From the NCBI GenBank assembly GCA_052387215.1, contig JBQTJK010000040.1, positions 2,530 to 66,529 on the forward strand: a DNA stretch of 64,000 nt, in the 5' to 3' direction. Below are positions 1 through 64,000 of the stretch, piece by piece. Positions within the stretch are counted from its first letter, which is position 1, and each line of letters opens with the position of its first letter. The position numbers and the translations under genes are program-made. Under the pieces are notes generated by a model, which was given only the letters and a program-made list of their open reading frames with translations, was not told the origin of the DNA and ran no database searches. Source of the stretch: Caulobacteraceae bacterium. GTDB taxonomy: Bacteria; Pseudomonadota; Alphaproteobacteria; Caulobacterales; Aquidulcibacteraceae.

Positions 1-1260
1 GAGGCAAACAATTCTCACCTCAAGGGCCCGCCGCTGCTTATCGCGGCCACAGACGGGGCAACGCCGTTCCGCCTCAGCCTTCATCACGGCGATGTCGGCC
101 ACACCTTGATCGTGGGTCCGGCGGGCGCCGGAAAATCGGTGCTGCTTGGGCTGCTCGCCGCGCAGTGGCGCCGTTATCCCCACGCTCAGGTCTTCATCTT
201 CGATGCAGGGCGATCGAGCCGCGCGTTGACGCTGGGCTTGGGCGGCGCCTTCATCGATCTTCTGGGTGAGACAGAGCCAGAGGGCGCTCTCGCGCTGCAG
301 CCGCTCGCTACCATTGATAACGAGTCTGAGCGCGCCTGGGCTCGCGATTGGCTCATGGCCCTCATCGGGCGTGCTCATGTTGCACTCGACCCTTCGCGGA
401 AAGAAGAGCTCTGGCATGCGCTCAGCGTCCTCGCCGCCCGACCTCCGGCCGAGCGCACGCTCTCTGTCTTCTCGGGCCTAGTGCAGGACGCCGAAATCCG
501 GCTCGCGCTCGAACCGTTCACGCACGCAGGACCATGGGGGCGTCTTCTCGACGCCGATGAAGCGCGCCTCGCCGGCGCGGACGTGCAGGCTTTCGAGATG
601 GGCGAGCTCCTTTCGCGCCCCGAAGCGTTGGCCGCCGTGCTGCCCTGCCTCGTGCATGCGCTCGAAGCGCGTTTCGACGGACGGCCTACCCTCCTCGTGC
701 TCGATGAAGCGTGGGCGTATCTTCGGGACGCTGCGTTTGCTGGCCAGATCCAGGCCTGGCTCAAGACCTTGCGCAAACGAAAGGTCGCGGTCGTGTTCGC
801 GACGCAGGAATTGGCCGACGTCGAAGAGAGCGCGATCGCCGCGACCATCTTCGAGGCTTGCCCCACGCGCATCTTTCTGCCGAACGATCGCGCCCGCGAA
901 CCCAGAACGCGCGCGTTCTATGAGAGCCTCGGCCTCAATCAGCGCCAGATCGCGATCATCACCGAGGCCGCGCCCAAGCGCGACTATTATGTCCAGACCC
1001 GCGCGGGCGCGCGTCTCGTCGATCTAGCGCTGGGTCCCGCCGCACTTGCCTTCTTCGGCGTATCGACGCCGCAAGACCAATCCGCGATCGACCGCATCAT
1101 CGAAGATGATGGCGAACGCGCCTTCGCGCGCGCCTGGCTCGAGCAGCGTGGCCTCAATCGGGCCGCCGAAGCCATCGCTCGCTTCGAGACGGCCTCCGCG
1201 CCGCCGAAGAAGCGCGGGCAACACGATTTCGCAGAAGCCCAGAATGGGAGTTCAACATGA
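1..1260 (+). CDS. trbE: Conjugal transfer ATPase TrbE (VirB4 family), C-terminal part; 5' end outside the window
   Basis: Frame 1 is open from base 1: ..TPFRLSLHHGDVGHTLIVGPAGAGKS (Walker A), LLVLDEAW (Walker B), FATQ motif; first gene of a trbE-J-L-F-G-I run. Confidence 0.95.
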   Translation, partial: EANNSHLKGPPLLIAATDGATPFRLSLHHGDVGHTLIVGPAGAGKSVLLGLLAAQWRRYPHAQVFIFDAGRSSRALTLGLGGAFIDLLGETEPEGALALQPLATIDNESERAWARDWLMALIGRAHVALDPSRKEELWHALSVLAARPPAERTLSVFSGLVQDAEIRLALEPFTHAGPWGRLLDADEARLAGADVQAFEMGELLSRPEALAAVLPCLVHALEARFDGRPTLLVLDEAWAYLRDAAFAGQIQAWLKTLRKRKVAVVFATQELADVEESAIAATIFEACPTRIFLPNDRAREPRTRAFYESLGLNQRQIAIITEAAPKRDYYVQTRAGARLVDLALGPAALAFFGVSTPQDQSAIDRIIEDDGERAFARAWLEQRGLNRAAEAIARFETASAPPKKRGQHDFAEAQNGSST

Positions 1261-1970
1261 GAGAAAAACCTCGCCTGTTCATTACCGCCTGCGCGCTCGC
1301 GCTAGCGCTCACCGGCGCGCCCGCACGCGCTCAGTGGGTGGTTATCGATCCTGCCAACCTTGCCCAGAGCATCACGCAGGTCACCCACATGATCTCGCAG
1401 ATCAACAACCAGATCGAACAGATCCGCCAGCAGGCGCAGATGCTAGAGAGCCTTGGGCTCGAATTGTCGCCGGAGCTTTCCGCCTCGATCGGGAATGCTC
1501 GTCAACTGCTCACTGACGCTGAGGGCTTGCGGCAGAACGCCGAGACGATCGCCGGCGAGATGCGCGAACTCTACCCGCAAGACACTGCGAGTTTCGATCT
1601 CGACCGCCTGCTCGGGCAGTCCGACCGCTGGCTCGAAGAGAGCCGCGACAGCGTGGAAGCGCTGATGACGATCGGCGCCGCGGCCAGCAGCGACGGGCTC
1701 GAAGATGCGGATGCCGCCATGTCGCGCGCGCTGCAAGCGAGTGCCAACGCCGAAGGCCAGACCTCAGCCGAGCAGGCGACCGCGCAAGCGATTGGCGTTC
1801 TCTCCGCCCAAATTGCGCAATTGCAAGCGCTGCAAGCTTCGCAGGCGCGCGCGCTCGCTACCGAACGGCTTGAACGCATCGCCCGCGAAGAGCGCTCGCG
1901 CGAGATTCGCCGCCGCGCCTTTCCGGCGGACGTCGACCAACCGACGCAACCTGTGACGCCGCGCTTCTGA
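1257..1970 (+). CDS. trbJ: P-type conjugative transfer protein TrbJ (VirB5-like)
   Basis: Signal peptide then AQWVVIDPANLAQ; Q-rich coiled coil; ATGA overlap with trbE stop. Confidence 0.9.
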   Translation: MREKPRLFITACALALALTGAPARAQWVVIDPANLAQSITQVTHMISQINNQIEQIRQQAQMLESLGLELSPELSASIGNARQLLTDAEGLRQNAETIAGEMRELYPQDTASFDLDRLLGQSDRWLEESRDSVEALMTIGAAASSDGLEDADAAMSRALQASANAEGQTSAEQATAQAIGVLSAQIAQLQALQASQARALATERLERIAREERSREIRRRAFPADVDQPTQPVTPRF

Positions 1971-1981
1971 TCGGACCAATC

Positions 1982-2974
1982 ATGCAAGGCGACAGCGTCA
2001 ACAGGTTTCTGGACCGCTTCCTGGGGCTGGCGGATGCAGGCTTTGGCTTGATCCAAGGCGATGTTGCGTTCGTCTTGAACGCGCTCATCGTCATTTCCGT
2101 GACGCTGGCGGGCGCGATGTGGGCCTTGAAAGGCGAGGCGCCAATCGCGCCCTTCTTCCGCAAGGTCTTGTTCGTCGGGCTCTTCGCTTTCCTGGTCAAT
2201 AATTGGAATGCGATCGCCGGCGCGATCAATCAATCGGGCGCGCTGCTCGGATTGAAAGCGGGCGGGTCGGGCATGAGCCTTGCCCAATTGCACGATCCCG
2301 CGAGTGTCGCCGCTCAAGGCAAGGAGCTCTTCGGCCGCACCATGGAAATGGGCGACGGCATGAACATCTTCACCGACTTCCTGACGCTCGCCACCATCCT
2401 TCTTGCCGGCGTCATCATCCTCGTCGCTTTCTTCGTGCTGGCGCTACAGATTTTCGTCCAGCTGATCGCCTTCAAGCTCGGATCGCTCGCCGCCTTCATT
2501 GCGCTGCCATGGGGCGTTTTCTCCGGCACAGCATGGGTGGCTGAGCGTCCCCTCGGTTGGGTCGCAAGTTCAGCGGTGCGGCTCTTCCTGCTCGCCTTCG
2601 TCGCCAGCGTCGCCATCACCTTTGTCGCGACCATGCCGCAGACGATGACGCTGGAGAATGGCGGCGCGCTCGACGTGCTCCTGTTTGGACTCACAATCCT
2701 TGCCCTCTCTTTCTTGGCGCCTGCGCTCGCGAGCGAAGTGATGCAGGGCAACCCTAACCTCTCGGCGGCGCAGCCCATTCAGGGCGGCATTGCGGCAGTC
2801 GGCATGGTCGCGGGCGCCGGCGTCACGACGAAGATCCTCATGTCCGGCGCCGGCCGAGGCGGCGGACGCGGCATGCGCGGCGGCCGTCCCGGAAGCCCCC
2901 ACGGTGGGCGCGGCGGCGCCCGTGCGCAGCCGAACTACGCGGCGATGCAACCAAAACCACAACGCAAATCCTGA
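1982..2974 (+). CDS. trbL: P-type conjugative transfer protein TrbL (VirB6 family)
   Basis: Polytopic membrane protein, FKLGSLAAFIALPWGVF..AERPLGWV pattern, Gly/Arg-rich tail; position after trbJ. Confidence 0.9.
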   Translation: MQGDSVNRFLDRFLGLADAGFGLIQGDVAFVLNALIVISVTLAGAMWALKGEAPIAPFFRKVLFVGLFAFLVNNWNAIAGAINQSGALLGLKAGGSGMSLAQLHDPASVAAQGKELFGRTMEMGDGMNIFTDFLTLATILLAGVIILVAFFVLALQIFVQLIAFKLGSLAAFIALPWGVFSGTAWVAERPLGWVASSAVRLFLLAFVASVAITFVATMPQTMTLENGGALDVLLFGLTILALSFLAPALASEVMQGNPNLSAAQPIQGGIAAVGMVAGAGVTTKILMSGAGRGGGRGMRGGRPGSPHGGRGGARAQPNYAAMQPKPQRKS

Positions 2975-2989
2975 CGGAGCCAGAGAAAA

Positions 2990-3697
2990 ATGTTCGCCTT
3001 TCGACAGCCACCGAGGAGCTATGCGCCGGATCCGGCCGACACGCCGTACATGCGCGCACAACAAGCCTGGGACCGGCGCATGGGCACAGCCGTTCAAGGT
3101 GCGGTCACCTGGCGCTGGATCGCAATCGGGCTTGGCGCCCTGCTTGCCGCTTCAGTGCTCGGCGCGACGATGATCGCACTGCAGAAACGCACATTCCTAC
3201 ACGTCGTTGAGGTGAGCCCTCAAGGCGCCGTGCTCTCGGTGCGTCCCGCCGGCGGCGATTACACCCCGACGGACGCGCAGGTCAGCTACTTCCTTGGCCA
3301 CTTTGTGAAGCTGGTGCGCGGCGTGCCGACGGACGGCGTCGTGCTCCGCGAAAACTGGCTTGAAGCGTATCGCTTTCTGGCGCCGCAAGCCGCACAGCGC
3401 CTGAATGAGATCGCGCGCGAAGAAGATCCCTTCTCGCTCTTGGGCACGACGGCGCGAGCGGCCGTGATCACTTCAATCGTTCAGCGCTCGAACGAGACAT
3501 GGCAAGTGAGCTGGATCGAAGCAACGCACGGCGCAAACGGCGGCGCCCGGCGCGCTTATACTGGGCTCTTCACCATTCGCTTCGAGCGCCCACGCACGTC
3601 AGACGCGCTCGCGCGCAATCCGCTCGGCCTCTTCATTACAGAGTTCTCCTTCTCGCCCGAGGCGCCGGCTGCTGTGCTCCGTGGAGGTCAACAATGA
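2990..3697 (+). CDS. trbF: Conjugal transfer protein TrbF (VirB8 family)
   Basis: TPYMRAQQAWDRRMG N-terminus, one TM helix, C-terminal RNPLGLF motif. Confidence 0.93.
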   Translation: MFAFRQPPRSYAPDPADTPYMRAQQAWDRRMGTAVQGAVTWRWIAIGLGALLAASVLGATMIALQKRTFLHVVEVSPQGAVLSVRPAGGDYTPTDAQVSYFLGHFVKLVRGVPTDGVVLRENWLEAYRFLAPQAAQRLNEIAREEDPFSLLGTTARAAVITSIVQRSNETWQVSWIEATHGANGGARRAYTGLFTIRFERPRTSDALARNPLGLFITEFSFSPEAPAAVLRGGQQ

Positions 3698-4644
3698 GAC
3701 GCTCACGCCTTGCCGCTCTCTGGGCGCTCGCAGTGCTTTCGGCCTGCGCCACCGTGCCGACTGCAACTCCGATCGCTCAAGCCGAAGCGGTCCAGGAAAC
3801 TGCCGACCCTGGTCCGGTTGCGTCCGACATGGATATAGCCGATGACTTGGTCCCGCCCGCGAGCGCGCCAGCCCCAGCGCCCCGACGCCCGGCGCGCGTG
3901 GTGGCGCCAATCACTGCACTCACAACGGCAAACGCCGACGCGCGCCGCCGGCCCGATCCAAGCGCATTCGTCGACGCGACGCAGATCTACGATTATGCGC
4001 CCGGCGCGCTCTATGAAGTCTACACCGCGCCCGGCTATCTCTCGACTGTCCTGCTGGAGCCGGGCGAAGCGATCGTCACCGTCGCCGCTGGCGACACGAC
4101 GCGCTGGATGGTGGAAGAGACGACCTCCGGTGACATCGCCGATCCACGCACGCTACTGCTCGTGAAACCACTTCGCGCCGGCATCCGCACCAACATCGTG
4201 CTCGCAACAGATCGCCGCACCTATCTCATCGAAGCTATCGCCGTGCAGGGCAGCGCATACTCAGCACAAACCGCCTGGCGCTACCCGGACGACAGAGCCA
4301 GTCGCGATGCGACGAACATTGACGGCGTCGGGCTTGAAGAGTTGAACTTTCGCTATCGGATCGAGACTGTGCGCGGGCGCTCGCCACATTGGCGGCCCGT
4401 GCGCGTGTTCGATGATGGCCGGCGAACCTACGTCGAATTTCCGCTCGACATCGCCACCAGCGAAGCCCCGCCCCTCTTTCTTCGCGACGGCGCCGATGTT
4501 GCGCTCGTAAACTATCGCGTCGCCGGCAACCGCTATGTCATCGACCGCCTGTTCGACGTGGCCGAACTTCGGCTCGGCGGCCAACGCCAAACCATCGTGC
4601 GCATCAGCCGCGAACGTCCGCGGGCCACGGGAGGCCGCCGATGA
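3694..4644 (+). CDS. trbG: Conjugal transfer protein TrbG (VirB9 family)
   Basis: True start is ATG 3694 (ATGA overlap, GGAGG upstream); lipobox-like LSAC; LYEVYTAPG..GDTTRW, VFDDGRRTY motifs. Confidence 0.92.
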   Translation: MRRSRLAALWALAVLSACATVPTATPIAQAEAVQETADPGPVASDMDIADDLVPPASAPAPAPRRPARVVAPITALTTANADARRRPDPSAFVDATQIYDYAPGALYEVYTAPGYLSTVLLEPGEAIVTVAAGDTTRWMVEETTSGDIADPRTLLLVKPLRAGIRTNIVLATDRRTYLIEAIAVQGSAYSAQTAWRYPDDRASRDATNIDGVGLEELNFRYRIETVRGRSPHWRPVRVFDDGRRTYVEFPLDIATSEAPPLFLRDGADVALVNYRVAGNRYVIDRLFDVAELRLGGQRQTIVRISRERPRATGGRR

Positions 4645-5810
4645 GCGCCGACGACGAAATGCCTGCGAATGAAAGCGAACAACCGGCGCCGCAGGTGCAA
4701 CCCAAGACGCACGTGCCGCCCGCCACGGCCATTCGCGCCGCGCCGCCTAAGCCAAAGCAGCTCTCGCGTAAGACCCTGATGGCCGGTTCGCTGCTGTTGA
4801 GCTGTATCGTCGCGTTCGCGCTGGTGAACGGGCTTTCTGATCGCGAACGGCGAGGTTCGGCAGCTGAGGATTCGCAACCAGTGCAACCGGCATCGCCGCC
4901 AGAAAGCGTGCGCGACGCGCAAGCGGAATACAGCGCCAACGATCTCCGTCCTCCCATCGAGGAAGAGGGCCGTGACTATCTCTGGGGCGATCATCGTCCG
5001 GAGGGCGAAGGTGAAGCCTTGGACTCGGAAACAATCGCTGGGGCCGCGCCGCCCCCACCATCGCCCCTCGAACTCGAAGCGGATGCGGCGCGCATGTCGG
5101 CCATTCGTTTCGGCGGCGAGTCCCGTCGGAGCGTCCCGCCGCAGGCCGACGGCGCCGCGTCGCCTCCTGGTCCTGGCGCTGCCTTCGTCGCCAGCCAGCG
5201 CGGCCGCGACGATGGCGTACTGGACGCGAGCTATCGTCCGCCGCGTTCGCCTTATGCAATCCAGGCTGGATCGACGATCTCCGCGGCGCTCGTGACTGCA
5301 CTCAATTCCGACCAGCCCGGCCGCGTCGTCGCTCAAGTGACGGAAGACATCTACGACAGCGTCACCGGCGATCACCTGCTCGTGCCGCAGGGCTCACGCC
5401 TCCTGGGGACATACGACGCCGCCACCAATCACGGCGATCAGCGCCTGCTTGTGGTTTGGAATCGCCTGATCATGCCGAATGGCTGGTCGATTGCGCTTCG
5501 TGGCATGCCTGGAACGGACGCGGCGGGCGCGTCCGGCGTTCGCGATTCCGTCGATCAGCACCTCGGGCGGATTGCCGTCGCCTCGCTCCTCTCCGGCGCG
5601 CTCTCGGTGGCTGCAAACGCAGCCGAAGACGATGACAGCGACGCCTTGAGCCAAAATGTCGGCAACGCCGCGGCGCAGGAAGCCGCGCGCGTGGGCGGAC
5701 GCATCATTGACCGCGAACTGAATGTGCGCCCAACCTTGCACATCCGCGCCGGCGCGCCGGTGCGCGTGCTCGTGAGCCAAGACATCATCTTGAGGCCGTA
5801 TCCGCGATGA
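4641..5810 (+). CDS. trbI: Conjugal transfer protein TrbI (VirB10 family)
   Basis: TM anchor, AGSTISAALVTALNSDQPG, LLVPQGSRLLG, VWNRLIMPNG, RPTLHIRAG motifs. Confidence 0.93.
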   Translation: MSADDEMPANESEQPAPQVQPKTHVPPATAIRAAPPKPKQLSRKTLMAGSLLLSCIVAFALVNGLSDRERRGSAAEDSQPVQPASPPESVRDAQAEYSANDLRPPIEEEGRDYLWGDHRPEGEGEALDSETIAGAAPPPPSPLELEADAARMSAIRFGGESRRSVPPQADGAASPPGPGAAFVASQRGRDDGVLDASYRPPRSPYAIQAGSTISAALVTALNSDQPGRVVAQVTEDIYDSVTGDHLLVPQGSRLLGTYDAATNHGDQRLLVVWNRLIMPNGWSIALRGMPGTDAAGASGVRDSVDQHLGRIAVASLLSGALSVAANAAEDDDSDALSQNVGNAAAQEAARVGGRIIDRELNVRPTLHIRAGAPVRVLVSQDIILRPYPR

Positions 5811-6181
5811 ACAAACGGCCCGCCGGCCAGCGAGGACCCGATAAAGAGCAAACCGATCTCTTCGGCGCGGTCACTGTGCAACCACCGCAAAAGAAGACGC
5901 GCCGGGCGCCTCATGCTCATCCTCATTTCGCGCAAACACGATCGCCGTCTGCATTGACTTCGGCAAGCAAGGGCGTTGCAAGCGCCGCCGCGAATGGACT
6001 CCTGAACGTGCGTCAGGCCGCCCAGCGCCTTGGTCTTTCGAAATCGACGCTCGACAAAATGCGCTGCGCCGGCAAGGGTCCCCGCTTCATTAAGTCGACC
6101 GACAGAGCCGTCCGTTACGATCCTGTGGACCTCGATGCCTGGATCGCAAACCGGCGACGGACCAGCACCGCACAAGACTGA
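5807..6181 (+). CDS. AlpA/excisionase-like helix-turn-helix DNA-binding protein
   Basis: LLNVRQAAQRLGLSKSTLDKMRCAGKGPRFIK..VRYDPVDLDAWI is the winged-HTH pattern of Xis/AlpA proteins; ATGA overlap with trbI. Confidence 0.8.
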   Translation: MNKRPAGQRGPDKEQTDLFGAVTVQPPQKKTRRAPHAHPHFAQTRSPSALTSASKGVASAAANGLLNVRQAAQRLGLSKSTLDKMRCAGKGPRFIKSTDRAVRYDPVDLDAWIANRRRTSTAQD

Positions 6182-6287
6182 GTTGCGGGGCGCAAATCGA
6201 ATAGGGACCGCCGCGACCGCGCTCCTCCTTGCACATCTTGGCAAGTGCTAGGCTCTAGGCACGCAACAACCGATTCGGCGCGAGACA

Positions 6288-6637
6288 ATGTTCGGCAAGG
6301 CCAAGTCACTTTCGGCTAAAGACCAATTGACCGAGCGCATGCGCCGCGCGGTCGAACGCCCTACTACGCCGCCCCACCCAGGCATACCATCACCCGTCAA
6401 ATTGAGCGTGCTGTACGCCAAGCCGTTTTCAGGCAAGGCGCGCTCATTCTGGCGGACGGGGAAAAACTTCCGGTCGCGCTCAAGAACATCAGCGCCACTG
6501 GCGCGCGCGTGGAGTATTTTACACGCCGTGACTTGCCGGAGACGGTGATCCTGGTGGAACCGACGCTGCGCATAAAATCGCGTGCAGGCGTTGTCTGGCA
6601 AGGCGATGGAGTGGCCGGTTTAGCGTTTGTCGATTGA
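6288..6637 (+). pseudogene. PilZ-domain protein split by a frameshift near 6350-6365
   Basis: ATG 6288 frame gives MFGKAKSLSAKDQLTERMRRAVERP; the shifted frame gives ..IERAVRQAVFRQG..LKNISATGARVE..VVWQGDGVAGLAF* (RxxxR and NxSxxG PilZ motifs) with no start of its own. Confidence 0.7.
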
Positions 6638-6748
6638 TCTGCTTTGCGGGCGCGCTTGCGCTCATAGAGCGCCGCCCACGCTCGTATGCACAATACGATG
6701 GGAAGCGTTATGACATGAGCCTCGTCAACGCCGTCATGGAATAGCGCC

Positions 6749-6967
6749 TTGAACACCAGCATCGCCCCGTCGCCTCGTCCTCCCATCCCCCGCACGGTCT
6801 GGGCGCTGGGCGTGGTAAGCCTCTTCATGGACATCTCCTCGGAGATGATCCACGCTTTGCTGCCGCTCTTTTTGACCACCACATTGGGCGCAAGCGTCAT
6901 CCTGGTCGGCATCATCGATGGCGTGGTGGAGTCGACAGCGGCGATTTCGAAAATCTTCTCCGGCTAA
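6749..6967 (+). pseudogene. MFS transporter, N-terminal fragment only (72 aa)
   Basis: VWALGVVSLFMDISSEMIHALLPLFL..LGAS..VGIIDG matches the start of an MFS family; stops after about 2 helices at KIFSG*, with no continuation seen. Confidence 0.8.
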
Positions 6968-7001
6968 ACGTCACCACCTGCGCAAGAGGCAGACTCAGGT
7001 G

Positions 7002-7814
7002 CTAGTTTTCGCTGACGCGAACCGGCTGGATCAACATCCGCTCGAGACGCAATTCCGCTGGGTCGCGAAATTGTTCGAGACCGATGATCATATCCTCGTG
7101 ACCATTCGCCGGTTGGGCGTGGTAGGTGCCAAACAACCGGTCCCACCACGGCAGATTGAAACCGAAATTGCTGTTCGTCTCATCCCGCCGCACCGAATGA
7201 TGCACGCGGTGCATGTCAGGCGTGACGACAATCAAGCGCAACATCCGATCAAGCGGCGCGGGAAGCTGGACGTTGGCATGATTGAACATCGTCGTGGCGT
7301 TGAGCAGCACCTCGAAGATCAAGACGGCGAGCGCCGGCGCGCCCAGCGCCAAGACCGCGCCTATCTTAATCAGCATCGAGAGCAAAATCTCGATCGGGTG
7401 AAACCGCACGCCGGTGGAGACGTCGAACTCAAGATCAGCATGATGGAGCCGATGAAGCCGCCACAGCCAAGGCACGGCGTGAAACACACGGTGCTGCCAA
7501 TAGATCACAAGATCGAGTGCGACCACTGAGCCCAAGATTGTAACCAGCGTTGGCGCGGCGATCACCTGAAACAGCCCCCAGCCATGCGATTCAGCTAAGA
7601 TCGCCGCACCGACCGCCGCCGCTGGAAAGGCGATGCGGAGCAAAACCGTGTTGATGATGGAAAGGCCGAGGTTACCTGGCCATCTGCTTGATCTTGCAAC
7701 GGCCTGAGACCGTTTGGGCGACATCACCTCCCAGATCGCCATGGCCGCGAATACGCCAACAAAAGCGCCGAGACGGATGAAAGGCTCGTTTGCCAACAAC
7801 GCTTGCCCAATCAC
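7002..7814 (-). CDS. Sterol desaturase / fatty acid hydroxylase family membrane di-iron enzyme
   Basis: His boxes YWQHRVFH, HRLHH, RFHP, HRVHHS; GTGA overlap with the upstream gene. Confidence 0.9.
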   Translation of the reverse strand: MIGQALLANEPFIRLGAFVGVFAAMAIWEVMSPKRSQAVARSSRWPGNLGLSIINTVLLRIAFPAAAVGAAILAESHGWGLFQVIAAPTLVTILGSVVALDLVIYWQHRVFHAVPWLWRLHRLHHADLEFDVSTGVRFHPIEILLSMLIKIGAVLALGAPALAVLIFEVLLNATTMFNHANVQLPAPLDRMLRLIVVTPDMHRVHHSVRRDETNSNFGFNLPWWDRLFGTYHAQPANGHEDMIIGLEQFRDPAELRLERMLIQPVRVSEN

Positions 7815-8593
7815 TCCAATTGGCTTTGAAAGGCGCGGATGCGCGCTGCATTCGCGCCAAGGTCGGATATGCCAACGCGCGACGTCGATCGCACCTCAAT
7901 GCGCGATCCCGCCGCCGCCGGCGAAACCTGCACCACGATGTCATCGACAAAGCCGAACCACAAAGAGCGTGCGCTCGCTTCGATACGGCCGCTTGCCGGC
8001 TCGGCGGCATCGATGCTCCATCCCTGCGCCTGCGCGGCGGCCAGCGCGGCCTCGAACGCTTCAGCGGGCTGCCGATCGAGCAGGATGGGCTGAATGTCGG
8101 GATAGGCGTTTTGTTGCAGAGCGCGCGCGGATTGGCCGGCCGCGGCGCCAAAGCGTGGATCGTCGGGGACGCGCGGATCAGCTTCGACCGGGTTGCCGCC
8201 CGGCACGCCGGCGCGCAGCTGCAGGACCCGCTCCGAAAACATCAATGGCGCGGCGGGATCGGAGACGATGTCGTGGATCGGCGGAACCGAAGCTGCTTGA
8301 TTGCGGACGTAACCAGCGTAGCCCAGCGCCAGCACCGGAATGATGAGCGCAAGCAGCGCACTGCCAATGCCGGTGCGGGGCCTCACCAAGGCTGCGAGCA
8401 GCAGCGCCACCAACGCGAGCCCAGCTGCGCCCATCAGCAGCATCGGCCCATAGCCCAGCGTCAGCGTCCCAAAGCCAACGCGCCAATCGATCAACCCATA
8501 ACGCGTCGCAAGCGCCGCCGCGGCGAAATAGACCGGCAGCGCAAGCGACACGAGAAGCGCAACCCCGACCAGAAAAGACCTGATCCGCGTCAT
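7811..8593 (-). CDS. DUF1499 domain membrane protein
   Basis: Three N-terminal TM helices, PPIHDIVSD, WFGFVDDIVVQV..RSTSRVGISDLGANAARI. Confidence 0.88.
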   Translation of the reverse strand: MTRIRSFLVGVALLVSLALPVYFAAAALATRYGLIDWRVGFGTLTLGYGPMLLMGAAGLALVALLLAALVRPRTGIGSALLALIIPVLALGYAGYVRNQAASVPPIHDIVSDPAAPLMFSERVLQLRAGVPGGNPVEADPRVPDDPRFGAAAGQSARALQQNAYPDIQPILLDRQPAEAFEAALAAAQAQGWSIDAAEPASGRIEASARSLWFGFVDDIVVQVSPAAAGSRIEVRSTSRVGISDLGANAARIRAFQSQLE

Positions 8594-9192
8594 CCACCCC
8601 TCCTTCTGGCCAGCTCCTGGCGCCAGCGGCGATAGCTTGGCCCGTCGTCTACGTCTTCCAATTCCCGCAGCATCTCAACATTCTTTCCCGCCAGGTTACG
8701 AAGCGTATCGGCGCGCGCCTGCGGCGTCGACCAGCGAACATTCGCGAACGGCAAATGCTGGCGCTCAGTTTGTGGGAAACCAACCAGCCAATAGCCGCCG
8801 TCGGGCGCGGGCCCCAGCACAGCGTCGGCGTTCTCCAATGCGTCGAATGCCGCCGCAATGTCGGCGGCGATGACCTGGGGCGCATCGCTGCCGATGAAAA
8901 TAAGTGACCCAGACGCCAATCGCTCGGAGATGCGCGTCATGCGTTCGCCCAGATCGCCTTCACCCTGGCCGATGACGTGCATGACGCCCGCAAACTGCAA
9001 AGGCTCGTCGGGCGTGATAGCTAAGTGAAGGCGCCAACGCGGGTCGCCGCCGAGCCTATCCAGAAGCTGTCCCAAGACGACGCGTTGGAAGCGGTGCGCC
9101 GTAACATCGCCCACGTCCGCTGCAAGCCGGCGCTTACCTTGGCCAAGAACGGGCCTGCGCGCCATCAAAACGAGATGACGCTCAGCGTTCAT
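8590..9192 (-). CDS. TIGR04282/DUF2064-like transferase (CofC-like nucleotide-diphospho-sugar transferase fold; arsenosugar-cluster associated)
   Basis: LVLMARRPVLGQGKRRLA, QGEGDLGERM, IGSDAP, VLGPAPDGGYWLVG, LEDVDD; start re-assigned to ATG 9192. Confidence 0.88.
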   Translation of the reverse strand: MNAERHLVLMARRPVLGQGKRRLAADVGDVTAHRFQRVVLGQLLDRLGGDPRWRLHLAITPDEPLQFAGVMHVIGQGEGDLGERMTRISERLASGSLIFIGSDAPQVIAADIAAAFDALENADAVLGPAPDGGYWLVGFPQTERQHLPFANVRWSTPQARADTLRNLAGKNVEMLRELEDVDDGPSYRRWRQELARRRGG

Positions 9193-9850
9193 AGAAGCGC
9201 GCAATGCGTTCGATCGGCGCGCCCACGCTGAACATAGTGAGACAGACAAGGTTGCGCGCGCTGCGCGCCACCCAGCCATCATCGCGCCAGCGCTGCGCCG
9301 ATGTAATCGCCGTACAAGGCAATGCCCTCAATCTACGCCGGCCGAGCCGGCGAACAAGATCGACATCCTCCATCAGCGGGAGCGGACGAAAGCCGCCAAG
9401 CGCCGCGTAAAGGCGCCGATGGATCAGGAGACCCTGATCTCCATAAGGCAGCGCAAGGACCTTGACCCGCAGCGCGACGAGCGCTTCCAACACGCGCGCT
9501 TGCCAGGCGCGATCGCCGAGCTTGAAGCGGAATACACACGCGATATCGGCCGCATTCGAGCTGCGCATATGCGCGTCGACATGTGTACGCCAATCCGCCG
9601 CGAGGACCGTGTCCGCGTGGAGAAAGAGCAGCCAGTCCTCTGTCGCCGCTTCGGCGCCAGCGTGCATTTGCTGTCCCCGCCCCCGCTCCGCTGTGACGAC
9701 GCGGGCGCCGGCGGCGCGGGCGAGGCGCACGCTCGCGTCTAGAGAGCCGCCATCAACGACGATGATTTCTTCGGCCGCCGCGATCGACCGAAGCGTCGCC
9801 GGCAAGCTCGCTTCGGCATTCAGCGCCGGGATGATGAGGGAAACACCCAT
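9182..9850 (-). CDS. TIGR04283-like family 2 glycosyltransferase (arsenosugar-cluster associated)
   Basis: SLIIPALNAE, VVDGGSLD, GRGQQMHAGA, LLFLHADT, YGDQGL, LMEDVDL, TSAQRW. Confidence 0.9.
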   Translation of the reverse strand: MGVSLIIPALNAEASLPATLRSIAAAEEIIVVDGGSLDASVRLARAAGARVVTAERGRGQQMHAGAEAATEDWLLFLHADTVLAADWRTHVDAHMRSSNAADIACVFRFKLGDRAWQARVLEALVALRVKVLALPYGDQGLLIHRRLYAALGGFRPLPLMEDVDLVRRLGRRRLRALPCTAITSAQRWRDDGWVARSARNLVCLTMFSVGAPIERIARFYER

Positions 9851-9873
9851 TGGTCCTACATGGTCGCTTCAGT

Positions 9874-9899
9874 TCGGGCTTGGCAAGGGCGGCGGTTAC
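9874..9899 (-). promoter_or_regulatory. ECF-sigma-type promoter GTAACC-N17-CGAA for the GT2-TIGR04282-DUF1499-desaturase operon
   Basis: Minus strand reads aGTAACCgccgcccttgccaagccCGAAct, about 25 nt before ATG 9850; resembles the SigF/ECF16 consensus; spacer one base longer than the other copies. Confidence 0.55.
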
Positions 9900-9920
9900 T
9901 GCGACGGCTGCGTAGAGGCT

Positions 9921-9946
9921 GCAACCCGCGTCGCGGTGGGCGCGTA
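9921..9946 (+). promoter_or_regulatory. ECF-sigma-type promoter GCAACC-N16-CGTA for dedA-oxidoreductase-mtnP
   Basis: GCAACC cgcgtcgcggtgggcg CGTA, 46 nt before GTG 9993. Confidence 0.65.
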
Positions 9947-9992
9947 TCCAGATTGGGCGGGCTCGTGCTGCATCGGTACGGGAGGATGAAGC

Positions 9993-10727
9993 GTGGCAGA
10001 TAGCGAGCAAGCGGCGCCGGTTCGGCGCGGCGTGATAGGGCGAGTGGCGCTGGTTGGCATGCTAGCGCTTGCGCTCCTTGCGGCATGGCAATTCGGCCTC
10101 TTCGACTATCTCAACTTCGAAGCCCTACGGGCGCAGCGCGAGGACTTGTCCGCCTTCGTTGCCGCCAATCGGGTTCTGGCGTTCGCCGCCTTTGTTGCGG
10201 TCTACGTGCTCGTGACGGCGCTCGCGTTTCCAGGCGCATTCTGGGTCACGATCCTAGGCGGCTATTTGTTCGGTTTGGCTGGCGGCGCCATCGCCACGAC
10301 CATCGGCGCCACTTTAGGCGCGACAGCGTTATTCGTGATCGCGCGCTATCTGCTTGCCGATACATTGCGCGCGCGCGCCGGTCCTTTTCTGAAGCGCTTG
10401 GAAGCCGGCTTCCAGGAAAACGCCGTCAGCTATTTGCTGACGCTGCGCCTTGTTCCGGTCGTGCCGTTCTTCATCGCCAATGTCGCACCCGCTTTTCTCG
10501 GCGCGCGTTTGGCCACGTTCGCCTGGACGACTGCGGTCGGCATCATCCCCGGCGTCATTGCTTACACCTGGATTGGCGCAGGCCTCGGCGCAGCGTTTGA
10601 CGCCGGCGAAGCGCCCGACATCGCAGCGTTCGCACGCGAGCTGGCCCCTGCTTTCATCGCGTTGGCGCTGCTTACCATTGCGCCGGCGATCTATCGCCAG
10701 TTCAAACGTCCAAGGACCGCCACCTAG
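9993..10727 (+). CDS. TVP38/TMEM64 (DedA / VTT domain) membrane protein
   Basis: FPGAFWVTILGGYLFG, GATLGA, LRLVPVVPF..N, TAVGIIPG; GGAGG ribosome site. Confidence 0.92.
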   Translation: MADSEQAAPVRRGVIGRVALVGMLALALLAAWQFGLFDYLNFEALRAQREDLSAFVAANRVLAFAAFVAVYVLVTALAFPGAFWVTILGGYLFGLAGGAIATTIGATLGATALFVIARYLLADTLRARAGPFLKRLEAGFQENAVSYLLTLRLVPVVPFFIANVAPAFLGARLATFAWTTAVGIIPGVIAYTWIGAGLGAAFDAGEAPDIAAFARELAPAFIALALLTIAPAIYRQFKRPRTAT

Positions 10728-10740
10728 GAAACAAATCGCA

Positions 10741-12171
10741 ATGGAAAGCATCAAAGCCGACATCGCCATCATCGGCGCCGGCTCGGCCGGACTGGTCGCG
10801 GCCTCGGGGGCCGCACAGCTCGGCCAGAGAGTCGTGCTGTTCGAAGGCGGCGAAATGGGCGGCGACTGCCTGAACTATGGTTGTGTGCCCTCAAAATCAC
10901 TGATCGCTGCGGCGCGCGCAGCGGAAGGCGCGCGCGCCTCCGGCCCTCTCGGCTTGGAGATGACGCCGCCACGGACCGACTGGCCCCGCGTCAGAGCGCA
11001 CGTGCGTGGCGTGATCGACACAATCGCGCCAAACGACAGCCAAGAGCGCTTCGAGGGCCTGGGCGTGCGGGTCGTGCGCGAACGCGCGCGCTTTGCCGAC
11101 CCGCGTACGATCGTCTCAGAGAGCGTGCGCGTACGCGCGCGCATCATGGCGATCGCCACCGGCGCACGCGCCGGCGCTCCACCCATTCCGGGCTTGAGCG
11201 AAGTCCCCTATCTCACCAACGAAACCATCTTCGACATCGAGACGCTGCCCGCTCATCTTGTGATCCTGGGCGCAGGCGCGATTGGCTTGGAACTTGGACA
11301 AGCGTTTCGCCGCCTGGGCGCCGAGGTTACGCTGCTTGAGGCCGGCACGCTCTTCGGCGGCAAAGACAAAGGGGCGGCGGACGTTCTGCGCGCAAAGATG
11401 GCCGCAGAAGGGGTGACCCTGCTCGAATCCACGAACGTGCAGCGGATCGAAAACGCGGACGGCGCCATCGCCGCACACATCGAAAGAAACGGCGCCGCCA
11501 CACGGATCGAAGGCACGCATCTACTGGTCGCAACTGGGCGCAAACCCAACATCGAAGATCTAGGACTCGAAGCCGCTGGCGTCGCGTTCAGCGCGCCCGG
11601 TGTTACAACCGACGCAACACTGCGCACGTCCAATCGGCGCATCTACGCACTTGGCGACGTCGCCTCGCGCGAGCAGTTCACGCATGCCGCCGGCCTCCAT
11701 GGCTCATTGTTCGTACGCAACGCCCTCTTCAAACTATCACCCGGTCGCGCTGATGCGCCGCCCATCCCTCGTGTCATCTACACTGAGCCCGAATATGCAG
11801 CTGTTGGCCTTTCAGAGGCGGAAGCGCGGGAACGCTGGGGCGATCAGGTGCGCGTACTCTTTGTGCCGATGCACGACAATGACCGCGCCCAAACCGAGCG
11901 CGATGTTGAAGGTTTCGCCCGCATCATCGTTCGCAACACTGGCGATATCCTGGGCGCGGTCATCGTCGGCGCGCATGCCGGCGAAACAATTGCGACCGTC
12001 GCGCTGGCGATGGCCAACAAACTCAGAATAGCCGCCTTCACCTCAAGCTTTGTGCCCGCCTATCCGACCCGCGCGGAAATCTTGAAGCGCGCCGCAGGCC
12101 AGTTCTACACAGAGAGCCTGTTTTCCTCGCGCACCAAGCTTTTGGTACGCCTGCTCGCACATCTGCCTTGA
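10741..12171 (+). CDS. FAD-dependent pyridine nucleotide-disulfide oxidoreductase (dihydrolipoamide dehydrogenase/MerA-like family, not MerA)
   Basis: GAGSAG (FAD), GGDCLNYGCVPSK redox disulfide, GAGAIG (NAD(P)H), GD motif; start ATG 10741; no HMA domain or C-terminal Cys-Cys. Confidence 0.9.
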   Translation: MESIKADIAIIGAGSAGLVAASGAAQLGQRVVLFEGGEMGGDCLNYGCVPSKSLIAAARAAEGARASGPLGLEMTPPRTDWPRVRAHVRGVIDTIAPNDSQERFEGLGVRVVRERARFADPRTIVSESVRVRARIMAIATGARAGAPPIPGLSEVPYLTNETIFDIETLPAHLVILGAGAIGLELGQAFRRLGAEVTLLEAGTLFGGKDKGAADVLRAKMAAEGVTLLESTNVQRIENADGAIAAHIERNGAATRIEGTHLLVATGRKPNIEDLGLEAAGVAFSAPGVTTDATLRTSNRRIYALGDVASREQFTHAAGLHGSLFVRNALFKLSPGRADAPPIPRVIYTEPEYAAVGLSEAEARERWGDQVRVLFVPMHDNDRAQTERDVEGFARIIVRNTGDILGAVIVGAHAGETIATVALAMANKLRIAAFTSSFVPAYPTRAEILKRAAGQFYTESLFSSRTKLLVRLLAHLP

Positions 12172-12181
12172 GAGGAATCCG

Positions 12182-13057
12182 ATGACCACATGGCGCTTGG
12201 GCGTGATCGGCGGTTCGGGGCTTTATGACATCGACGCCATAGAGGACCGGCGCTGGTCGCGCATCCTCAGTCCCTGGGGTGAGGCTTCGGACGAGGTTCT
12301 GACCGGCGTCCTCCACGGCGTGCCGCTTACATTTCTGCCAAGGCACGGCAGAGGCCACAGGCTCTCACCGTCAGCCATCAACGCGCGCGCCAATATCGAC
12401 GTGCTGAAGCGGGCGGGCTGCACCGACATTCTCTCCATCGCAGCAGTAGGATCTTTGCGCGAAGATCTGCCGCCCGGCGCTTTTGTGCTCGCGGATCAAT
12501 ATATCGATTGCACGCGCGCGCGCCCGCAGAGTTTCTTTGGTGAAGGGCTCGTTGCGCATGTCGCGATGGCCAACCCGGTCTGCCCGCGGCTCTCGGCGCT
12601 GGTGCGCGACGCCGGCGCCCGCGCCGGTGTCGAGATCGGCGGCGGCGCTACATATTTGGCGATGGAGGGTCCGCAATTTTCAACGCGGGCGGAGAGCCGT
12701 CTTTACCGCAGCTGGGGATGCGACGTCATTGGCATGACGGCGATGCCAGAAGCACGCTTGGCGCGCGAGGCCGAACTTCCCTATGCAGCACTTTGCATGG
12801 TCACCGACTACGATTGCTGGCGTACAGATGATGCGGATGTCGATGTCGGCGCCATCCTTTCGGTGATGCGCGCCAATGCCGAGGCTGCCCGCCGCGTGAT
12901 TGCCGACCTGGTGCAGCATCTCAGTCAAACCCAGCGTCCGCCTTCGCCGATCGACACCGTGCTCGATTCCGCGATCGTCACCGATCCAGCGATCTGGGAT
13001 CAAGCGCTCATGAGCAAGCTGGACGCGATCTGCTCGCGGCGTTTCGCCAAAACGTGA
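12182..13057 (+). CDS. mtnP: S-methyl-5'-thioadenosine phosphorylase family (PNP/MTAP)
   Basis: GVIGGSG, LPRHGRGH, EGPQFSTRAES, IGMT..PEARLAREA, VTDYDCW. Confidence 0.92.
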   Translation: MTTWRLGVIGGSGLYDIDAIEDRRWSRILSPWGEASDEVLTGVLHGVPLTFLPRHGRGHRLSPSAINARANIDVLKRAGCTDILSIAAVGSLREDLPPGAFVLADQYIDCTRARPQSFFGEGLVAHVAMANPVCPRLSALVRDAGARAGVEIGGGATYLAMEGPQFSTRAESRLYRSWGCDVIGMTAMPEARLAREAELPYAALCMVTDYDCWRTDDADVDVGAILSVMRANAEAARRVIADLVQHLSQTQRPPSPIDTVLDSAIVTDPAIWDQALMSKLDAICSRRFAKT

Positions 13058-13071
13058 AAAGCGCCGGCCGC

Positions 13072-14028
13072 TCAGGCCGAACAGCTGCCGCCGCCAAGAA
13101 CACAAAATTTGGCGCAGTGGCGGTGGTTGAGCTTCACTGGCGCCACCGCGCCCTTAAGCGTTGGTCCAAGTTCGAAGCCCTGATCGTACGGCAACAAGGT
13201 GCAGGCAAGCACGGCCGGGGCGGCAGCGCCGGCGCGCTTGACCAGCATGCGCGCGCTTGCACACATCATCGCGCGCGGATCGACGTTGAGAATGTCCCAG
13301 CATTTCTCGCTGATCTCCGGCACGTCGACGCTCTCGTCCATCTCTGGGAAAAGCATGAGCTTCGCGGGATCGTAAGCATTGATCCCCCAGCCTTGGGCCG
13401 CGCTCAAGCGCGCATAGCCGGCCCGCGCCTGCGCTTCGCTTTCATGCCAAAGCGTCCGCCCCGCAAGTGAAATCCCAAATCCGTTGGCGATGAGCCAAGC
13501 GATGCCGTCAATCGTCTCCTCAAAGCCGCCGGGGCCGCGCTCTTCGTCATGACGGTCCGCGCTATAATGATCGAGGCTCACCCGAAGCGCCAATCGCGAA
13601 GCGTAAGCCTGTCGCAGGCCAAGAAGTGCGGCGCGCGGTTTGGGCCGCATCATCGGCCGCATCGCGTTGGTGAGAATGAGCACCAGATGCCCGCGCGCCA
13701 GCACCATTTCGGCGAGATCGCCCATGTGCGGGTTCATGAAAGGCTCGCCGCCGGTGAACCCAACTTCAATTGGCTCTGGGCTAAGAGCTTCGGCCTCCGC
13801 CAGGAACGGCGCGAGGTCGGCGGGGGTGAAATAGCTCAGCCGGTCGTTGGTGGGCGAGCTCTCAATGTAGCAGTTGGCGCATGTGATGTTGCAGAGCGTG
13901 CCAGTATTGACCCAGAGCGTCTTCAAGCTGTCGAACGCCACCACCGCCCGCGCCTCACCTTTCGCGGTGAGATCGGGATCCGAGAATTTGCCGGCGCCGA
14001 TGTGGCGGGTTTGTGCATCCACGCTCAT
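13072..14028 (-). CDS. Radical SAM protein with Cys-rich C-terminus, ArsS-like
   Basis: LWVNTGTLCNITCANCYIESSP (CxxxCxxC), FTGGEPF, LTN; C-terminal MC..C..HCAKFCVLGGGSC; start ATG 14028 overlaps the arsM stop (TGATG). Confidence 0.85.
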   Translation of the reverse strand: MSVDAQTRHIGAGKFSDPDLTAKGEARAVVAFDSLKTLWVNTGTLCNITCANCYIESSPTNDRLSYFTPADLAPFLAEAEALSPEPIEVGFTGGEPFMNPHMGDLAEMVLARGHLVLILTNAMRPMMRPKPRAALLGLRQAYASRLALRVSLDHYSADRHDEERGPGGFEETIDGIAWLIANGFGISLAGRTLWHESEAQARAGYARLSAAQGWGINAYDPAKLMLFPEMDESVDVPEISEKCWDILNVDPRAMMCASARMLVKRAGAAAPAVLACTLLPYDQGFELGPTLKGAVAPVKLNHRHCAKFCVLGGGSCSA

Positions 14029-15089
14029 CAGCAGCATCCCGGCGCCGGCGCCGCCCCAACGTCTGCCTCTGCGAAAGGCGCTTCGGCGCCGCAACCGGGA
14101 AATATCCCGAAGTGTCTCGCGAAATCGCCGATGAACTCGAAGTGCGGCGTAAAGCGGCTTTCCCGCAACATGCGCCAAGTGTTGCCGCACACCGCAAAGA
14201 CCTTACCCGCCTCGATCCGGTGATGGGCATCAAGCTCAAACACAGTTTCGGCGCCAGTGACGCCGCCACGATAGATGACGGCCTGGCCATAATCTTCGCA
14301 CGCAGGCTCTAGATCGGGAATGTTGTAGAGCCGGTAGGTCGCCGAGTAAAAGCGCGCCGCGCCGAGTAGCGAGGCGAGTGTTGCGTCGGTAATGGCGAGC
14401 GCCCTCGATTTGACCAAGCGCGGATCTGGAAATCCGCTCGCGCGCGCCAAGTGTTGAAAGTCGTTCCAGTAAAGCGCGCCCGCCAAACACTCCCCGTGCA
14501 GCACCGGATCAGTCTTCAGCGCTTCGGGCAGACGCCGGTCAGCGTAGACATCGGCGAAGTAAAATTCGCCGCCAGCTTTGAGCAGCGCACGCGCCGCCGC
14601 GAACACAGCAGCCTTGTTCTCAACCAGATTGATCACGCAATTGGAGACAATCACGTCGAAGCTCTCCGGTTGGAGCCCAAGAGTGTCCAATTGGGTGATA
14701 TCGCCGTCCACGAAAGTCACGTTTGACCGGGAATAGCCGAACTGCTCGCGGTGCCACTCGGCGTGTTGACGGGCGACGCTCAGCTGCTCAGGTGTTGCAT
14801 CGACGCCAACGACCGCGCCGCGCGCGCCGACAAGTTGCGCCAACACGTACACATCTCGGCCCGCGCCGCAGCCCAGATCGAGAACGCGCGCGCCCTCTAG
14901 CTTCGCTGGTGCAACTAGCCCACAACCGTAGTAACGAGCTTCGACCTCGGGATGGACCCGTCTAAGGGCCGCTTCGACCAGGGCGCCCGGTCGATCGGCG
15001 GTCGAGCAGGCGTCGGTGCGTAAGTCGCGCGATCCGCCCAACACCTTGCCGTAATAATCGCGCGCATTCGCAAGCCCGCCATCCTCCAT
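14028..15089 (-). CDS. arsM: Arsenite S-adenosylmethionine methyltransferase (ArsM/AS3MT-type)
   Basis: Four Cys contexts typical of AS3MT: DLRTDACST, RYYGCGL, VSNCVINL, GECLAGALYW; SAM motif LDLGCGAGRD; ends PGCC; GGAG 8 nt before ATG 15089. Confidence 0.85.
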   Translation of the reverse strand: MEDGGLANARDYYGKVLGGSRDLRTDACSTADRPGALVEAALRRVHPEVEARYYGCGLVAPAKLEGARVLDLGCGAGRDVYVLAQLVGARGAVVGVDATPEQLSVARQHAEWHREQFGYSRSNVTFVDGDITQLDTLGLQPESFDVIVSNCVINLVENKAAVFAAARALLKAGGEFYFADVYADRRLPEALKTDPVLHGECLAGALYWNDFQHLARASGFPDPRLVKSRALAITDATLASLLGAARFYSATYRLYNIPDLEPACEDYGQAVIYRGGVTGAETVFELDAHHRIEAGKVFAVCGNTWRMLRESRFTPHFEFIGDFARHFGIFPGCGAEAPFAEADVGAAPAPGCC

Positions 15090-15118
15090 CGACACATCTC
15101 CGCTTTGTTTTCATTGAA

Positions 15119-15144
15119 TACGGGCGGCAGGCCCCAACGGTTTC
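15119..15144 (-). promoter_or_regulatory. ECF-sigma-type promoter GAAACC-N16-CGTA for arsM and the radical SAM gene
   Basis: Minus strand: GAAACC gttggggcctgccgcc CGTA, 29 nt before ATG 15089. Confidence 0.7.
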
Positions 15145-15174
15145 TGAACGGGCGGCCTTTGACCGATACCATAG

Positions 15175-15200
15175 GAAACCGAACGACCCGCTGGAGCGTA
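15175..15200 (+). promoter_or_regulatory. ECF-sigma-type promoter GAAACC-N16-CGTA for the DUF547 gene
   Basis: GAAACC gaacgacccgctggag CGTA, 31 nt before ATG 15232; back-to-back with the arsM copy. Confidence 0.7.
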
Positions 15201-15231
15201 GCATTCCCTGGGGCGAAGTCTGGGGGCCTTC

Positions 15232-16023
15232 ATGGGAGTTAAGAACTTGATACGGCGGTGTCTGCTGGCAGGCTTGACCCTCTCGTTTGTTCCTTCGGCG
15301 GCGATCGCAGCCGACGATCAGCCCTTCGATACGCTGCTGTCGCGCTATGTGGTGGTCTCGCCTGACGGGGTGAACCGGGTCCGGTATCGCGCCTGGGCCG
15401 CCAACACCGCTGACCGGGGCGCACTCGACGCCTATGTCGCCGCACTCGAACGCGAAGTCCCTTCCCGGATGGCGCGCAATGAAGCCTTTGCCTATTGGGC
15501 CAATCTCTACAACGCGGTGACGCTTCAAACCGTGCTGGAGAATTATCCTATCCGCTCGATCCGCGATGTTCGCAGCCGCACGCTCGATCCCCGCGGACTG
15601 ATCGGTCCGTGGCGAACCGAGCGCGTTCGCGTTGAGGGCCGACGCCTTACGCTTGACGCCATCGAGCATGACATTTTGCGGCCTACCTTTGGCGATCCGC
15701 GTGTGCACTATGCGGTCAATTGCGCCTCGATCGGCTGCCCCAACCTTCCGACCCGCGCCTGGCGCGCGGCAACGCTCGATCAAGACCTAGATGCCGCCGC
15801 ACGCGCCTATGTCAATCACAGACGCGGCGCGCGGTTCGACGCCAATGGGCGGCTGGAAGTCTCCAGTATCTATAACTGGTTCGCGAGGGATTTCGGCGGT
15901 TCACCAAATGGCGTGCTCGCGCATTTGCGCACCTACGCTGCGCCTGCGCTTTCGGAGCGTCTGCGATCGACACGCGTCGTCGCCGGCCATTCCTATGATT
16001 GGTCATTGAACGACGTAAACTAA
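15232..16023 (+). CDS. DUF547 domain exported protein
   Basis: Signal peptide; AYWANLYNAVT, TLDAIEHDILR, DPRVHYAVNCASIGCP, SSIYNWF..DF, YDWSLND. Confidence 0.92.
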   Translation: MGVKNLIRRCLLAGLTLSFVPSAAIAADDQPFDTLLSRYVVVSPDGVNRVRYRAWAANTADRGALDAYVAALEREVPSRMARNEAFAYWANLYNAVTLQTVLENYPIRSIRDVRSRTLDPRGLIGPWRTERVRVEGRRLTLDAIEHDILRPTFGDPRVHYAVNCASIGCPNLPTRAWRAATLDQDLDAAARAYVNHRRGARFDANGRLEVSSIYNWFARDFGGSPNGVLAHLRTYAAPALSERLRSTRVVAGHSYDWSLNDVN

Positions 16024-16043
16024 GCCATGCGAGCCAGTCTCGC

Positions 16044-16698
16044 TCACTCTCGTTCCTCCCTCTCGGGCCGGTACCATCGTTCGAGCCGCTCTGGCGCAAC
16101 GCCTAAATGATAGAGCCCTACCAGAATAGCGCTCATGAACTCGCGCCGCGCCACGCCATCGCGCAGAAACCGCCGCGCCGAAGTGGTCATCGGCGCACTG
16201 AGCTTCGCAATCCGCCCGGCCCGGCGCAGCCGCTGAAGAATCTCAACATCCTCAAAAAGCGGTAGATCGCGATAACCGCCGATCTGGTCGTAGGTCTCTC
16301 GCGTCACAAACAGACCCTGATCGCCATAGGTAAAAGCGCTCGTGTTGATACGGCTCATGAAGGCATAGACCCTGAGCAAGGGGTGGGCGTCATCGAAGGC
16401 GAGCCTGAAACACCCGGCGCTGACACCCGGGCGCGCCAGCGCCGCCTTAATCAGTACACGTGCTTCAGGCGGAGGCTTGGAATCCGCGTGAACGAAGAAG
16501 AGCGCCTCGCCCGAGGCCGCGCGCACTCGTCACCAATACGGCGCCCGCGGCGCGCGCCTCGGCATGCGTCTCATCGCGCGACCCACCATCGGCGACGACA
16601 ATGTCGTCGAAACCTTGTGACCGCAGCGCCGCAACAAGCGCGCCAATGCGCGCGCCTTCGTCGAGAGCCGGAATGACAACGCTGATGCGCATCTTCAA
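16044..16698 (-). pseudogene. Second TIGR04283-like GT2 glycosyltransferase, broken by an internal deletion/frameshift at 16516-16524
   Basis: Frame A: MRISVVIPALDE..VADGGSRD..VTSARG; frame B: AASGEALFFVHADS..YGDQGL..LFEDVE..TTSARRF; the GRGxQMxAGA segment present in the paralogue is missing. Confidence 0.85.
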
Positions 16699-17300
16699 GG
16701 TCGCGACACGCGCATGACCTCCACCCTCACCGCCTCCAGCACGCGCGGCGCGTCGCGCCGCATGCCGGCGCGAATAAGGCCAGACGGCAGCGGCGCGCGT
16801 GGCGCCAGGTAGAAATCATAGTGAAGCCGCGTCGCCTGCCCGCCTTCGCGTGGCTCCAGCACCCACGAGCCTTGCATGGAAGCCAGATCGCCGCTGATTC
16901 GATTGACCCGGATCACGCGCTCGGGCTCATACTCGGAACGAAAGCGCAGCCGCAACGTCGGCAGCAGCGCCAGCCAACGTATGCGATGCTCGCGCACGTC
17001 GCTCAATCCGTCGGCGGCGCGCTCGATTATGGCGCATGATTGAAGGCCCGGAACATAATGAGGGGCTCGTGCACAATCGAGCATAACCCTCCAGACGAGA
17101 GCCGGCGGCGCTGCAATGTCGATCGCCGCCTGCACCCGCCCACCTGGGCCCGCCGCGTCAACCACACGCGCGATCGCTTCGCCGCGCTCCAACCGCGCCT
17201 CGTCATCGGTGTTCCATTGGGCCATCGCGATGGTGGGCCAAAGCACAAGCGCGCACGCCGCTAGAAGCGCCGCCCCCACCCTTCGATGCAAAGCAAGCAT
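16695..17300 (-). CDS. SRPBCC/START (polyketide cyclase-like) ligand-binding protein with signal peptide
   Basis: AAIDIAAPPALVWRVMLDC..PHYVPGL..C, GDLASMQGSWVLEP; start ATG 17300, 4 nt after the PiT stop. Confidence 0.8.
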   Translation of the reverse strand: MLALHRRVGAALLAACALVLWPTIAMAQWNTDDEARLERGEAIARVVDAAGPGGRVQAAIDIAAPPALVWRVMLDCARAPHYVPGLQSCAIIERAADGLSDVREHRIRWLALLPTLRLRFRSEYEPERVIRVNRISGDLASMQGSWVLEPREGGQATRLHYDFYLAPRAPLPSGLIRAGMRRDAPRVLEAVRVEVMRVSRP

Positions 17301-17304
17301 GGGC

Positions 17305-18387
17305 TTAGCCTCCAATGCCGTGAAAGATAAGCCAAGCACAAACCGCCGCGAACGGCAGCGTCGCCACCCAAGACGCCAACACAGTGCGCACGGCTCGCCA
17401 GTCGACGGTCCGCGCCTGGGCCCCAACGCCCGCGATCGCGCCAACTGACACGTGCGTCGTTGAGACCGGCAACGCAAACGCACTAGCGCTCAAGACTAAT
17501 GTCGCCGTGACAAGATTGGCGGTGAGACCTTGCGCGGGATCCAAGCGATTAAGGCGCAAGCTCATGGTCTCGGCGACGCGGCGCGAAAATAGGAACCCGC
17601 CCGCAACCATCGCCACCCCGGTCAGCACCGCGGGTCCCGCCCCGCCAAAGCCTTGCGCCACTAGAAGCAAAGCGGCGAGCTTGGGCGTGTCATTGGTGCT
17701 TCGGGCAAAGCATACAATTGCCGCCGACGCGATGTGCACGCGGTCGAGCACGGCGCCAGCGGCCACGCGCACCTGCGTCTCTAGCAAGCGATTGCAAACT
17801 TCAGCACTTGAGAAGGTAGCGCTCGCCCGCTGCATGCTCGGTGAGCGCGCTGCGGCCGTTGCCGCTGGTGCAAACTCGGCTTCACGGGTGACACACATGC
17901 AATCGCGTCCGCGCAGGCGCTCACCGGCGAGCCACTGCGCGACAAAGCCAAAGGCAGCCGAGACGATCGGGCTTAACAGGAGCGGCGCGACGAAGACCGC
18001 CGCGAGCGCGCCGAGATTGACATCGCCCGCGGCAAGCCCCGCTCCGAGCAATCCGCCGATGAGAGCGTGGGTGGTGGATATGGGCAACGCCGCCCGCGTA
18101 GCGGCCAGCACAGTGATGGCCGCGCCCGCTGCGACCGCGGCCAAGAAAGCTGGATCGGCGATGACCGCGTCGCCAACCAGGCCCTTGCCGGAAAACTGGC
18201 GGGTAAGGCCGCTCGCCAACACCACCGACACAACGCTACCCGCCGCCGTGGCGAAGCTCGCCCAGAGAAGCGCTGCGCGATAGCCGAGCGCGTTCGATCC
18301 CCAGACCGTGGCGAAGCCCTTGAAATTGTCATTGGCGCCGTTGGCGAACGCGAGGAACACACCTGCCGTGAGGATGAATATCTCCAT
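17305..18387 (-). CDS. Inorganic phosphate transporter, PiT family
   Basis: Signature motifs GANDNFKGFAT and (A)RSTNDTPK, PISTTHALIG, PVSTTHVSVG; many TM helices. Confidence 0.9.
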   Translation of the reverse strand: MEIFILTAGVFLAFANGANDNFKGFATVWGSNALGYRAALLWASFATAAGSVVSVVLASGLTRQFSGKGLVGDAVIADPAFLAAVAAGAAITVLAATRAALPISTTHALIGGLLGAGLAAGDVNLGALAAVFVAPLLLSPIVSAAFGFVAQWLAGERLRGRDCMCVTREAEFAPAATAAARSPSMQRASATFSSAEVCNRLLETQVRVAAGAVLDRVHIASAAIVCFARSTNDTPKLAALLLVAQGFGGAGPAVLTGVAMVAGGFLFSRRVAETMSLRLNRLDPAQGLTANLVTATLVLSASAFALPVSTTHVSVGAIAGVGAQARTVDWRAVRTVLASWVATLPFAAVCAWLIFHGIGG

Positions 18388-18448
18388 GATGCGCGCCGCC
18401 AGCTAATGGCGCGCGCCATGGGCGAGCGCTCCAGTATTCCCGAGAAAC

Positions 18449-18474
18449 TACGCGCGAGAGCAATCGGCGGATGC
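18449..18474 (-). promoter_or_regulatory. ECF-sigma-type promoter variant GCATCC-N16-CGTA for PiT-SRPBCC-GT2
   Basis: Minus strand: GCATCC gccgattgctctcgcg CGTA, 61 nt before ATG 18387. Confidence 0.55.
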
Positions 18475-18504
18475 AGAGGGGTCATCGACTCGCACGACTT
18501 GTGT

Positions 18505-18530
18505 GAAACCAAAGGCTGTCACCGCGCGTA
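18505..18530 (+). promoter_or_regulatory. ECF-sigma-type promoter GAAACC-N16-CGTA for msrB
   Basis: GAAACC aaaggctgtcaccgcg CGTA, 9 nt before ATG 18540. Confidence 0.7.
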
Positions 18531-18539
18531 CAAGCGCTC

Positions 18540-19028
18540 ATGGACCTCATGCGACGCGGCGCGCTTTCCGGCGCCCTGCTTGTCACAATGCTCGGGAGCG
18601 CGTCGGCGCAGACGCTGGATTTCTCCAGCGCGCCTGAACGGCGGTTAAGCGAACAAGAATGGCGCCGGCGCCTCACGTCCAGCGCCTATAACATTCTGCG
18701 GCGCCATCATACGGAGCTTCCTTTCTCGAGTCCGCTGAATGGCGAGCGGCGAGCGGGCGTCTATGCGTGCGGGGGCTGCGCCTTGCCGCTCTTCCAGTCA
18801 CATTGGAAGTACAATTCCGGGACCGGTTGGCCGAGTTTTTTTCAGGTCATAGACGGTCATGTCGGAACCCGCGTCGACCGCGGCTTCGCCATGGTGCGCA
18901 CCGAATATCATTGCGCCCGATGCCTCGGCCACCAGGGACACCTCTTCGATGACGGGCCTCGCCCAAGCCGTCTGCGTTACTGCAACAATGGCGCGGCTTT
19001 GAGCTTCACGCCCAACAGCGCAGACTAA
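18540..19028 (+). CDS. msrB: Peptide-methionine (R)-S-oxide reductase MsrB with export signal
   Basis: CxxC pairs (CGGC, CARC), SGTGWPSF, RTE, GHLFDDGP, RYCNNG. Confidence 0.95.
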   Translation: MDLMRRGALSGALLVTMLGSASAQTLDFSSAPERRLSEQEWRRRLTSSAYNILRRHHTELPFSSPLNGERRAGVYACGGCALPLFQSHWKYNSGTGWPSFFQVIDGHVGTRVDRGFAMVRTEYHCARCLGHQGHLFDDGPRPSRLRYCNNGAALSFTPNSAD

Positions 19029-19160
19029 AGGCGCTCGCACAGGCGCCGTTGCGGCGCGGTGCGGAGATTCGCATCACGGAACCCGCTTCGCGCGATGATC
19101 TACGCCTTCGCAGAGCGCGTACCTCAGCAGACGCCGTTTGCGCGTCCAGTGGAGGTCTTC

Positions 19161-19763
19161 ATGATCGCGAAAACATCAATCGCTGCTTTGGCTGCACTGA
19201 GTGCGGCTTTGTTGATCGGCGGCTGCACCATGCATGGGTCCGGCGACGGCGGGGCGAGCGCCGCAAGCGGCGAACGCAGTGTGACGGTTGGCGGCGCGCC
19301 CATGTATCCCTCGCGCAATATCGTCGAGAACGCCGTCAACTCCCGCGATCACACGACGCTCGTCGCCGCAGTCCAGGCGGCGGGCTTGGTGGAGACGTTA
19401 TCGGGGCCCGGCCCTTTCACCGTCTTTGCGCCGACAAATGCGGCGTTCGATAAACTCCCGCCCGGCACGGTGGACACCTTGGTCCAGCCCGCCAATCGCG
19501 CCACGCTGACGCGCATCCTGATCTATCATGTTGTCCCAGGGCGGCTGACGTCGGCGGACTTGGCGCAGCGCGTGCGCGCCGGCAACGGCCGCGCGGTGCT
19601 CACAACTGCGCAGGGCGCGACGCTCACGGTGACCCAATCAGGCAGCGGCGTAACTGTCACTGATGCAGCTGGTGGCGCGGCGACGGTCACTATCGCGGAC
19701 GTGCTTCAATCCAACGGCGTCATTCACGTCGTCGATACGGTGCTCATGCCGCCGCAAAGCTGA
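19161..19763 (+). CDS. Fasciclin (FAS1) domain lipoprotein
   Basis: GGAGG then ATG 19161; lipobox IGGC; GPFTVFAPTNAAF, YHVVPG, SNGVIHVVDTVLMP. Confidence 0.93.
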   Translation: MIAKTSIAALAALSAALLIGGCTMHGSGDGGASAASGERSVTVGGAPMYPSRNIVENAVNSRDHTTLVAAVQAAGLVETLSGPGPFTVFAPTNAAFDKLPPGTVDTLVQPANRATLTRILIYHVVPGRLTSADLAQRVRAGNGRAVLTTAQGATLTVTQSGSGVTVTDAAGGAATVTIADVLQSNGVIHVVDTVLMPPQS

Positions 19764-19779
19764 ACGGCGACAAACGGTA

Positions 19780-20000
19780 GATACTGTTGAAAAACTCCGA
19801 TTTCGGCGAGACGCGAAATTTTGCTTGCCTGCTGAACCGCATTGCGCATCATCGACACGAAGGGATCGCGGCAGATGCCGAAAATCTCGCCCAGGAGCTT
19901 CGTGGCGCGTTGGCGCCGGCTTCCAATGAGATCGCTCCCTTGCAAATTCAAATCGACGAAAATCAAGCGCCAGGCCGCAAGCGAGTTTTTCAACAGCATC
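19780..20000. mobile_element. 221-bp MITE or internally deleted IS with 18-bp terminal inverted repeats and a 4-bp target duplication
   Basis: GATACTGTTGAAAAACTC (19780-19797) and GAGTTTTTCAACAGCATC (19983-20000) are inverted at 17/18 positions; GGTA on both flanks (19776-19779, 20001-20004); no transposase. Confidence 0.75.
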
Positions 20001-20001
20001 G

Positions 20002-20029
20002 GTAGAGGGCGTTCGCTGACGCCCTCTAC
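20002..20029. repeat. GTAG-initiated perfect hairpin (REP-like; possible bidirectional terminator)
   Basis: GTAGAGGGCG-N8-CGCCCTCTAC between the convergent fasciclin and CMD genes. Confidence 0.55.
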
Positions 20030-20107
20030 GGTAGGCAATGCCATCACTGTCTGCGGGCACGCACGCGAACGCATCGAGGCAGCGGCAGCGCGAAACAACA
20101 CGTTAAG

Positions 20108-20715
20108 TTATGCGTCGCCTTCATCAGCGCCGTGTTTGCCTGGACGCCATGACACTGCACTCAGGCTCCGCCTCCCAGCGTCTTGCGCCGCCGGCTCGAT
20201 AACCGTGCCCATCCCATCGTTCCAGCGATTGAGGAACCCGAACAGGGAGATGACGCCCATCAGCTCGACCAACTCACCTTCGTCCCAATAGCCGCGAACC
20301 CGCGTGATCAGCGCGTCGTCAATGGAGCTTGGCTGTGTCGCGCCCGCCAGCGCCAGATCGAACGCGGCTTTTTCGGCATCGGTGAAGAAATCACTGTGCT
20401 GATAGCTCCAAAGCGCTTCGATCCGCGCTTGGCTTGCGCCAAATCGCTCCGCCGCCAGGCCGTATGGGCTTGACAATAGAGGCACCCGGCGGCTTGCGAT
20501 GCGATGAGCGCGACCAGCCGTTTCTGCTCGCTCGTGATCCTGCCATGATTGTCCATCACCGCCTTGTTGAGCGCGATGAAGGCGCGCGCGATTTCGGGCC
20601 GGCGCTGCATGGTGAGAACGCTGTTGGGCGGAAATCCCAATGTCGTATTGAAGAAGCGCGCGAGTTCGGCGGTTTCGGAATCTGCGCCAAGCGGCAGCGG
20701 ATCAACAAGCGGCAT
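20108..20715 (-). pseudogene. Carboxymuconolactone decarboxylase / AhpD-like protein with a one-base frameshift near 20460
   Basis: N-part ..ALIASQAAGCLYCQAHT (CxxCxxH); C-part LAAERFGAS..FTDAEKAA..ISLFGFLNRWND in the next frame; restoring one C (ACG GCC CTG) rejoins them; may be a sequencing error. Confidence 0.8.
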
Positions 20716-21031
20716 TTAACATGTCTCCGTTTCTGAGGTATCAAGCGCAGCGCTCCGCGTAGACAAGCTTCGATTTGGCCAATAGCGCGAAAGCGATCGA
20801 AGCGCGAAGCGCCGAGACGCGCGAGCCACGCGCGGCTCGGTTCACGAGAGCGCGTCCCGCGCGCGACAGCGCGCGGGTTCGCCCAAACGCCCAGCCCGAG
20901 CAACGCAACCGCTTGCCTTTCCGGTCAATCCGTGCTTCTTTTGTTCTCCGGGACCGTTTGGCCGAGCTACCGGCCATTCTCGTCGAGACATCAGCGCCCT
21001 CCATCTCATCCAACGAGAAGGCGCTGCTCGC

Positions 21032-21589
21032 ATGGGCCGGCTCTACCTCACCGCACGCGAATACGAAGCGCTGCTGAAAAAGCAGAACGGAACTTGCTGC
21101 GTCGAGGATTGCGAAGAGAGCGAAGACCTGATCGGCGAACACTCGACGCCCAGCACGTGGCGGCGCGCCAAGCCCGATCAGTTGATGTGCGCTAAGTGCC
21201 ACAAGGTCAAAACGCTCCGCGACATCAAGGCGATCTGGAAGGTGAAGCGCCTTAACGGCAAAGCGCTCTCGCAATACGAGCGGCGCAAGCGCTACGGCGC
21301 GCAAATGCGCGGTCCTCCACAAACCAGGAGCGCCGCCATGGAAGCGCTGATCGTTTCGCTCTTCGTCTTGGTCGCGATCGTCCTTCTGGAAGCCGGCTAT
21401 TGGATCGCGATCGCGTTGGCGCGTTGGGCCCCGGTCGTCGCCGCCGGCGCGCTCGCCGGTTGGCTGGCCGGGCGCTACGGCGCGGAGCCGCTCGAAGCCC
21501 TGGGCCTTGGCGTCCTCGTCTGCCTTGCCGCGCGTCATCTCATGAAGCCGCGCTGGCGCTACGATTATTCCAACGAGGATTGGCCATGA
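21032..21589 (+). CDS. Phage-type HNH-like Zn protein (about 100 aa) read in frame into a small membrane protein; probably two genes fused by a lesion
   Basis: KQNGTCCVEDC..IGEH..LMCAKCHKVKT; the second part starts MEALIVSL with its own AGGAG site at about 21327. Confidence 0.55.
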   Translation: MGRLYLTAREYEALLKKQNGTCCVEDCEESEDLIGEHSTPSTWRRAKPDQLMCAKCHKVKTLRDIKAIWKVKRLNGKALSQYERRKRYGAQMRGPPQTRSAAMEALIVSLFVLVAIVLLEAGYWIAIALARWAPVVAAGALAGWLAGRYGAEPLEALGLGVLVCLAARHLMKPRWRYDYSNEDWP

Positions 21590-21792
21590 GGCGCCAACGC
21601 TGGCCGACGCGGAAAGAACGCGAGCGCATGCGCGACGAGGTCGCCGAAGCCGGCGGGGTCAGCGCATGGATTCGCGCCGGCGCCTCGAAGCAATCACTCG
21701 CCGAGCAGCGCGTGCGCATGCTGTCGATGAACGCGCTCGCCAAGCACTTGGGACACGCTATCCCCTATCCCGAACTCGAAGAAGAGCGGTGA
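21586..21792 (+). CDS. Hypothetical protein (68 aa)
   Basis: ATGA overlap with the previous stop; MRRQRWPTRKERERMRDEV..; no family recognised. Confidence 0.45.
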   Translation: MRRQRWPTRKERERMRDEVAEAGGVSAWIRAGASKQSLAEQRVRMLSMNALAKHLGHAIPYPELEEER

Positions 21793-22007
21793 ACCCCGCC
21801 AACAGCGGGATCGACGCGTCCGGGAAACAATCAGTTCATAATGCAACGGCGCGAGCGCGCGTTTTCGCCTTCGATCCAGAGGTAGCAACACCAGGAAACA
21901 CCGACACGCTAGCCACCTTCGCGCATGTTCCGGGCGTGGAGCCCGCGGGCGTTCGTTAGAACCCCAGCGCCCAATTCCTCATCGGCGCACGGGTGAGGAC
22001 GGGGCGG

Positions 22008-22080
22008 TGGGCCCGCCTGGACTCGAACCAGGAACCAGACCGTTATGAGCGGCCGGCTCTAACCATTGAGCTACGGGCCC
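22008..22080 (-). tRNA. tRNA-Ile2 (anticodon CAU, lysidine-type); 3' end encoded as ACCG, so no complete CCA
   Basis: GGGCCCGTAGCTCAATGGTTAGAGCCGGCCGCTCATAACGGTCTGGTTCCTGGTTCGAGTCCAGGCGGGCCCA folds into a cloverleaf with a paired G1-C72 (not fMet); overall sequence fits Ile2 better than elongator Met. Confidence 0.9.
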
Positions 22081-22958
22081 CCAATAGTCGCCAAGCGCCG
22101 CATGTGCGTTGAGCCGGTCCCGGTCGTCAAGCCGGGATGATCTCAGCCAGGGGCACACTGGGAAAGCGCCGCATCGAGGAGGCGCGGACGCCGTTACGCG
22201 GCCCCCATTTCGCGGTCCGCCCGACGCGTCGTCTCAAGCTGCATCAGCCATCTGTCGCCTCAACTCGCGTCAATCGAACTGAACCCCTGGACCGCCCTCG
22301 ATCGCCTCACCGCTTCTTTCGCCATCTCACCTCCGGGTGCGGATGGCGTAAACCGCGAGCGACAAAGAGCTTTTCAAATTCTGGATTGCGCTCGATCAAA
22401 CGTCTCATTTCGTCGTAGTCAAAGTCGCGGGGCTCCGGGGACGCGGGTTCGCGCGTCTCGAAAAAAATGCGCCGTTGGTTCGGCGCTCATGACGCGAAAA
22501 CCCGCGTCCCCGCAGTCTGCTTTCACCGGGCCGCTCAACGGCGGTTTTTCACACCGTCCGGCGGTCCCCGATGGCGTGCGGGTTGCGCTGTTCACGCAAT
22601 CCCCGGTGCGTCCTCCCACAAGTTATGGCGCTCTGTGGGCTTCCCCTCCTACGCGCTTGCGCGCTTCGGAGCGTCACGCTCGACTGCCTCGCTCCGTCAT
22701 TGGTTCGAACAGGGATCCAACTGCTCTCCGGAACGAAACGATGGAGGCATTGTACACGCGTTTCAGCTGGGTCGGATTGAATCGCATCTATCCCCGCAAA
22801 TGGGAGCGCGAGCCTTCAGGCCCGCATGTGCGCTTGGTCTTGATATGCTTGCGGTAATGCGCGCCTGAAGGCGCGCGCTCCAGCCTTCATACGAGCGCGC
22901 TCAGGGGTCGGATCCGGCCACATCTATCCCCGCGTCTCGCGCCTGCTACAAACGGTCC

Positions 22959-23432
22959 ATGAAGAGCAATGCATCGGAAAAACTCCGCAACGCCGCGCCA
23001 GCGCGCGCCGAAGGGCGCTGCCTCTGCGGCGCGGTGGTGGTGGAAATCGGCGTGCCGGCGCGGTGGGCCTGGCACGATCACTCGGCGCCGACACGGCGGG
23101 CGCACGGGGCGGCGTATGCGACCTATGTCGGTACCTGGGCGAGCCGGTTTCGTTTCCTGCAAGGAGAGGACAATCTCACCTGCTATGAGGACAAGGAACG
23201 CGGCGGCGTCCGGAGCTTCTGCTCGACCTGCGGCTCGCCGGTGACCTTCCAGCGCAACAAGCAGAACGTGAACGTGCCGCGCGCGCTGTTCTTGAGCGGC
23301 GTCGGGCGCGAGCCGCGCTATCACATCGCCATCGATCAGCTGCGGGAATGGACGTATCTCGGCGAAAAGCTCGGGCCGCTGAGGGGATTTCCGGGCGTTG
23401 TGTGGACAGGCGGGCGGAAGAAGCGGGCGTGA
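22959..23432 (+). CDS. GFA/CENP-V family protein, variant metal motif
   Basis: GRCLCGAV and RSFCSTCGS present; the usual CxCxxC segment reads HDHSAPTRR. Confidence 0.8.
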   Translation: MKSNASEKLRNAAPARAEGRCLCGAVVVEIGVPARWAWHDHSAPTRRAHGAAYATYVGTWASRFRFLQGEDNLTCYEDKERGGVRSFCSTCGSPVTFQRNKQNVNVPRALFLSGVGREPRYHIAIDQLREWTYLGEKLGPLRGFPGVVWTGGRKKRA

Positions 23433-23513
23433 TGTCCGCAAATCGCCGAAGCAGTCACCGCATCTGCGGCGCTATTGCGTTGTGTTATGCTTGCGCTGAC
23501 GAGGGAGGAAGCT

Positions 23514-23690
23514 GTGGCCTTACTAAGCTGTCGCCATTGCGGAAAACAGGTCTCCAGCACCGCTCCCCTTTGCCCTTCTTGCGGGGGCACTTATCCAGGC
23601 GGCGTCATGCGCGCCAGCATCCCCGCATTCATACTAATGGGAATCTTCGCGGTAATCGCTCTCATCGTGTTCGCAATCGTGGCGCGCTGA
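23514..23690 (+). CDS. Small zinc-ribbon membrane protein
   Basis: GGAGG then GTG 23514; ALLSCRHCGKQVSSTAPLCPSCG followed by one TM helix. Confidence 0.7.
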   Translation: MALLSCRHCGKQVSSTAPLCPSCGGTYPGGVMRASIPAFILMGIFAVIALIVFAIVAR

Positions 23691-23770
23691 GCAGACGCTA
23701 CCGCGACGCTTCTGAATGCTCGCTTCAGGATTGGCCGGTTGGTCCTCACCGGTTCAGACCACAATCGGTT

Positions 23771-24135
23771 TCATGCAGCCCGATCGGCCGCGTCCGCGCT
23801 GAAGATCGCGACGATGTAGCGCTTGAGGACATAAGGCCACGGGATGACGATCAGATCAAAGGGCGGAACCTTCCCGCTGATTTGCTCCGCGTAGGCTTCG
23901 CGACAGATGTTGGTTTGCGAGATGACATTACTCGCCGCGCTCCAAACGCCTGGAAGGCCGGCCCCACTAAGTCGCTCGCACTCAGTTGACGGTCCGACAG
24001 AGCGTCGACCAGCAGGCCCCAGCCGATCTCCGGCGGCTGACCGACCGTCACGTCGAGAGCGTTGGCCGGCGTAGGTTGAAGCAGCAAAGCGACCGCGAGC
24101 GCGGCCGATGTCGTGAGCTTGCGCAGCGATGTCAT
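23771..24135 (-). pseudogene. Exported hypothetical protein (about 120 aa) with an apparent one-base frameshift near 23935
   Basis: GGAG then ATG 24135; signal peptide MTSLRKLTTSAALAVALLLQPTPANA; GC3-rich coding style continues in the shifted frame AASNVISQTNICREAYAEQISGKVPPFDLIVIPWPYVLKRYIVAIF..*. Confidence 0.45.
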
Positions 24136-24339
24136 AATCAGCTCCCCAGAAGCCTCCGCCGGTGTGCGCCCCTCAGCGTCTCGCCGCATCACCAAAGCGT
24201 CCGCGGCGCGAGCCGGGCGCGCGTAACTTGCGCTACGTTGCGCGACATCCACATCCCGCCGGGCGCGGCGCAGATTGCGTTTATCAGAGATGGAAGATCC
24301 GTCCTCTCTGGCGTCAAGAATGGGCAACTAGCAGACGCT

Positions 24340-25575
24340 CTAGTCCGCTGTCGTCGCGATGCGGCCGAGGAAGAGGAGCGCGCGCGTCGGCTTGTGGTGC
24401 AGCACGATCAAGAACGGGCGATCGGCCTTGAACTCGATTGGCGGCGGGGGCGGCGGGCCGTGCGGCGCGGCGGTAGTCACCATGTCGATGGCAGTGACGG
24501 CGGCGGCCTCGGTGCCCTCTTCGTCGATGGCGAGGAAGGTCTTGTGGATGACGGCGCTGATCATCAGCGCTTGGTCGGCAGTGATGGCGGAGAAATCGGC
24601 CGCGTCGGTGAACGCGGCGCGCACGCCCATCGCCTGCAGGTGGCGGTTGAGCGTGTAGTCGGCGCGCATTTCCACTTTCGGCAGCGTCAAATCGAGGCGC
24701 GGGCGTTCGGCGTTGGCAAGCCGGTCCAGGTATTCGCCGAGAAGCGCGCCGGTGAGGTCGCGCTCGAACGGGGCAAGGCCGGTGCGTTCGCGTGGAAGGA
24801 AGACGGCGAGCGCGAAGGCGCCGTCGTCATAGTCGAATTCGGCCGCCTGAAACGTCGGCGTGTCGAAATAGCGGGCGTTGGTGAGCTGACGCATCAGGCG
24901 CGCGTCCACGCGCGTAGCGGCGCCGGTGTAGAAGTCGCCGTCGCGGGTATCGTTGGCACGGAATTGATCACTCCATTTGCCTTTGAAATAGACCGCGTTG
25001 GTGAGTACGAGGCGGCGCAGCGGATCAGGCACGGTTAGAATCTCGGTGATGCGGTCGTGCGTCTCGCGCGCAGCCCAGGCGTTGATCTGGCGAAGCGCGG
25101 CGGGCTGATTGCGGATGAAGTCGACAGGCTCGATCGTGCCGGCCAGCTCCTCGCGGATCGTGCGCGCATACTCTGGCCTGAGCGACATGGTGCGCTCGAC
25201 CCAGGCGGCGTTGGCGACGATGAATTGGCTGCCGCCGGTTTGGCTTTGCAGCGATTGCGCGAGCGCGCGGGTTTGCTGCGCCTCGGCGGCAGCCGAAGCA
25301 TCGAAACCGAACGTCTGCGCGATCTCGGTTGCAGTTGCGCCGGCAGCACCGGGATAGACCAGCGCAAAGGCGCTGGCCACGCTGTAGGGTGAGACGAACT
25401 GATTGCCGGGCGCGGCGGCGACAGCGCGATAAAGCGCGGTGTCGAAGTCGGTGTCGGAGGGATCGACGGGCGGTGGCGTGGTGGGTTCACCCGGCGGTGG
25501 CGTGGATGTCACCGGCGCGGCGCAGGCGCAGAGCGCGAGCGCAGTGGCGGATAGAAGCAAGGACCGGCGATGCAT
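24340..25575 (-). CDS. Serpin (serine protease inhibitor) family lipoprotein
   Basis: Lipobox LCAC; SPYS, TNAVYFKGKW, hinge DEEGTEAAAVT, FKADRPF..FLGRI. Confidence 0.95.
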   Translation of the reverse strand: MHRRSLLLSATALALCACAAPVTSTPPPGEPTTPPPVDPSDTDFDTALYRAVAAAPGNQFVSPYSVASAFALVYPGAAGATATEIAQTFGFDASAAAEAQQTRALAQSLQSQTGGSQFIVANAAWVERTMSLRPEYARTIREELAGTIEPVDFIRNQPAALRQINAWAARETHDRITEILTVPDPLRRLVLTNAVYFKGKWSDQFRANDTRDGDFYTGAATRVDARLMRQLTNARYFDTPTFQAAEFDYDDGAFALAVFLPRERTGLAPFERDLTGALLGEYLDRLANAERPRLDLTLPKVEMRADYTLNRHLQAMGVRAAFTDAADFSAITADQALMISAVIHKTFLAIDEEGTEAAAVTAIDMVTTAAPHGPPPPPPIEFKADRPFLIVLHHKPTRALLFLGRIATTAD

Positions 25576-25675
25576 GTGAAGCCTCCGCGTGAGGGGAGAC
25601 GATAACCCGGCTCAGGCTTTGGCGCATCTGGCGGCCGCAGGCTGCTGAGTGGTAGGAACCGAGGCGAGATCTACC

Positions 25676-25972
25676 GTGACGCGATATCAGTTCATCGCCG
25701 TGTACATCCTTGCCAGTAAGCGGAACGGCACGCTGTACGCCGGCGTCAGCAGCGATCTCGTGCCGCGCATTCAGCTGCACCGTGAAGGGCAAATAGAAGG
25801 CTTCACGCAGAAGTATGGTTGCCGTCTACTCGTTTGGTACGAACAGCACGCGTACATGATTGAAGCAATCAAACGCGAGAAGCAGATCAAGCGATGGAGA
25901 CGCGCTTGGAAACTCAAGCTGATTGAAGACCTCAATCCAACGTGGCGGGATTTATTCTTGGATCTCGTCTGA
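25676..25972 (+). CDS. GIY-YIG nuclease family small protein
   Basis: VYILASKRNGTLYAGVSSDL..FTQKYG..LVWYE..AIKREKQIKRWRRAWK..NPTWRDL. Confidence 0.92.
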   Translation: MTRYQFIAVYILASKRNGTLYAGVSSDLVPRIQLHREGQIEGFTQKYGCRLLVWYEQHAYMIEAIKREKQIKRWRRAWKLKLIEDLNPTWRDLFLDLV

Positions 25973-25982
25973 CCTCCCAAAC

Positions 25983-26090
25983 TAGCGTCATCCCGGCCGA
26001 CCGAAGGGCGAGCCGGGACCCAGAAGGTTGAGCGTGCCGCTCTGGGTCCCGGCTCTACGGCGCTTCGCGCCTCCGGCCGGGATGACGCTA
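25983..26090. repeat. 108-bp CGTC-tagged nested palindromic repeat
   Basis: Perfect 17-bp outer IR TAGCGTCATCCCGGCCG and perfect 15-bp inner IR GAGCCGGGACCCAGA; lies directly after the GIY-YIG gene. Confidence 0.85.
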
Positions 26091-26106
26091 AAGACTAAGG
26101 ACTCTT

Positions 26107-27480
26107 CTATCCTTTCCGCCGCCATGTGCTGCCGTTGGCACTGTCCATCACTTCGACCCCGCGCTCTGCAAGCGCGTCGCGGATGCGATCGGACTCGGCG
26201 TAGTTCTTTGCGGCGCGGGCGGCGACGCGTTCGGCGACGAGCGCATCGATCTCGGCGGCTTCATCGCCGAAGCTGGCGCGGAACCAGTGTTCGGGATCGC
26301 CTTGCAGCACGCCGAGCAGGTTCGCAGCGGCGAGCAGTTCGGCCTTCGCCTTCGCTTGCTCGGCGGCTGTCTTGGCGATGTTGGCGGTGGTGGCGAGCGC
26401 GGAGAGTTCGGCGATGGCTGCGGGCGTGTTGAGATCGTCGGCGAGCGCTTCGACGAAGGCAGTTGGCGCTTCGGCGGGGGGCGCCTGCTCGTCCTTCAAG
26501 CGCAGCACAGCGCCGTAGAGGCGATCGAGGCTGGCTTGGGCCTGCTTCAGCAGATCATCGCTCCAATCCAACGGCGCCTTGTAGTGCGCGCTCAGCAAAG
26601 CCCAGCGGATGGTTTCGCCTTGCCAGCCCTGCTCCAGTAACTCGCGCGGCGTGACGATGTTGCCCAGCGATTTCGACATCTTGGTCGCGTCCATGGTGAG
26701 GAAGCCGTTGTGCATCCACACGCGCGCCAAAGGATGGCCGTGTGCGGTTTCGCTCTGGGCGATTTCGTTTTCGTGGTGCGGGAAGATGAGGTCGACGCCG
26801 CCACCGTGAATGTCGATCGGCGAGCCGAGTTCCTCGATCATCGCCGAGCACTCGATGTGCCAGCCGGGGCGGCCCTGCCCGAACGGCGCCTCCCATGAAG
26901 GTTCGCCGGGCTTCGAGGTCTTCCACAGCGCGAAGTCGGACGGATGACGCTTGTCGTCTTCGCCTTCGACACGCGCGCCGGCTTTGAGATCGTCTTGGGC
27001 ACGGCGCGAGAGCTTGCCGTAATCGTCGTCGGCGGCGACGGAGAAATAGACGCCGCTCGACACCTTGTAGGCCGCGCCATTGGCGATCAGTTTTTCGATC
27101 ACGGCGATCATTGCCGACACGTTTTCGGTGGCGCGCGGCGTCAAGGTCGGCGTCAGTACGCCGAGCGCGCCCGTGTCGGCTTCGTAAATGCGCGCGATCT
27201 TCGCCGTGATGGTGTCGATCGGCTCGCCGCTCTTGAGTGAGGCGGCGATGATCTTGTCGTCGATATCGGTGTAGTTGCGGGCGTAGATGACGGCATCATC
27301 GCCGTACTGAAGCCGCAGGAGCCGAAACAGCACGTCGAACACGACCGGCGGACGGGCGTTGCCGATATGAGGGGCGCTGTAAAGCGTCGGGCCGCAGACA
27401 TACATCGTCACCCGCTTGGGATCGGCGGGCTCGAACGGCTCTTTTCGCCGCGTCAACGTGTTGGTGAGTTGGATATTCAT
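26107..27480 (-). CDS. cysS: Cysteine--tRNA ligase
   Basis: MYVCGPT, HIGN, PGWHIECSAM, HGGGVDLIFPHHENE, KMSKS. Confidence 0.98.
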   Translation of the reverse strand: MNIQLTNTLTRRKEPFEPADPKRVTMYVCGPTLYSAPHIGNARPPVVFDVLFRLLRLQYGDDAVIYARNYTDIDDKIIAASLKSGEPIDTITAKIARIYEADTGALGVLTPTLTPRATENVSAMIAVIEKLIANGAAYKVSSGVYFSVAADDDYGKLSRRAQDDLKAGARVEGEDDKRHPSDFALWKTSKPGEPSWEAPFGQGRPGWHIECSAMIEELGSPIDIHGGGVDLIFPHHENEIAQSETAHGHPLARVWMHNGFLTMDATKMSKSLGNIVTPRELLEQGWQGETIRWALLSAHYKAPLDWSDDLLKQAQASLDRLYGAVLRLKDEQAPPAEAPTAFVEALADDLNTPAAIAELSALATTANIAKTAAEQAKAKAELLAAANLLGVLQGDPEHWFRASFGDEAAEIDALVAERVAARAAKNYAESDRIRDALAERGVEVMDSANGSTWRRKG

Positions 27481-27646
27481 GCCGGCTGGGTTCTAGCGGG
27501 AGCTTGTGCTACACTCCATATCCGTTTGGGGCCGCATGGGCCCCGTCGCCTGAGGTGAATTTCGGGCGGGCGTTAAGTCCTGGTGCTCCGTTAGGGGACC
27601 CTCCCGGCTCGACCTCCGTCCCTCAGACTAAGGACCTGTCCTCCCT

Positions 27647-28261
27647 ATGAGTGAGATTCTGAAGTGGCGCTCGCCTCAAGAGGCGGAGCAGAAGCGGCCC
27701 TCGCGCGAAGCGGCCATGGAAGCTGTGCGCACGCTAATCGCATGGGCCGGCGACGACCCGGATCGCGAAGGCCTGAAGGACACGCCACATCGCGTGGTCG
27801 AGGCCTACCGCGAATGGTTCGCCGGCTACGATCAGTGTCCGGCCAGCGAACTCACGCGCATGTTCGAGGACGTCAACGGCTATGATGACATCGTCATGCT
27901 GAAGAAGATCGACGTCGAGAGCCATTGCGAACATCACATGGCCCCGTTCCTGGGCAAGGCGTACGTCGCCTACCTGCCGACCGAGGCCGTTGTCGGCATT
28001 TCCAAGATCGCGCGCGTGGTTGAGATTTTCGCGAAGCGCCTGCAGACGCAAGAGACGATGACGTCCCAGATCGCCGAGGCGATCACTGAGACGCTGAAGC
28101 CGCGCGGTGTCGCGGTGCTGATCGACGCTGAGCACCAGTGCATGTCTACGCGAGGCGTCCACCACAAGGACGTGACGACGGTGACGACACAGTTCACCGG
28201 CGCGTTTAAGGAAGACGCGGAGCTGCGCAACCGGTTCTTGAAGCTGGCCGGCTACGGCTGA
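27647..28261 (+). CDS. folE: GTP cyclohydrolase I
   Basis: [41 protein letters not shown]. Confidence 0.97.
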
Positions 28262-28962
28262 GCCGCGAGGCTTGCTGTCAGCGTGTAGGGCAGGAATAGC
28301 ACGAGATCGAGATCGCCTGTGCGCTTGAACGCCACCTGGCTCTCCAGACCGCCAAGCTCCACGGCCTGAGCGCCGCCGAAATCCCGCGCGAGATCGCGCC
28401 CCTCGGCGAGAATGGCGCGCAGCATCTCGCCGCGATATTGCTCAAGATTGACCATCGATAGATCGGTCTCGTCGACGGTCATTTCGACGCGGCCCGGCTT
28501 GGGCGTATCGGCGACAAGGCGCTCCACACGCTGGTGAATGGTTTCGAGAGTGTCGTTCGCCGTGACCGGCGTGCGCAGCCTTACGACAAGATAGCTGGTG
28601 TCAGAGCGTTGACCGGGCCCGATCAAGAGCTCCGCCGCGGCCTGCGTGTAGGGACGCACGAGCCCGATATCGTCGTCAACGATGACAAGCGTCATGCCGG
28701 CGCGCCGCGCGCCCGCTTCCAGGCGGCGCAAGGCGTCGATCATTTCCGTACGGCGCGCGTCAGCGGCGCGGGTGTCGTTCCTCACTTCCACTTCGACGAC
28801 GCCGAAATCCGCCCGGCGGGTGATGAACGTGTGCGGCACGGCCCAGCCGTCATAGATTTGCAGGCGCGAACCGGTGACGACGATCTCCTCCTCGTCGTCC
28901 TGCGCGAATGCAGGCGAAGCACAAACGACCAAGGCCGCCGCGAACATCAAAGGCCGAAACAT
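28252..28962 (-). CDS. Exported hypothetical protein with a TonB-box-like N-terminus
   Basis: GGAGGG site; signal peptide ending AFA; [12 protein letters not shown]; only about 236 aa, no beta-barrel. Confidence 0.7.
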
Positions 28963-29032
28963 CAAACCCTCCCGAGTGATGCTTCAAGCTTGTTGAGCTT
29001 CAGCGCGCGCCGCAATCGCGGCAAACGACATC

Positions 29033-29950
29033 TCACTCCGTCGTGATGGGTCCAGCGGCCAACTCTCGCGTTTGTGAAGGCTGGAGCGACGCAAACTCTG
29101 CTTCACTCATACGTCCGGGTTTGTGCACGACGCTGACGAGCACGAAGCTCAGCAGCATGAGGAGATACCACGCACCCATCTTTTCGATCGGCACGACGTG
29201 CCAGCCGTCGCGCTGGCTCGGATAGACCCAGGCGGCGGCGAAGGTGCCGGCGTTCTCCGCGATCCAGATGAAGAGCGCCACCAGCACGTAGCCTGCGAGC
29301 ATCGGCAGGCGGCGCGGCGTGCGGTCGGGCGTGAACACGAACCACGCGCGGCCGAAAATGAGCGCGGAGAAGGCGAAGAGGCCGAGGCGGATGTCGATAG
29401 TGAAATGGTGGGTGAAGAAGTTGATGTAGGCGAGGATGGCCAGAAGCCACGTCGTCCAAAGCGGCGGGTAGTTGATGTGCTTCAGCCCAAACAGCCGCGT
29501 GGCGCGGGCGATGTAAGAGCCGATGCAGGCATACATGAACCCGGAGAAGAGCGGCACGCCGCCGATGCGCAGGATGTTGTCCTCCGGATAGATCCACGAG
29601 CCTTGCGCCGTCTTGAAGATTTCCATGATCGTTCCGACGACGTGGAAGATCAGAATGACGAGCGCCTCCTCCCAGCGTTCGAGCTTGGTAGCCAGCAGCA
29701 ATGCCTGGATGGCGACGGCGGCGATGACGAGGAAATCGTAGCGCGCGATCGGCGCGTCGTCGGGCCAAAGAAGATGTGTGCCGATCAAGAGCACAATCAT
29801 CGCGCCGCCGAACAGGCACGCCCACGCTTGTTTCAGTCCGAACAGCAGGAACTCGTGGGCCAAGCCGTTCCATTTGGACCGCTCCGCCCAGGGCCGCGCC
29901 CAAGCATCGAACGCGGCCACCTGCGCCTTGATCTTGTCCTTGAGACTCAT
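29033..29950 (-). CDS. DUF817 family membrane protein
   Basis: FLLFGLKQAWACLFGG, FHVVGTIMEIFKT, PLFSGFMYACIGSY, WIAENAGTF..WVYPSQ; start ATG 29950. Confidence 0.88.
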   Translation of the reverse strand: MSLKDKIKAQVAAFDAWARPWAERSKWNGLAHEFLLFGLKQAWACLFGGAMIVLLIGTHLLWPDDAPIARYDFLVIAAVAIQALLLATKLERWEEALVILIFHVVGTIMEIFKTAQGSWIYPEDNILRIGGVPLFSGFMYACIGSYIARATRLFGLKHINYPPLWTTWLLAILAYINFFTHHFTIDIRLGLFAFSALIFGRAWFVFTPDRTPRRLPMLAGYVLVALFIWIAENAGTFAAAWVYPSQRDGWHVVPIEKMGAWYLLMLLSFVLVSVVHKPGRMSEAEFASLQPSQTRELAAGPITTE

Positions 29951-30005
29951 GCCCGCCGACGCTAGCCGTTTTGCGCGACCCAGCAATCCCGCGTAGAGAG
30001 GCGAA

Positions 30006-31106
30006 ATGAAGGTCGCCGTCGTCGGTCTTGGCATAGCGGGGCTGAGCATCAGCGCTCGACTGGCGCTGGCGGGCCACGACGTCTCGGGGTTCGAACAGTT
30101 CGAGCCGATGCACGAGCTGGGCTCTTCGCACGGCGACACCCGGATCATGCGCATGACGCCTGGCGAAGGTGAAACCTATGTCGCGCTGGCGCGGCGCGCC
30201 GGCGCTGCGTGGCGGACGTGGGAAGGCTTGGCGGACCAGCCGTTGATCGAATGGACAGGTGGGCTGATGGCTGGCCCGCGCGGTTCGCCGTTCGTGGCGG
30301 CGTGCCAACGTCTGAGCCGCAAGCCGGCCGCGCTATTGCGTGGCGATGCGATCCATCCGCTGACACGGGGCTACATCGCGATGCCCTACGAGTGGGACGT
30401 GTTCCGACAAGACGACGTCGGCGTCATCGCCGCTGACGCAGCGCGCGCGTTCCTGTTGCGCCAAGCGCCGCGCTGGGGCGCCAAACTGTTCCACCGCATG
30501 CGCGTGGAGGCGCCGATCGAAAGTTTGAACCTCAAGGTAGACGGCGAGGTGAAGAGCTTCGACGCGGTCATCGTCGCCTCCGGCGCTTGGGCCGGTAAGC
30601 TGACGCCGGAATTCGCCGGCAAGCTCGACGTGAAGCGGCGCGTTGTCGGCTGGTTCGAAACGGAAACGCCGCGGCCGTTGCCGGTCATCTGCGCCGACAA
30701 CGATGTCGGCGTGTTTGGCATGCCGGCGCCGCGCGGGCTCTACAAGGTCGGGCTGCATGCGGTCGGCGGCGCTACTGAGCCCGACAATGTGCGTGAACCC
30801 GATGATACGGACGCCGCGATGTTGAGCGAACACGTCGCGCCTTTGTTGCCAAAGCATAATCCGAAGCCAGTGCGGATGCAGCGGTGCCTGTACACCGTGA
30901 CGCCAGACGAGAATTTCTTGATCGTGCCCAGCGCAGCGACGGAACGTGTGCTGTTGTTCTCCGCGTGTTCAGGTCACGGCTTCAAATACGCGCCGGTTTT
31001 CGGCGAATTGGTGCAGGAATGGCTGCTTGGCGTGCCGTCACGCGAACTCGACGCGCTGATGCATCCGGGCGCAAACGTTAATCGGCTCGGCGCAGCAAAA
31101 AGCTGA
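30006..31106 (+). CDS. FAD-dependent oxidoreductase, monomeric sarcosine oxidase / N-methyltryptophan oxidase family
   Basis: VVGLGIAG, GSSHGDTRI, CLYTVTPDENF, ACSGHGFKYAP. Confidence 0.9.
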   Translation: MKVAVVGLGIAGLSISARLALAGHDVSGFEQFEPMHELGSSHGDTRIMRMTPGEGETYVALARRAGAAWRTWEGLADQPLIEWTGGLMAGPRGSPFVAACQRLSRKPAALLRGDAIHPLTRGYIAMPYEWDVFRQDDVGVIAADAARAFLLRQAPRWGAKLFHRMRVEAPIESLNLKVDGEVKSFDAVIVASGAWAGKLTPEFAGKLDVKRRVVGWFETETPRPLPVICADNDVGVFGMPAPRGLYKVGLHAVGGATEPDNVREPDDTDAAMLSEHVAPLLPKHNPKPVRMQRCLYTVTPDENFLIVPSAATERVLLFSACSGHGFKYAPVFGELVQEWLLGVPSRELDALMHPGANVNRLGAAKS

Positions 31107-31189
31107 GCGCCACATTACAATTTCGAGCGCCACACTATCGTCGCAGCGGAGTCACGATGGAGTCACCGAATCCGTTGAGACTGTTTCAC

Positions 31190-31387
31190 ATGAACGCCGA
31201 GCAATTCATCTCCCTCGCCGATGCGTTGCGCACACGCGCGCTTGATTCCGGCGCCGATTTGAACGCGTCCAACTATCTCGTGCACGCGGCGCTAATGAGC
31301 GCCTTGCGCGAACAGCCGCTGCATGAAATAGCACCCGAAACGCTCACGCGTGCGATCGAGACCGCACCGATCAGGAAGCCCAGCTAG
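31190..31387 (+). CDS. Hypothetical protein (65 aa)
   Basis: [17 protein letters not shown]..; amphipathic helical ORF with normal codon style; no family recognised. Confidence 0.45.
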
Positions 31388-31500
31388 CGCTTCTTCTTCT
31401 TCTTCGCCTTGCCGGGATAGCAGATCGGACACGGGCCGGCGCCGCGATACTTGTGCCCGCGCGAGCACGTCTTCCAGCCGTTATTGGTCTTCGTCACCAT
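31384..31500 (-). CDS. 38-aa basic zinc-finger-like peptide (below the ORF track cutoff)
   Basis: [38 protein letters not shown]; C-x3-H..C-x2-C; ATG 6 nt after the stop of the upstream gene. Confidence 0.65.
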
Positions 31501-31506
31501 GCCGCT

Positions 31507-32796
31507 TCAAGAGGCGCGCGGGTCGGGCGCACCCCGTTGCATCATGCGCGGATCCTGCGGCTCAGCTGCGGGCGTCACGCCATAACTGGCGAAGATCTGT
31601 TCCAGCGAAGGGTCGATTGCGAGCGCCGCGCTCAGATCCGCCTGGCTTTCCTCGGTTCTGCCAAGCCGAAGTTTCGCGATGCCGCGCCCGTAGAGCGCGT
31701 GCGCGTAAGCAGGGTCGATGCGGAGCGCTTCGTCGTAATCAGCGACCGCGCCTTCGAAATCGCCCATGCGCAGCCTGACGAGCGCACGGCTGTCCAGCGT
31801 GTATCGCGAGTCAGGTGCGAGCTGCAGCGACGCGTTGCAGTCCTCTAGCGCCAGATCCAATTCTTGTCCCCAAACCGCGCGCGCCCAGCAGCGGCTGTTG
31901 TAGGCCTCCGCGCTCGGATTGGCCGCGATCGCTCGGTCGTAAGCGGCGATGGCGGCCGGATAGTCGCCAAGCGCCATGCTTTCCTGACCCTCGTAATAGG
32001 CTTCGGTACCTTGGTAAGCGATGGCCTCGGCGATGTAGCCGCGCTGCATATAGACGCCAAACGAGAGCGCCGCGCCGATCAGTCCCGCCAAACTGACGAT
32101 GAGCAAAGCCGGGAAAGCGGCGAAAATCGCGCCGATCAAGTGCGAGCCCCGCTCCTTTCGGATTACAAACAGAAATCGGATCAGCTTGATTGCGATGACA
32201 AGCGTGTAAACGAGAAAGCCCACAGTCAGTACCGCGACCAGAGTCTGTTCGGACTCATTCACCACCAAGCTCACGCCCACCAGCAAGATGGTGAGTTCGA
32301 CTAATGCCGAGAGACTGAGAGAGATCGCCGTCATCAGCGCTTCAGCCGTCCGGATGCCGCGGAACATGGACAGCGAAATGAGACCGGACATCGCCCACAG
32401 CACGAAGACGTAGGGAATGGCGTAGAGGATGGTATTGACGCCATTCATCGACATGTAGAAGTCGACAACGCCGCGCAAGAATTCCGAACTTGCGCCGAGA
32501 GCGTCCCCACCCGCCGCTGCGCCCGCCTCAGCTGGCTCCGGCTCGAGCCTGAACTTGGAGATGTTGCTGGTGACGCCGGACATCACCACTCCGGTGATGA
32601 GCGCGAGCAGGAACGGTGACGGCAGCGGCCGGTACTCGCCCGTTTCCGTGGCGCGCAGCAGCGCGCTGGGTTTAGTGAAGAACAGTGTGACCGGCAGGAT
32701 CGCTGCGCGGATCACGAATTCGCATAAGGAGCGCGCCCAGGACTCGAACGCGTTGTCGGCTGGCGCCATAGCGTCGAATGTGGATTGCGTGCTCAT
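31507..32796 (-). CDS. Membrane protein with C-terminal tetratricopeptide repeats
   Basis: GGAGG then ATG 32796; about 6 TM helices, then TPRs (AYNSRCWARA, TLDSRALVRL, ALYGRGIAK). Confidence 0.85.
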   Translation of the reverse strand: MSTQSTFDAMAPADNAFESWARSLCEFVIRAAILPVTLFFTKPSALLRATETGEYRPLPSPFLLALITGVVMSGVTSNISKFRLEPEPAEAGAAAGGDALGASSEFLRGVVDFYMSMNGVNTILYAIPYVFVLWAMSGLISLSMFRGIRTAEALMTAISLSLSALVELTILLVGVSLVVNESEQTLVAVLTVGFLVYTLVIAIKLIRFLFVIRKERGSHLIGAIFAAFPALLIVSLAGLIGAALSFGVYMQRGYIAEAIAYQGTEAYYEGQESMALGDYPAAIAAYDRAIAANPSAEAYNSRCWARAVWGQELDLALEDCNASLQLAPDSRYTLDSRALVRLRMGDFEGAVADYDEALRIDPAYAHALYGRGIAKLRLGRTEESQADLSAALAIDPSLEQIFASYGVTPAAEPQDPRMMQRGAPDPRAS

Positions 32797-32864
32797 GCCT
32801 CCCCCCGGGGCTTTGGCAAGCGCCACCCTAGCACGGGAACACGCGATGGGAAGCGCCTCGGGGC

Positions 32865-34712
32865 CTAAGCTGGGGCGATTTCTCCTGTGCCGGGCTCGGG
32901 CGTGGACCTTACCACGAAGGCCGCGGTGCGTGTGTTCTCGTACTCCTTGGTCTGAATGGTGGAGACGGCAAAAAATTCCGCCAGCGCCTGTTCTTTCGTC
33001 AGCGTCAGCACCAGGAAGCCGCGGTGCAACGGATCGGTGAACTTCACATGCGGGTTGCGGGCGCGGACGCCAGCGGCGAAGTCAATGTTGAACGGGGCGA
33101 AATAGTCGCCGTCGCTTGGAGATGTGATCGAAGTCGTCCCGAACTCGGCGGCGACGCGACCTTGCGCGTCATTCACTTCATTGGCCCAAGCGGTGTGGGT
33201 GTCGCCGGTGAGAACAAGCGCGTTGCCGCCGGCGGCGCGGATGGCGCCGAGCACCCGGCTGCGCGCAGCCGGATAGCCGTCCCATGAATCGGTGTTCAGC
33301 GGAAATGGAAAGCGGGTGAGCTTCAATTGCTGCTTCACGCCGGGAAGCAGGCGCTCAAGTGCGTCGGCGAGCTGCGGCGGCGTGTCGGAGAGGTCGGGCG
33401 CGTTGACTGGCGCCATCAGGATCTGATTGCCGAGCACTTGCCAGGTCGCGCCGCTTTGCACGGAGTGGCGGAGTTCGTCAGCCAGCCACTGCTCTTGCGC
33501 CGCACCCATGAGCTGACGATCCGGCGCACTTAGAAGTGTGTTGAGCGCGGGCACGTCGGGCGCGATGAAGAACCCGGCGGGCAGGTTCTTCGGATCGACG
33601 ACGAGGCTTTGCGCACGGCGCCAATCGAGCACCGGACGCAATTCGCCGCGCACAGTTTCGTAGATGCGCGGCAGCAGCTGCGTCGCCGGGACATCGGGCT
33701 CGCCATCGCGTAGCGCCACCGGCGCGCTGGGATTGGTGAAATTCCAGCGCTGCATCTCGATCGGCAGCTGCGCATTGTAGTCGAGCGGCTGCGTGCGCGC
33801 GAGTAAACGCGTTTCGACCATCACGAGCGAGGCGAGATTGCCGAATTGAAACGCGCGGTTGATGGCTTCGAACGCGGCGCCCGCCTGCGGGTCGCGGATC
33901 GGCATCCATTCGTAATACGCTTGCAGCGCCGCCTGCTTGCGGTTGGCCCACTGCCCTTCACCTTCGTTGTGGTTCTCCGCGCCGGTAGCGAAGGAATTGT
34001 TGGCCGTCTCGTGATCGTCCCAGACGACGATCCATGGCGCGATCGCGTGCGCGGCTTGCAGTTCGGCTTCGGTTTTGTACTGCGCATGGCGGGCGCGATA
34101 GTCGGCCAGCCGCGTGCACTCAACTTCCGGCGATGGCACGCGGCCGAGCTGGATGGCGGTGTCGCCGCCAAAGCCGGAGAGGCCGTATTCGTAGATGTAA
34201 TCGCCGAGATGGATGACGGCGTCGATGTCGTCGCGCTCAGCGAGCGCAGCATACGCGTTGAAGAAGCCATGCGGATACGAGGCGCAGGAGACGACTGCGA
34301 GCTTAAGTTGATCCAAGTCGCCACGCGGCAGCGTGCGGGTCTTGCCGATTGGACTTTCCGCTGACCCGGCGCGGAAGCCGTAGAAGTACGGAGCACCCGG
34401 GCGGAGCCCGGTGACATCGGCCTTCACAATGTAGTCGCGAGCTTCGGTGGTTTCGATGACGCCGGTCTTGACCACGTCAGTGAGTTCGCGGTCGCGCCCC
34501 ACGATCCAGCGCACCGGCACCGGGCCAGGGTTCTCCGGCGACACGCGCGTCCAGATGACGACTTTGTTGAGCGTCGGATCTCCCGAGGCGACGCCGTGAT
34601 TGAAGGCGACGGCGCCCTCATAGGCAGGCGTGTCGACGTTCTGCGTGCATGCAGCGACCGCGCCGGTTGCTGCGGCGAGCGCCCCGCGGCGCGTCCATCC
34701 CCGTTGGCTCAT
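32865..34712 (-). CDS. phoD: Alkaline phosphatase D family protein (Tat lipoprotein)
   Basis: TRRGALAA..AAC; FNHGVASGDP, HLGDYIYEY, WDDHE, DSWDGY, LTGDTH. Confidence 0.92.
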   Translation of the reverse strand: MSQRGWTRRGALAAATGAVAACTQNVDTPAYEGAVAFNHGVASGDPTLNKVVIWTRVSPENPGPVPVRWIVGRDRELTDVVKTGVIETTEARDYIVKADVTGLRPGAPYFYGFRAGSAESPIGKTRTLPRGDLDQLKLAVVSCASYPHGFFNAYAALAERDDIDAVIHLGDYIYEYGLSGFGGDTAIQLGRVPSPEVECTRLADYRARHAQYKTEAELQAAHAIAPWIVVWDDHETANNSFATGAENHNEGEGQWANRKQAALQAYYEWMPIRDPQAGAAFEAINRAFQFGNLASLVMVETRLLARTQPLDYNAQLPIEMQRWNFTNPSAPVALRDGEPDVPATQLLPRIYETVRGELRPVLDWRRAQSLVVDPKNLPAGFFIAPDVPALNTLLSAPDRQLMGAAQEQWLADELRHSVQSGATWQVLGNQILMAPVNAPDLSDTPPQLADALERLLPGVKQQLKLTRFPFPLNTDSWDGYPAARSRVLGAIRAAGGNALVLTGDTHTAWANEVNDAQGRVAAEFGTTSITSPSDGDYFAPFNIDFAAGVRARNPHVKFTDPLHRGFLVLTLTKEQALAEFFAVSTIQTKEYENTRTAAFVVRSTPEPGTGEIAPA

Positions 34713-34777
34713 CGGTCCGTCTCCCCAGCCGCACTATGAGGTCTGGCCTGACCTGCGCAAGCGGCTAAGAGGGCGCA

Positions 34778-35812
34778 ATGAGCGGCGAGGACGAGGAATC
34801 TGAGGACGGCGAGGTGCGCGTCGCGGTCGCCCCGGCGGAAGGCGCGGGCGAGCGCGTGGATGCGTGGCTGGCGAAGCTATGGCCGGACCTCTCCCGTTCG
34901 CGCGTACAAGGGCTGATTGGCGCGGGAAAGCTCCGCGTCGACGGCGTACCGGTGGCGCATGCGAAAGATAAGCCGCGTCCGCGTGCACGTTACGAGCTGA
35001 CGCTGCCGCCGCCGGCGCCGGCGGCGCCGCAGCCCGAGAAACTGCCGCTCAACATCGTGTTCGAAGACGAGCATCTGATCGTGGTGGACAAGGCGAGCGG
35101 GATGGCGATGCATCCGGCGCCGGGGTCGATGCGCGGCACGCTGGTGAACGCCTTGCTCGCGCATTGCGGCGACAGCCTATCGGGGATTGGCGGCGTGGCG
35201 CGCCCGGGCGTCGTGCATCGCATCGACAAGGACACGACGGGGCTCGTCGTTGTCGCCAAACACGATGCCGCTCATGCGGGCTTGGCCAAGCTGTTCGCGA
35301 AGCACGATCTGGAGCGGGTGTATTACGCCGTGACGCGCGGGGCGCCGAAGGAGCGAAGCGCGCGGATCGAGAACCGTTTGGTGCGGTCGAGCGAAGACCG
35401 GCGCAAGTACGTCGTCGCGCGCAATCCCGACACCGAAGCGGGTAAGGCGGCGATCACGGACTACTGGACGGTCGAGAGTTACGGCCAGCAAAGCGGCGCA
35501 GCGGCGGGACGCGCGGCGGCGGCGCTATTGGAATGCCGGCTGCACACGGGGCGCACGCACCAAATCCGCGCCCATCTGGCGCATCTGAGCTGTCCGCTCG
35601 TCGGCGATCCACTTTACGGCAAGCAGCGTGCGTTCAAGGCGGAAGGACCGCACGCCGAAGAAGCAGCGGCGGCCGTTGGGGCTTTTCCGCGCCAGGCGCT
35701 GCACGCGGCTGTGCTCGGGTTCAAACATCCGGTAACGGGTGAGGAGCTGCGCTTCGAGAGCGCGCTGCCGGACGACATCGGGGCGCTGCTGGCGGTATTG
35801 CGCAGACTCTGA
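34778..35812 (+). CDS. rluD: RluA-family pseudouridine synthase with S4 domain
   Basis: RVDAWL..SRSRVQ (S4), VDKASGM, HRIDKDTTG, TGRTHQIR, GDPLYG; next to rpoH. Confidence 0.9.
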   Translation: MSGEDEESEDGEVRVAVAPAEGAGERVDAWLAKLWPDLSRSRVQGLIGAGKLRVDGVPVAHAKDKPRPRARYELTLPPPAPAAPQPEKLPLNIVFEDEHLIVVDKASGMAMHPAPGSMRGTLVNALLAHCGDSLSGIGGVARPGVVHRIDKDTTGLVVVAKHDAAHAGLAKLFAKHDLERVYYAVTRGAPKERSARIENRLVRSSEDRRKYVVARNPDTEAGKAAITDYWTVESYGQQSGAAAGRAAAALLECRLHTGRTHQIRAHLAHLSCPLVGDPLYGKQRAFKAEGPHAEEAAAAVGAFPRQALHAAVLGFKHPVTGEELRFESALPDDIGALLAVLRRL

Positions 35813-35903
35813 GTTCTGCTGCGGGGAACTGCAGCCGCCATCTCCCGCTGCGGCAACAACTCCACTACCTTCCCATCGCTGCAAGACTACGGGCGGTTAC
35901 CTC

Positions 35904-36191
35904 ATGTCGATCTTTCCCAACGCCGAGCGCGTGCTCGCCGCTGTCGGCGGCCTGGCGCTGTTTGCGCTGAATGAAGTGCGGATGTTCCATTCGCTGCCGC
36001 GGATGCCCGATCCCGGCAACGGCCAGACCCACGCCGCCTCAATCCAGATTATGGACGCGGCCACGCCGGTCTATCTGAGCCTGACGGACCTGGTCGTGCG
36101 CTGGGGCCTCGCCGGGCTGACCGTAGCGCTTTGCCTGTGGGCGCTGGCGGAGACGTTCGGGCAACCGGACCAGCCGGCCGAGCGGTCTTGA
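35904..36191 (+). CDS. Small two-helix membrane protein, hypothetical
   Basis: MSIFPNAERVLAAVGG..PRMPDPGNGQTH..WGLAGLTVALCLWALA; high-GC3 codons. Confidence 0.6.
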   Translation: MSIFPNAERVLAAVGGLALFALNEVRMFHSLPRMPDPGNGQTHAASIQIMDAATPVYLSLTDLVVRWGLAGLTVALCLWALAETFGQPDQPAERS

Positions 36192-36273
36192 ACCCCCAGG
36201 TTTAGGGCCCATCTCAAAACGTTCCGGACGCCGATTCCAGCGGTTGATTTCGTTTCGCTTGCCGAATCGGTAC

Positions 36274-36288
36274 GTTCCTGTTATGTTC
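36274..36288 (+). promoter_or_regulatory. Alphaproteobacterial LexA (SOS) box GTTC-N7-GTTC overlapping a sigma70-like -10 element
   Basis: GTTCCTGTTATGTTC; TTGCCG-N17-TATGTT at 36259-36287; about 150 nt upstream of rpoH. Confidence 0.6.
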
Positions 36289-36435
36289 TTTCGCTAAGAA
36301 TTGCCTAACGCCTGTCACGGCGAGGGCTTGAACGGGTCCCTATATTAGGGGCCGTGGCGGCAACCGGCCTGCCCTCTTGCGCGTACTGGAGAGGCATACC
36401 AACAGACCGCCCTGAGGAGGGGTTCTAACAACAAC

Positions 36436-37350
36436 ATGGCATCAACCGCGCTCACGCTTGCACTCAGCCCAGAGCAAGGCCTGCAGCGGTATCTCTCCGA
36501 GATCCGCAAGTTTCCCATGCTCGCCAAGGAACAGGAATTCATGCTGGCCAAGCGCTGGCAGGAACACGGCGACACGCAAGCCGCGCACAAACTCGTCACG
36601 TCCCACCTGCGGCTCGTCGCCAAGATCGCGATGGGCTACCGGGGCTATGGCCTGCCGATCGGGGAAGTGATCTCCGAAGGCAATGTCGGCCTCATGCAGG
36701 CGGTCAAGAAATTCGACCCGGACAAGGGCTTCCGCCTGGCGACGTACGCCATGTGGTGGATCCGCGCCTCGATCCAGGAATACATCCTGCGCTCCTGGTC
36801 GCTTGTGAAAATGGGCACCACCGCCGCGCAGAAAAAGCTCTTTTTCAATCTGCGCCGCATGAAGGGCGAGATGGCCGCGCTCGAGGAAGGCGACCTCAAG
36901 CCCGATCAAGTGGCGACGATCGCGCACAAACTGGCCGTCACTGAGGATGAAGTCATTTCCATGAACCGCCGCATGAGCGGCGGCGGCGACGCCAGCCTCA
37001 ACGCGCCGATCGGCGGCGCAGGCGGCGAAGGCGACAGCGAATGGATGGATTGGCTCGCCGACGATCAAGTCGAAGGCACGCAAGAAACGCGTCTGGCCGA
37101 AACTGAGGAATTCGGCGAGCGCATGTCGCTGCTGCAGGAGGCGATGGGTGAACTCAACGAACGCGAGCGCCACATCATCCAGGAGCGGCGCTTGAAGGAT
37201 GAACCGGCGACGCTGGAAGAACTGTCAGTGCAGTACGGCGTCAGCCGCGAGCGTGTGCGCCAGATCGAGGTGCGCGCGTTCGAAAAGCTGCAGAAGGCGA
37301 TGAAGAAACAAGCCGCCTCGCGCGGTCTGTTGGCCGAAGCCGGCGCCTAA
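36436..37350 (+). CDS. rpoH: RNA polymerase sigma-32 factor
   Basis: HLRLVAKIAMGYRGYG, FRLATYAMWWIRA, RpoH box TTAAQKKLFFNLRR, SRERVRQIE. Confidence 0.97.
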   Translation: MASTALTLALSPEQGLQRYLSEIRKFPMLAKEQEFMLAKRWQEHGDTQAAHKLVTSHLRLVAKIAMGYRGYGLPIGEVISEGNVGLMQAVKKFDPDKGFRLATYAMWWIRASIQEYILRSWSLVKMGTTAAQKKLFFNLRRMKGEMAALEEGDLKPDQVATIAHKLAVTEDEVISMNRRMSGGGDASLNAPIGGAGGEGDSEWMDWLADDQVEGTQETRLAETEEFGERMSLLQEAMGELNERERHIIQERRLKDEPATLEELSVQYGVSRERVRQIEVRAFEKLQKAMKKQAASRGLLAEAGA

Positions 37351-37376
37351 CGCGGAACACAAGCCCTGCCCTGGGC

Positions 37377-37412
37377 CGCCGCGGCGTTTAACAGCGCCGC
37401 GGCGAATTTTTT
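37377..37412 (+). terminator. Probable intrinsic terminator after rpoH
   Basis: CGCCGCGGCG-tttaacag-CGCCGCGGCG (self-complementary arms) followed by AATTTTTT. Confidence 0.6.
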
Positions 37413-37522
37413 GCCGGTCGCCCATGGCGCAGCGGATCAGAATAAGTTTCGACGAATTAAGGCTGTAAGCGGCGCCGCATTGACGGAACGCACGCGCAGG
37501 GGCGGCGTTGCGTCAGTGTTCC

Positions 37523-39595
37523 ATGGAAGGTCCGCATCCCTCCTTTCGCGATCGCTTCGCCGCGCTGGGCGCGCGGATCGCGCGCCAGGCCGGGCGCGGC
37601 CGGGAAGCCGTGCGCCGTGCTTGGCGCACGACGGCGGCGGCGCCATGGAAATGGATCGGCATATGGATGGGGGGCGCGTTCGGCGTGCTGGCCGCGACCT
37701 TCGTTCTGTTCCTCACCTTCGCCGACTGGAACGCGCTGCGCGGCCCGATTGCGCGCATGGCCTCCGCGGCCACCGGGCGCGAAATCGTCATCCGCGGCGA
37801 CCTCGACGTCCACCCATGGTCATGGACGCCGGAAATCCGCGTGCGTGATCTGCATATCGGCAACCCGCCCCGCTATCGCGAGCGCGGCGAGTTCGCGGTA
37901 GTGAACGAAGCCGAGGCGGCGGTGCGCTGGTTGCCGCTGTTCGCCGGGCGCTTCGATTTCGTCAGGCTTGATCTCAACGGCGCCGATGTCTCGCTCTATC
38001 GGAGCGCCGAAGGCGTTTCCAACTGGTCGCCATCCGATCCGTCCGTGCGCGGCAAGCCCTTCAACCTGCCTGCCATCCGCGAGTTCTCGCTCAACGAGGG
38101 CCGCATGCGCTTGGAAGACGACAGGCGCAACATGGTGCTCGAAGCGACATTCACGACGCGGGAGAGCAAAGGCCGGAGCGATCCAGGCCAGTTCGCGCTC
38201 AATGGCGAAGGCAAGATCAACAACGAGCCTTTCACCATCGAACTCACCGGCGCGCCGCTGTTGAATGTGCGGCGCGACCAGCCCTATCGCTTCCACGCCG
38301 ACGTGCACGCCGGCGACACACATATCCTAGCCAACGGCGCCATCACCCGGCCGTTCGATTTCAGCTATTGGCACGCCGATGTCGAAGCCACTGGCGCCGA
38401 TCTGGCGGACCTCTATCCGCTGACCGGCCTCGCTCTGCCGAACACGCCACCTTACGACCTGACGGGCCGCTTGGCACGCAATGGCCGCGTGTACGGCATG
38501 CCGAACGTGGCGGGCCGCGTTGGCGACAGCGATTTGCGCGGCGCGTTCACGGCGACGCGGCAGCGCAACGACCGCCTTTTCCTGGATGGCGATTTCCGCA
38601 CCAGCAATCTCGACTTCGACGACTTGCTGGCGGTGCTCGGCGTCCCGCCGTCGACCCGCGAAACCGCCTCCGCCGAGCAACGCCAAGTGGCCGCAGAACT
38701 CGCCGCGCAGGGTCGGGTTCTGCCGGACGCGCAACTCGACATCAGCCGCGTGCGCAACATGGACGCACGCGTTTCCTATCGCGCCGCGCGCGTGCGCAGC
38801 CAGAGATTCCCACTCAGAGGCTTTTCGCTCGACATCAATCTCGACAACGGCCTGCTCAGGCTTGACCCGATGACGCTCGATTTGAGCCAGGGCCGGCTCA
38901 CCGGATCGGCGGCGATCAATGCGCGCGGAGAGACGCCGCGCGCCGACATCGATGTACGGCTCTCGAACGCCAGACTGGAATCCGTGTTGGGGATGCGGGG
39001 TGATCCGCCGCTCACGGGAACGTTGCTCGGCCGTGCGCGCTTGAGCGGTTATGGCGCTTCGGTGCGCGACGCCGCGGCGAACGCCAACGGCACGATCACG
39101 CTGGTGACGCCCAGCGGTGAAGTGCGTGAGGCGCTCGCCGAGCTCACAGGCATCAACGTCACGCGCGGCTTGGGCCTGCTGCTCGCCGACGATGAGGGCC
39201 GAGTCGGCGTGCGCTGTGGCGTCGCCAGCTTCCGTGTGAATGACGGCATCGCACGTGCGCGTTCGATCGTATTCGACACTGAGGACGTGCTGATCCGCGG
39301 CGAAGGCACGGTGAGCTTGCGGGATGAAACCTTCGATCTACGCATCGAGGGCGACCCGAAGGAAGCACGACTTATCTCTGTGGGAGCGCCTATCACCGTG
39401 GAAGGGCGTTGGCGCAGTCCGGAGATCGGCGTCGCAGCAGGCGAAGCGGTGGGCCAAGGAGGACTTGCGGCCGCGCTCGCCTCGCTGGTCGCGCCCATCG
39501 CTGCCGTGTTGCCGTTCGTTGATCTCGGGCTCGCCGAGGACGTGAACTGCACGGCACTGCTGGCCGGACGTGAGCAACCGCCGCGCGAGGGCTGA
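37523..39595 (+). CDS. AsmA family protein
   Basis: N-terminal TM, DWNALRGPIARMAS..GR, GDSDLRG, C-terminal CGVASF..FDT..I.GEG.V.L..E. Confidence 0.88.
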   Translation: MEGPHPSFRDRFAALGARIARQAGRGREAVRRAWRTTAAAPWKWIGIWMGGAFGVLAATFVLFLTFADWNALRGPIARMASAATGREIVIRGDLDVHPWSWTPEIRVRDLHIGNPPRYRERGEFAVVNEAEAAVRWLPLFAGRFDFVRLDLNGADVSLYRSAEGVSNWSPSDPSVRGKPFNLPAIREFSLNEGRMRLEDDRRNMVLEATFTTRESKGRSDPGQFALNGEGKINNEPFTIELTGAPLLNVRRDQPYRFHADVHAGDTHILANGAITRPFDFSYWHADVEATGADLADLYPLTGLALPNTPPYDLTGRLARNGRVYGMPNVAGRVGDSDLRGAFTATRQRNDRLFLDGDFRTSNLDFDDLLAVLGVPPSTRETASAEQRQVAAELAAQGRVLPDAQLDISRVRNMDARVSYRAARVRSQRFPLRGFSLDINLDNGLLRLDPMTLDLSQGRLTGSAAINARGETPRADIDVRLSNARLESVLGMRGDPPLTGTLLGRARLSGYGASVRDAAANANGTITLVTPSGEVREALAELTGINVTRGLGLLLADDEGRVGVRCGVASFRVNDGIARARSIVFDTEDVLIRGEGTVSLRDETFDLRIEGDPKEARLISVGAPITVEGRWRSPEIGVAAGEAVGQGGLAAALASLVAPIAAVLPFVDLGLAEDVNCTALLAGREQPPREG

Positions 39596-39631
39596 GGAAC
39601 CAAAGGTTCCTGCCGCCTGTTCACAAAAGCT

Positions 39632-40408
39632 ATGACCAGTTTCGCGGACGCCGCATTTCAGCCGCCGCCCGGAGCGGAGGCCTTCTACATTGAAGGCCTG
39701 AAAGTGCTGGCTAAGAGCGACATCCCGTTTCTGATCTCCGGCACCTATGCGGTCACTGCGTACACCGGCATCGTGCGGCCGACGAAGGACTTGGACATCT
39801 TCTGCAAGGCCAGCGACTACCCGCGCATCCTCACCTTTTTCCGCGAACACGGGTATGAGATTGAGGTCGAGGACGAACGCTGGATCGCAAAGATCCTTCG
39901 CGACAACTATTTCTTCGACATCATCTACAGCTGCCGCACTTCGGAGATTGCCATCACCGACGAATGGTTCGACGGCGCGCCTGAAATAGAAGTGTACGGG
40001 ACGAAGGTGCGCATCATCAAACCGACGGAGCTGATTTGGTCCAAGATTTTCGTGCAGGACCGCTATCGCTACGACGGCGCCGACGTGGCGCATATCATCC
40101 TGAAGCAGCATGAGGAGATCGCTTGGCCACGGCTGATGCGTTACATGGAGCTGCACTGGGAGGTGTTGCTCTCTCACCTCATCAATTTCCGCTATATCTA
40201 CCCGAGCGACCGCGACCGCATTCCGCGCTGGGTTATGGATGAATTGACACGGCGCATGCAAAGCCACCTCGACATGCCGCCATCCAAGGTGAGGGTGTGC
40301 CGCGGCCGCCTGTTCAGCGCGCGCGACTATGTCATCGACATCGTGGAATGGGGCTATGCCGACATCATCGGCAAGGGGATCGAAGAAAAGCATGACGCGA
40401 TCGAGTGA
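39632..40408 (+). CDS. Nucleotidyltransferase family protein (Pol-beta superfamily)
   Basis: FLISGTYAV..RPTKDLDIF (hG..DxD), FFDII, KIFVQDRYRYDGAD. Confidence 0.85.
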   Translation: MTSFADAAFQPPPGAEAFYIEGLKVLAKSDIPFLISGTYAVTAYTGIVRPTKDLDIFCKASDYPRILTFFREHGYEIEVEDERWIAKILRDNYFFDIIYSCRTSEIAITDEWFDGAPEIEVYGTKVRIIKPTELIWSKIFVQDRYRYDGADVAHIILKQHEEIAWPRLMRYMELHWEVLLSHLINFRYIYPSDRDRIPRWVMDELTRRMQSHLDMPPSKVRVCRGRLFSARDYVIDIVEWGYADIIGKGIEEKHDAIE

Positions 40409-41125
40409 GGCGACCGTGCGTATTGCAGCGATCGGCGACTTACATGTGCAAGAGACGATGACGCAGCCCTACCGGGCGCTGTTCGCGGATATGAGCGGCG
40501 CCGCGGATTTCATTCTGCTCTGCGGCGATCTCACCAATTACGGCAAGCTGAGCGAAGCAGAAGTGCTGGCGGCGGATTTGGCCGCCGTGACAGTTCCGGT
40601 GGTTGGCGTGCTCGGCAATCACGATCACGAGTCAGGCCTGGCCGACAGCGTCAAAGACATTCTCACTCATGCCGGCGTCCGCATTCTCGATGGCGGCGAA
40701 GCATTCGAGATCGAGGGCTAGGGTTTGCCGGCTGCATGGGCGCGATGGGAGGGTTCGGCCGCGGCATGCTCTCGGCGTTCGGCGAGCAAGCGGTGAAGAC
40801 ATTCGTGCAATCATGCCTCGAAGAAACGATGAAGCTCGAGACCGGACTGCGCATGTTGCGGACGGAGCGCGCCATCGCCGTGCTGCACTATGCGCCGATC
40901 ACTGGGACCCTTGAGGGCGAGCCGTTGGAGATCTTTCCGTTCCTCGGCAACTCACGCCTCGCCGAAACGGTGGATCGTTTCGACAACGTGAAAGCCGTCG
41001 TACACGGACACGCCCATCGCGGTGTGCATCGCGGTTCGACGCCGAAGGGCGTGCCCGTTTACAACGTCGCGCGCCAGGTGCTCGCCGCGATGGGAGAGCG
41101 CCCGTTTGCGCTGTTCGAGATTTAG
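40392..41125 (+). pseudogene. Calcineurin-like metallophosphoesterase with a one-base frameshift at about 40718
   Basis: GDLH, CGDLT, GNHD in the first frame; LHYAP, HGHAH in the next; GGC TAG GGT TTG becomes GGC GTA GGG TTT (GVGF) if one G is restored; may be a sequencing error. Confidence 0.85.
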
Positions 41126-41742
41126 AAGCCGAACGGGTTTGGGGGCCTGTAGCCAGGCACCATGAGCAGGACTTGGGTGACGATGACGTTCAGCACGATG
41201 CCGACCACGATCGCTATGATGATGATCGTCGCGAGGTAGCCGATGCGCTTATCCACCGGCGTGCCCATGATGCGCGGCAAGCCGATGTAGATCAGCGCGA
41301 AGGAATAGAGCCCGACGATGGCCAAGATGGCGAGGGGCGGAAAGATCGCGAACACACCGGCGACAAAGAATGCAGTACAGCCGTAGCCTGCAAGCTTGTG
41401 CGCCTGACCCATGTCTTGGCGCGATCCGAAGGTCGGCGCGAGAGCGTTGGCGATAAAGGCGATGACGAACACCGACACGAGCCCCATCGCGGTTTGGATT
41501 ACTGCACCGATCAATCCCGGCACAATGCCGACGCGCCAACCCAGCACGCCAATCAGCGTCATCCCAATGAAGCCGCACAGCGCCGCGAAAGCCGCCAATG
41601 GGAGCACATAACCTAGGTAGATTTTGTTCACGTCCGCCGGTTCGGACGAAATGCGGTCCCATTCGGCTTGCGGTGTCAGCAGGATGTTCTTGATGCGGTC
41701 AATGAGACCGGAACTGGCGGCGCCTGTAGGTTCGGTTGTCAT
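41122..41742 (-). CDS. Yip1 family membrane protein
   Basis: RIKNILLTPQAEWDRI, YVLPLA, ALAPTFG, LYSFALIYIGLP. Confidence 0.88.
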   Translation of the reverse strand: MTTEPTGAASSGLIDRIKNILLTPQAEWDRISSEPADVNKIYLGYVLPLAAFAALCGFIGMTLIGVLGWRVGIVPGLIGAVIQTAMGLVSVFVIAFIANALAPTFGSRQDMGQAHKLAGYGCTAFFVAGVFAIFPPLAILAIVGLYSFALIYIGLPRIMGTPVDKRIGYLATIIIIAIVVGIVLNVIVTQVLLMVPGYRPPNPFGF

Positions 41743-41848
41743 CGCGCTCTCCCATGCGGATCGAGTCGGCGCGATGCTAGGTGCGAAGCCGCCGCGCGCA
41801 AACTCAAATCGCGGCCGCGCGCGCTCGGAACCGGAACTTCGCCAGAAC

Positions 41849-42979
41849 TCAGCGGCCGAAGGCGGCTTCCAAACGCTGTAGGTCGATTGTTTCGGTTGCG
41901 GCGCGAGCCTGATCCATGGTCACGCGCCCCTCAGCGATCATCGCCACGCCGCGGCCTATGACGATGTAGCGCGCGTTATCGCCATCCACTTGCTCGGCGA
42001 AAAACCGGCCGTCGATGCTCTGTGAGCGGGCGTAGCCATTCGCGCGCGCACCCTCCTCGCTGATGTCGAGCAGCGCCGCAGCGCCGGAGGAGTCTACGTT
42101 GTAGGCGAATTGGATGATGGCGATTTTCAGCGTGGCGCCGCTTTGCGCGTACGTAGCGTCGGCTCGCGAAACGCCGCCGCCCCGCGCCGTCGCTACGGAT
42201 TGGCGGGCGAATCCTCCCGGCAAGGAGTCCGGAAATTGTTCCTCGAGCCGCGCCGGATCCGTGAGAACGTGTGCGCCGTCGGCTTGGGCGAGACGCTCAA
42301 TCGCGACCTCTGCAGCGGGTCTGTTCGCAATAACTGGCGCCGGACGCTCGGGGGCGGCGGCTTCGACCGCGCCCGTCAGCGCTTCGCGCCCTGAGTTCAC
42401 CAGCGGACCAATAAAAGCCGCAGCAAGCGCTGCGAGGCCAGCGGCGATCACGGCGAAGGTCAGCGTGAACCGTGGCACGTTGTTCTCGGGATCCGGAAGC
42501 GGCAGCAGGCGGCCCACGCCGATACCGAGCAGGATCAGCGCATAGACGACACCAGATGCGCTAGCGATTGCCGCGAGCGGCGGCGCCAAGGCGCAAAACG
42601 CCGCGATGAGGATGGGCGTGGCTGAATAGGCGGCGAGCCGCTTGGCGCGGTCCGTATCGGGTTCAGCGCCGAAGCGCCGCGCGAGAAAATTGATCACCAT
42701 GGCAAACACGATCACGCCAAGGATCGTGAAGACAATGTAGAGCAGCGCCGAGATTGCCTTCCATATCAGCGCGGCGTCGAGCGAAAGACCGTTGTAAAGG
42801 ACGTTTGCGGCCAAGCCCGCGATCGCGCCGGCAATGGCAAGCGGCGCCACGTAGGACGCGATCAGCGGTGACGGATCCTCCGCCGCGATGCGCTGCCACT
42901 CGCTCTGCGGGCGGAAGAGGATGTTGCGCACCCGGGCAAAGAGGCCCGGCCGTTCGCCGTCCAAAACATCCGTGCTCAT
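41849..42979 (-). CDS. Yip1 family membrane protein with C-terminal periplasmic domain
   Basis: RVRNILFRPQSEWQRI, YVAPLA, AAYSATP; about 170-aa soluble tail (LPDSLPGGFAR..); start ATG 42979. Confidence 0.8.
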   Translation of the reverse strand: MSTDVLDGERPGLFARVRNILFRPQSEWQRIAAEDPSPLIASYVAPLAIAGAIAGLAANVLYNGLSLDAALIWKAISALLYIVFTILGVIVFAMVINFLARRFGAEPDTDRAKRLAAYSATPILIAAFCALAPPLAAIASASGVVYALILLGIGVGRLLPLPDPENNVPRFTLTFAVIAAGLAALAAAFIGPLVNSGREALTGAVEAAAPERPAPVIANRPAAEVAIERLAQADGAHVLTDPARLEEQFPDSLPGGFARQSVATARGGGVSRADATYAQSGATLKIAIIQFAYNVDSSGAAALLDISEEGARANGYARSQSIDGRFFAEQVDGDNARYIVIGRGVAMIAEGRVTMDQARAATETIDLQRLEAAFGR

Positions 42980-43040
42980 GAGCGCCTCTCCCGCCTTCAT
43001 GCTAGGGAGCGAGCCCGGCAAGGCAAGCGCCAATCGCGGC

Positions 43041-43682
43041 TCAGGTTACGCAGCTGGCCAACGAAAACAACACGATGCCGGAGACAGCCGCTGCAACCGT
43101 GACCGTCGCTGCGTAGCTCAGCGCGCGGTCTGGCGGCGCTTTCATGAGGATCGGCAGGCCGCGATACATGATGTAAACCATCGCCGCGAGCGCGAAGAGC
43201 GAGACCCACCACAGCGGTGGCCACAACGAAAACACGCCAGAGAGAAACGCCGGCGTCAGCGAATAGGCGGCGATCTTCTGGGCCGCGAGTTCGTCCTTGT
43301 CGCCATCGAAATTGTCGGCCACGACATTGACGAGCACGCCGAGGAAAAACACCAAACCGATGCTGACTAACCACGTGACAGCGGCGCGGATCAGCGCTTC
43401 GCCCGGTTCGATGGTGAGCAGCCGATTGAACAGCGCCGAGCCGATCAGATCGCAGATCGGCGGGATCGCCGCGAGCGGCGCCACGTAGCCGATCAGGATG
43501 TTTGGGATCGTCGTCTCTTCGGCCTTGATCTGCTCCCATTCCTTCTTTGGCTCGCGCAAGAGCCCGTAGGCGCGGGAGAGAATAAACTCGGACTTGCGCA
43601 GCGCTTGTTGTGCGCTTTCGCGCGCGCCTTCGACACTGAAGCGGGCTCGGCCGCGCGGTTCGTTCTCGTTGTCGGCGGTCAT
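43041..43682 (-). CDS. Yip1 family membrane protein
   Basis: GLLREPKKEWEQI, YVAPLA, AAYSLTP, YIMYRGLP.LMK.P. Confidence 0.85.
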   Translation of the reverse strand: MTADNENEPRGRARFSVEGARESAQQALRKSEFILSRAYGLLREPKKEWEQIKAEETTIPNILIGYVAPLAAIPPICDLIGSALFNRLLTIEPGEALIRAAVTWLVSIGLVFFLGVLVNVVADNFDGDKDELAAQKIAAYSLTPAFLSGVFSLWPPLWWVSLFALAAMVYIMYRGLPILMKAPPDRALSYAATVTVAAAVSGIVLFSLASCVT

Positions 43683-43697
43683 GGGATTCTCCGGCGC

Positions 43698-44987
43698 TCA
43701 GGCCTTGAACGGGTCGCGCATCAGAATGACGTCGTCGCGCTCGGGACTCGTAGAGACGAGGGCCGCGGGGCAGCCGATCAGTTCTTCGATGCGGCGGATG
43801 TACTTGATCGCTTTCGCCGGCAGGTCGCGCGAAGAGCGCACGCCGCGCGTCGGCTTTTTCCAGCCGTCGAGCGTTTCGTAAATTGGTTCGACCGCTTCCT
43901 GGTCCTTGAGGCTCGCGGGGAGATAATCGAGCGTTTTTCCGCCGAGCTTGTAGCCGGTGCAAATCTTGATCTCGTCGAAGCCATCCAGCACGTCGAGCTT
44001 GGTGAGCGCGATGCCGTCGGCGCCGGAGAGAGCGATGGATTGGCGCACGAGCACGGCGTCGAACCAGCCGCAGCGGCGCGCGCGTCCGGTGTTGGTGCCG
44101 AACTCGTGTCCGACTTCACCGAGCTTCTTGCCGTTGGCGTCATTCAATTCCGTGGGAAACGGACCGGCGCCGACGCGTGTCGTGTAGGCTTTGACCAGAC
44201 CGAGCACGTAGGTGATCGCACGCGGGCCGACGCCCGAACCGGCGGCGGCCTGGCCTGCTACAACATTAGACGAGGTGACGAACGGATAAGTGCCGTGATC
44301 GACGTCCAAGAGCACGCCTTGCGCGCCTTCGAACAAGACGCGCTTAGAGCCCTCAAAAGCCGCGTGGAGCGTACGCCACGCGGGCTGCGCATAGGGCAGC
44401 ACTTTCGGCGCGATCGCGGCGAGTTCTGATTTGAGCTTGGCGACATCGATCTCCGGCAGATCGAGGCCGCGGCGCAGCGCGTCGTGATGGGCGGTCAGAC
44501 GTTCGATCTTCCAGGCGACGGAGTCCGGATCGGCGAGGTCTGCCACGCGGAGCGCGCGGCGGCCGACTTTGTCCTCGTAGGCTGGACCGATGCCGCGCTT
44601 GGTGGTGCCGATCGACGCCATTCCCGCCTGCGCTTCGCGCGCGGCGTCGAGGTCGCGATGAAACGGCAGGATGAGACAGGCCTGATCGGAGAGCACGAGC
44701 TTGTCCGGCGCGATCTTCACGCCTTGCGCGGTGATCTTCTCGATCTCACTCGCCAACGCCCAGGGATCAACGACGACGCCATTGCCGATAATGGAGAGCT
44801 TTCCCTGCACCACGCCCGACGGCAGTAGCGCCAACTTGTAGGTGGTGTTGCCGACCACAAGCGTGTGGCCGGCATTGTGACCGCCCTGAAAGCGCACCAC
44901 GACGTCGGCGCGGTTGCACAGCCAGTCGACGATCTTGCCCTTGCCCTCGTCGCCCCATTGGGCGCCGACGACGACTACACCTGCCAT
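43698..44987 (-). CDS. purA: Adenylosuccinate synthetase
   Basis: [48 protein letters not shown]. Confidence 0.98.
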
Positions 44988-45037
44988 GTCACGCGCTCCT
45001 CGGACGTTGCGTGTCCGCTTCGCCCGCGCGCGTCAAG

Positions 45038-46411
45038 TCACGGCGGGGGTGGCGAATCGGCCGGAGGCGCCTGTGGCGGCACTTGCGCGGGCCTCTCAGG
45101 CGGCGCGGCTGTCGCGGGCTGCGCCGGCAGCCACGGATCGAACCTCGCGGGCGGCCAATCCGGCGCGATGGCGGCGCTCCTCACCGGATTGGCGTCAGTC
45201 GAATCGCGATGCAACAGCTGCGCCGCGCCCAGCGCTTCGCCGGTGCGGTAGAGAATGTCCAGGAGTTCGGTTTCCTTGATGTCGAGCTTCCTGAGCTTCT
45301 CAACCTCTTTCGCCTTCATCTCCTGACCGAGCAGGCTTTCGACATGCTCGGGGCGGCGATACTCAGGTTCGTCGATCTCAAGCCGCGCGTCATAGCGCTG
45401 AAAGGTCAGCACCGGCTGCGTCGACAGCAGCGGCGTTTTCGTCTGCATGCGCACTTCGGAGTTCACGTACCAGGGAAAGCGCGGGCGCGAGAGCCCCTGA
45501 AGTGTCGTGATTTGCTGCTGGCAGATATCGTGATTGTAGCCTTCGAGCGCCGCCATCACCTTGCTCGAATACGCCATCCTTCGGAAGTCGGACGTGCTCT
45601 TGGCGCTGGAGCGGCGCTTCTTGTTCTTCTTGGCGAAGCGCTTGCGCACATAGCCGGTGCCGACCGACCACAAGAGCAGATTCTCTTCACCGGTCGCCCA
45701 ATTGAAACCGAACGCGGGTTCGGTCACCGTGAGCAGTAATTGGAGCGCGGGATTGTTGTTAGGGCTGACGCCGCCGTCGAAGAAGTGCGCGTAGCCGGCT
45801 ATCTTGCCGTGCTTGTCGCGTTCGAGCGGGATGCGCACGTCGGCAAAGTAAGTGGGCGCGGCGGCCGACGATTGCACGAGGTCGCGCAGGTAGAATTGCG
45901 AGTTCGGCACGCCGGTGCTGTCGGCGTCGAAATAGCACCAGTCCGGGTTGTTCACGAGAATCCAGGCCGAACCGGAATCGATCCGCTTGGCGTGGATGGC
46001 GAGGCCGGTTTTCAGGTCCTCAGAATTGAGCATCCGGTCGCCGAGGTATTCGTTGAGCGCCTGCGTCAGCGCCTTGTTCTTGAAAGCGGGAATGAAGACC
46101 CGTAGCGGTCCGGGCACTTGCGGTTTCGAGAAAATCGCGGGCAGCAGCCTGAAATAGAGATCGACCACCTCGCGCACGCGCCATTCGAGCGCAAGCGTTG
46201 TGGCGATGATCGCCCCGGTCGAAGTGCCGCCGATCAGATCGAAATAATGCGCCAGACGGAATTGATCGCCCTGGCCGCTGCGTTCGGCAAGATGGCGTTC
46301 AAGTTGGGCCAGAACGCCCAGCGTCAGTAGCCCGCGCGCGCCGCCGCCGTCCAACGCCAGAATGCGCTTCGATCCGGGCCGTTGGAAGCGTTCGCGCAAA
46401 TGAGCGCCCAT
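45038..46411 (-). CDS. Patatin-like phospholipase
   Basis: LALDGGGARG, IGGTSTG (GxSxG), FDGG. Confidence 0.9.
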   Translation of the reverse strand: MGAHLRERFQRPGSKRILALDGGGARGLLTLGVLAQLERHLAERSGQGDQFRLAHYFDLIGGTSTGAIIATTLALEWRVREVVDLYFRLLPAIFSKPQVPGPLRVFIPAFKNKALTQALNEYLGDRMLNSEDLKTGLAIHAKRIDSGSAWILVNNPDWCYFDADSTGVPNSQFYLRDLVQSSAAAPTYFADVRIPLERDKHGKIAGYAHFFDGGVSPNNNPALQLLLTVTEPAFGFNWATGEENLLLWSVGTGYVRKRFAKKNKKRRSSAKSTSDFRRMAYSSKVMAALEGYNHDICQQQITTLQGLSRPRFPWYVNSEVRMQTKTPLLSTQPVLTFQRYDARLEIDEPEYRRPEHVESLLGQEMKAKEVEKLRKLDIKETELLDILYRTGEALGAAQLLHRDSTDANPVRSAAIAPDWPPARFDPWLPAQPATAAPPERPAQVPPQAPPADSPPPP

Positions 46412-46474
46412 AAGCGTCCCCCTTTCTGGAGCTGGTGGAGTTTAGGGCAAAACCCGCGCCGCTGGAAACGGCTA

Positions 46475-46840
46475 TCAGCGCGCCGGGCGAAGCGCCTGCG
46501 CGAGCGAAAAGACAAAGAGCAGCACGTATAGGATGAGTTGAACAACGATCTGCCAAGCGCCAAACGAGCCGATCGCGGCCGCAAAGCACGACACGAGCGC
46601 GGTCATGAGCAGCGCGGCAACCGCACAGAGGATGGCCAAGGCGCGCGGAGCGCCCGCCGTGCGCCGCACAAGGTTCATCGAACCGGTGAGGAACATTGCT
46701 GCGCCGGCGCCGGAGAACCACACTTCGTCGGTTGTCACCGGCCCGGCAAGAATCCCGCCGAACGCGAAGGTGTGGACAAAGCTGAGCGCCACGACCAGCG
46801 CCGCAGCCGCAAGGTCGACGCCCGCGATAAGCCTGCTCAT
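46475..46840 (-). CDS. Four-helix membrane protein, hypothetical
   Basis: Four hydrophobic segments; ATGA-type overlap with the upstream stop. Confidence 0.7.
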   Translation of the reverse strand: MSRLIAGVDLAAAALVVALSFVHTFAFGGILAGPVTTDEVWFSGAGAAMFLTGSMNLVRRTAGAPRALAILCAVAALLMTALVSCFAAAIGSFGAWQIVVQLILYVLLFVFSLAQALRPAR

Positions 46841-47430
46841 CGCTCGCCGAACTGATAACCGAGACGGATGCCGATCTGATCCACGGCCTGGTTGTGCCCG
46901 TCGCTATCGCCGAGAATCTGACCGTGGCTCAGGTGCTCGTAGAAGATCTGTCCTTCCCAAGGGCCTTCGAAATCGCGGGTGAGGCCGATGGAAGTGCGGA
47001 AGAGATCTTCCGAACCAAGCAGCAAGTTGTGCTCAGCAAACTCGGCAGCTTCCGGAGACCCGCCGGGGAACGGATTTTCTTCCGTGCCGTCGTGGATGAC
47101 GTAGCCCACGCCCGGCTCCAGCGCCCAGCCTTCGGCAAACTCCCAGCGCCATTCAAGTCCGACGCCGCCGAAGCTCGTATCGCCGGCAGTGTTAAGTGAC
47201 GCGACAATGTAAGGCTGCGGCGAACCGGCCCAATGCAGAAAGCCGGGTGAATCGAACGAGACTTGAAATTCGACGTTCGGGCCGTTCTCCTTGTCGGCGT
47301 TCTTGCAGTCGATGACGCAAATGTTGTGCGCCATCACGCCGACATGTACCTCGTCAATGCCCGCGTTGGCTTGCGGCGCAAGCGCAACGATCGCACCGAA
47401 AGCCGCGATACCAGCTGCCGTTCCCCGCAT
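46837..47430 (-). CDS. Acyloxyacyl hydrolase / PagL-like outer-membrane beta-barrel
   Basis: Signal peptide; alternating beta strands; YEHLSHG, NQAVDQIGIRLGY; start ATG 47430. Confidence 0.75.
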   Translation of the reverse strand: MRGTAAGIAAFGAIVALAPQANAGIDEVHVGVMAHNICVIDCKNADKENGPNVEFQVSFDSPGFLHWAGSPQPYIVASLNTAGDTSFGGVGLEWRWEFAEGWALEPGVGYVIHDGTEENPFPGGSPEAAEFAEHNLLLGSEDLFRTSIGLTRDFEGPWEGQIFYEHLSHGQILGDSDGHNQAVDQIGIRLGYQFGER

Positions 47431-47484
47431 GCAAACCCCCTTCGACCACGACCCTAGACCGGCGCGGGCCGGCAAGGAAAGCAC

Positions 47485-48081
47485 TCAATCCGCTGGATCA
47501 GGATCCAAGCGGTAGAGGAAGCGCAGCCCAATGTAATCAAGTCCTTGGTTGCGGCCTTCATCCAGTACTTGGCCGTGGCTCATGTGGGCCCAATAGAGTT
47601 GCATAGCAGCGCGCTCGCCGAACTCGCGCTCAAGCGCGAAAGAGGAACGGAACAGGTCGCGCGAACCGAGCAGCTGATGATCTTCCTCGAATGCGATGGC
47701 TTCGGGGGAGAGTGGCGGGAATGGGTTGTCCAGCTCGCCGTCATGGATGATGTACCCGAACCCTGGCTCGAACGCCCACCCCTCGGCGAACTCCCAACGC
47801 CAAATCAGGCCCACGCCGCCGAACGACACCCCGTCGTCGGTGTTGATCGACGCGATAGCATACGGTCGCGGCGAACCGATGATGTTGAGGAAGTCCGGCG
47901 AACTGGAGACCAGCTCCAACTCAATATTGGCGCCCTCTTCCTTGCCCTCGACGATGTCGCCATGATCGGAACGGATGTTGCCGACGGCGCCAATACGCAG
48001 TTCGTCAATCTCAGCCTGCGCAGGCGCGGCGATCCCCACCAGCGCCAAAAACAGCGTCGAGCCAAGCAGCATCAATTTCAT
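47485..48081 (-). CDS. Acyloxyacyl hydrolase / PagL-like outer-membrane beta-barrel (paralogue)
   Basis: Signal peptide; WAHMSHG, NQGLDYIG.R..Y; clearly homologous to the adjacent gene. Confidence 0.75.
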   Translation of the reverse strand: MKLMLLGSTLFLALVGIAAPAQAEIDELRIGAVGNIRSDHGDIVEGKEEGANIELELVSSSPDFLNIIGSPRPYAIASINTDDGVSFGGVGLIWRWEFAEGWAFEPGFGYIIHDGELDNPFPPLSPEAIAFEEDHQLLGSRDLFRSSFALEREFGERAAMQLYWAHMSHGQVLDEGRNQGLDYIGLRFLYRLDPDPAD

Positions 48082-48154
48082 GAACGCGTCCCCTCGCTCG
48101 CGGGGCGCTCACCCCCGCAAGCGCCACAACGCGTTCGAGAATACCGGGTTCCCA

Positions 48155-49729
48155 CTAAAATCGAAGCAATTTTGCGTACCTGACCTGCGGCAGGGCGGCG
48201 AGTTGAGCCATGACGGGCGCGGGCGGGGCTTGATCAATGCCGACTAGCGCAATCGCCTCCGCGCCGGCGGCCTCGCGGCCCAAATGGAACGTGGCGATAT
48301 TGACGCCCGCATCGCCCAGGATGGTGCCCAGCGCGCCGATAAAGCCGGGTTTGTCGGAATTGTTGATGTAAAGCGTGTTTGGCTGGAACGGCGCTTCGAG
48401 CGCCATGCCCTTCACTTCGACAATCCGCGGCTGGCCGGCGATGACAGCGCCGGCGAGCGTGCGCCAGCCGCCGCCTGTCTTCACCTTGACGCGGATCAAG
48501 CTGTCATAGGTCGGCGATGCATCGCGCGTGCTTTCAGTAAGCGCGGCCCCGCGCTCCTTCAGCAGCGCGGGCGCGGAGACCACGTTCACGTCTTGCAACA
48601 GCGGGCGCAGCACGCCGGCGAGCGCGGCGGAGGTGAGCGGCTTGACGTTGAGCTGGGAGACATGGCCTTCGTACTCGATCTCGACCGCATCGAGGCCCTC
48701 ATCGACGATCTGGCCGGCGAATGCGCCCAATTTCTCCGCAAGTTGGGCGAACGGCCTCAGGCGCGGGGCTTCTTCCGCCGTAATCGAGGGCATATTGAGT
48801 GCGTTGGTGACGGCGCCGGTGAGCAGATAGTCGCTCATCTGCTCGGCCACCTGCAACGCAACGTTTTCTTGCGCTTCGTTGGTGGAGGCGCCGAGGTGCG
48901 GCGTGGCGATAAAGTTCGGCGCGCCGAAGAGAACGTTCTCCTTCGCCGGCTCGATCGTGAAGACGTCGAACGCGGCCGCGGCCACGTGCTCGCTCTCCAA
49001 CGCTTCGCGCAATGCGATTTCGTCCACCAAACCGCCACGCGCGGCGTTGACGATGATCACTCCCGGCTTCGTCTTCGCGAGGTTCTCCCGCGACAGGATG
49101 TTCTTGGTCTTCTCAGTCATCGGCACGTGCAGCGAAATGACGTCGGCGCGCGTCAGCAGCTCTTCCAGCTCCACCTTCTCGACGCCGATCTGCACCGCGC
49201 GTTCCGCGCTCAGGAACGGATCGTAGGCGATCACCTTCATTTTGAGCCCGTTGGCGCGGTCGGCGACGATGCCGCCAATATTGCCGCAGCCGATGAGGCC
49301 CAAGGTCTTGGCGTAGAGCTCGCGGCCCATGAAACGGTTCTTTTCCCACTTGCCGGCTTGCGTGGACACATCGGCAGCGGCGAGCTGGCGCGCGGCGGCG
49401 AACATCAGCGCGATCGCGTGCTCGGCCGTGGTGATGGAATTGCCGAACGGTGTGTTCATCACCACGATGCCCTTTTGTGTGGCGGCGGGGATGTCGATGT
49501 TGTCGACGCCGATGCCGGCGCGGCCGATGACTCTGAGATTCTTCGCCGCGGCGATCACGTCGGCGGTGACCTTGGTGTTCGAGCGCACGGCGAGGCCATC
49601 ATACTGGCCGATGATAGCGAGAAGTTCATCTTTCATTAGCCCTGGGTTGAAATCGACCTCGACTCCGCGCGCCTTGAAAATCTCGATCGCCGCTTGGCTG
49701 AGTTCATCGCTGATGAGGACTTTGGGCAT
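48155..49729 (-). CDS. serA: D-3-phosphoglycerate dehydrogenase
   Basis: MPKVLISD, GRAGIGVDN, GCGNIG, NAARGG, PHLGAST, C-terminal ASB/ACT domains. Confidence 0.97.
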   Translation of the reverse strand: MPKVLISDELSQAAIEIFKARGVEVDFNPGLMKDELLAIIGQYDGLAVRSNTKVTADVIAAAKNLRVIGRAGIGVDNIDIPAATQKGIVVMNTPFGNSITTAEHAIALMFAAARQLAAADVSTQAGKWEKNRFMGRELYAKTLGLIGCGNIGGIVADRANGLKMKVIAYDPFLSAERAVQIGVEKVELEELLTRADVISLHVPMTEKTKNILSRENLAKTKPGVIIVNAARGGLVDEIALREALESEHVAAAAFDVFTIEPAKENVLFGAPNFIATPHLGASTNEAQENVALQVAEQMSDYLLTGAVTNALNMPSITAEEAPRLRPFAQLAEKLGAFAGQIVDEGLDAVEIEYEGHVSQLNVKPLTSAALAGVLRPLLQDVNVVSAPALLKERGAALTESTRDASPTYDSLIRVKVKTGGGWRTLAGAVIAGQPRIVEVKGMALEAPFQPNTLYINNSDKPGFIGALGTILGDAGVNIATFHLGREAAGAEAIALVGIDQAPPAPVMAQLAALPQVRYAKLLRF

Positions 49730-49751
49730 GTGGTGCTTCCTATGGATTTGT

Positions 49752-49879
49752 ACGCTTCCCGGACGCATGCCCGGCGAAAGCCGGGCTGCGATCCGGGACC
49801 CAGTGGCGAGCGGCAGTGTGTTTGCCCCTGGGTCCCGGCTCTACGCCCGGATCAAGTCCGGGCTTCGGCCGGGAAGCGT
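49752..49879. repeat. Nested palindromic repeat related to the 25983-26090 element
   Basis: Outer IR ACGCTTCCCGG; inner IR CCGGGACCCAG; shares CTGGGTCCCGGCTCTACG and CGGCCGGGA with the other copy; lies between serC and serA. Confidence 0.8.
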
Positions 49880-49887
49880 TGGGAGGT

Positions 49888-51072
49888 TCACGCTGCTTTG
49901 GCGAGTTCGGACACGAGCGTCGCGAACGCCCAGTCGAGCCAGGGCGTGAGCGCGGCGACGTCGGAGGCGTCGACAGTCGCGCCGCACCAGATGCGTAAGC
50001 CAGGCGGCGCTGCGCGGTAGGAGGCGGCGTCGAAGGCGACGCCCTCCTTCTCCAGCGACGACGCAAGTTTTTTCGCGAACTCGGCCTGAGCATCGGCATT
50101 GAGCGCAGTGACGCGCGGATCAACGACTTTCAAACACACGCTAGTGTTCGAACGCGTCGCCGGATCGATCGCTAGAAAATCGATCCACGGCGTGTGCGCC
50201 GCCCAATCCGTCAGCACCTTGGTGTTGGCGTTCGCGCGCGCAAACAACGTTTCGAGGCCGCCGATGCTTTGGGCCCACTTGAGTGCGTCAATATAGTCTT
50301 CCGTCGCAAGCAACGACGGCGTGTTGATGGTCGAGCCTTCGAAGATTTCAAGATCGACTTTGCCCTTCTTGGTCAGCCGGAAAATCTTCGGCAGAGGGCG
50401 ATCGGGCGTGAAGCTCTCGAGCCGCGCGATGGCGCGCGGCGAAAGGATCATCATCCCGTGCGCGGCCTCGCCGCCCAACACTTTCTGCCACGAGAACGTG
50501 GTCACGTCGCACTTCGACCAATCGATCGGCTGCGCGAACACGGCGCTGGTGGCGTCATTGATGGTGACGCCTTCGCGATCGGAGGCAATCCAGTCGAAGT
50601 TCGGGATGCGCACGCCTGATGTGGTGCCGTTTTGCGTGAAGATGATGTCGGCGTCCTTGCGCGCGAGCTCAAGCTTCGGCAGCGCGCCGTAGCCGGCGCT
50701 GTGCACCTTCGCGTCGAGCTTGAGGTGCTTGGCGTCGGTGACCCATTCTTCACCGAAGCTTTCCCAGGCGAAAATGTCGACCGGCCGCGCGCCCAACATC
50801 GACCACAGCGCCATCTCGACGGCGCCCGTGTCCGAAGCCGGAACGATCGCGATCTTGTGCGTGTTCGGGACACCCAAAATGGCGCGGGTGCGGTCGATCG
50901 CTTCCTTGAGCTTGGTTTTGCCCGGTTTGGCGCGGTGCGAACGGCCGAGGGCCGCGTCTTTCAACGCGTCCGTGCTCCAGCCAGGGCGTTTTTTGGTGGG
51001 ACCCGAAGAAAATCGGGGATCAGCCGGGCGCCCAATTGGACGCACTAATGGCGGCTTCGCGGGAATGTTCAT
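49888..51072 (-). CDS. serC: Phosphoserine aminotransferase
   Basis: FSSGPTKKRPGW, GRSHR, SDTGAVE, NGTTSG, DATS, SWQKVLGGE (PLP Lys), FEGSTINTPS; GGAG before ATG 51072. Confidence 0.96.
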   Translation of the reverse strand: MNIPAKPPLVRPIGRPADPRFSSGPTKKRPGWSTDALKDAALGRSHRAKPGKTKLKEAIDRTRAILGVPNTHKIAIVPASDTGAVEMALWSMLGARPVDIFAWESFGEEWVTDAKHLKLDAKVHSAGYGALPKLELARKDADIIFTQNGTTSGVRIPNFDWIASDREGVTINDATSAVFAQPIDWSKCDVTTFSWQKVLGGEAAHGMMILSPRAIARLESFTPDRPLPKIFRLTKKGKVDLEIFEGSTINTPSLLATEDYIDALKWAQSIGGLETLFARANANTKVLTDWAAHTPWIDFLAIDPATRSNTSVCLKVVDPRVTALNADAQAEFAKKLASSLEKEGVAFDAASYRAAPPGLRIWCGATVDASDVAALTPWLDWAFATLVSELAKAA

Positions 51073-51083
51073 CAACTTGTCTC

Positions 51084-51134
51084 CCATCCTTACAGATGGG
51101 CGTCCGCCGTTGGGAGCGGATGGCCCGCCCACGC
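51084..51134 (-). ncRNA. serC leader RNA (alphaproteobacterial cis-regulatory element)
   Basis: GCGTGGGCGGGCCATCCGCTCCCAACGGCGGACGCCCATCTGTAAGGATG directly 5' of serC; nested stems around CCCAACG running into the ribosome site; family call is from recall, not a covariance search. Confidence 0.65.
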
Positions 51135-51233
51135 TGGTGCGCCCGTTCGAGCGGGATTGCAATGCCGCGGCTCGCGCCATGGGCTGGCGGCGCCTATAAC
51201 ATTAGCACGTGCTCAAGGGTGAGGCTGAGGCCG

Positions 51234-51677
51234 ATGCCACGCACCACGAACAAACCGCCGCTATGGGCCTGCAGCCGCTGCGGCCAGCGCTTTGTCACTC
51301 GCAACATGTGGCACTCCTGCGTCCGCCTGACGGAAGCGGAATTCTTTGGCGACCGGCGCGCGCAACGGCGCCTCTACCGCGCTTATCTCAAATTCGTGCG
51401 CCAGTTCGGGCCGGTCACGGTAAACATCACCAAGACACGCATAAGCCTACAAGCACGCGTGCGCTTCGCCGGCGTGCCGCGCGTGCTCCGCGACGGCATT
51501 GTCTGCGGCTTCTGGCTAAAGCGGCGGATAGAAAGCCCGCGATTCTTAAAGGTGGAGCTGATCCCACCGCGCGACTACATCTACACGTTCAAGCTGACGC
51601 ACCCGGATCAGTTGGACGACGAAGTCGCGCAATGGATCGCGGAAGCCTATCGGGTCGGCATGCAGGAAGAAATTTGA
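51234..51677 (+). CDS. DUF5655-like protein with N-terminal zinc ribbon
   Basis: WACSRCGQRFVTRNMWHSC, FGPVTV..TKTRISL..RVRFA, LDDEVAQWIAEAY. Confidence 0.75.
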   Translation: MPRTTNKPPLWACSRCGQRFVTRNMWHSCVRLTEAEFFGDRRAQRRLYRAYLKFVRQFGPVTVNITKTRISLQARVRFAGVPRVLRDGIVCGFWLKRRIESPRFLKVELIPPRDYIYTFKLTHPDQLDDEVAQWIAEAYRVGMQEEI

Positions 51678-51685
51678 GGAGCGCG

Positions 51686-52705
51686 TTACTTGGCGTCCGT
51701 CACTACGATCCGAGGCGCAGGCGGTTCAGCGACTTCCGGTGGCGCGGGGTGCGAGGTGGGCGGCCGCGGCGGGGTTTCTTCAAGGCCAGGGATCATCGGC
51801 TCTTCGAAAATCGCTGGCAGCTGCTTGGCCTTGCGGGCGCGGCGCCTCTTGCGCTTGGGCGCCTCGGGATGCTCGTCCATGCGGTTGTGCAGGCGCGCGA
51901 GCGATGAATCGAGTTCGCCGCGGAGATAGACCGCGACTTGGCCAAGCAGGCGCACTGACGACAGCGTCTGGATCGCGCGCATGTAGCCGCCGCGCTTGGA
52001 CGCCTGGTAACCGACGACGCTTTCCAGATCGAAGCGGTCGCACCAATAGGGCGCGAGATCGGCGAAGGACGAGCCGGTGACCGGATCCTCGTCGATGCCG
52101 ACGCCGGGACAGAAGAAGCGCGAAACGAAATCGTAGGGCTTGCCCTCGTCCGCCGGAGCGGTGACGCCGAGCATGCCTTGGCGCGGGCCGCGGATGGCGA
52201 GGTTGAGCGCGGCGAAGTCGGGCTTCAAATTGCGCAGCGTCGCTTCGTCTTCGAGCACGACATTCGCGTATTCGCCGATGAAGGCATCGACGATCTCGAC
52301 GCCGCCGAGCGCGTCGCTGACGCTTTCATCCGGCGTCCACGGCGTGCGCTGCTTGCGCGGCAGGTCGAGCGTGTAGCCTTCGGGGGTGTTGCGCACGATC
52401 AGCGCGCCGGCGTGGGTGTCGAACACGACGACTTCCAAGCCCGGGTCGATCTCGGAGAGTAGCATAGCGCCGGCGGCGAGCGTGGCGTGACCGCAGATCG
52501 GCACTTCCGTGGCCGGCGTGAACCAGCGCAGCTGGTAGTTGCCCTTGAGCCCAGTCGGCACCACGAACGCGGTTTCGCTGAGCTTGTTTTCAGTGGCGAT
52601 CGCCTGCAACACCGCGTCTGGCAGCCAGCGCTCCAACGGCACCACGGCGGCCGGATTGCCGGTGAAGACGCGGTCCGTGAAGGCGTGCACGATCCAGATT
52701 TTCAT
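51686..52705 (-). CDS. PhzF family isomerase/epimerase with low-complexity C-terminal tail
   Basis: VHAFT..FTGNPAAVV, SETAF, LRWFTP..EV.ICGHATL, SRFFCP..G..EDPVTGS. Confidence 0.9.
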   Translation of the reverse strand: MKIWIVHAFTDRVFTGNPAAVVPLERWLPDAVLQAIATENKLSETAFVVPTGLKGNYQLRWFTPATEVPICGHATLAAGAMLLSEIDPGLEVVVFDTHAGALIVRNTPEGYTLDLPRKQRTPWTPDESVSDALGGVEIVDAFIGEYANVVLEDEATLRNLKPDFAALNLAIRGPRQGMLGVTAPADEGKPYDFVSRFFCPGVGIDEDPVTGSSFADLAPYWCDRFDLESVVGYQASKRGGYMRAIQTLSSVRLLGQVAVYLRGELDSSLARLHNRMDEHPEAPKRKRRRARKAKQLPAIFEEPMIPGLEETPPRPPTSHPAPPEVAEPPAPRIVVTDAK

Positions 52706-52779
52706 GCCCGGAAGCTATGCAGACTGGCGTGCGAGCGCGCCAGCACCTGCGCCCGTTAAGGGTGAATCCGGTTCGCTTT

Positions 52780-53592
52780 TCAGGGGAGCTTGCACGGCCA
52801 ATTATGTCCGAGGGGCTGATGGCCCTGCCCCAGTCCCGGCGCGTTGCGAATTGCTTCCATCAGATACGCGCGCGCCTTTTCCACCGACGCCTCCAGCGGT
52901 TCGCCCAGCGCATTGTACGCCGCGATGGCGGAAGCGAGCGTGCAGCCGGTGCCATGCGTGGCGCGCGTGTCGATGCGCGGGCTTTCGAACACGCGATAGC
53001 CTTCGCGCGTGAGCAACACGTCGCGGATCGCATCGCCTGCGATGTGGCCGCCTTTCACCAACGCCGAAAATGCGCCGAGCTGTTCGACCAGGATCTCCGC
53101 GGCGCTGATCTGGCCGTCGAGATCGCGCACGTCGACGCCGGTCAGCGCCTCCGCTTCCGGCGCATTCGGCGTGACAATGGCCGCGATCGGCATCAGCTCG
53201 TCGCGGATTACGGCGACGGCGTCCGCCGCCAGCAACGACGCGCCGCCTTTGGCGATCATCACCGGATCGAGCACCACGGGCGCGCCGGCGCCGACGGCGT
53301 ACCACGCTTCCATCGCCGCGCGCACGTGCTCGGCGGAGCCGAGCATGCCGAGCTTCCAGGTGTCGGCGCCGAGATCGCCCATCACCGCTTCGATCTGTTC
53401 GCGCACGATCGCCGGGGGGATGGCGTGAACATTGGAGACGCCCAGCGTATTCTGCACGGTCACGGCCGTGATCGCCGTCATGGCGTAGCCGCCGAGCGCG
53501 GTGATCGTCTTGATGTCGGCCTGGATGCCTGCGCCGCCGCCGGAATCCGAACCGGCGACGATGAGGACGCGGCCTTTGGGTCGTTCGCTCAT
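52780..53592 (-). CDS. thiD: Hydroxymethylpyrimidine/phosphomethylpyrimidine kinase
   Basis: IVAGSDSGGGAGIQADIKT, VLDPVM, TPNAPEA, VKGGH, THGTGCT. Confidence 0.96.
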   Translation of the reverse strand: MSERPKGRVLIVAGSDSGGGAGIQADIKTITALGGYAMTAITAVTVQNTLGVSNVHAIPPAIVREQIEAVMGDLGADTWKLGMLGSAEHVRAAMEAWYAVGAGAPVVLDPVMIAKGGASLLAADAVAVIRDELMPIAAIVTPNAPEAEALTGVDVRDLDGQISAAEILVEQLGAFSALVKGGHIAGDAIRDVLLTREGYRVFESPRIDTRATHGTGCTLASAIAAYNALGEPLEASVEKARAYLMEAIRNAPGLGQGHQPLGHNWPCKLP

Positions 53593-53606
53593 ACGATCGA
53601 CATAGG

Positions 53607-54431
53607 CTAGCCTAACGTCGCCCGCCACACTTTCAGCGCTTGCACCGTCTCGGCGACGTCGTGCACGCGCACCATCGACGCGCCGTTTTGGGCGGCAATC
53701 AGCGCCGCGGCGACGGAGCCGCCGAGACGATCCCTGCCGGCGTTCTTGGCGCGATCGTCGATGGCGACGATGAAGCGCTTGCGCGAAGCGCCGATGCTGA
53801 CGGGCCTTCCCGTCTCGTCGGCGATGCGGCGAACATTATTCAGCAGCGCCAAGTTGTGCTCCAGCGTCTTGCCGAAGCCTATGCCGGGATCGACCCAAAT
53901 GTCCTCGATCCCTTTCGCCTCGACCGCCGCCACACGTGCGCGCAGAAAAGCGATCACCTCCGCGACTACGTCGTCATAGCGCGGATCGTTCTGCATGGTG
54001 CGCGGCTCGCCCTGCATGTGCATAAGGACAACGGGCCGATGCAGCGCTGCGGCGGTCTCGAGCGCGCCCGGCGATTGCAGCGCCGCCACGTCGTTCCACA
54101 TCGCAGCGCCCGCGGACATCGCGGCGCGCGCCACGGCAGGCTTCGTCGTGTCTATTGAGATCGGCGCCTTAGTCGCCGCACGTAGTGTCGCGATCACCGG
54201 CACGACGCGGGCGATCTCCTCGCCTTCGTCCACTGGCGCCGCGCCGGGGCGGGTGGACTCGCCGCCGAGGTCGATGATGTCCGCCCCGGCTTCCAGCATC
54301 GCCAGCGCGTGCGGCGCCGCCGCGCCCTCATGCACGCCGCCGTCAGAGAAAGAATCCGGCGTGACGTTCAGCACGCCCATGACGTACGGGCCGCCCGTGA
54401 TCTTTGGCGGCGGAAGAGTGAATTGGCTCAT
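53607..54431 (-). CDS. folP: Dihydropteroate synthase
   Basis: MGVLNVTPDSFSDGG, GGESTRPG, ISIDT, DPGIGFGK, GASRKRF, VRVHDV. Confidence 0.97.
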   Translation of the reverse strand: MSQFTLPPPKITGGPYVMGVLNVTPDSFSDGGVHEGAAAPHALAMLEAGADIIDLGGESTRPGAAPVDEGEEIARVVPVIATLRAATKAPISIDTTKPAVARAAMSAGAAMWNDVAALQSPGALETAAALHRPVVLMHMQGEPRTMQNDPRYDDVVAEVIAFLRARVAAVEAKGIEDIWVDPGIGFGKTLEHNLALLNNVRRIADETGRPVSIGASRKRFIVAIDDRAKNAGRDRLGGSVAAALIAAQNGASMVRVHDVAETVQALKVWRATLG

Positions 54432-54581
54432 GGCGGCGCGCATGGCAGGGCGTTAGGCTCCACGCAAGCTTGACGCGCAGCAGCCGGCGCGCGCACTTGT
54501 CGCGTTCGCGCAGCGCGATGCGCGACATCGCCGCATCGCGCAACGTGAACCACCGCGTTTGTAGGGCAATTACGCAAAAGC

Positions 54582-55055
54582 ATGGACCCGTGGCGCGTGA
54601 GACTAGAGCCCGTGATCACACCGGTTTTCCGTACCTGGTGGCGATTCAGCCGCGCGGCCACGCTTGGCGTGCGCGGCGTCGCCTGCGACGAGGCGGGACG
54701 CGTGCTGCTGGTGCGTCATACCTACCTCGCCGGCTGGCATTTGCCCGGCGGCGGCGTCGAACGCGGCGAGACCGCGCCCTTTGCGATCGCCCGCGAGATG
54801 GCCGAGGAGGCTGGCGTCGAGGCGATCGGTCCGCCCACCATCATCGCGCTCTATTCCAATCACGCCAATTTCGCCGGCGACCACATCGCGCTCTACCGAC
54901 TCGGCGCGTGGAAGGCGTGCACGCCGCGGGTCGGCGACGAGATCGCCGAGCGTGGTTTCTTCGATCCCGCCGCGCCGCCGGAAGGGACCACGAAGGCGAC
55001 GCTCCGCCGGTTCGGCGAACTGTTCGGCGGCGCGCCAATCAGCGCCATTTGGTAG
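54582..55055 (+). CDS. NUDIX hydrolase
   Basis: Nudix box GWHLPGGGVERGETAPFAIAREMAEEAG. Confidence 0.9.
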   Translation: MDPWRVRLEPVITPVFRTWWRFSRAATLGVRGVACDEAGRVLLVRHTYLAGWHLPGGGVERGETAPFAIAREMAEEAGVEAIGPPTIIALYSNHANFAGDHIALYRLGAWKACTPRVGDEIAERGFFDPAAPPEGTTKATLRRFGELFGGAPISAIW

Positions 55056-55121
55056 GCGCGCTTGCCCGGCCTTTGACCCCTCCCTATGTTGCGCCCCGCA
55101 CCGACGAGGGCGCGTAGGCTT

Positions 55122-55787
55122 ATGATGAAATGTGACGCGGCCTGGCTTGGCGAGACGCTGATGCGACTCGATCCGCAGGACATTTCGCCAGCACTCAATC
55201 TCGGCTCCTCGACCAAGCAATACCGGGAAAAAGAACAGCCCTACGTCAACGAGCTGGTGTTCGAGCCGCTTGAGAAACGCGGCGTCAAAGTGATCCACAC
55301 CGATCTCAAGGCGGCCGAAGGCGTCGACATCGCCGGCGACATCTTCAACGACAAGGACCTCGCCCGCATCCGCGCCACCAACCCGAGATCGGTGATCTGC
55401 ACGCACATGTACGAACACGTGTTGGATCGCGACGAGCTCACCCGCCGTATCCTGGCAATGATTCCCGAAGGCGGGATGTTTTTCATCACGGCGCCGTCGA
55501 GCTACCACCAGCACAACGACCCGATCGACACCATGTTTCGTCCCTCGCCAGACGAGCTAGCGGATTTGTTCAAGGGACAGGAAATCCTCGATAAGCAGGA
55601 GCTGATCGGCGAAACTTATTGGGTGCACATCAAGAAGCGACCAGTGACGCTCTTCTTCCGCCATTTCCTGCGCTTCTGGTTTCCGTTCTTGGGCTGGAGA
55701 CAGTGGAAGCGCTCGATGCGCAAACTTTATTGGCTCTTCAATCACTATAAGGTCTCGGCCATAGCCGGGCGCAAGGTCACGGCCTGA
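55122..55787 (+). CDS. Class I SAM-dependent methyltransferase-like protein
   Basis: LNLGSS, HTDLK..GVD..GD, ICTHMYEHV, ITAPSSYHQH.DPIDT..RPSP. Confidence 0.6.
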   Translation: MMKCDAAWLGETLMRLDPQDISPALNLGSSTKQYREKEQPYVNELVFEPLEKRGVKVIHTDLKAAEGVDIAGDIFNDKDLARIRATNPRSVICTHMYEHVLDRDELTRRILAMIPEGGMFFITAPSSYHQHNDPIDTMFRPSPDELADLFKGQEILDKQELIGETYWVHIKKRPVTLFFRHFLRFWFPFLGWRQWKRSMRKLYWLFNHYKVSAIAGRKVTA

Positions 55788-55807
55788 TCTCGAGCGCATG
55801 ACAAAGC

Positions 55808-55846
55808 GGGGGCCGCGCTCCATGCGGAACGCGGCCCTCTTTTTTT
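55808..55846 (+). terminator. Intrinsic terminator
   Basis: GGGGGCCGCG..CGCGGCCCTC stem followed by a T7 run; between convergent genes. Confidence 0.75.
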
Positions 55847-55861
55847 CCTCAGCTCAGCGCC

Positions 55862-56767
55862 TTACTGCGCGTAGAGTTCGGACACGTTCAATGTCGAGGG
55901 CTGCATCGCGCCCTCAGAGAAAGTGCCGACCCAGATGTCGTATTGGCCCGACGGCGGATTGGCGAAGGTGACAGCCGGATTGAGGCCGTTGTTGCCGCCG
56001 TCATCGTCGCAAACCCAATTGCCGCTCGTGTCATTGATCACCAGCGTGGTGTCGGCATCGGATTGCACGGAGAACACCAGCGGCAAGGCTCCGCTGCCCG
56101 CCGTCCAGTTCACCCGATAGTCAGGCGCGCGCGATACCCAGCCGACGCAGCCCGGAATCGCATAGGCGTTGTAGTCGCCGCCAGCGGAGACGCTCACCGT
56201 GTGCGGATCGGGCTGGAAGCCAGAGACCAGGTCGATCGTGCCGTAGTTCGGGTTCAGCGTGAAATCCGGCAGATCGGTTGGAAGCTCGTTCGCCGGGCCG
56301 CCGATCTCGGAGATGATCAGTTGCGCCGGAACAAGGTCGCCCGTGCCGAAGCGGCCGACCCAAATCTGATAGCGGCCGCTACGCGGATTGTCCCAGCTGA
56401 TCACTGGATTGAGATCGTCGCCGCTGTCGTCGTCGCACATATACTGGCGGTTCGGGCCGCGAACCACGAGCGTGGTGTCTGCGTCGGCGACGACGCCGAC
56501 ATATAAAGGCAAATCACCGGCGCGATAGTTGAGCGTGAAACTCGGGCGTTCGGCGATGAATCCAGCGCACCGGTCGCTCACTGTCGACACATCGATCGGG
56601 CCGCCCGCGTTCACAGACGTCGTGTGTGGGTCGGGCGTGAAGCCCGAGCGAAGACTCACTTGTCCGAATGTGCCTAGCGCGCGTGAATTGATCTGCTGCG
56701 CGTATGCGGGCGCAGCCATGAGTGTAACGACCGCCGCCGCGGCCAAAACGCGTCCGATTGATGTCAT
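55862..56767 (-). CDS. Exported protein made of two tandem PPC-like beta domains
   Basis: Signal peptide; two approx. 140-aa repeats (SGFTPDPH/SGFQPDPH, C.G.., DTTLV, CDDD, NP, SG.Y.IWVG); no protease triad seen. Confidence 0.75.
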   Translation of the reverse strand: MTSIGRVLAAAAVVTLMAAPAYAQQINSRALGTFGQVSLRSGFTPDPHTTSVNAGGPIDVSTVSDRCAGFIAERPSFTLNYRAGDLPLYVGVVADADTTLVVRGPNRQYMCDDDSGDDLNPVISWDNPRSGRYQIWVGRFGTGDLVPAQLIISEIGGPANELPTDLPDFTLNPNYGTIDLVSGFQPDPHTVSVSAGGDYNAYAIPGCVGWVSRAPDYRVNWTAGSGALPLVFSVQSDADTTLVINDTSGNWVCDDDGGNNGLNPAVTFANPPSGQYDIWVGTFSEGAMQPSTLNVSELYAQ

Positions 56768-56872
56768 TTAAGTCCCCAGTTCGAGTCTTCCTCGCGGCGC
56801 GCACTCTTCTCCCGCGCAAGCGCGAACGCAAGGCCGGACCTAGTTCAAACGAGGCTTTTTCGAGGTATTTTG

Positions 56873-58762
56873 CTACCGGCGTCCGAACAACTTTTCGATG
56901 TCGGCGAGCTTCAGTTCAACATAGGTGGGCCGACCGTGATTGCACTGGCCGGAGAACGGCGTTGCCTCCATCTGGCGGAGCAAAGAATTCATCTCATCCG
57001 CCGTGAGACGGCGGCCCGCCCGCACCGAGCCGTGGCACGCGATGGATGAGCAAACGTCCTCGAGCCGCTCCTTCAGCGCGTGAGCTTCGCCAAGCTCAGC
57101 GATATCGTCCGCCAAATCCTTGAGCATTCCTCCTGCATCGATCTGCCCCAGTAGCGCCGGCGTCTCGCGCACAAGGATGGCGCCCGGGCCGAACGGCTCG
57201 ATGACCAAGCCAAGCTGGGCGAGTTCATCGGCGCGCGCGGCGATCGCCTCGGCTTCGCTCGGATCAAGTTCGACGACTTCCGGGATCAGCAGACCCTGGC
57301 GGGGTACGCCGCCATTGGCGAGCATCTGCTTGATGCGCTCATACACCAGCCGCTCATGGGCAGCGTGCTGATCGACAATGACGATGCCGTCCTCGGTTTG
57401 CGCGACGATATAGGTTTCATGGATCTGCGCGCGTGCGGCGCCGAGGGGAAAGAATTGGGCTGTTTCGGCGTCATAGCTTTCTTCCCCCGCGTGCGGGGGA
57501 AGTGGCGAGCGCAGCGAGCCGATGGGGGCGGTATCGCCCCCCCCGTCGCCATTGGCGACACCTCCGCCGTAAACGGGGGAGGAAAATCTCGCGGTCTCCA
57601 CCCGTCCACTCGGCCTCGCGAAGTCAGGCACAAGGCTTTCCTCGGCGACACTCCAGGCGCGCAGCGCGGGCTGCGGCGTGTAGTGCGGGCGCACGGCGCC
57701 GAGTGCGCTGTGCGCCGTCGTCGTCGAGGCGCGATGACCGGCGCCGGCAAGCGCATGCGAAAGCGCGCCGACGATCAACCCACGCACCAAGGCAGCATCC
57801 CGAAACCGCACTTCCGTCTTCGCAGGATGAACGTTTACGTCGACTTCGGAGGGCGGCAGATCGAGAAAAAGCGCCGCCACGGGGTGGCGATCGCGCGCGA
57901 GCAGATCCTGATAGGCCGCGCGCACGGCGCCGACGATCAGCTTGTCTTTCACTGGGCGGCCGTTGACGAACAGATGTTGATGCTCGCGCGTGCCTCGGTT
58001 GAAGGTAGGCAGGCCGGCGAAACCTGAGAGCCGCACGGTGTCGCGTGTCTGGTCGAGGGCGATGCAGTTGGGCGCGAAGTCCGCGCCGAGTATCGCGGCT
58101 AAGCGAGCACGGCGTCCCTCGTTCTCGGGATCGGCTTCGCCGCCGAGACGCAGCGACATGCGTCCATCGTGCTCAAGCGAAAACGCCACCTCAGGCCGCG
58201 CCATCGCCAGGCGCTTCACCACTTCGCTCACCGCCATCATCTCGGCGCGCTCGGACTTCATGAATTTCAGCCGCGCGGGCGTAGCGAAGAAAAGGTCGCG
58301 CACTTCCACGCGCGTACCGCTTTCGCTCAGCGCCGCCCAGGCCGATGGCTTGGCCCCGTGCAGCGCCCCGCCTTCAAGCTCGATCGCCCAAGCGCCGTCA
58401 GCGCCACGCGCCTTCGATACAATCGCCAGCCGCGCCACCGCGCCGATCGATGGCAGCGCTTCGCCGCGGAAGCCCATGGTGTGAATATTGAGGAGATCGA
58501 CATCACCGCCCGCGCCGGCTTCGAGCTTCGATGTCGCGTGCCGCTCCACCGCGAGCGACAGCTCATCGCGCGGAATGCCCGCGCCGTCGTCCTCCACGGA
58601 GATCAGTCCTAAGCCGCCGCGTTCGATCCGCACCGCGATGCGGCGCGCGCCCGCGTCGAGCGCGTTTTCCACTAGCTCCTTCACCGCCGCCGCCGGGCGT
58701 TCGATCACCTCGCCCGCGGCGATGCGGTTCACGGCTTCTGGGGGCAGGCGGCGGATGGGCAT
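56873..58762 (-). CDS. mutL: DNA mismatch repair endonuclease MutL, with a palindromic insertion in the linker
   Basis: [49 protein letters not shown]. Confidence 0.97.
57478..57587. repeat. About 110-bp palindromic element inserted in frame in mutL
   Basis: Two inverted imperfect halves of C(T/C)TCCCCCG....CGG.GGA.GTG.CG..CGA.GGGGG; translates as [36 protein letters not shown]. Confidence 0.8.
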
Positions 58763-58799
58763 GACTCGGGAGCGAGCTTAGCACACGACGGTCGCCGAT

Positions 58800-58877
58800 T
58801 CGGCAGTCGGCAGATCGGCAATCGGCTGTCGGAACCTTGCGAATCCCTTTGCCGACTGCCGATTGCCGATTGCCGAT
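58800..58877. repeat. Inverted arrays of a heptamer (TCGGCA(G/A) and TGCCGA(C/T))
   Basis: About 5 TCGGCAG-like units at 58800-58835 and 4 TGCCGA(C/T) units at 58850-58877, between divergent mutL and LOG genes. Confidence 0.8.
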
Positions 58878-58891
58878 GTTATACGGATCGC

Positions 58892-59692
58892 ATGGCCGAA
58901 CCAAAAAAGCCCAACGCGGCGCAGCTCGCCTCCCCCTCGTTTCGCCTTGCGGCTTTGGATCAGCATTTCCTGCTCGGCGAATCCACGCGCGGGATACGGT
59001 TTCTGCTCGAATATGAAAAACCCGAGCAGATCCTGAAGGCGCGGCGGATCAAGTCGACGATTGTTGTGTTCGGCGGCGCACGCGTTTTGGAGAGCGGCGG
59101 CTCGGAGAGGCACATGCTCTGGTACAACGAGGCGCGCGCGTTCGGCCGCATCGCGTCCGAGCGCGGCGGCGCGATGTGCGACGACAGCGGCGACCATTGC
59201 AACGTCATCGCCACCGGCGGCGGGCCGGGCGCAATGGAAGCGGCCAATCGCGGCGCGCGCGACGTGGGCGCGCCGTCCATCGGCTTCAACATCCGCTTGC
59301 CGCACGAACAGGAGCCCAACGCGTTCACGACGCCCGAACTCACATTCAATTTCCATTATTTCGCGATGCGCAAAATGCATCTCGCCATGCGCGCCAATGC
59401 ACTTGTCGTTTTCCCCGGCGGCTTCGGCACGCTCGACGAGATGTTCGAGATTCTGACGCTGCGCCAGACCGGTAAGGCGCCGCTCATTCCAGTTGTCCTG
59501 TTTGATGAGGCCTATTGGCGTTCGATCATCAATTTCGAGAAGCTGGTGGAACACGGCGCGATCGACGCCGCCGATCTCGCGCTCTTCCGCTTCGCCGACA
59601 CGGCGGAGGCGGCTTGGGAGGCGTTGGTCGAGCAAGGACTTGGCAAAGCACACGACGACAGCGCGCCGGATGTCGTGCAAAAGGATATTTGA
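58892..59692 (+). CDS. LOG / lysine-decarboxylase-like Rossmann-fold protein
   Basis: VVFGGAR, TGGGPGAMEAANRGA, FHYFAMRKMH, FPGGFGTLDE. Confidence 0.9.
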   Translation: MAEPKKPNAAQLASPSFRLAALDQHFLLGESTRGIRFLLEYEKPEQILKARRIKSTIVVFGGARVLESGGSERHMLWYNEARAFGRIASERGGAMCDDSGDHCNVIATGGGPGAMEAANRGARDVGAPSIGFNIRLPHEQEPNAFTTPELTFNFHYFAMRKMHLAMRANALVVFPGGFGTLDEMFEILTLRQTGKAPLIPVVLFDEAYWRSIINFEKLVEHGAIDAADLALFRFADTAEAAWEALVEQGLGKAHDDSAPDVVQKDI

Positions 59693-59829
59693 CCTTGGCG
59701 GAATCGCCCTGCTCAATGTCATTCTCGCCCCTCCCTCCCGGGTGGGCCGCCGTGCATGCTCACCCGCGCAACAAGGAGCTGGAAGTGAAGCGCCGCATCA
59801 TCGAACGCGGCATTCCGGGCGTAGATTGA

Positions 59830-61320
59830 TTAGTTCGCCGCCGTGGCCTCCAGCCCCTCAGGCTGCCCCACTACCACGAACGTGTAATCGCCCGGATCGA
59901 ACAGCCGCCGGATCACGCGGTTCACGTCCGCGAGCGTCACCGCACGGATCAGACCGTTGCGGCGGTTGACGTAATCGATGTCGCGGCCGGCGGTTTGGTA
60001 GCCGTGCACCACGCCGGCGATCTTGACGTTTGAATCCAGATCGAGCGCGAACGAGCCGGTGAGATAGGTGATGGCGTCGTTCACTTCCGCCTGCGTGGCG
60101 CCGTCGCGATAGAACCGCGCCATCTCGGCGCGCGTCACCTCGATCGCCTGGCGCACGTCGCCGTTTTCGCTTTGCGCCGAGCCGCGGATGACAGCGGAGT
60201 GATCGCGCACGGATGGGCCGGTGCCGATGCCGTAGACGAGGCCGCGTTGCTCGCGCACCTGATCCATCAGCCGCGAGGAAAAACCGCCGCCGCCGAGGAT
60301 GTAGTTGGCGACCGCGAGCGGAATCCAGTCTGGATCCTCGTCCTGAATGCCCGGACCGGCGAACAGCACCAAACTCTGCGGCTGCGGCAATTCCCGCACG
60401 ATCAGCGGCGTGGGAGCGGCGAGCGTCGCTTCCGGCGGTTCGGGCGGGGGCGCGCCCCGCGACAGCGCGCCGAAGATAACGTCAATCGCGCGACCGGCGT
60501 CGGCGGCGTTGATGTCGCCGACAATGGTGATCTGCAGCGAGGCGCGGTTGAACAGCGCGGCGCGTCGTTCCTGCAGCGCCGCACGATTGATCGCCTCGAC
60601 GCTCTCGCGCGAAGTGCGTCTGGCATAGGGATGGTTGGGATAGAGCGCCTGATCGAGGGCGAGATTGGCGATGTAGCTCGGATTGGTCTCCCGCGTGCGG
60701 ATGCCGACGAGCATCTGCCTTTTGATGCGCGCCAATGGCTCGGCGTCGAAGCGCGGTTCGTGCAGCGCGAGCCGCGCCATCTCGACCGCTGCGTCGCGGT
60801 TTTCGCTGAGCGTGGTCAGGCTCATGCCGACGCCATCCCAGCCCGAGGCGAAGCCGAGCGACATATTCAAATCCTGCAGCCGCTCCTTGAACGCATTGGC
60901 GTTCATCGCGCCGGCGCCTTCGGTTAGCATGTCGGTCATCACGCCGGTTACGCCGGCGAGGCGCTCGGGCTCGATCGCCGAGCCGCCGCGCCAATAGCCG
61001 CGGAGCACGATCATCGGCACGGTGGAGTCAGAGACCAACCATGCCTCGATGCCGCGGGGCGAGACAATGCGCTCGACATCGACGGCGTTGCGCGAGGCCG
61101 CGCTTTCGGCTTGGTGCTGTTGTGCGAAAGCAGACGTCGGAACGAGTGCAGCGATGCCGAGAAACGTGAATGCTATGAGAGCCGCGACTCCCTCCCCCCT
61201 TGCGGGGCGGGGTCGGGGGTGGGGGTGACGGCGGCGCGTATGCTGGAAAGTCGTGCTAACACCCCCCTCCCCATCCCTCCCCCGCAAGGGGGGAGGGAGT
61301 CTCGTTGTCGTCCACCTCAC
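59830..61320 (-). CDS. M16 (pitrilysin/insulinase) peptidase, non-catalytic partner subunit, with a repeat inserted in its signal region
   Basis: SPRGIEAWLV, GGS..E, ILGGGGFSSRL..VREQRGLVYG; no HxxEH; GTG 61320 overlaps the upstream TGA. Confidence 0.88.
   Translation of the reverse strand: MRWTTTRLPPPLRGRDGEGGVSTTFQHTRRRHPHPRPRPARGEGVAALIAFTFLGIAALVPTSAFAQQHQAESAASRNAVDVERIVSPRGIEAWLVSDSTVPMIVLRGYWRGGSAIEPERLAGVTGVMTDMLTEGAGAMNANAFKERLQDLNMSLGFASGWDGVGMSLTTLSENRDAAVEMARLALHEPRFDAEPLARIKRQMLVGIRTRETNPSYIANLALDQALYPNHPYARRTSRESVEAINRAALQERRAALFNRASLQITIVGDINAADAGRAIDVIFGALSRGAPPPEPPEATLAAPTPLIVRELPQPQSLVLFAGPGIQDEDPDWIPLAVANYILGGGGFSSRLMDQVREQRGLVYGIGTGPSVRDHSAVIRGSAQSENGDVRQAIEVTRAEMARFYRDGATQAEVNDAITYLTGSFALDLDSNVKIAGVVHGYQTAGRDIDYVNRRNGLIRAVTLADVNRVIRRLFDPGDYTFVVVGQPEGLEATAAN
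61186..61301. repeat. 116-bp palindromic element with perfect 22-bp terminal IR, in frame in the M16 gene
   Basis: GACTCCCTCCCCCCTTGCGGGG ... CCCCGCAAGGGGGGAGGGAGTC; encodes LPPPLRGRDGEGGVSTTFQHTRRRHPHPRPRPARGEG. Confidence 0.88.
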
Positions 61321-62666
61321 TCGCCTTCCTCCGGCAACAGCCATCCGGTCACCGAGGCATCGATGGCGAGCGTTTGTCGCGACATCTCCATCACTTCCTC
61401 GCGCGTCACCGCTTCGATGTCGGTAGGCCAGTTGACGACGTCGTCGATGCTTTCGCCTTGCGCCAGCGAGGCGCCATAGATGTTGGCCAAGCTCTCCTGG
61501 CTGTCGCGCGCATAAACCGCATTGGCTGAGAGCGAGTTCTTGGCGCGGGTCAGTTCGGCCTCGGTCGGCCCGTCGCGAAGGAAAGCTGCGATCACGGCAT
61601 CCGCCGCCGCTTCCACCCGCTCGAGGCTCACGCCTTCCACCGGGGTCGCCCACACCGAAACGCTGCCGCCGCCCAGTCCCGAGGAACTCGCGCTCGCGCC
61701 CGCGCTCACGGCGATGCGCTGTTCTTCCACCAGAGCGCGATAGAGCCGGCTGGTCTCGGAGCCGCCGAGGATTTCCATCGCCACGTCGAGCGCATGCGCC
61801 TGGCGGCCGGTGTCAGTGCCGTAGCTGATGGCGCGATAGAGCCGCGAAAACGAGGGCTGACGCACTTTCTCGTCACGATGTGTCACGCGCATCGGCCCGA
61901 TGTTCGGCGGATCGGCGACCCAAATGCGCGCGGGCAAATTCCGCGTCGGCCGCAAGCGACCGTAATAGCGTTCCGCCAGCGGTCGCAGTTCGGCAGCGTC
62001 GATATCGCCGGCGACGACGAGAATGGCGTTATTCGGCGCGTACCATGTTTGGTAGAACTCAAGCGCACGGCCGCGCGGCAGATTCCGCATTTCGTGCAGC
62101 CAACCGATCACCGGCGTGCCGTAGGGATGATGCGGCCACAACATTGAGCGCATGCGCTCGCCAAGGAGCGCGCCAGGATTATTGTCGATGCGCTGGCGCC
62201 GTTCCTCGACGATCACGTCGCGCTCGGAAGAGAATGTCCCGTCCGAGAAGCGCAGATTACGCATGCGGTCGGCTTCCATGCGCATCACGAGTTCCAGCCG
62301 GTCGCGGGCGATGCGCTCGTAGTAGGCCGTGTAGTCCCAGTTTGTGAACGCGTTGTCCTCGCCGCCATTCCTGGCGATCGTGCGCGAGAACTCGCCCGGT
62401 GCGATTTCGCGCGTGCCCTTGAACATCAGGTGCTCGAAGAAGTGGGCGATGCCGGAATAGCCGCGCGGCTCGTCGGCAGCGCCGACGCGATACCAGACCA
62501 TATGCGTGACGACGGGCGCGCGCCGGTCGGTGATCACTACAACCTGCAGCCCATTGCGCAGCGTGAAGGTTTCCGGCCGCACCATCTCGCGCGCGTGCGC
62601 CGACGCCGTGAGCGCCAGCAACACCAGACATGCCGAGATGAAACGCTTGCCCACCCCGCCGATCAA
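61317..62666 (-). CDS. M16 family zinc peptidase, catalytic subunit (start may be GTG 62654)
   Basis: LRNGLQV, WYRVGAADE, GIAHFFEHLMFKGT (HxxEH), NAFT..DYTAY, ERDVIVEERR. Confidence 0.93.
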   Translation of the reverse strand: MIGGVGKRFISACLVLLALTASAHAREMVRPETFTLRNGLQVVVITDRRAPVVTHMVWYRVGAADEPRGYSGIAHFFEHLMFKGTREIAPGEFSRTIARNGGEDNAFTNWDYTAYYERIARDRLELVMRMEADRMRNLRFSDGTFSSERDVIVEERRQRIDNNPGALLGERMRSMLWPHHPYGTPVIGWLHEMRNLPRGRALEFYQTWYAPNNAILVVAGDIDAAELRPLAERYYGRLRPTRNLPARIWVADPPNIGPMRVTHRDEKVRQPSFSRLYRAISYGTDTGRQAHALDVAMEILGGSETSRLYRALVEEQRIAVSAGASASSSGLGGGSVSVWATPVEGVSLERVEAAADAVIAAFLRDGPTEAELTRAKNSLSANAVYARDSQESLANIYGASLAQGESIDDVVNWPTDIEAVTREEVMEMSRQTLAIDASVTGWLLPEEGE

Positions 62667-62670
62667 TGCA

Positions 62671-63210
62671 TCAGGTGCCGGGCAGCTTAAAGCCGCCGCG
62701 GTCGCGCTGGATGATCACTTGCCCGCCGCCGGTGGCGCGGCGGATGGATTCTTCATCCGCAAGGCGTTCTTCTTCTTGTTGCGGGTTGAGCGGCGCGCTC
62801 GCCGGCCCACTCGAACCACCGAACGAGAGCAGCCGGTTGACGAAGCCTTCGCTGCGGCGAACCACGCCTTGGCTTTCGAAGTCGATGGTCTCGCGGATCG
62901 ACTCGTCTGCGGTTGTAGCGCCGGCGGCGGAAATGAAAGCCCGCTCGCCTTGGCTTGCCTGTTGACCGACGTTCTCGCCGAACAACGCAGCGCGCGCTTC
63001 GTTGGCTGGATCGTTCTCGCCCGGACGCGCTTCGCCCGGGCGCGGCGGACGCAAATTGTAATCCGGCGGCAGCGTCAACGGCGCTTGCGTCATGACACGG
63101 AATTCGTCGGGCGAACTGCGCGTCGCCCCGATAGCGCGCGAAAAGCCCCCGCAGCCGCTTGCGGCCGTTGCTGCGGCCAGCACCGCGACCAGTGCGATCG
63201 GTTTGGACAT
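62671..63210 (-). CDS. DUF3035 family lipoprotein
   Basis: GGAGG then ATG 63210; lipobox ASGC; SPDEFRV..APLTLPPDYNLRPPRPG. Confidence 0.85.
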   Translation of the reverse strand: MSKPIALVAVLAAATAASGCGGFSRAIGATRSSPDEFRVMTQAPLTLPPDYNLRPPRPGEARPGENDPANEARAALFGENVGQQASQGERAFISAAGATTADESIRETIDFESQGVVRRSEGFVNRLLSFGGSSGPASAPLNPQQEEERLADEESIRRATGGGQVIIQRDRGGFKLPGT

Positions 63211-63334
63211 CCCGCCTCCCTCAAATCTCTTGGGCCTGGGTTCTAGCTGAGCCGCGCCGCTCCCGCCAAGCCGGACAGCAGCAAAGACGCCTGACCCTGC
63301 AGTTTGACCGTTATGGGGCGAATCCGCCTCGGAA

Positions 63335-63904
63335 TCAGCCGCCTGACCCGTTGGCCCCGCCGCGGTTGCGGTTGAGCCACGCCTTGAACTGCTGCCAGCC
63401 GGTGCCCTTGCCGGGCTCGGTTTCGGCGAAGAACAGCATGTCTGCGGCCAGCAGGATCGCCCCGCAGGTGATGGAGGCATCGGCGACATTGAATACCCAG
63501 GGGAACCAGAGGCCGTTGAAATCAAGAAAATCAGCCACTTTCCCGAAGCGGATGCGGTCGATCACGTTGCCGAGCGCCCCGCCGATCACCAAGCCCAACG
63601 CCAGCGCCGTTAGCTTGCGGTCAGCCCCCTTCAACCACCATAGAAACACGCCCGAGATCACGAATGAAAGCGCCACCAGCGCCCAGCGCGCGAAGTCCTG
63701 ATCCGCGCGCAAGAGGCCGAAGCTGATGCCCGGGTTCCAGACCATCTGCAGGTCGAAAAACGGGGTAAGCTCGATGAAACGGCAGCCATAGCCGGTTTCC
63801 AAACAGCCGTCCGGGCTGAATTGACCCGGCCCCAGAACGATCCATTTGGTGATCTGGTCGACGACGAAAACGACAGCCGCAATGATCAGGCCGAAACGCA
63901 ACAT
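63335..63904 (-). CDS. lspA: Lipoprotein signal peptidase II
   Basis: DQITKW, WNPGISFG, GGALGNVIDR, VADF, FNVAD; start ATG 63904. Confidence 0.96.
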   Translation of the reverse strand: MLRFGLIIAAVVFVVDQITKWIVLGPGQFSPDGCLETGYGCRFIELTPFFDLQMVWNPGISFGLLRADQDFARWALVALSFVISGVFLWWLKGADRKLTALALGLVIGGALGNVIDRIRFGKVADFLDFNGLWFPWVFNVADASITCGAILLAADMLFFAETEPGKGTGWQQFKAWLNRNRGGANGSGG

Positions 63905-64000
63905 GAGCGGCTTATGGCCGGGGCCGCGCGGTCCATCAAGGCGAGTCCGCCGCGGCGCTTTGGTCACGCCGCATTCGCGCGCAAGACTAGCGCGCATGCG

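Follow-up and report, generated by a model that had tools for sequence, protein, structure and literature searches.

A mobile gene cluster joining ArsM to an unnamed radical SAM family: a candidate arsenosugar pathway under sigma-F-type promoters

Gene content and setting of the cluster

Annotation of the window, the whole 64 kb stretch of DNA that was analysed, revealed a densely packed cluster between conjugation genes and a tRNA gene, with the following features:

106..6181 (+): flank; conjugative type IV secretion genes of the Trb/VirB kind, plus an excisionase-like HTH_17 gene
7002..7814 (-): membrane fatty-acid hydroxylase/desaturase-superfamily enzyme; Pfam FA_hydroxylase 110 bits; His boxes HRVFH, HRLHH, HRVHH
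7811..8593 (-): DUF1499 protein, three N-terminal TM-like segments; Pfam DUF1499 88 bits; ATGA overlap with the TIGR04282-like gene
8590..9192 (-): TIGR04282-like (DUF2064, CofC-related) putative nucleotidyltransferase, 200 aa; PDB 3cgx, E 1.5e-12
9182..9850 (-): TIGR04283 family-2 glycosyltransferase GT2a, intact; 214 bits vs. cutoff 182
9873..9899 (-): sigma-F-type promoter GTAACC-N17-CGAA, upstream of the GT2a operon
9921..9946 (+): sigma-F-type promoter GCAACC-N16-CGTA, upstream of DedA-reductase-MTAP
9993..10727 (+): DedA/VTT-domain membrane protein; Pfam VTT_dom 70 bits
10741..12171 (+): class-I pyridine-nucleotide (flavoprotein) disulfide oxidoreductase, 476 aa; redox-active CLNYGC
12182..13057 (+): MTAP-family 5'-substituted-adenosine phosphorylase; TIGR01694 282 bits vs. 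cutoff 275; PDB MTAPs, E down to 4e-73
13072..14028 (-): radical SAM enzyme, 318 aa; CX3CX2C and Cys-rich C-terminal domain; unnamed family, distant ArsS relative
14028..15089 (-): ArsM/AS3MT-type As(III) S-adenosylmethionine methyltransferase, 353 aa; four conserved Cys and terminal Cys-Cys
15119..15144 (-): sigma-F-type promoter GAAACC-N16-CGTA, upstream of ArsM-radical SAM
15175..15200 (+): sigma-F-type promoter GAAACC-N16-CGTA, upstream of DUF547
15232..16023 (+): DUF547 protein with signal peptide (periplasmic), NCASIGCP motif; Pfam DUF547 85 bits
16044..16692 (-): GT2b, the second TIGR04283 glycosyltransferase; in this strain a pseudogene, with a frameshift near 16507-16523
16695..17300 (-): SRPBCC/START-like ligand-binding protein with signal peptide
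17305..18387 (-): PHO4/PiT-family putative anion transporter, 360 aa; Pfam PHO4 192 bits
18505..18530 (+): sigma-F-type promoter GAAACC-N16-CGTA, upstream of MsrB-fasciclin
18540..19028 (+): MsrB (SelR) with signal peptide, a loosely conserved cluster neighbour
19059..19763 (+): fasciclin-domain lipoprotein
20108..20715 (-): CMD/AhpD-like peroxidase-related gene with a frameshift near 20455, just past its CLYCQAH motif
22006..22080 (-): flank; tRNA-Met, 3' end toward the island

The accessory-island setting put forward in the original prediction is borne out by the Trb/VirB genes on one side (a VirB4/TraG P-loop part, TrbJ-like, TrbL, VirB8, CagX/TrbG and TrbI), by tRNA-Met on the other, and by a GC3 shift near 21 kb, from ~0.72 to ~0.80 right of the tRNA gene. 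Its DedA, disulfide reductase, desaturase, SRPBCC, PiT and MsrB assignments were likewise recovered (VTT, CLNYGC, FA_hydroxylase, SRPBCC, PHO4 and MsrB, respectively), as was the nucleoside phosphorylase, and the genes for the DUF1499, DUF547 and fasciclin proteins are additions to its gene list. The TIGR04282-like transferase clearly matches DUF2064 (95 bits) but falls just short of TIGR04282 itself (132.5 bits vs. cutoff 134). Two TIGR04283-like transferases had been listed; GT2a is intact, whereas GT2b is frameshifted, scoring 193.9 when read through the frameshift (226 bits for its intact L084 orthologue). The expected CMD/AhpD gene is present but also frameshifted, and neither frameshift site showed an indel in an assembly made independently from the source run.

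The fatty-acid hydroxylase gene, a weak match to the OlsE model (93 bits vs. cutoff 475), closes the GT2a operon, its GTG overlapping the stop codon of DUF1499, and the latter gene is kept in loci L084, L088, L089, L173 and L176. The disulfide reductase lacks the MerA-type C-terminal Cys pair, and in L173 DedA and the reductase form one fused protein. No fasciclin lipoprotein gene lies alongside the cluster in relatives, a homologue in L129 being located ~4 kb from a standalone radical SAM gene; another CMD gene neighbours the L175 cluster. Signal peptides or TM-like segments are present in several cluster proteins. The description of the system as complete, covering uptake and reduction, was not upheld: two genes are frameshifted, and neither an arsenate reductase nor ArsR was found among the cluster genes by Pfam and NCBIfam models, one ArsR used as a tblastn query also giving no match. 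For the PiT protein the top NCBIfam matches were a sulfate permease at 51 bits and PitA at 32 bits, scores well under the respective cutoffs.

The apparent co-regulation, by contrast, was substantiated, with five cluster operons preceded by ECF sigma-F-type promoters of the form GxAACC-N16-17-CGWA (published consensus GTAACC-N16-CGAA; PMC3511200). Seven such motifs occur in the window vs. 1.24 expected, and five of them are correctly placed within the cluster and conserved in relatives. In particular, the DedA-side site has a conserved counterpart at the orthologous position in L084, L088 and L089 (in L084 as GTAACC-N15-CGTA, in an opposite-strand reading), the sites upstream of ArsM and of DUF547 both recur in L081, L084, L088, L175 and L176, and the MsrB motif recurs in L084, L088 and L089. 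In relatives L084, L175 and L176 the cluster includes a sigF-nrsF pair; none is encoded within the 64 kb window.

The ArsM-radical SAM pair and its recurrence

The methyltransferase is aligned over its full length with the ArsM structures 5evj (E 9e-107) and 4fr0 (E 1.6e-79), and its Cys30, Cys58, Cys153 and Cys203 occupy the four conserved contexts; by homology it is a bona fide ArsM, in agreement with the original assignment. It scored 77.7 against the cyanobacterial ArsM model NF038099 (cutoff 400; 570 for the Pseudanabaena protein), which places it with the algal/AS3MT-like type instead, and fell far below the cutoffs of the arsinothricin ArsM models (122 vs. 500 and 57 vs. 240). The predicted translational coupling is also evident, the last base of the ArsM TGA also being the first of the radical SAM ATG (TGATG).

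The radical SAM protein has the anticipated CxxxCxxC motif (CNITCANC) and Cys-rich tail, with six more conserved Cys and the C-terminal end HCAKFCVLGGGSCSA. Identity with ArsS was rejected: the TIGR04167 score is 58.9 bits (cutoff 300), and the DUF3641 domain is absent; the enzyme is a member of a large unnamed alphaproteobacterial family. Comparison of this family with ArsS using hhalign gave a probability of 98.8% (E 1e-16), with the N-terminal core alone aligned, and the C-terminal tail HC..C..G.GS(S)CS is alike in both. Among named families ArsS ranks second for the cluster protein and for most other members scanned. The HpnH model matched weakly (32 bits), and the closest structural matches were SPASM/twitch-type enzymes (DesII, SkfB, anSME; TM-score <=0.58).

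Clustering of these gene families exceeds chance; the same families recur together in at least eight differently arranged loci, as found in the gene-neighbourhood survey that had been proposed. ArsM lies directly upstream of the radical SAM gene in L081-L084 (overlapping) and in L088, L175 and L176 (12-38 nt gap), and MTAP adjoins the radical SAM gene in L084, L088, L089 and L093. Across the rearranged loci the radical SAM family recurs with ArsM, MTAP, DedA/reductase, DUF547 and GT2, while in Erythrobacter arachoides ArsM, the radical SAM family, reductase, GT2 and TIGR04282 are clustered in a different order. The family is also fused to TIGR04282, in P0244 (TIGR04282 163.6 vs. cutoff 134; radical SAM part 55% identical) and in P0324, other fusion partners being metallophosphoesterase and HD/5'-deoxynucleotidase. 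In ~150 of the 160 surveyed loci the radical SAM gene stands alone, with housekeeping genes (zwf, pgl, pgi, dcd, gyrA) as its identified conserved neighbours and no ArsM within 10 kb.

Canonical ArsS loci have much the same company: in Burkholderia MTAP lies beside TIGR04283/TIGR04282, DUF547 accompanies ArsS in Burkholderia and Hymenobacter, and in cyanobacteria VTT proteins and a 'mercuric reductase' border the ArsM/ArsS genes. Together, the TIGR04282 fusions, the recurring neighbours and these shared accessory genes link the radical SAM family to the proposed arsenosugar pathway.

Proposed pathway and alternative readings

We give roughly even odds to the reading that the 7.0-18.4 kb region is a stress-induced, horizontally carried pathway converting arsenite to 5-deoxy-5-dimethylarsinoyl-ribose, an arsenosugar, and probably transferring it onto an envelope acceptor, probably a lipid. 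ArsM would convert As(III) to dimethylarsenite, to which the coupled radical SAM enzyme, of a distinct family replacing ArsS, would add a 5'-deoxyadenosyl group, a reaction established for ArsS, which adenosylates DMAs(III) to DDMAA (PMC13598754, PMC12159101). The MTAP-family phosphorylase may then strip adenine to yield arsenoribose 1-phosphate, with the CofC-like TIGR04282 protein as the putative nucleotide-activating enzyme and the TIGR04283 glycosyltransferase as the putative transferase. In the envelope, handling or modification of the product would fall to DedA and its partner disulfide reductase, to the periplasmic proteins DUF547 and SRPBCC, to the membrane protein DUF1499 and to the fatty-acid hydroxylase, with the sigma-F-type promoters presumably driving the operons. 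Of the route originally predicted, adenine removal, activation and glycosyl transfer fit the MTAP, TIGR04282 and TIGR04283 genes, a trio shared with the Burkholderia ArsS cluster, but the putative adenosylating enzyme is not ArsS. A lipid product is hinted at by the CDP-alcohol phosphatidyltransferase gene directly upstream of the L173 fusion gene and by the signal peptides and TM-like segments.

Alternatively, though rather unlikely, a conserved core (radical SAM, TIGR04282, TIGR04283, DUF547, DedA/reductase, DUF1499 and fatty-acid hydroxylase) might make a non-arsenic envelope compound, a 5'-deoxyadenosyl adduct of e.g. a sulfur, selenium or phosphorus species, in a sigma-F response to oxidative or metal stress, ArsM being a lineage-specific add-on for detoxification or for feeding arsenic into a pre-existing pathway. 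The core module is found with no ArsM within 10 kb in L089, in Roseomonas (with a phosphonate (Phn)-type ABC transporter, a metallophosphoesterase and one more radical SAM gene) and in the fusion locus L173, and ArsM is therefore the sole indicator of arsenic specificity; the ArsS clusters of Burkholderia and Hymenobacter likewise have no annotated ArsM nearby. The core-genome position of the radical SAM gene in most Alphaproteobacteria surveyed, a regulon type known as a general envelope stress response (PMC3511200, PMC4436054) and the redox stress indicated by the MsrB and AhpD-like neighbours point the same way. Against this stand the stop-start overlap of ArsM and the radical SAM gene in the window and L081-L084, their immediate adjacency in L088, L175 and L176, the single promoter for the pair and the independent linkage in Erythrobacter. 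Moreover, other ArsM genes in these bacterial groups often stand alone, so its absence from a cluster is no proof of its absence from the genome.

That the source strain carries the island as a decaying and for the most part non-functional remnant is improbable: two genes in 14 kb are frameshifted, the independent assembly showing no indel in either, and the sigma-F/NrsF pair is missing from the window, but 11 core genes are intact, overlaps and promoters are conserved, one TIGR04283 paralogue survives and the sigma factor gene may lie outside the window. Still less probable is a different organoarsenical, with another group transferred (cf. the 3-amino-3-carboxypropyl group of ArsL in arsinothricin) or a methylated arsenical modified and the glycosyltransferase genes functionally separate, for although there is more than one route by which radical SAM enzymes make C-As bonds (PMC12159101) and the model score separates the present family from ArsS, the scores for the arsinothricin ArsM models are far too low, MTAP adjacency and TIGR04282 fusions indicate a nucleoside or sugar-phosphate product, and ArsS remains the second-best named family.

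On the arsenosugar reading, a mobile alphaproteobacterial island joins ArsM, an unnamed radical SAM family and genes thought to make an arsenic-containing sugar or lipid, offering a testable route into the later steps of arsenosugar synthesis.

Comparison with known systems

As in the cyanobacterial ArsM-ArsS system, ArsM adjoins a CX3CX2C radical SAM enzyme with a Cys-rich C-terminal tail; as in the TIGR04282/TIGR04283 neighbourhood of ArsS systems in NCBIfam, the cluster includes TIGR04283 and TIGR04282-like genes; and VTT/DedA, a 'mercuric reductase'-like flavoprotein, DUF547 and MTAP are shared with canonical ArsS clusters. It differs in that its radical SAM enzyme, aligned over the N-terminal core only, comes from another family, its ArsM is algal/AS3MT-like rather than of the NF038099 type, and it sits beside conjugation genes; the Pseudanabaena cluster has a gene for an ArsR-family regulator ~4 kb upstream, whereas sigma-F-type promoters are found here. 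In the arsinothricin system ArsQML a radical SAM enzyme, ArsL, and a methyltransferase, ArsM, also jointly form C-As bonds, but its ArsM models do not recognise the cluster protein, whose neighbours are MTAP, nucleotidyltransferase-like and GT2 genes rather than an amino-acid exporter.

With the SigF/NrsF (EcfF/OsrA) regulon of Alphaproteobacteria the cluster shares promoters matching GTAACC-N16-CGAA or varying by one or two bases, and a periplasmic methionine sulfoxide reductase; the described regulons, however, are small and centred on YedY/MsrP-type genes, with no arsenic methylation or glycosyltransferase genes reported there (PMC3511200, PMC4436054). Finally, although the cluster radical SAM enzyme lies outside the HpnH/MqnE-type families, the chemistry proposed for it is the same as theirs, in which the 5'-deoxyadenosyl radical is added to the substrate with no hydrogen abstraction.

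Gene organization and putative mobile setting

A gene map of the window, based on GC3-filtered open reading frames and Pfam/NCBIfam scans, divided the region from 7.0 to 20.7 kb into seven transcription units, which lie between conjugation genes and a tRNA gene:

106-6181: Trb/VirB-type conjugative type IV secretion system (T4SS) genes (VirB4/TraG P-loop part, TrbJ-like, TrbL, VirB8, CagX/TrbG, TrbI)
9850-9182, minus strand, unit i: TIGR04283 glycosyltransferase (GT2a)
9192-8590, minus strand, unit i: TIGR04282-like gene
8593-7811, minus strand, unit i: DUF1499
7814-7002, minus strand, unit i: FA_hydroxylase-family enzyme
9993-10727, plus strand, unit ii: DedA/VTT
10741-12171, plus strand, unit ii: class-I flavoprotein disulfide reductase with CLNYGC
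12182-13057, plus strand, unit ii: MTAP-family phosphorylase
15089-14028, minus strand, unit iii: ArsM
14028-13072, minus strand, unit iii: radical SAM gene
15232-16023, plus strand, unit iv: DUF547
18387-17305, minus strand, unit v: PiT transporter
17300-16695, minus strand, unit v: SRPBCC
16692-16044, minus strand, unit v: second TIGR04283-type glycosyltransferase (GT2b)
18540-19028, plus strand, unit vi: MsrB
19059-19763, plus strand, unit vi: fasciclin lipoprotein
20715-20108, minus strand, unit vii: CMD/AhpD-like gene
22006-22080, minus strand: tRNA-Met, 3' end facing the cluster

Within the unit headed by GT2a, consecutive genes overlap at each junction. Signal-peptide-like N-termini were recognized in DUF547 (for which a PDB sequence search gave no useful match), SRPBCC and MsrB, a lipoprotein-type signal behind a short N-terminal extension in the fasciclin protein, and TM-like segments in DUF1499, DedA, PiT and the hydroxylase. 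These features place the activity of much of the cluster in the envelope.

The T4SS genes are followed, still within 106-6181, by an HTH_17 excisionase-like gene. At the other side, GC3 past 21 kb is about 0.80, up from about 0.72, with cysS next, and the tRNA-Met situated at this change is the probable integration site of an island. Given the T4SS and excisionase-like genes, the tRNA-Met and the GC3 shift, the cluster appears to be carried as cargo, at one end, by an integrative conjugative element whose far end lies beyond the window. The window ORFs that were scanned included no recognizable integrase gene, and no repeat of the tRNA-Met end marking an att site or island border was found in the window. 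Just beyond the island, a bacterial serpin gene is present at 24340-25575 (Pfam Serpin, 323 bits), serpins being uncommon in bacteria. A PhoD-like alkaline phosphatase gene, without linkage to the cluster, occupies 32865-34712; such phosphatases are markers of phosphate scavenging, and arsenate enters cells via phosphate uptake, through which this gene may be relevant to the arsenic cluster.

Of the two TIGR04283-like genes originally predicted, GT2a is intact and scores 214.3 bits against TIGR04283 (cutoff 182), whereas GT2b reaches 193.9 bits solely when a frameshift near 16507-16523 is read through; compared with the intact orthologue of locus L084, in a closely related cluster, its first 62 residues and its residues 69-227 are encoded in different frames. 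The CMD/AhpD gene, also listed in the original prediction, is frameshifted directly past CLYCQAH. Independently assembled contigs of the source run span both frameshift sites with no indels, and the two breaks therefore lie in the reads; the cluster is partly decayed in the window strain. In run X2, from a second sample, one contig joins 16446 to 17988, skipping 1541 bases that comprise the 5' part of GT2b, SRPBCC and part of PiT; because only 21 bases support one side, this join may stem from misassembly or represent a deletion variant.

The remaining candidates for sugar handling were compared with profiles in the same way. The MTAP-family phosphorylase scores 282.4 bits against TIGR01694 (cutoff 274.85) and also matches MTAP structures in the PDB. 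The TIGR04282-like protein obtains 132.5 bits for a TIGR04282 cutoff of 134, together with 95.3 bits for Pfam DUF2064 (cutoff 25.8) and a match to PDB 3cgx (E 1.5e-12).

The methyltransferase and its radical SAM partner

As judged from its sequence, the window methyltransferase is a genuine ArsM by enzyme class. It matches Chlamydomonas ArsM (5evj) over its full length (residues 5-340, E 9.4e-107), as well as Cyanidioschyzon ArsM (4fr0) and 4kw7 (E about 1.5e-79) and 8xt7 (E 2.7e-76). All four cysteine contexts noted in the original prediction of an AS3MT-type enzyme could be placed on these structures: Cys30 (DACST), Cys58 (YGCG), Cys153 (SNCVINL) and Cys203 (GECLAGALY) are equivalent to catalytic C44, C72, C174 and C224 of CmArsM. 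Scores against PRK11873 (152.3 bits, cutoff 263) and the cyanobacterial arsenosugar ArsM model NF038099 (77.7 bits, cutoff 400) fall below threshold, and this algal-like ArsM subtype is outside the coverage of both models. The predicted TGATG coupling to the radical SAM gene was borne out, the ArsM TGA and the radical SAM ATG having one base in common. The ArsM C-terminus is a vicinal Cys-Cys pair (…APGCC), with codons at 14028-14036, in the stretch shared with the start region of the radical SAM gene; this pair could bind trivalent arsenic and pass it on to the enzyme that acts next.

The radical SAM protein likewise carries the expected CX3CX2C motif (CNITCANC) and Cys-rich tail, with six further conserved cysteines and the C-terminal end HCAKFCVLGGGSCSA. 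Its proposed identity as ArsS, the cyanobacterial arsenosugar enzyme, did not hold: the protein scores 58.9 bits against TIGR04167 (cutoff 300) and aligns with model positions 5-151 of 303 only, corresponding to the cluster-binding core. Nine further members of the family, eight with a single domain plus P0244, a fusion to TIGR04282, likewise stayed below the cutoff when scanned. No C-terminal Pfam domain was matched even at E up to 1, including DUF3641, which we take to be the Pfam name of the ArsS C-terminal domain. Alignment of the family profile with three annotated ArsS proteins using hhalign gave 98.8% probability and E 1e-16 over 166 N-terminal columns only, while the tail resembles that of ArsS (HCFGCTAGxGSSCSG) with different Cys spacing. 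The low TIGR04167 score, the lack of a C-terminal domain match, the N-terminal-only profile match and a tail similar but for its Cys spacing together mark the enzyme, on sequence grounds, as a distant relative of ArsS outside that family. Its relatives are labelled merely 'radical SAM protein' in the sources. The predicted structure is confident (pLDDT 86.6); a fold search with it retrieved generic SPASM/twitch enzymes only, giving no functional clue, and a PDB sequence search yielded no useful match.

Among 1.8 billion representative proteins, this radical SAM family was found fused to TIGR04282 in two proteins, P0244 and P0324, and elsewhere to metallophosphoesterase domains and to an HD/5'-deoxynucleotidase-like domain. 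The P0244 locus (L173) has a CDP-alcohol phosphatidyltransferase directly upstream and encodes a VTT-reductase fusion, two DUF547 proteins, a NupC nucleoside transporter, a GT2, a DUF1499 protein and a hydroxylase; no ArsM is present there. The DedA/VTT and flavoprotein disulfide reductase domains of this locus form a single 717-aa protein (L173 757-2910), which indicates that the separate window genes at 9993-12171 act as a pair.

Occurrence and sigma-F-type promoters

The radical SAM family is present in many Alphaproteobacteria, including marine Hyphomonadaceae, Maricaulaceae, Rhodobacteraceae, Parvibaculaceae and Erythrobacteraceae. In a survey of 80 species genomes and 80 metagenome loci, the gene stands alone at nearly all loci, with no ArsM found within 10 kb. 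Where such lone genes have identified conserved neighbours, these are housekeeping genes (zwf, pgl, pgi, dcd, gyrA) held by lineage synteny, and so are uninformative on radical SAM function; in seven Parvibaculaceae-like loci, the fatty-acid hydroxylase gene located at 6-7 kb distance was also judged to reflect synteny and not linkage.

Where a cluster does occur, its composition varies. The closest relatives, L084 and L088, carry the full cluster in window order, with radical SAM proteins 72-75% identical to that of the window, and L089 has the same cluster without ArsM, PiT, SRPBCC and GT2b. Rearranged versions comprise GT2b, DUF547, ArsM, radical SAM and patatin genes (L081-L083); ArsM, radical SAM, SRPBCC and GT2, then DUF547, sigma, NrsF, VTT, reductase and CMD (L175); and DUF1499, ArsM, radical SAM and GT2, then DUF547, sigma and NrsF (L176). 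In Erythrobacter arachoides, radical SAM and reductase genes are divergent from ArsM, epimerase, GT2 and TIGR04282 genes. A Roseomonas plasmid encodes TIGR04282, DUF547, a second radical SAM protein, the window-type radical SAM protein, a Phn-type ABC transporter and a metallophosphoesterase, followed by DUF547, reductase, VTT and GT2.

The main rival explanation is that the core module works on a substrate other than arsenic, with ArsM as an addition to it. The loci lacking ArsM, L089 and the P0244 locus among them, have to be weighed here against the linkage of ArsM and radical SAM genes in the window, in its closest relatives and in the rearranged clusters.

The Caulobacter sigma-F site is GTAACC-N16-CGAA, with up to two substitutions (PMC3511200), and SigF/NrsF systems are triggered by chromate, cadmium or reactive chlorine and have periplasmic methionine sulfoxide reductases under their control (PMC3511200, PMC4436054). 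The pattern G[ATC]AACC-N16-17-CG[TA]A, at most two substitutions from that site, has seven occurrences in the window where 1.24 were expected. Five of these sites lie, correctly oriented and 9-46 nt before start codons, in three divergent intergenic regions of the cluster, ahead of the GT2a operon, the DedA operon, ArsM-radical SAM, DUF547 and MsrB; the only substitution-free site has a 17-nt spacer, that is, the consensus plus one base. Relatives have the same sites in front of ArsM, DUF547, MsrB and the sigF-nrsF pair. This pair lies inside the cluster in L084, L175 and L176, and a tblastn search of the 64 kb window did not find it. An initial motif reading, TACGC-N15-GGTTWC at 70-80 nt upstream of minus-strand genes, was rejected; it is the reverse complement of the sigma-F-type promoter driving the opposite gene of each divergent pair. 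A sixth motif, GCAACC-N16-CGTA at 36360-36385, is located 50 nt upstream of a sigma-70-family gene (36436-37350; 304 aa, regions 1.2, 2 and 4) that is probably RpoH-like, which suggests a putative ECF-dependent promoter on a heat-shock sigma gene.

Proposed pathway and comparison with ArsS clusters

What the sequence shows goes no further than enzyme classes, linked genes, gene fusions and promoter motifs, and the pathway is what we infer. ArsM would produce DMAs(III), which the radical SAM enzyme would adenosylate in the manner of ArsS, known to convert DMAs(III) to DDMAA (PMC13598754, PMC12159101). The MTAP-family enzyme would then phosphorolyse the arsenical nucleoside, the TIGR04282 protein would activate the sugar phosphate, the TIGR04283 enzyme would transfer the activated sugar, and handling of a lipid-linked product would fall to the envelope proteins. 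The 'uptake' and 'reduction' steps of the original prediction are without sequence support, since we identified none of the cluster genes as an arsenate reductase and PiT is assigned at family level only.

Arsenosugars and arsenolipids are major marine arsenic species. In the literature searched, arsenosugar biosynthesis comprised the first two enzymes only, ArsM and cyanobacterial ArsS, and no description of the present system was found under DUF2064 with DUF547, later arsenosugar steps or bacterial arsenosugar gene clusters. The locus is a compact, conserved gene set offering an assayable candidate enzyme for every later step, and its sigma-F promoters provide a concrete handle on pathway induction. 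In the fullest reading, the radical SAM family would be a second, non-orthologous ArsS, alphaproteobacterial heterotrophs would make arsenosugars or arsenosugar lipids, and a SigF/NrsF-switched route from MTAP through TIGR04282 to TIGR04283 would supply the missing steps after dimethylarsinoyl-adenosine; we consider this combination possible but rather doubtful as a whole. If true, arsenosugar makers would not be confined to algae and cyanobacteria, and if the radical SAM family has ArsS activity, surveys counting TIGR04167 alone would miss much bacterial arsenosugar capacity.

The system is real and conserved, and is a variant of the annotated ArsS/TIGR04282/TIGR04283 kind, from which it differs in its radical SAM family, sigma-F control and apparent mobile setting. 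A second radical SAM protein of ~460 aa, with no B12 domain found, adjoins DUF547 in the Roseomonas cluster and in a Burkholderia ArsS cluster (L169 8592-9971, L170 12065-13456), neither of which has ArsM nearby; it may stand in for ArsM or catalyse a different step. The ArsS cluster of Pseudanabaena consists of VTT, 'mercuric reductase', ArsM, VTT and ArsS, with accessories common to the window; that of Burkholderia thailandensis contains TIGR04282, TIGR04283 and MTAP, then an ECF sigma/anti-sigma pair, ArsS, a radical SAM gene and DUF547; and that of Hymenobacter contains DUF547, TIGR04283, an epimerase and ArsS. Accessories of the window cluster recur in all three, and the window radical SAM family thus fills the place of ArsS. 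The locus also shows that many Alphaproteobacteria have a different radical SAM family in the position of ArsS.

Follow-up and report, generated by a model that had tools for sequence, protein, structure and literature searches.

The arsM gene is usually discussed within ArsR-controlled detoxification operons. The locus described here is compared with these operons and with three ECF sigma factor systems. In Caulobacter crescentus, SigF recognizes the bipartite promoter GTAACC-N16-CGAA, and its small stress regulon of several divergent units comprises CC2748 (sulfite-oxidase-like), DUF2282/DUF692/DUF2063, and DoxX genes, without arsM, radical SAM, or glycosyltransferase genes (PMC3511200). Its partner, NrsF, is a membrane anti-sigma factor with conserved cysteines. 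The motif of the wider ECF16 group is (T/C)GTAAC-N17-CGAA, and Msr genes are common to ECF16 regulons (PMC8315932). EcfF, of the EcfF-OsrA pair of Bradyrhizobium japonicum/diazoefficiens, recognizes GTAAC(g,a)-N14-15-(t,c)CG(t,a) and regulates three genes for methionine sulfoxide reductases; in one of them, 8 bp separate the -10 box from the annotated start codon. Transcription of an EcfF-dependent MetSO reductase starts 6 bp past the -10 box (PMC3420878). EcfF is H2O2-inducible, and its regulon, unlike the cluster studied here, lists no arsenic genes. The third system, RpoE-ChrR (ECF11) of Rhodobacter sphaeroides, Azospirillum, and Pseudomonas syringae, has the consensus TGATCC-N16-CGTA (PMC5507510). 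Fasciclin has been reported as a target of RpoE-ChrR (PMC7074977, PMC10949492), and in R. sphaeroides both fasciclin (RSP_1409) and rpoHII belong to the regulon (PMC7074977, PMC5507510).

Organization of the arsM cluster

We analyzed a 64-kb stretch of Caulobacteraceae DNA, hereafter the window, that carries an arsM cluster on both strands. A four-gene operon (7002–9850, −) encodes a glycosyltransferase (GT) of family TIGR04283 (9182–9850), a DUF2064 protein (8590–9282), a DUF1499 protein (7811–8593), and a fatty-acid hydroxylase-like protein (7002–7814). It is followed by a three-gene operon (9993–13057, +) for a VTT/TVP38 membrane protein (9993–10727), a MerA-like FAD disulfide oxidoreductase (10741–12171), and methylthioadenosine phosphorylase (MTAP; 12182–13057). 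The arsM gene (14028–15095) and a radical SAM gene (13072–14028) overlap stop to start at ATGA (13072–15095, −), next to a DUF547 gene (15232–16023, +). The remaining cluster genes are those of a PHO4/PiT transporter (17305–18387), an SRPBCC/polyketide-cyclase-like protein (16695–17303), and a second GT2 protein (16044–16690) broken by a 35-nt deletion (together 16044–18387, −), and then msrB with a signal peptide (18540–19028) and a fasciclin-domain gene (19161–19763; together 18540–19763, +). Elsewhere in the window lies rpoH, encoding sigma-32 (36436–37350, +; TIGR02392, 368 bits).

Judged from its sequence, the cluster methyltransferase is a genuine ArsM homologue: it matches the solved structures 5evj (E = 9e-107) and 4fr0 (E = 1.6e-79), and the four arsenic-binding cysteines are conserved, with the motifs DAC, YGCG, SNCV, and GECL all present. 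Its NCBIfam arsenite-methyltransferase score of 152 lies below the cut-off of 263. The cluster GT passes the cut-off of TIGR04283, 'arsenosugar biosynthesis glycosyltransferase' (214 versus 182). The radical SAM protein resembles ArsS (TIGR04167) only weakly: it scores 59 bits where the cut-off is 300, and the match covers the radical SAM core only.

Like ArsR-repressed ars operons with arsM, the cluster thus encodes a four-cysteine ArsM homologue; unlike them, it is split into several divergent units that have their own ECF-type promoters, in a window with no ArsR-family gene. The first-pass annotation had found neither arsR nor a sigma factor gene in the cluster, and for arsR and ECF sigma genes this extends to all 64 kb: the best ArsR-like ORF in the window reaches E = 0.21, all cluster ORFs fall in other families, and the window contains no rpoE-chrR pair. 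An ECF sigma or NrsF gene is absent from the window and from the loci of the closest relatives, so the cognate factor of the host remains unseen. Neither arsB/acr3 nor arsC was seen in the cluster.

Promoter sites and their conservation

All seven sites listed in the first-pass annotation are found in the sequence, with one end shifted by 1 nt (9873, not 9874). As that annotation described, they are intergenic, correctly oriented, placed 9–61 nt from a start codon, and arranged in three back-to-back pairs, whose -35 boxes lie 21, 30, and 30 nt apart. In the first pair, the putative ECF16-type promoter of the GT operon (GTAACC-N17-CGAA; 9873–9899, −) lies 22 nt from the ATG at 9850, and the predicted promoter of the VTT/TVP38–MerA-like–MTAP operon (GCAACC-N16-CGTA; 9921–9946, +) lies 46 nt from the GTG at 9993. 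Two copies of GAAACC-N16-CGTA form the second pair, as predicted promoters of the arsM–radical SAM operon (15119–15144, −; 23 nt to the GTG at 15095) and the DUF547 gene (15175–15200, +; 31 nt to the ATG at 15232). The third pair joins the predicted promoter of the PiT–SRPBCC–broken GT operon (GCATCC-N16-CGTA; 18449–18474, −; 61 nt to the ATG at 18387) to that of msrB (GAAACC-N16-CGTA; 18505–18530, +), 9 nt from the ATG. Beyond these, the fasciclin gene has a predicted promoter of the ECF11 (RpoE-ChrR) type (TGATCT-N16-CGTA; 19096–19121, +), 39 nt from the ATG at 19161. We found no sigma-70-like promoter in the intergenic regions of the cluster.

Across the 64-kb window, GNAWCC-N16-CGTA has 7 matches against 0.46 expected, a count reached in 0 of 100 shuffles, and AACC-N16-CGTA has 5 copies against 0.59 expected. 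All five of the latter are intergenic and correctly oriented, 9–50 nt before a start codon, with none inside genes; the fifth, outside the first-pass set, is a GCAACC-N16-CGTA site that shares the class of the cluster sites (36360–36385, +), 50 nt upstream of rpoH. This gene is a known ECF11 target and is not known as one of ECF16. The literature consensus GTAACC-N16-CGAA with up to two mismatches shows no window-wide enrichment (42 versus 38), so what marks the sites is their position and conservation, not raw counts. A GGATCC-N16-CGTA copy at 22890–22915 (−) has no downstream gene and is probably a chance match.

Relatives that carry this cluster retain both boxes, -35 and -10, and their spacers have diverged, with a 1-nt difference in spacer length between orthologous sites. 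In two near relatives, L086 (83% DNA identity) and L082 (whole cluster syntenic, 70–85% amino acid identity), GAAACC and CGTA are invariant at the arsM and DUF547 sites with differing spacers. L082 has GTAACC-N15-CGTA at the VTT promoter position and GCATCC-N17-TGAA at the GT position; the window GTAACC is thus only partly conserved, and GT orthologues in L006 and L047 carry GAAACC/GTAACC-N16-CGAA. The PiT-type box GCATCC-N16-CGTA recurs upstream of PiT in L082 and back-to-back with msrB in L163. Certainty is lowest for the sites of the GT operon and PiT, and for that of the GT operon above all. At msrB, GAAACC-N16-CGTA is kept with the ATG 8–9 nt downstream in five relatives (L162–L165 and Brevundimonas L166). 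Single, unpaired copies occur at msrB in relatives and at rpoH, where GGnAAC-N17-CGTA is invariant in four Terricaulis-like genomes and the spacer varies. The fasciclin gene has TGATC[CT]-N16-CGTA in 4/4 orthologous positions, L163, L164, and L165 among them; L164 and L165 carry a perfect TGATCC, from which the window TGATCT differs by one mismatch.

Conservation upstream of orthologues, which the first-pass annotation had listed as a check, extends to other alphaproteobacterial orders as the SigF consensus itself. The 1.34 Mb of related loci contain 38 copies of strict GTAACC-N16-CGAA, compared with 1.15 in shuffles, and these copies sit upstream of arsM, radical SAM, MerA-like, GT, DUF547, and MTAP orthologues; upstream of cluster genes, the CGTA form is rare there (5 versus 34 CGAA). 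Seven loci have sigF-nrsF either next to arsM or sharing an operon with it. In Phenylobacterium L004 and Methylocapsa L006, the ECF sigma and NrsF (PF06532) genes adjoin the cluster, with promoters back-to-back with the radical SAM operon, and in L004 the pair, the same as in C. crescentus, is accompanied by its DUF2282/MbnB-type operon. Methylocapsa RNA contigs span the intergenic regions. sigF-nrsF-arsM arrays are found in Hyphomicrobium (L031, L041, L063) and in two metagenome loci (L100, L102). The box upstream of Hyphomicrobium sigF itself is GAAACG/GTAACA-N15-CGTA, and thus GAAAC/CGTA variants occur within SigF-NrsF systems.

Promoter classes and candidate sigma factors

The sites do not represent one motif: in relatives, -35 boxes of the AACC type form a class apart from those of the ATCC type. 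Class A, G[T/A/C]AACC-N16(17)-CG[T/A]A, precedes the GT operon, the VTT–MerA-like–MTAP operon, the arsM–radical SAM operon, the DUF547 gene, msrB, and, 17 kb away, rpoH. The first-pass proposal of one ECF motif therefore stands as regards the ECF type, with five sites fitting ECF16 best, and falls as regards a single motif: the fasciclin site, which had been taken as a weaker copy, belongs to a separate conserved class upstream of a published RpoE-ChrR target; the PiT site (GCATCC) fits neither class clearly and could belong to either; and the GT-operon site is poorly conserved. The occurrence in L082 of GCATCC in place of the GTAACC of the window blurs the class boundary; this L082 site has TGAA as its -10 box.

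On sequence criteria, ECF16 (SigF/EcfF-NrsF) is the best-fitting family for five cluster sites, or six with rpoH. These sites match the ECF16 motif at 5/6 positions in the -35 box, a periplasmic-type msrB carries the motif, and the boxes are conserved in orthologues except, in part, at the GT operon. As in C. crescentus, bipartite promoters serve several divergent units; unlike the SigF system, the window boxes are G[A/C]AACC and CGTA, departing from the SigF consensus at -35 position 2 and at the -10 box (CGTA for CGAA), and the sigma gene lies outside the window. CGTA is within the published range of EcfF, whose consensus permits CGT besides CGA, and the 9 nt between the msrB -10 box and start codon, 8–9 nt in five relatives, resemble the 8 bp of the EcfF-controlled Msr gene; the A or C at -35 position 2 is unlike the T of EcfF. 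Also against ECF16, CGTA, mostly as GCGTA, is a feature that the window sites have in common with ECF11 promoters. The ECF11 motif itself is found at the fasciclin site only, and the AACC-type sites of the arsM cluster and msrB, whose orthologues elsewhere are SigF-type, have 3 mismatches to it in the -35 box. We judge it reasonably probable that the intergenic boxes are ECF-type promoters, with class A most likely read by an ECF16-type factor (SigF/EcfF) encoded elsewhere and the fasciclin promoter of ECF11 type.

An uncharacterized Caulobacterales ECF sigma factor, neither SigF/ECF16 nor ECF11 and specific for GAAACC-N16-CGTA, could instead have taken the arsM cluster over from SigF in the Terricaulis lineage. 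GAAACC and CGTA are consistent at msrB, arsM, and DUF547 in Terricaulis-like genomes and in Brevundimonas, SigF of the related family member C. crescentus recognizes GTAACC-N16-CGAA, and the CGTA form is rare before cluster genes elsewhere. Such a takeover is nonetheless unlikely: characterized ECF16 members accept CG(T/A), Hyphomicrobium sigF carries GAAAC/GTAAC and CGTA upstream of its own gene, the msrB geometry fits an EcfF target, and the proposal comes without any candidate sigma factor.

Alternatively, a single ECF11-type sigma factor (RpoE-ChrR, singlet-oxygen/peroxide) with a relaxed -35 box, nnA[A/T]CC, might read all sites, including GAAACC, GCAACC, GCATCC, and TGATCT, with CGTA as the main determinant. 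We find this rather improbable in view of the strict retention of -35 type in each orthologous set (GAAACC in 6/6 msrB sites, TGATC[CT] in 4/4 fasciclin sites), the A at position 4 of all arsM, DUF547, and rpoH sites, the 3 mismatches between GAAACC and TGATCC, and the orthologous clusters elsewhere, which use GTAACC-N16-CGAA and adjoin sigF-nrsF, not rpoE-chrR. In its favor, CGTA is present in all sites but one and GCGTA in 6/7, resembling TGATCC(N15)GCGTA, an RpoE promoter of R. sphaeroides. Fasciclin and rpoH(II) have been published as targets of RpoE, the P. syringae RpoE, when over-expressed, binds at sites whose -35 boxes are degenerate (for example gcATCC and gaAaC), and L082 has GCATCC at the GTAACC position of the window. 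It is very improbable that the boxes arose by chance or, rather than acting as promoters, bind a dimeric transcription factor, as the unenriched two-mismatch consensus and the inverted-repeat look of the back-to-back pairs might suggest, since 5/5 exact AACC-N16-CGTA copies are in promoter position, unpaired copies exist at rpoH and at msrB in relatives, the pair distance varies over 21–33 nt while the spacing within a site stays at 16 nt, and both boxes are kept across deep divergence.

A probable stress regulon containing arsM

With a conserved ECF16-type promoter before almost every operon, the arsM cluster appears to belong to a metal/oxidant stress regulon rather than to be a classical ArsR-controlled arsenic operon. 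The first-pass view that an ECF sigma factor, rather than ArsR, drives the arsenic genes thus gains from the conserved ECF-type promoters, the lack of arsR in the window, and the sigF-nrsF pairs beside orthologous clusters; its single motif for all units is given up. The promoter type is already known, and the regulon members are apparently unreported.

For the acting sigma factor, the start sites, and the inducing signal in the Terricaulis-like host, we infer the following scheme. An ECF16-type sigma factor encoded outside the window would be kept in check by NrsF/DUF1109, a membrane anti-sigma factor with six helices. In studied species, NrsF is inactivated by chromate, cadmium, H2O2, and HOCl; here, thiol-reactive or oxidizing stress would inactivate it, with arsenite as a candidate inducer. 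The freed sigma factor would bind core RNA polymerase, transcription would start ~6–8 nt past each CGTA box, and divergent operons would be turned on together from their back-to-back promoters. From its class A start, the msrB mRNA would probably be leaderless, as the -10 box lies 9 nt before the ATG. The fasciclin gene would use the second class, TGATC[CT]-N16-CGTA, typical of ECF11, so that two oxidative-stress ECF regulons would meet at the cluster locus.

More tentatively, the arsM–radical SAM–glycosyltransferase (organoarsenical or arsenosugar-like) pathway might be a conserved core SigF-NrsF target across Alphaproteobacteria, with some genera co-transcribing sigF-nrsF-arsM. The cysteines of NrsF might then directly sense arsenite or another thiol-reactive metalloid in an ArsR-independent, sigma-based arsenic response, and GAAACC-N16-CGTA might be the dialect of the Terricaulis lineage, also feeding rpoH.

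Here and in many alphaproteobacterial genomes, arsM is grouped with radical SAM, MTAP, glycosyltransferase, and membrane protein genes behind ECF16-type promoters, and is often physically joined to sigF-nrsF. The locus interleaves two classes of ECF promoter within 700 bp and offers a natural case for studying how ECF16 and ECF11 sigma factors discriminate between promoters. For SigF/NrsF, a poorly understood system, the cluster supplies a concrete candidate for the biochemical output, and the synthesis of organoarsenicals (or related compounds) may be an envelope response induced by stress.

Promoter boxes and transcription units of the cluster

The cluster region comprises seven transcription units, each preceded by one ECF-type box located 9–61 nt ahead of the start codon, the distances that the first-pass annotation had given. 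Specifically, unit 1 (GT (TIGR04283)–DUF2064–DUF1499–fatty-acid hydroxylase, where GT denotes glycosyltransferase; −) lies behind GTAACC-N17-CGAA and unit 2 (VTT/TVP38–MerA-like flavoprotein–MTAP, +) behind GCAACC-N16-CGTA (9921–9946, +). GAAACC-N16-CGTA precedes unit 3 (arsM–radical SAM, −; box at 15119–15144, −), unit 4 (DUF547, +; 15175–15200, +) and unit 6 (msrB, +; 18505–18530, +), with GCATCC-N16-CGTA (18449–18474, −) ahead of unit 5 (PiT–SRPBCC–second GT, −) and TGATCT-N16-CGTA (19096–19121, +) ahead of unit 7 (fasciclin, +). The first six sites form three back-to-back pairs. All sites listed by that annotation were recovered, and the only coordinate to change was that of GTAACC-N17-CGAA, which occupies 9873–9899 (−) rather than 9874–9899. 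The absence of arsR and of an ECF sigma gene, first remarked for the cluster, extends to the whole 64-kb window, where nrsF is missing too. By sequence, the cluster methyltransferase is a genuine ArsM homologue (E = 9e-107 against 5evj; four of four arsenic-binding cysteine motifs). The radical SAM protein falls below the ArsS family cut-off, which makes "arsenic cluster" a reasonable label rather than a proven one.

The pattern AACC-N16-CGTA occurs exactly five times in the 64 kb against 0.59 expected, and GNAWCC-N16-CGTA seven times in the window against 0.46. All five AACC-N16-CGTA copies are intergenic, correctly oriented and followed by a start codon within 9–50 nt, with none inside genes; four belong to the cluster and the fifth (36360–36385) lies 50 nt upstream of rpoH. 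Enrichment over background, which the first-pass annotation had named as a check, is seen for these two patterns but not for the literature SigF consensus when as many as two mismatches are allowed (42 matches versus 38 over the whole window), so the evidence lies in placement and conservation rather than in loose-pattern counts. When the window was scored with a weight matrix built from related loci, which is not independent of the search pattern, 18505 (+) and 15119 (−) ranked highest; the other sites rank lower because the matrix penalises CGTA. RpoH-type or sigma-70-type boxes were rejected for the cluster, as its intergenic regions hold no sigma-70-like promoters and the motif is unlike CTTG-N17-CYTATNT. 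The Neisseria sigmaE/msrAB motif (GTMAGBWTT/CGTCTAAH) has no resemblance to the window sites.

Directly upstream of the cluster lies a gene set for conjugative type IV secretion (106–6181, +) encoding TraG/VirB4-like, TrbJ-like, TrbL/VirB6, VirB8, VirB9/CagX, TrbI/VirB10 and HTH_17 proteins, and a tRNA-Met gene is found just beyond the cluster (22006–22080, −). GC3 of the ORFs is about 0.72–0.76 in 0–20 kb versus 0.78–0.84 further on, and Pfam detected no integrase between 19.8 and 22 kb. An integrative conjugative element or island may thus carry the arsM cluster as cargo. The window also encodes a full-length serpin (24340–25575, −; PF00079, 323 bits), a protein type uncommon in Alphaproteobacteria.

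Conservation in close relatives and a second promoter class

Two metagenome contigs, L086 and L082, carry the same cluster. L086 is 91% identical in ArsM and 83% identical in DNA, and L082 is syntenic over the entire cluster at 70–85% amino acid identity. Either contig has GAAACC-N16-CGTA as its arsM and DUF547 promoters, with invariant boxes and diverged spacers and inter-promoter DNA. In L082, the VTT promoter is GTAACC-N15-CGTA, the PiT promoter is GCATCC-N16-CGTA as in the window, and the position aligned with the GT-operon site reads GCATCC-N17-TGAA. The msrB promoter, GAAACC-N16-CGTA with 8–9 nt between −10 box and ATG, recurs in four contigs (MsrB 62–70% identical) and keeps this geometry in Brevundimonas variabilis (58%). 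Upstream of rpoH, an invariant GGnAAC-N17-CGTA with a variable spacer is found in four Terricaulis-like genomes, and by its RpoH matches the organism falls near Terricaulis, Caulobacterales. Conservation upstream of orthologues, a check that the first-pass annotation had suggested, is seen at arsM, DUF547, msrB and rpoH; the GT-operon site is the weak one. The PiT/msrB intergenic regions, too unequal in length to align, were compared by site lists; two other DNA runs yielded short contigs of essentially the same strain, with no promoter-covering variants.

Compared with L086, the second GT2 gene of the window (16044–16690, −) has lost 35 nt around 16528. The gene is intact in L082 and L086, and the deletion shifts its frame, which points to a pseudogene or an assembly error. 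Divergent from PiT in L082 (1160–2532, −) is a gene for a 433-aa protein of unknown family behind GAAACC-N16-CGTA. This gene is not msrB, so msrB–fasciclin is a separate module that happens to adjoin the arsM cluster in the window. The rpoH leader (36230–36360) contains two more blocks upstream of the ECF-type box, TTGATTTCnTTTCGCTTGC...GTTATGTTC and CTTGAAnnnnTCCCTATAT, conserved in the alignment of the four Terricaulis-like genomes. These blocks are probably promoters of housekeeping-sigma and sigma-32 type, which would bring the number serving rpoH to three or more.

The fasciclin site had been taken as a weaker copy of a single motif. TGATCT-N16-CGTA is not a degenerate form of the GNAACC boxes: TGATC[CT]-N16-CGTA precedes the fasciclin gene in three related loci (L163, L164, L165), and TGATCC-N16-CGTA is the consensus of ECF11 RpoE-ChrR sigma factors (PMC5507510; PMC5036791). 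Targets of R. sphaeroides RpoE include fasciclin (RSP_1409) and rpoHII (PMC7074977), and Azospirillum fasciclin is under RpoE-ChrR (PMC10949492). The strict ECF11-class pattern has seven matches in 2.1 Mb of loci, three of them before fasciclin and one before a photolyase-like gene, assigned from its N-terminal sequence only. Photolyase is a typical ECF11 target. Within an orthologous set the −35 box never varies at position 4, which is A in msrB, arsM, DUF547 and rpoH and T in fasciclin and PiT, an argument for two sigma factors that discriminate between the boxes. The PiT box, GCATCC, differs from GCAACC at one position and from TGATCC at two, and takes the place of GTAACC at the L082 GT promoter; it could belong to either class. 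In L165 (4143–4191, −), upstream of a fasciclin–DsbD-like operon, a TGATCC-N16-CGTA box ends in CGTAACC, which starts a GTAACC-N16-CGTA box, so both ECF classes may serve one gene. A further match one mismatch from ECF11, GGATCC-N16-CGTA (22890–22915, −), was rejected as a gene promoter: it has no same-strand gene downstream and is antisense to ORF 22467–22868. It is probably a chance match, with a small probability of being an antisense or small RNA promoter.

SigF-NrsF linkage in distant alphaproteobacteria

In 80 genome loci holding an ArsM orthologue, exact matches to GTAACC-N16-CGAA, the SigF promoter of Caulobacter, number 38 versus 1.15 in shuffles. Its copies lie upstream of arsM, radical SAM, MerA-like, GT, DUF547 and MTAP orthologues in Erythrobacter, Aurantiacibacter, Phenylobacterium, Methylocapsa, Methylosinus and others, often back-to-back as in the window. 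Where GNAACC lies ahead of a cluster gene, it is followed after 16 nt by CGAA in 34 cases and by CGTA in five.

Seven loci have, next to the cluster, a gene pair in which an ECF sigma gene precedes one for NrsF (PF06532). Phenylobacterium L004 combines sigF-nrsF under an autoregulatory GTAACC-N16-CGAA with a classical divergent DUF2282/MbnB operon, and in Methylocapsa L006 the promoters of sigF and of the radical SAM operon stand back-to-back. Three Hyphomicrobium loci (L031, L041, L063) and two metagenome loci (L100, L102) carry sigF-nrsF-arsM as one array. The sequence upstream of Hyphomicrobium sigF itself is GAAACG/GTAACA-N15-CGTA, so GAAAC and CGTA variants exist inside SigF-NrsF systems. 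All five arrays also contain GAAACC-N16-CGAA within the sigF coding region, just 5' of nrsF (L031 8957–8982; L041 8955–8980; L063 8906–8931; L100 130–155; L102 1748–1773), which may serve nrsF-arsM as a SigF-dependent promoter within the gene or may simply be due to conservation of the encoded peptide (ETFAGDE). No RNA run was found to contain the window sequence. The Methylocapsa aurea RNA-seq contigs span the orthologous locus continuously, so their ends mark no start sites; Methylosinus gave only weak metatranscriptome matches.

A proposed ECF16-type regulon

SigF binds GTAACC-N16-CGAA and is under cysteine-dependent negative control by NrsF; chromate and cadmium are stresses to which this system responds (PMC3511200). 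For the ECF16 group the consensus reads (T/C)GTAAC-N17-CGAA, and its regulons share Msr genes (PMC8315932). B. japonicum EcfF has the consensus GTAAC(g,a)-N14-15-(t,c)CG(t,a) with a start site 6 bp past the −10 box, and one EcfF-dependent MetSO reductase has only 8 bp between −10 box and start codon, the same geometry as msrB here (PMC3420878).

The sequences themselves show the boxes, where they sit and how they are conserved, as well as the sigF-nrsF linkage of other genomes. For this organism, we infer the acting sigma factor, start sites and inducer as follows. An ECF16-type sigma whose gene lies outside the window would read the GNAACC promoters once thiol-reactive or oxidising stress frees it from NrsF. 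Initiation about 6–8 nt past CGTA would make the msrB mRNA leaderless. Divergent units would be switched on in concert, rpoH would also belong to the targets, and an ECF11 sigma would drive fasciclin and possibly PiT.

An uncharacterised Caulobacterales ECF factor specific for GAAACC-N16-CGTA is an unlikely reader of these boxes. It is likewise unlikely that one ECF11 sigma with a relaxed −35 box reads all sites; GCGTA is common to most of them and the rpoH and fasciclin precedents fit, but the −35 classes are fixed and the orthologues' promoters are SigF-type. That the boxes are chance matches or a transcription-factor site is very unlikely, since conserved copies occur unpaired and internal spacing is fixed.

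Of the single ECF-driven, ArsR-independent regulon initially proposed, the ECF type and the lack of ArsR stand, whereas the motif divides into two classes and one site is weak. The cluster is most likely an ECF regulon of ECF16 type, with two motif classes and not ArsR-controlled. Our literature search found no report tying arsM or arsenosugar genes to an ECF sigma. The promoter family is already known; that it includes an arsM–radical SAM–GT cluster, one kept across orders and in some cases fused to sigF-nrsF, seems not to have been reported before.

Follow-up and report, generated by a model that had tools for sequence, protein, structure and literature searches.

An intact methylthioadenosine phosphorylase gene as a candidate for adenine removal in an arsenosugar-type gene cluster

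Among the major arsenic species of marine food webs and the human diet are the arsenosugars and arsenosugar lipids. Adenine removal and riboside formation have been postulated for decades as steps of arsenosugar synthesis; to our knowledge, enzymes are assigned to the first two steps only, namely ArsM and ArsS. In the literature that we searched, no gene was named for adenine removal or riboside formation, and we found no functional study of an arsenosugar phosphorylase or nucleosidase, of DUF2064, or of TIGR04282 or TIGR04283 proteins. A 2026 preprint described the removal of adenine from DDMAA and did not name the enzyme. The locus described here raises the question of whether a methylthioadenosine phosphorylase (MTAP) gene, mtnP, that lies among an arsenic methyltransferase gene, a radical SAM gene and two transferase genes, may supply this step. 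We analysed 64,000 nt of a Caulobacteraceae contig, hereafter the window, the features of which are listed in Table 1; loci of other genomes carry L numbers.

Table 1 Features of the window. Coordinates refer to the first letter of the window as position 1.
Feature	Coordinates	Strand	Evidence and remarks
Trb/VirB-type conjugation genes and HTH_17 gene	106..6181	+	Pfam; left part of putative integrative conjugative element
Fatty-acid-hydroxylase superfamily membrane enzyme	7002..7814	-	PF04116, 110 bits
DUF1499 protein	7811..8593	-	PF07386, 88 bits
DUF2064/TIGR04282 transferase (CofC-like, GT-A fold)	8590..9282	-	PF09837, 95 bits, clear match
GT2 glycosyltransferase, TIGR04283 family	9182..9850	-	TIGR04283, 214.3 (cut-off 182); divergent from dedA
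DedA/VTT-domain membrane protein	9993..10727	+	PF09335, 69.9 bits; first gene of operon
FAD pyridine-nucleotide-disulfide oxidoreductase, 476 aa	10741..12171	+	Pyr_redox_2, 181 bits; redox-active motif GGDCLNYGC
mtnP, S-methyl-5'-thioadenosine phosphorylase family protein, 291 aa, intact	12182..13057	+	PF01048, TIGR01694
Radical SAM protein, 318 aa	13072..14028	-	PF04055; convergent on mtnP
arsM, As(III) S-adenosylmethionine methyltransferase homologue	14028..15095	-	PDB 5EVJ arsenite methyltransferase, 360 bits
DUF547 protein	15232..16023	+	PF04784, 85 bits; recurrent cluster member
Second TIGR04283-like GT2, disrupted (frameshift or stop)	16083..16692	-	tblastn matches in two frames
SRPBCC/polyketide-cyclase-like protein and PHO4 (PiT) phosphate transporter	16695..18387	-	PF03364, PF01384
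tRNA-Met	22006..22080	-	ARAGORN; 3' end faces cluster

The phosphorylase and its operon

An earlier note on this DNA had described an intact mtnP closing a dedA-oxidoreductase operon, and the description was borne out. The reading frame starts with ATG, has no internal stop codon and is preceded by the Shine-Dalgarno-like GAGAGGAA; the three genes share one strand, with gaps of 13 nt between dedA (stop at 10727) and the oxidoreductase gene and of 10 nt between the latter and mtnP (start at 12182). The protein scored 149.2 bits against PF01048 PNP_UDP_1 (Pfam), passed the TIGR01694 MTAP model (282.4, cut-off 274.85) and fell just under the cut-off of the lineage-specific model NF006492 (421.4 vs 437). 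The nearest solved structures are MTAPs (4GLF, 249 bits; human 1CB0, 213 bits), and PDB MTAPs match the protein at E-values from 1e-62 to 1e-73.

Ligand positions were checked in human numbering (Thr18, Arg60, His61, Thr93, Ala94, Phe177, Ser178, Met196, Thr197, Asp220 and Asp222), for which we relied on a human MTAP sequence that we take to be correct and with which the PDB MTAP alignments agree. The phosphate, ribose and adenine ligands and the catalytic positions are all kept except position 93, and the equivalent of Thr18 is Ser, as in bacterial MTAPs. Position 93 is a phosphate ligand in human MTAP; the change from Ser/Thr to Ala, found in one other of the 23 clade members, counts against our best reading of the gene. 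The 5'-alkylthio pocket (His65, His137, Val233, Val236, Leu237) reads His, His, Val, Ile, Leu in the window MtnP, and the same residues line this hydrophobic pocket in in-cluster and housekeeping MtnPs. Comparison of 23 MtnPs of the window clade, 3 of the L090 group and 1 of L058 with 97 other alphaproteobacterial MtnPs revealed no residue confined to in-cluster copies. A signature of altered specificity was rejected, since no residue is exclusive and the 5' pocket is unchanged, and the MtnP sequence holds no hint of an arsenical substrate, every MTAP active-site position being ordinary. On sequence grounds MtnP is an MTAP of the ordinary kind, probably active on both MTA and 5'-deoxyadenosine.

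The order dedA-oxidoreductase-mtnP is kept in five other loci (L002, L006, L182, L185 and L187), with DedA 84-86% identical in L002 and L006, and in L092 DedA and the oxidoreductase are fused. The oxidoreductase was rejected as MerA, because the C-terminal Cys pair is missing and the score against NF004991 (447) is under the cut-off of 620. As the earlier note had stated, mtnP converges on the radical SAM gene with 14 nt in between (the stop codon of mtnP reaches 13057 and that of the radical SAM ORF begins at 13072). The spacing itself differs among loci and so is not a conserved trait: L002, L006, L185 and L187 show a 4-nt overlap of the pair, whereas in L182, the closest relative (91% identity), about 10 kb separate the two genes. 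Since, in addition, no terminator or promoter signal at the gap exceeded shuffled expectation, we rejected the 14-nt gap as meaningful. Regarding RNA evidence, the sequence occurs in DNA runs only. Absence of other methionine-salvage genes nearby, a further point of the note, was confirmed by Pfam scans covering the 64 kb (about 70 ORFs), in which IF-2B/MtnA, Aldolase_II/MtnB, ARD/MtnD and MtnK are absent; tblastn located a single MtnP and no phosphoesterase in the window. The contig of the window is absent from the species representatives, and the exact protein is carried by a 3.4-kb contig only.

Neighbouring genes and island setting

The arsenic link of the window is the methyltransferase gene, whose stop codon overlaps the start codon of the radical SAM gene (TGATG). 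All four conserved cysteines of ArsM are present (DAC, YGCG, SNCV, GECL), and together with the match to 5EVJ they identify the product as a genuine ArsM homologue. Its score against the arsenosugar-specific model NF038099 stays under the cut-off (77.7, cut-off 400). The radical SAM protein carries CX3CX2C at Cys46/50/53 and a C-terminal HCAKFCVLGGGSCS motif. The protein scored 58.9 against the ArsS model TIGR04167 (cut-off 300) and matched over its N-terminal half only. The hhalign comparison with ArsS gave 98.5% probability and an E-value of 2e-15 for residues 34-185 only, and a short C-terminal HCxxC..GxGSSCS-like motif is common to both proteins. ArsS, an adenosyl-transferring enzyme, is the nearest characterised family; it is also the nearest annotated family by tblastn of plasmid records and ranks second among the 25 NCBIfam matches listed for the protein. 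These comparisons make the radical SAM protein, at the level of sequence, a distant ArsS homologue and not ArsS proper.

The window resembles the ArsM/ArsS arsenosugar system (the 'rSAM/selenodomain-associated' set of Haft) in that the TIGR04283 model is passed and ArsM is present; against the TIGR04282 model the DUF2064 protein scored just under the cut-off (132.5, cut-off 134). Moreover, ArsS clusters of Pseudanabaena, Burkholderia and Hymenobacter contain DedA, a 'mercuric-reductase-like' oxidoreductase and DUF547, as are found beside the window radical SAM gene. The window differs from this system in its radical SAM protein, which fails the ArsS model and aligns with ArsS, whose C-terminal domain is of the DUF3641 type, over the N-terminal core only, in lacking a phosphoesterase, and in containing MtnP, which is outside the published or curated description of the system. 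The DUF2064 protein, whose gene probably has its real start near 9204, matches PDB 3CGX, a 'putative nucleotide-diphospho-sugar transferase' (E 1.5e-12). Among the other neighbours, the DUF1499 protein is a conserved cluster member in L002, L006, L092 and L185, the fatty-acid hydroxylase is kept in L002, L006, L092, L182 and L187, and DUF547 occurs also in L002, L006 and L185 and in clusters of Burkholderia, Roseomonas and Hymenobacter. The second GT2 is broken by a stop codon within 16044-16694, and its counterpart in L185 is intact (227 aa). The SRPBCC-PHO4 pair trails the cluster in L185 as well.

Conjugation genes for TraG/TrbE-like, TrbJ, TrbL, VirB8/TrbF, CagX/TrbG and TrbI proteins lie to the left of the cluster, the Trb span being 106-5810, and the tRNA-Met gene is likely the boundary of an island. 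GC3 is 0.73 for the Trb genes, 0.72 for the cluster and 0.80 for chromosomal genes, with a shift across the tRNA-Met gene (Mann-Whitney p = 1.8e-5); mtnP itself has the GC3 of the island and departs from that of the chromosome. Neither an integrase nor a second att site was found within the window, and the element would run off its left end. Because of the codon composition, the Trb genes and the flanking tRNA-Met gene, the cluster including mtnP is probably island cargo.

Recurrence of the phosphorylase in transferase clusters

The membership of mtnP in the cluster, as put forward in the earlier note, was upheld by comparison with distant lineages. Clusters with TIGR04283/TIGR04282 genes enclose an MTAP gene in at least four tight arrangements in Alpha- and Betaproteobacteria. 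Apart from the order seen in the window, a fatty-acid hydroxylase-DUF1499-mtnP run converges on a radical SAM-GT2 pair in L092, MtnP abuts GT2 in L090, L098, L100 and L133, and a Pyr_redox-mtnP pair stands beside GT2 and a phosphoesterase-radical SAM ORF in L058. Plasmids of Burkholderia glumae and B. thailandensis, which make up 49 of the 72 plasmid records having an MTAP, contain a true ArsS and the order DUF6969-MTAP-TIGR04283-TIGR04282-oxidoreductase, so that MTAP is co-operonic with both transferases. In Methylocystis and Methylosinus, MTAP is loosely linked to DUF2064, GT2, ArsM, DUF547 and pst genes. One unbiased scan of 80 loci found five MtnP-GT2 adjacencies, compared to about 0.1 expected by chance. 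Comparative genomics thus supports a functional tie of mtnP to the cluster and not a chance placement.

The radical SAM family, present in more than 570 species, is widespread in Alphaproteobacteria and usually unlinked to the cluster; the best match to the window protein among species representatives is 66%. Cluster genes are absent near the radical SAM gene in 77 of the 80 best loci (one genome per species), where its neighbours are zwf, pgl, pgi, dcd and gyrA, and MtnP is near it in only one. An association centred on this family was therefore rejected; MtnP is linked to the transferase cluster rather than to radical SAM genes of this family in general. Where the radical SAM gene lies far off, as in L182, Burkholderia and L171, MTAP stays linked to the transferases, and a role in the pathway accounts for this better than a role in protecting the radical SAM enzyme. 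ArsM adjoins a radical SAM gene of this family in L023, L046 and L185 too.

The in-cluster MtnPs fall in at least three separate places of a neighbour-joining tree, are polyphyletic and lie among housekeeping copies; the in-cluster MtnP of L090 is 78% identical to the housekeeping copy P0105. A specialised subfamily or dedicated clade was rejected on the basis of the tree and of these identity values, and the in-cluster MtnPs may be the sole MtnP of each genome. About half of the clustered loci are without MtnP (L088, L094, L111, L125, L145, L148, L151, L167, Roseomonas, Pseudanabaena and Hymenobacter). Most clustered loci are without an adjacent ArsM, which suggests that the substrate need not be arsenical. 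We also considered MtnP and the phosphoesterase as mutually exclusive alternatives, and rejected this because both are present in L058 and Burkholderia.

Candidate pathway and alternative readings

The recurrence in unrelated bacteria of its pairing with an arsenic-methylation, radical SAM and glycosyltransferase cluster makes the in-cluster mtnP a credible candidate gene for the adenine removal that is missing from arsenosugar synthesis. In such a pathway, As(III) would be methylated by ArsM, and the translationally coupled ArsS-like radical SAM enzyme would move the 5'-deoxyadenosyl group of SAM onto the methylated arsenical. The product would be 5'-deoxy-5'-dimethylarsinoyl-adenosine or, where ArsM is missing, another 5'-substituted 5'-deoxyadenosine. 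MtnP and phosphate would then split the N-glycosidic bond into adenine and a 5-substituted alpha-D-ribose-1-phosphate, the DUF2064/TIGR04282 protein, with its nucleotidyltransferase-like GT-A fold, would activate the sugar phosphate, and the TIGR04283 GT2 would pass the activated sugar to an acceptor. Natural arsenosugars are beta-ribosides and GT2 is an inverting family, so that an alpha-linked donor would give beta-ribosides. MtnP is known to tolerate other 5' groups, e.g. 5'-deoxyadenosine (PMC8102628).

A precedent is given by the radical SAM enzyme HpnH, which makes adenosylhopane, and the PNP homologue HpnG, which strips off the adenine (PMC13459092). The window would follow the same logic, with a radical SAM enzyme attaching 5'-deoxyadenosyl and a PNP_UDP_1-superfamily enzyme of the same cluster removing adenine to leave a ribosyl(-phosphate) group. 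The acceptor in the window is presumed to be an arsenical instead of diploptene, hopanoid (hpn) genes are absent from the window, and its MtnP is an MTAP proper that scored 25.6 bits against the HpnG model TIGR03468 (cut-off 187.1). By analogy, the window MtnP may work like HpnG without being a member of the HpnG family. The earlier proposal of MtnP as the adenine-removal step therefore stood in part: its cluster membership, the genuine ArsM and the HpnH/HpnG precedent speak for it, whereas neither a substrate signature nor a dedicated clade does. Our tentative reading, which we would put slightly short of an even chance, is that a competent MTAP-family phosphorylase was recruited, not universally, into an arsenosugar-type mobile cluster, where it would phosphorolyse the 5'-substituted adenosine that the radical SAM enzyme produces, in the manner of HpnH/HpnG. 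A wider version is possible though doubtful: MTAP-family phosphorylases would be the adenine removers of bacterial arsenosugar-type pathways and turn 5'-arsinoyl-adenosine into an arsenical ribose-1-phosphate, TIGR04282 proteins would nucleotidylate and TIGR04283 proteins transfer the sugar, and a second, ArsS-like radical SAM family, widespread in Alphaproteobacteria, would perform the adenosyl transfer, giving a complete mobile pathway from arsenite to beta-riboside that travels on plasmids and integrative elements. Should the in-cluster MTAP remove adenine, the adjacent TIGR04282 and TIGR04283 proteins would offer concrete candidates for the remaining steps, and the whole pathway could be rebuilt in vitro from genes of culturable Burkholderia.

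The main rival to adenine removal within the pathway is the clearance of by-products, in which MtnP would act on MTA or on the 5'-deoxyadenosine that radical SAM turnover, canonical or abortive, sets free, and thereby relieve product inhibition and salvage adenine, while the glycosyl chemistry of the cluster would bypass the MtnP product. The ordinary active site and 5' pocket agree with this, MtnP is documented to cleave 5'-deoxyadenosine, an inhibitor of radical SAM enzymes (PMC8102628), some clusters (Burkholderia, Roseomonas) have two radical SAM genes, and that about half of the clusters can dispense with the gene is what would be expected of a helper replaceable by a chromosomal copy. 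However, productive adenosyl transfer of the ArsS type uses up the radical and yields no 5'-deoxyadenosine, neither mtnA, an aldolase nor another downstream salvage gene is present in the 64 kb to use the ribose-1-phosphate, and in L182, Burkholderia and L171 the linkage tracks the transferases, DedA and the oxidoreductase, not the radical SAM gene. We consider clearance somewhat unlikely; if it holds, the locus is a modest case of a helper gene accompanying a radical SAM cluster.

An ordinary salvage MtnP for methionine and adenine, placed beside the cluster or hitch-hiking with no special relation to it, is improbable. Such an MtnP, acting in methionine salvage and in 5'-deoxyadenosine salvage (the DHAP shunt), shares family, catalytic residues and length with the window protein, which passes the MTAP equivalog model and shares 63-68% identity with many alphaproteobacterial MtnPs of housekeeping contexts; in these contexts mtnP normally lies apart from other salvage genes too (L168, L169, L180). 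The window copy differs in its setting, a biosynthetic operon borne by an island, and the 64 kb contain neither an isomerase nor an aldolase to partner it. Its close co-operonic spacing and island-like GC3, the plasmid-borne copies of Burkholderia, the excess of MtnP-GT2 adjacencies in the 80 loci scanned, and the linkage in at least four rearranged tight orders and one looser Methylocystaceae neighbourhood all argue against position alone. Very improbable, in our view, is chemistry like that of ArsL, in which the radical SAM enzyme would move the 3-amino-3-carboxypropyl group of SAM to arsenic and free MTA, the canonical MtnP substrate. The arsinothricin cluster likewise brings together arsenic, ArsM and a radical SAM gene (in the window the arsM and radical SAM genes share an operon, as in arsQML), MTA formation is reported for ArsL, and the window ArsM partially matches the arsinothricin ArsM model (122, cut-off 500). 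Nevertheless, no ArsL-type model is among the 25 NCBIfam matches listed for the radical SAM protein, which both tblastn and hhalign place nearer to ArsS; the permease gene arsQ is absent, the two transferases would be superfluous for arsinothricin synthesis, and a true ArsS holds the same cluster position in other genomes.

If adenine removal by the in-cluster MtnP is correct, the locus would be a third example of a strategy of radical adenosylation followed by de-purination. In menaquinone synthesis, the de-purination of aminofutalosine is hydrolytic and is performed by an MtnN-type nucleosidase, unlike the phosphorylase of the window. The likeness to the futalosine route is that a radical SAM adenosylation product, aminofutalosine, is de-purinated by a kind of enzyme that also cleaves MTA; the radical SAM enzyme of that route is MqnE (PMC13459092).

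The mtnP gene and its neighbours

The mtnP product is an MTA phosphorylase by all sequence tests. It matched PF01048 (Pfam, 149 bits) and TIGR01694 (282.4 bits; cut-off 274.85), fell slightly below the cut-off of the alphaproteobacterial model NF006492 (421 vs 437), and had the solved MTAPs 4GLF, 1WTA and human 1CB0 as closest structural relatives. The earlier note had described an intact mtnP closing a dedA-oxidoreductase operon, convergent on the radical SAM gene and with no methionine-salvage gene nearby, and this description held throughout. The ORF is uninterrupted over 291 codons, the same-strand gaps are 13 nt (dedA/oxidoreductase) and 10 nt (oxidoreductase/mtnP), 14 nt separate the end of mtnP from the stop of the radical SAM gene, and Pfam found no methionine-salvage partner among about 70 ORFs in the 64 kb. 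No second MtnP was found within the window by tblastn.

Features in the window and in three compared loci
Sequence	Feature	Position	Strand	Remark
Window	Trb/VirB conjugation genes and HTH_17 gene	106-6181		
Window	DedA/VTT gene	9993-10727	+	precedes oxidoreductase and mtnP
Window	Class-I FAD disulfide-oxidoreductase gene	10741-12171	+	motif GGDCLNYGC
Window	mtnP	12182-13057	+	
Window	Radical SAM gene	13072-14028	-	convergent on mtnP
Window	Second TIGR04283-like GT2 gene, broken	16083-16692	-	tblastn matches in two frames, internal stop codon
Window	tRNA-Met	22006-22080	-	3' end toward cluster
Window	Serpin gene, full-length	24340-25575	-	PF00079, 323 bits; just beyond island, near cysS
L006	EgtD-like (Methyltransf_33), EgtB-like (DinB_2 + FGE-sulfatase) and class-V aminotransferase genes	1146-4508		adjoin cluster
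L092	DedA/VTT fused to FAD oxidoreductase	3946-6084	-	712 aa
L058	Metallophosphoesterase and radical SAM protein in a single ORF	9077-10987	+	636 aa

Across all MtnP groups compared, the residues known to bind ligands in MTAP and those lining the hydrophobic 5' pocket were unchanged, and the comparison of in-cluster with other MtnPs gave no residue exclusive to in-cluster copies. The sole oddity among the ligand sites of the window copy is Ala at residue 87 (human MTAP position 93), a Ser/Thr phosphate-ligand site. Among the 23 clade members this Ala occurs in one further copy, and the remaining MTAPs examined have Ser or Thr, with one exception having Asn.

Four minus-strand genes diverge from dedA, encoding a GT2 (TIGR04283, 214 vs cut-off 182), a DUF2064 protein (TIGR04282, 132.5 vs cut-off 134; closest structure 3CGX, a putative nucleotide-diphospho-sugar transferase), a DUF1499 protein and a fatty-acid-hydroxylase-family protein. 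Past mtnP lies the radical SAM gene, preceded upstream by a methyltransferase gene; the TGA of the methyltransferase gene and the ATG of the radical SAM gene overlap as TGATG. The methyltransferase, with 360 bits against the arsenite methyltransferase structure 5EVJ and 4/4 conserved cysteines, is a genuine ArsM homologue. Beyond arsM lie DUF547, the frameshifted second GT2, an SRPBCC protein and a PHO4 phosphate transporter. In L185, a relative with the same dedA-oxidoreductase-mtnP triad, the counterpart of the broken GT2 is intact (227 aa), and arsM and DUF547 are separated by an NrsF and ECF-sigma pair that the window lacks. Adjacency of ArsM to the radical SAM gene is confined to the window, L185, L023 and L046.

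An assignment of the radical SAM protein to ArsS itself was rejected (TIGR04167, 58.9 vs cut-off 300). ArsS is nonetheless its nearest characterised relative: it ranks second among the listed NCBIfam matches, and of the annotated families matched by tblastn on plasmids it comes first (28-31% identity). The profile-profile comparison gave a probability of 98.5% (E 2e-15, residues 34-185), and both proteins have a terminal Cys motif (HCAKFCVLGGGSCS in the window protein, HCFGCTAGxGSSCS in ArsS). More than 570 species, almost exclusively Alphaproteobacteria, carry the window-type family, and 77 of its 80 best loci have no cluster gene nearby. This 318-aa family (L008-L087) is mostly solitary, adjoins zwf-pgl-pgi, dcd and gyrA in Rhodobacterales, and has six invariant C-terminal cysteines.

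Probable island setting

The cluster genes have a GC3 of 0.72 ± 0.02 (mtnP 0.72) and the Trb genes 0.73; across window 1-22080, the Trb/VirB, HTH_17, cluster, MsrB and fasciclin genes all lie at about 0.72-0.73. Right of tRNA-Met, the housekeeping genes (cysS, folE, purA, serA and mutL among them) have 0.80 ± 0.03, and the two sides differ significantly (Mann-Whitney p = 1.8e-5). The flanks of the cluster are wholly different among the five relatives having the triad (L002, L006, L182, L185 and L187), and in L002 an integrase follows the cluster. Because of the Trb-like GC3, the neighbouring tRNA-Met and the variable flanks, mtnP in the window is most likely island cargo and not a resident chromosomal gene. 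In window 1-22080 we probably see an integrative conjugative element at its right-hand end; neither an integrase nor a second att site or att repeat was found in the window.

Recurrence of MtnP beside the transferases

MtnP relatives at least 73% identical to the window copy form a single clade and, on all sufficiently long contigs, lie in a dedA-oxidoreductase-mtnP operon beside GT2-DUF2064; contigs of equal length in two sets of matches supply more such cases. A metagenome scan seeded with the window GT2 gave 80 loci, the majority being a GT2-DUF2064 pair in a conserved housekeeping neighbourhood (CcrM, RNase HII, MogA and others). About 15 of the 80 were clustered with a radical SAM gene of the window type, whether or not DedA and the oxidoreductase were present too. 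MtnP abuts GT2, in another order, in five clustered loci (L090, L092, L098, L100 and L133; FA-hydroxylase-DUF1499-MtnP in L092), when chance alone would put the two side by side in about 0.1 of 80 loci. A third order was found in the Hyphomicrobiales locus L058 (Pyr_redox-MtnP, GT2, phosphoesterase-radical-SAM ORF). The apparent DedA/oxidoreductase and phosphoesterase/radical SAM fusions support functional coupling of each pair.

Burkholderia glumae and B. thailandensis plasmids with a true ArsS have the operon DUF6969-MTAP-TIGR04283-TIGR04282-oxidoreductase, whose MTAP is 43% identical to the window MtnP; Burkholderia plasmids, all one lineage, make up 49 of the 72 plasmid records with any MTAP. 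A distance of 3-10 kb separates MtnP from DUF2064, GT2, ArsM, DUF547 and pst genes in Methylocystis and Methylosinus. The interpretation in the earlier note finds partial support: its placement of mtnP within the cluster is well supported by the recurrence beside the transferases in several orders and distant lineages, and retention through rearrangement, across such lineages and with either type of radical SAM enzyme, argues for functional coupling.

In-cluster MtnPs are not monophyletic. The L090 copy is 78% identical to the housekeeping copy P0105 (between glycerate kinase and YkuD genes), and P0114, the branch closest to the window clade, also has a housekeeping setting. Clusters in Roseomonas, Pseudanabaena and Hymenobacter have no MtnP, nor do about half of the clustered loci.

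The name 'arsenosugar biosynthesis' on TIGR04282 and TIGR04283 is guilt by association, and our literature search turned up no work on the function of either one. In the metagenome loci L096-L162, the pair most often neighbours CcrM, RNase HII, MogA, uracil-DNA glycosylase, ETF-QO and a 376-aa PA0069/SplB-like radical SAM gene, and tblastn with the window's proteins found no ArsM or ArsS-like gene nearby, which makes the blanket name questionable for both families.

Candidate reaction and alternatives

The MTAP reaction gives alpha-ribose-1-phosphate, and GT2 enzymes invert configuration. MtnP would form this product from a 5'-substituted 5'-deoxyadenosine, the GT-A-fold nucleotidyltransferase-like DUF2064 protein would convert it to an NDP-sugar, and inverting transfer by GT2 would give beta-ribofuranosides, as in natural arsenosugars. 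We infer this stereochemical fit, and likewise the arsenical substrate and the downstream steps. ArsS attaches the 5'-deoxyadenosyl radical to dimethylarsenite, forming 5'-deoxy-5'-dimethylarsinoyl-adenosine, and of the adenine a 2026 preprint still says only that it 'can then be removed'. An exact precedent for radical adenosylation followed by PNP-family de-purination is HpnH, which adenosylates diploptene before the PNP homologue HpnG takes off adenine, probably by phosphorolysis (PMC13459092). Tolerance of MtnP for other 5' groups is documented for 5'-deoxyadenosine (PMC8102628).

Phosphorolysis by MtnP of a 5'-substituted 5'-deoxyadenosine from the ArsS-like enzyme is the best-supported reading, and we hold it tentatively. 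Its main rival, clearance of 5'-deoxyadenosine or MTA, is less probable; it fits an active site that is unremarkable and an MtnP that is dispensable, but MtnP stays beside the transferases in places where 6-10 kb separate it from the radical SAM gene or that gene is missing from the neighbourhood, which speaks for a role in the pathway more than for protecting the radical SAM enzyme. That mtnP is a plain housekeeping gene by position is unlikely given its recurrence in clusters and its island composition. Least of all do we expect an ArsL-like reaction releasing MTA, since the radical SAM protein is nearer ArsS and the same position is held by true ArsS in other clusters. mtnP encodes an enzyme of a known type, here in a recurrent role-context that is new.

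Further gene content was seen around related clusters. Burkholderia plasmids L174 and L176 and the Roseomonas plasmid L175 have a further radical SAM protein, about 460 aa long, beside DUF547; L174 and L176 also have CcdA, thioredoxin and a sigma/anti-sigma pair, and in L175 a phosphite/phosphonate-type ABC transporter directly follows the ArsS-like gene. Bufferin-like RiPP sets (BufA1, MbnB/TglH, HvfC, DoxX) flank MtnP in L171, L004 and L005 (Methylocystis, Methylosinus), one set per side in Methylocystis. In the Mycetohabitans rhizoxinica megaplasmid (L181), mtnP lies inside a different operon of biosynthetic appearance, together with two DegT aminotransferases, a NUDIX protein, an FAD oxidoreductase, HAD hydrolases, a fatty acid desaturase and NudK, which may be another recruitment of MTAP into a pathway.
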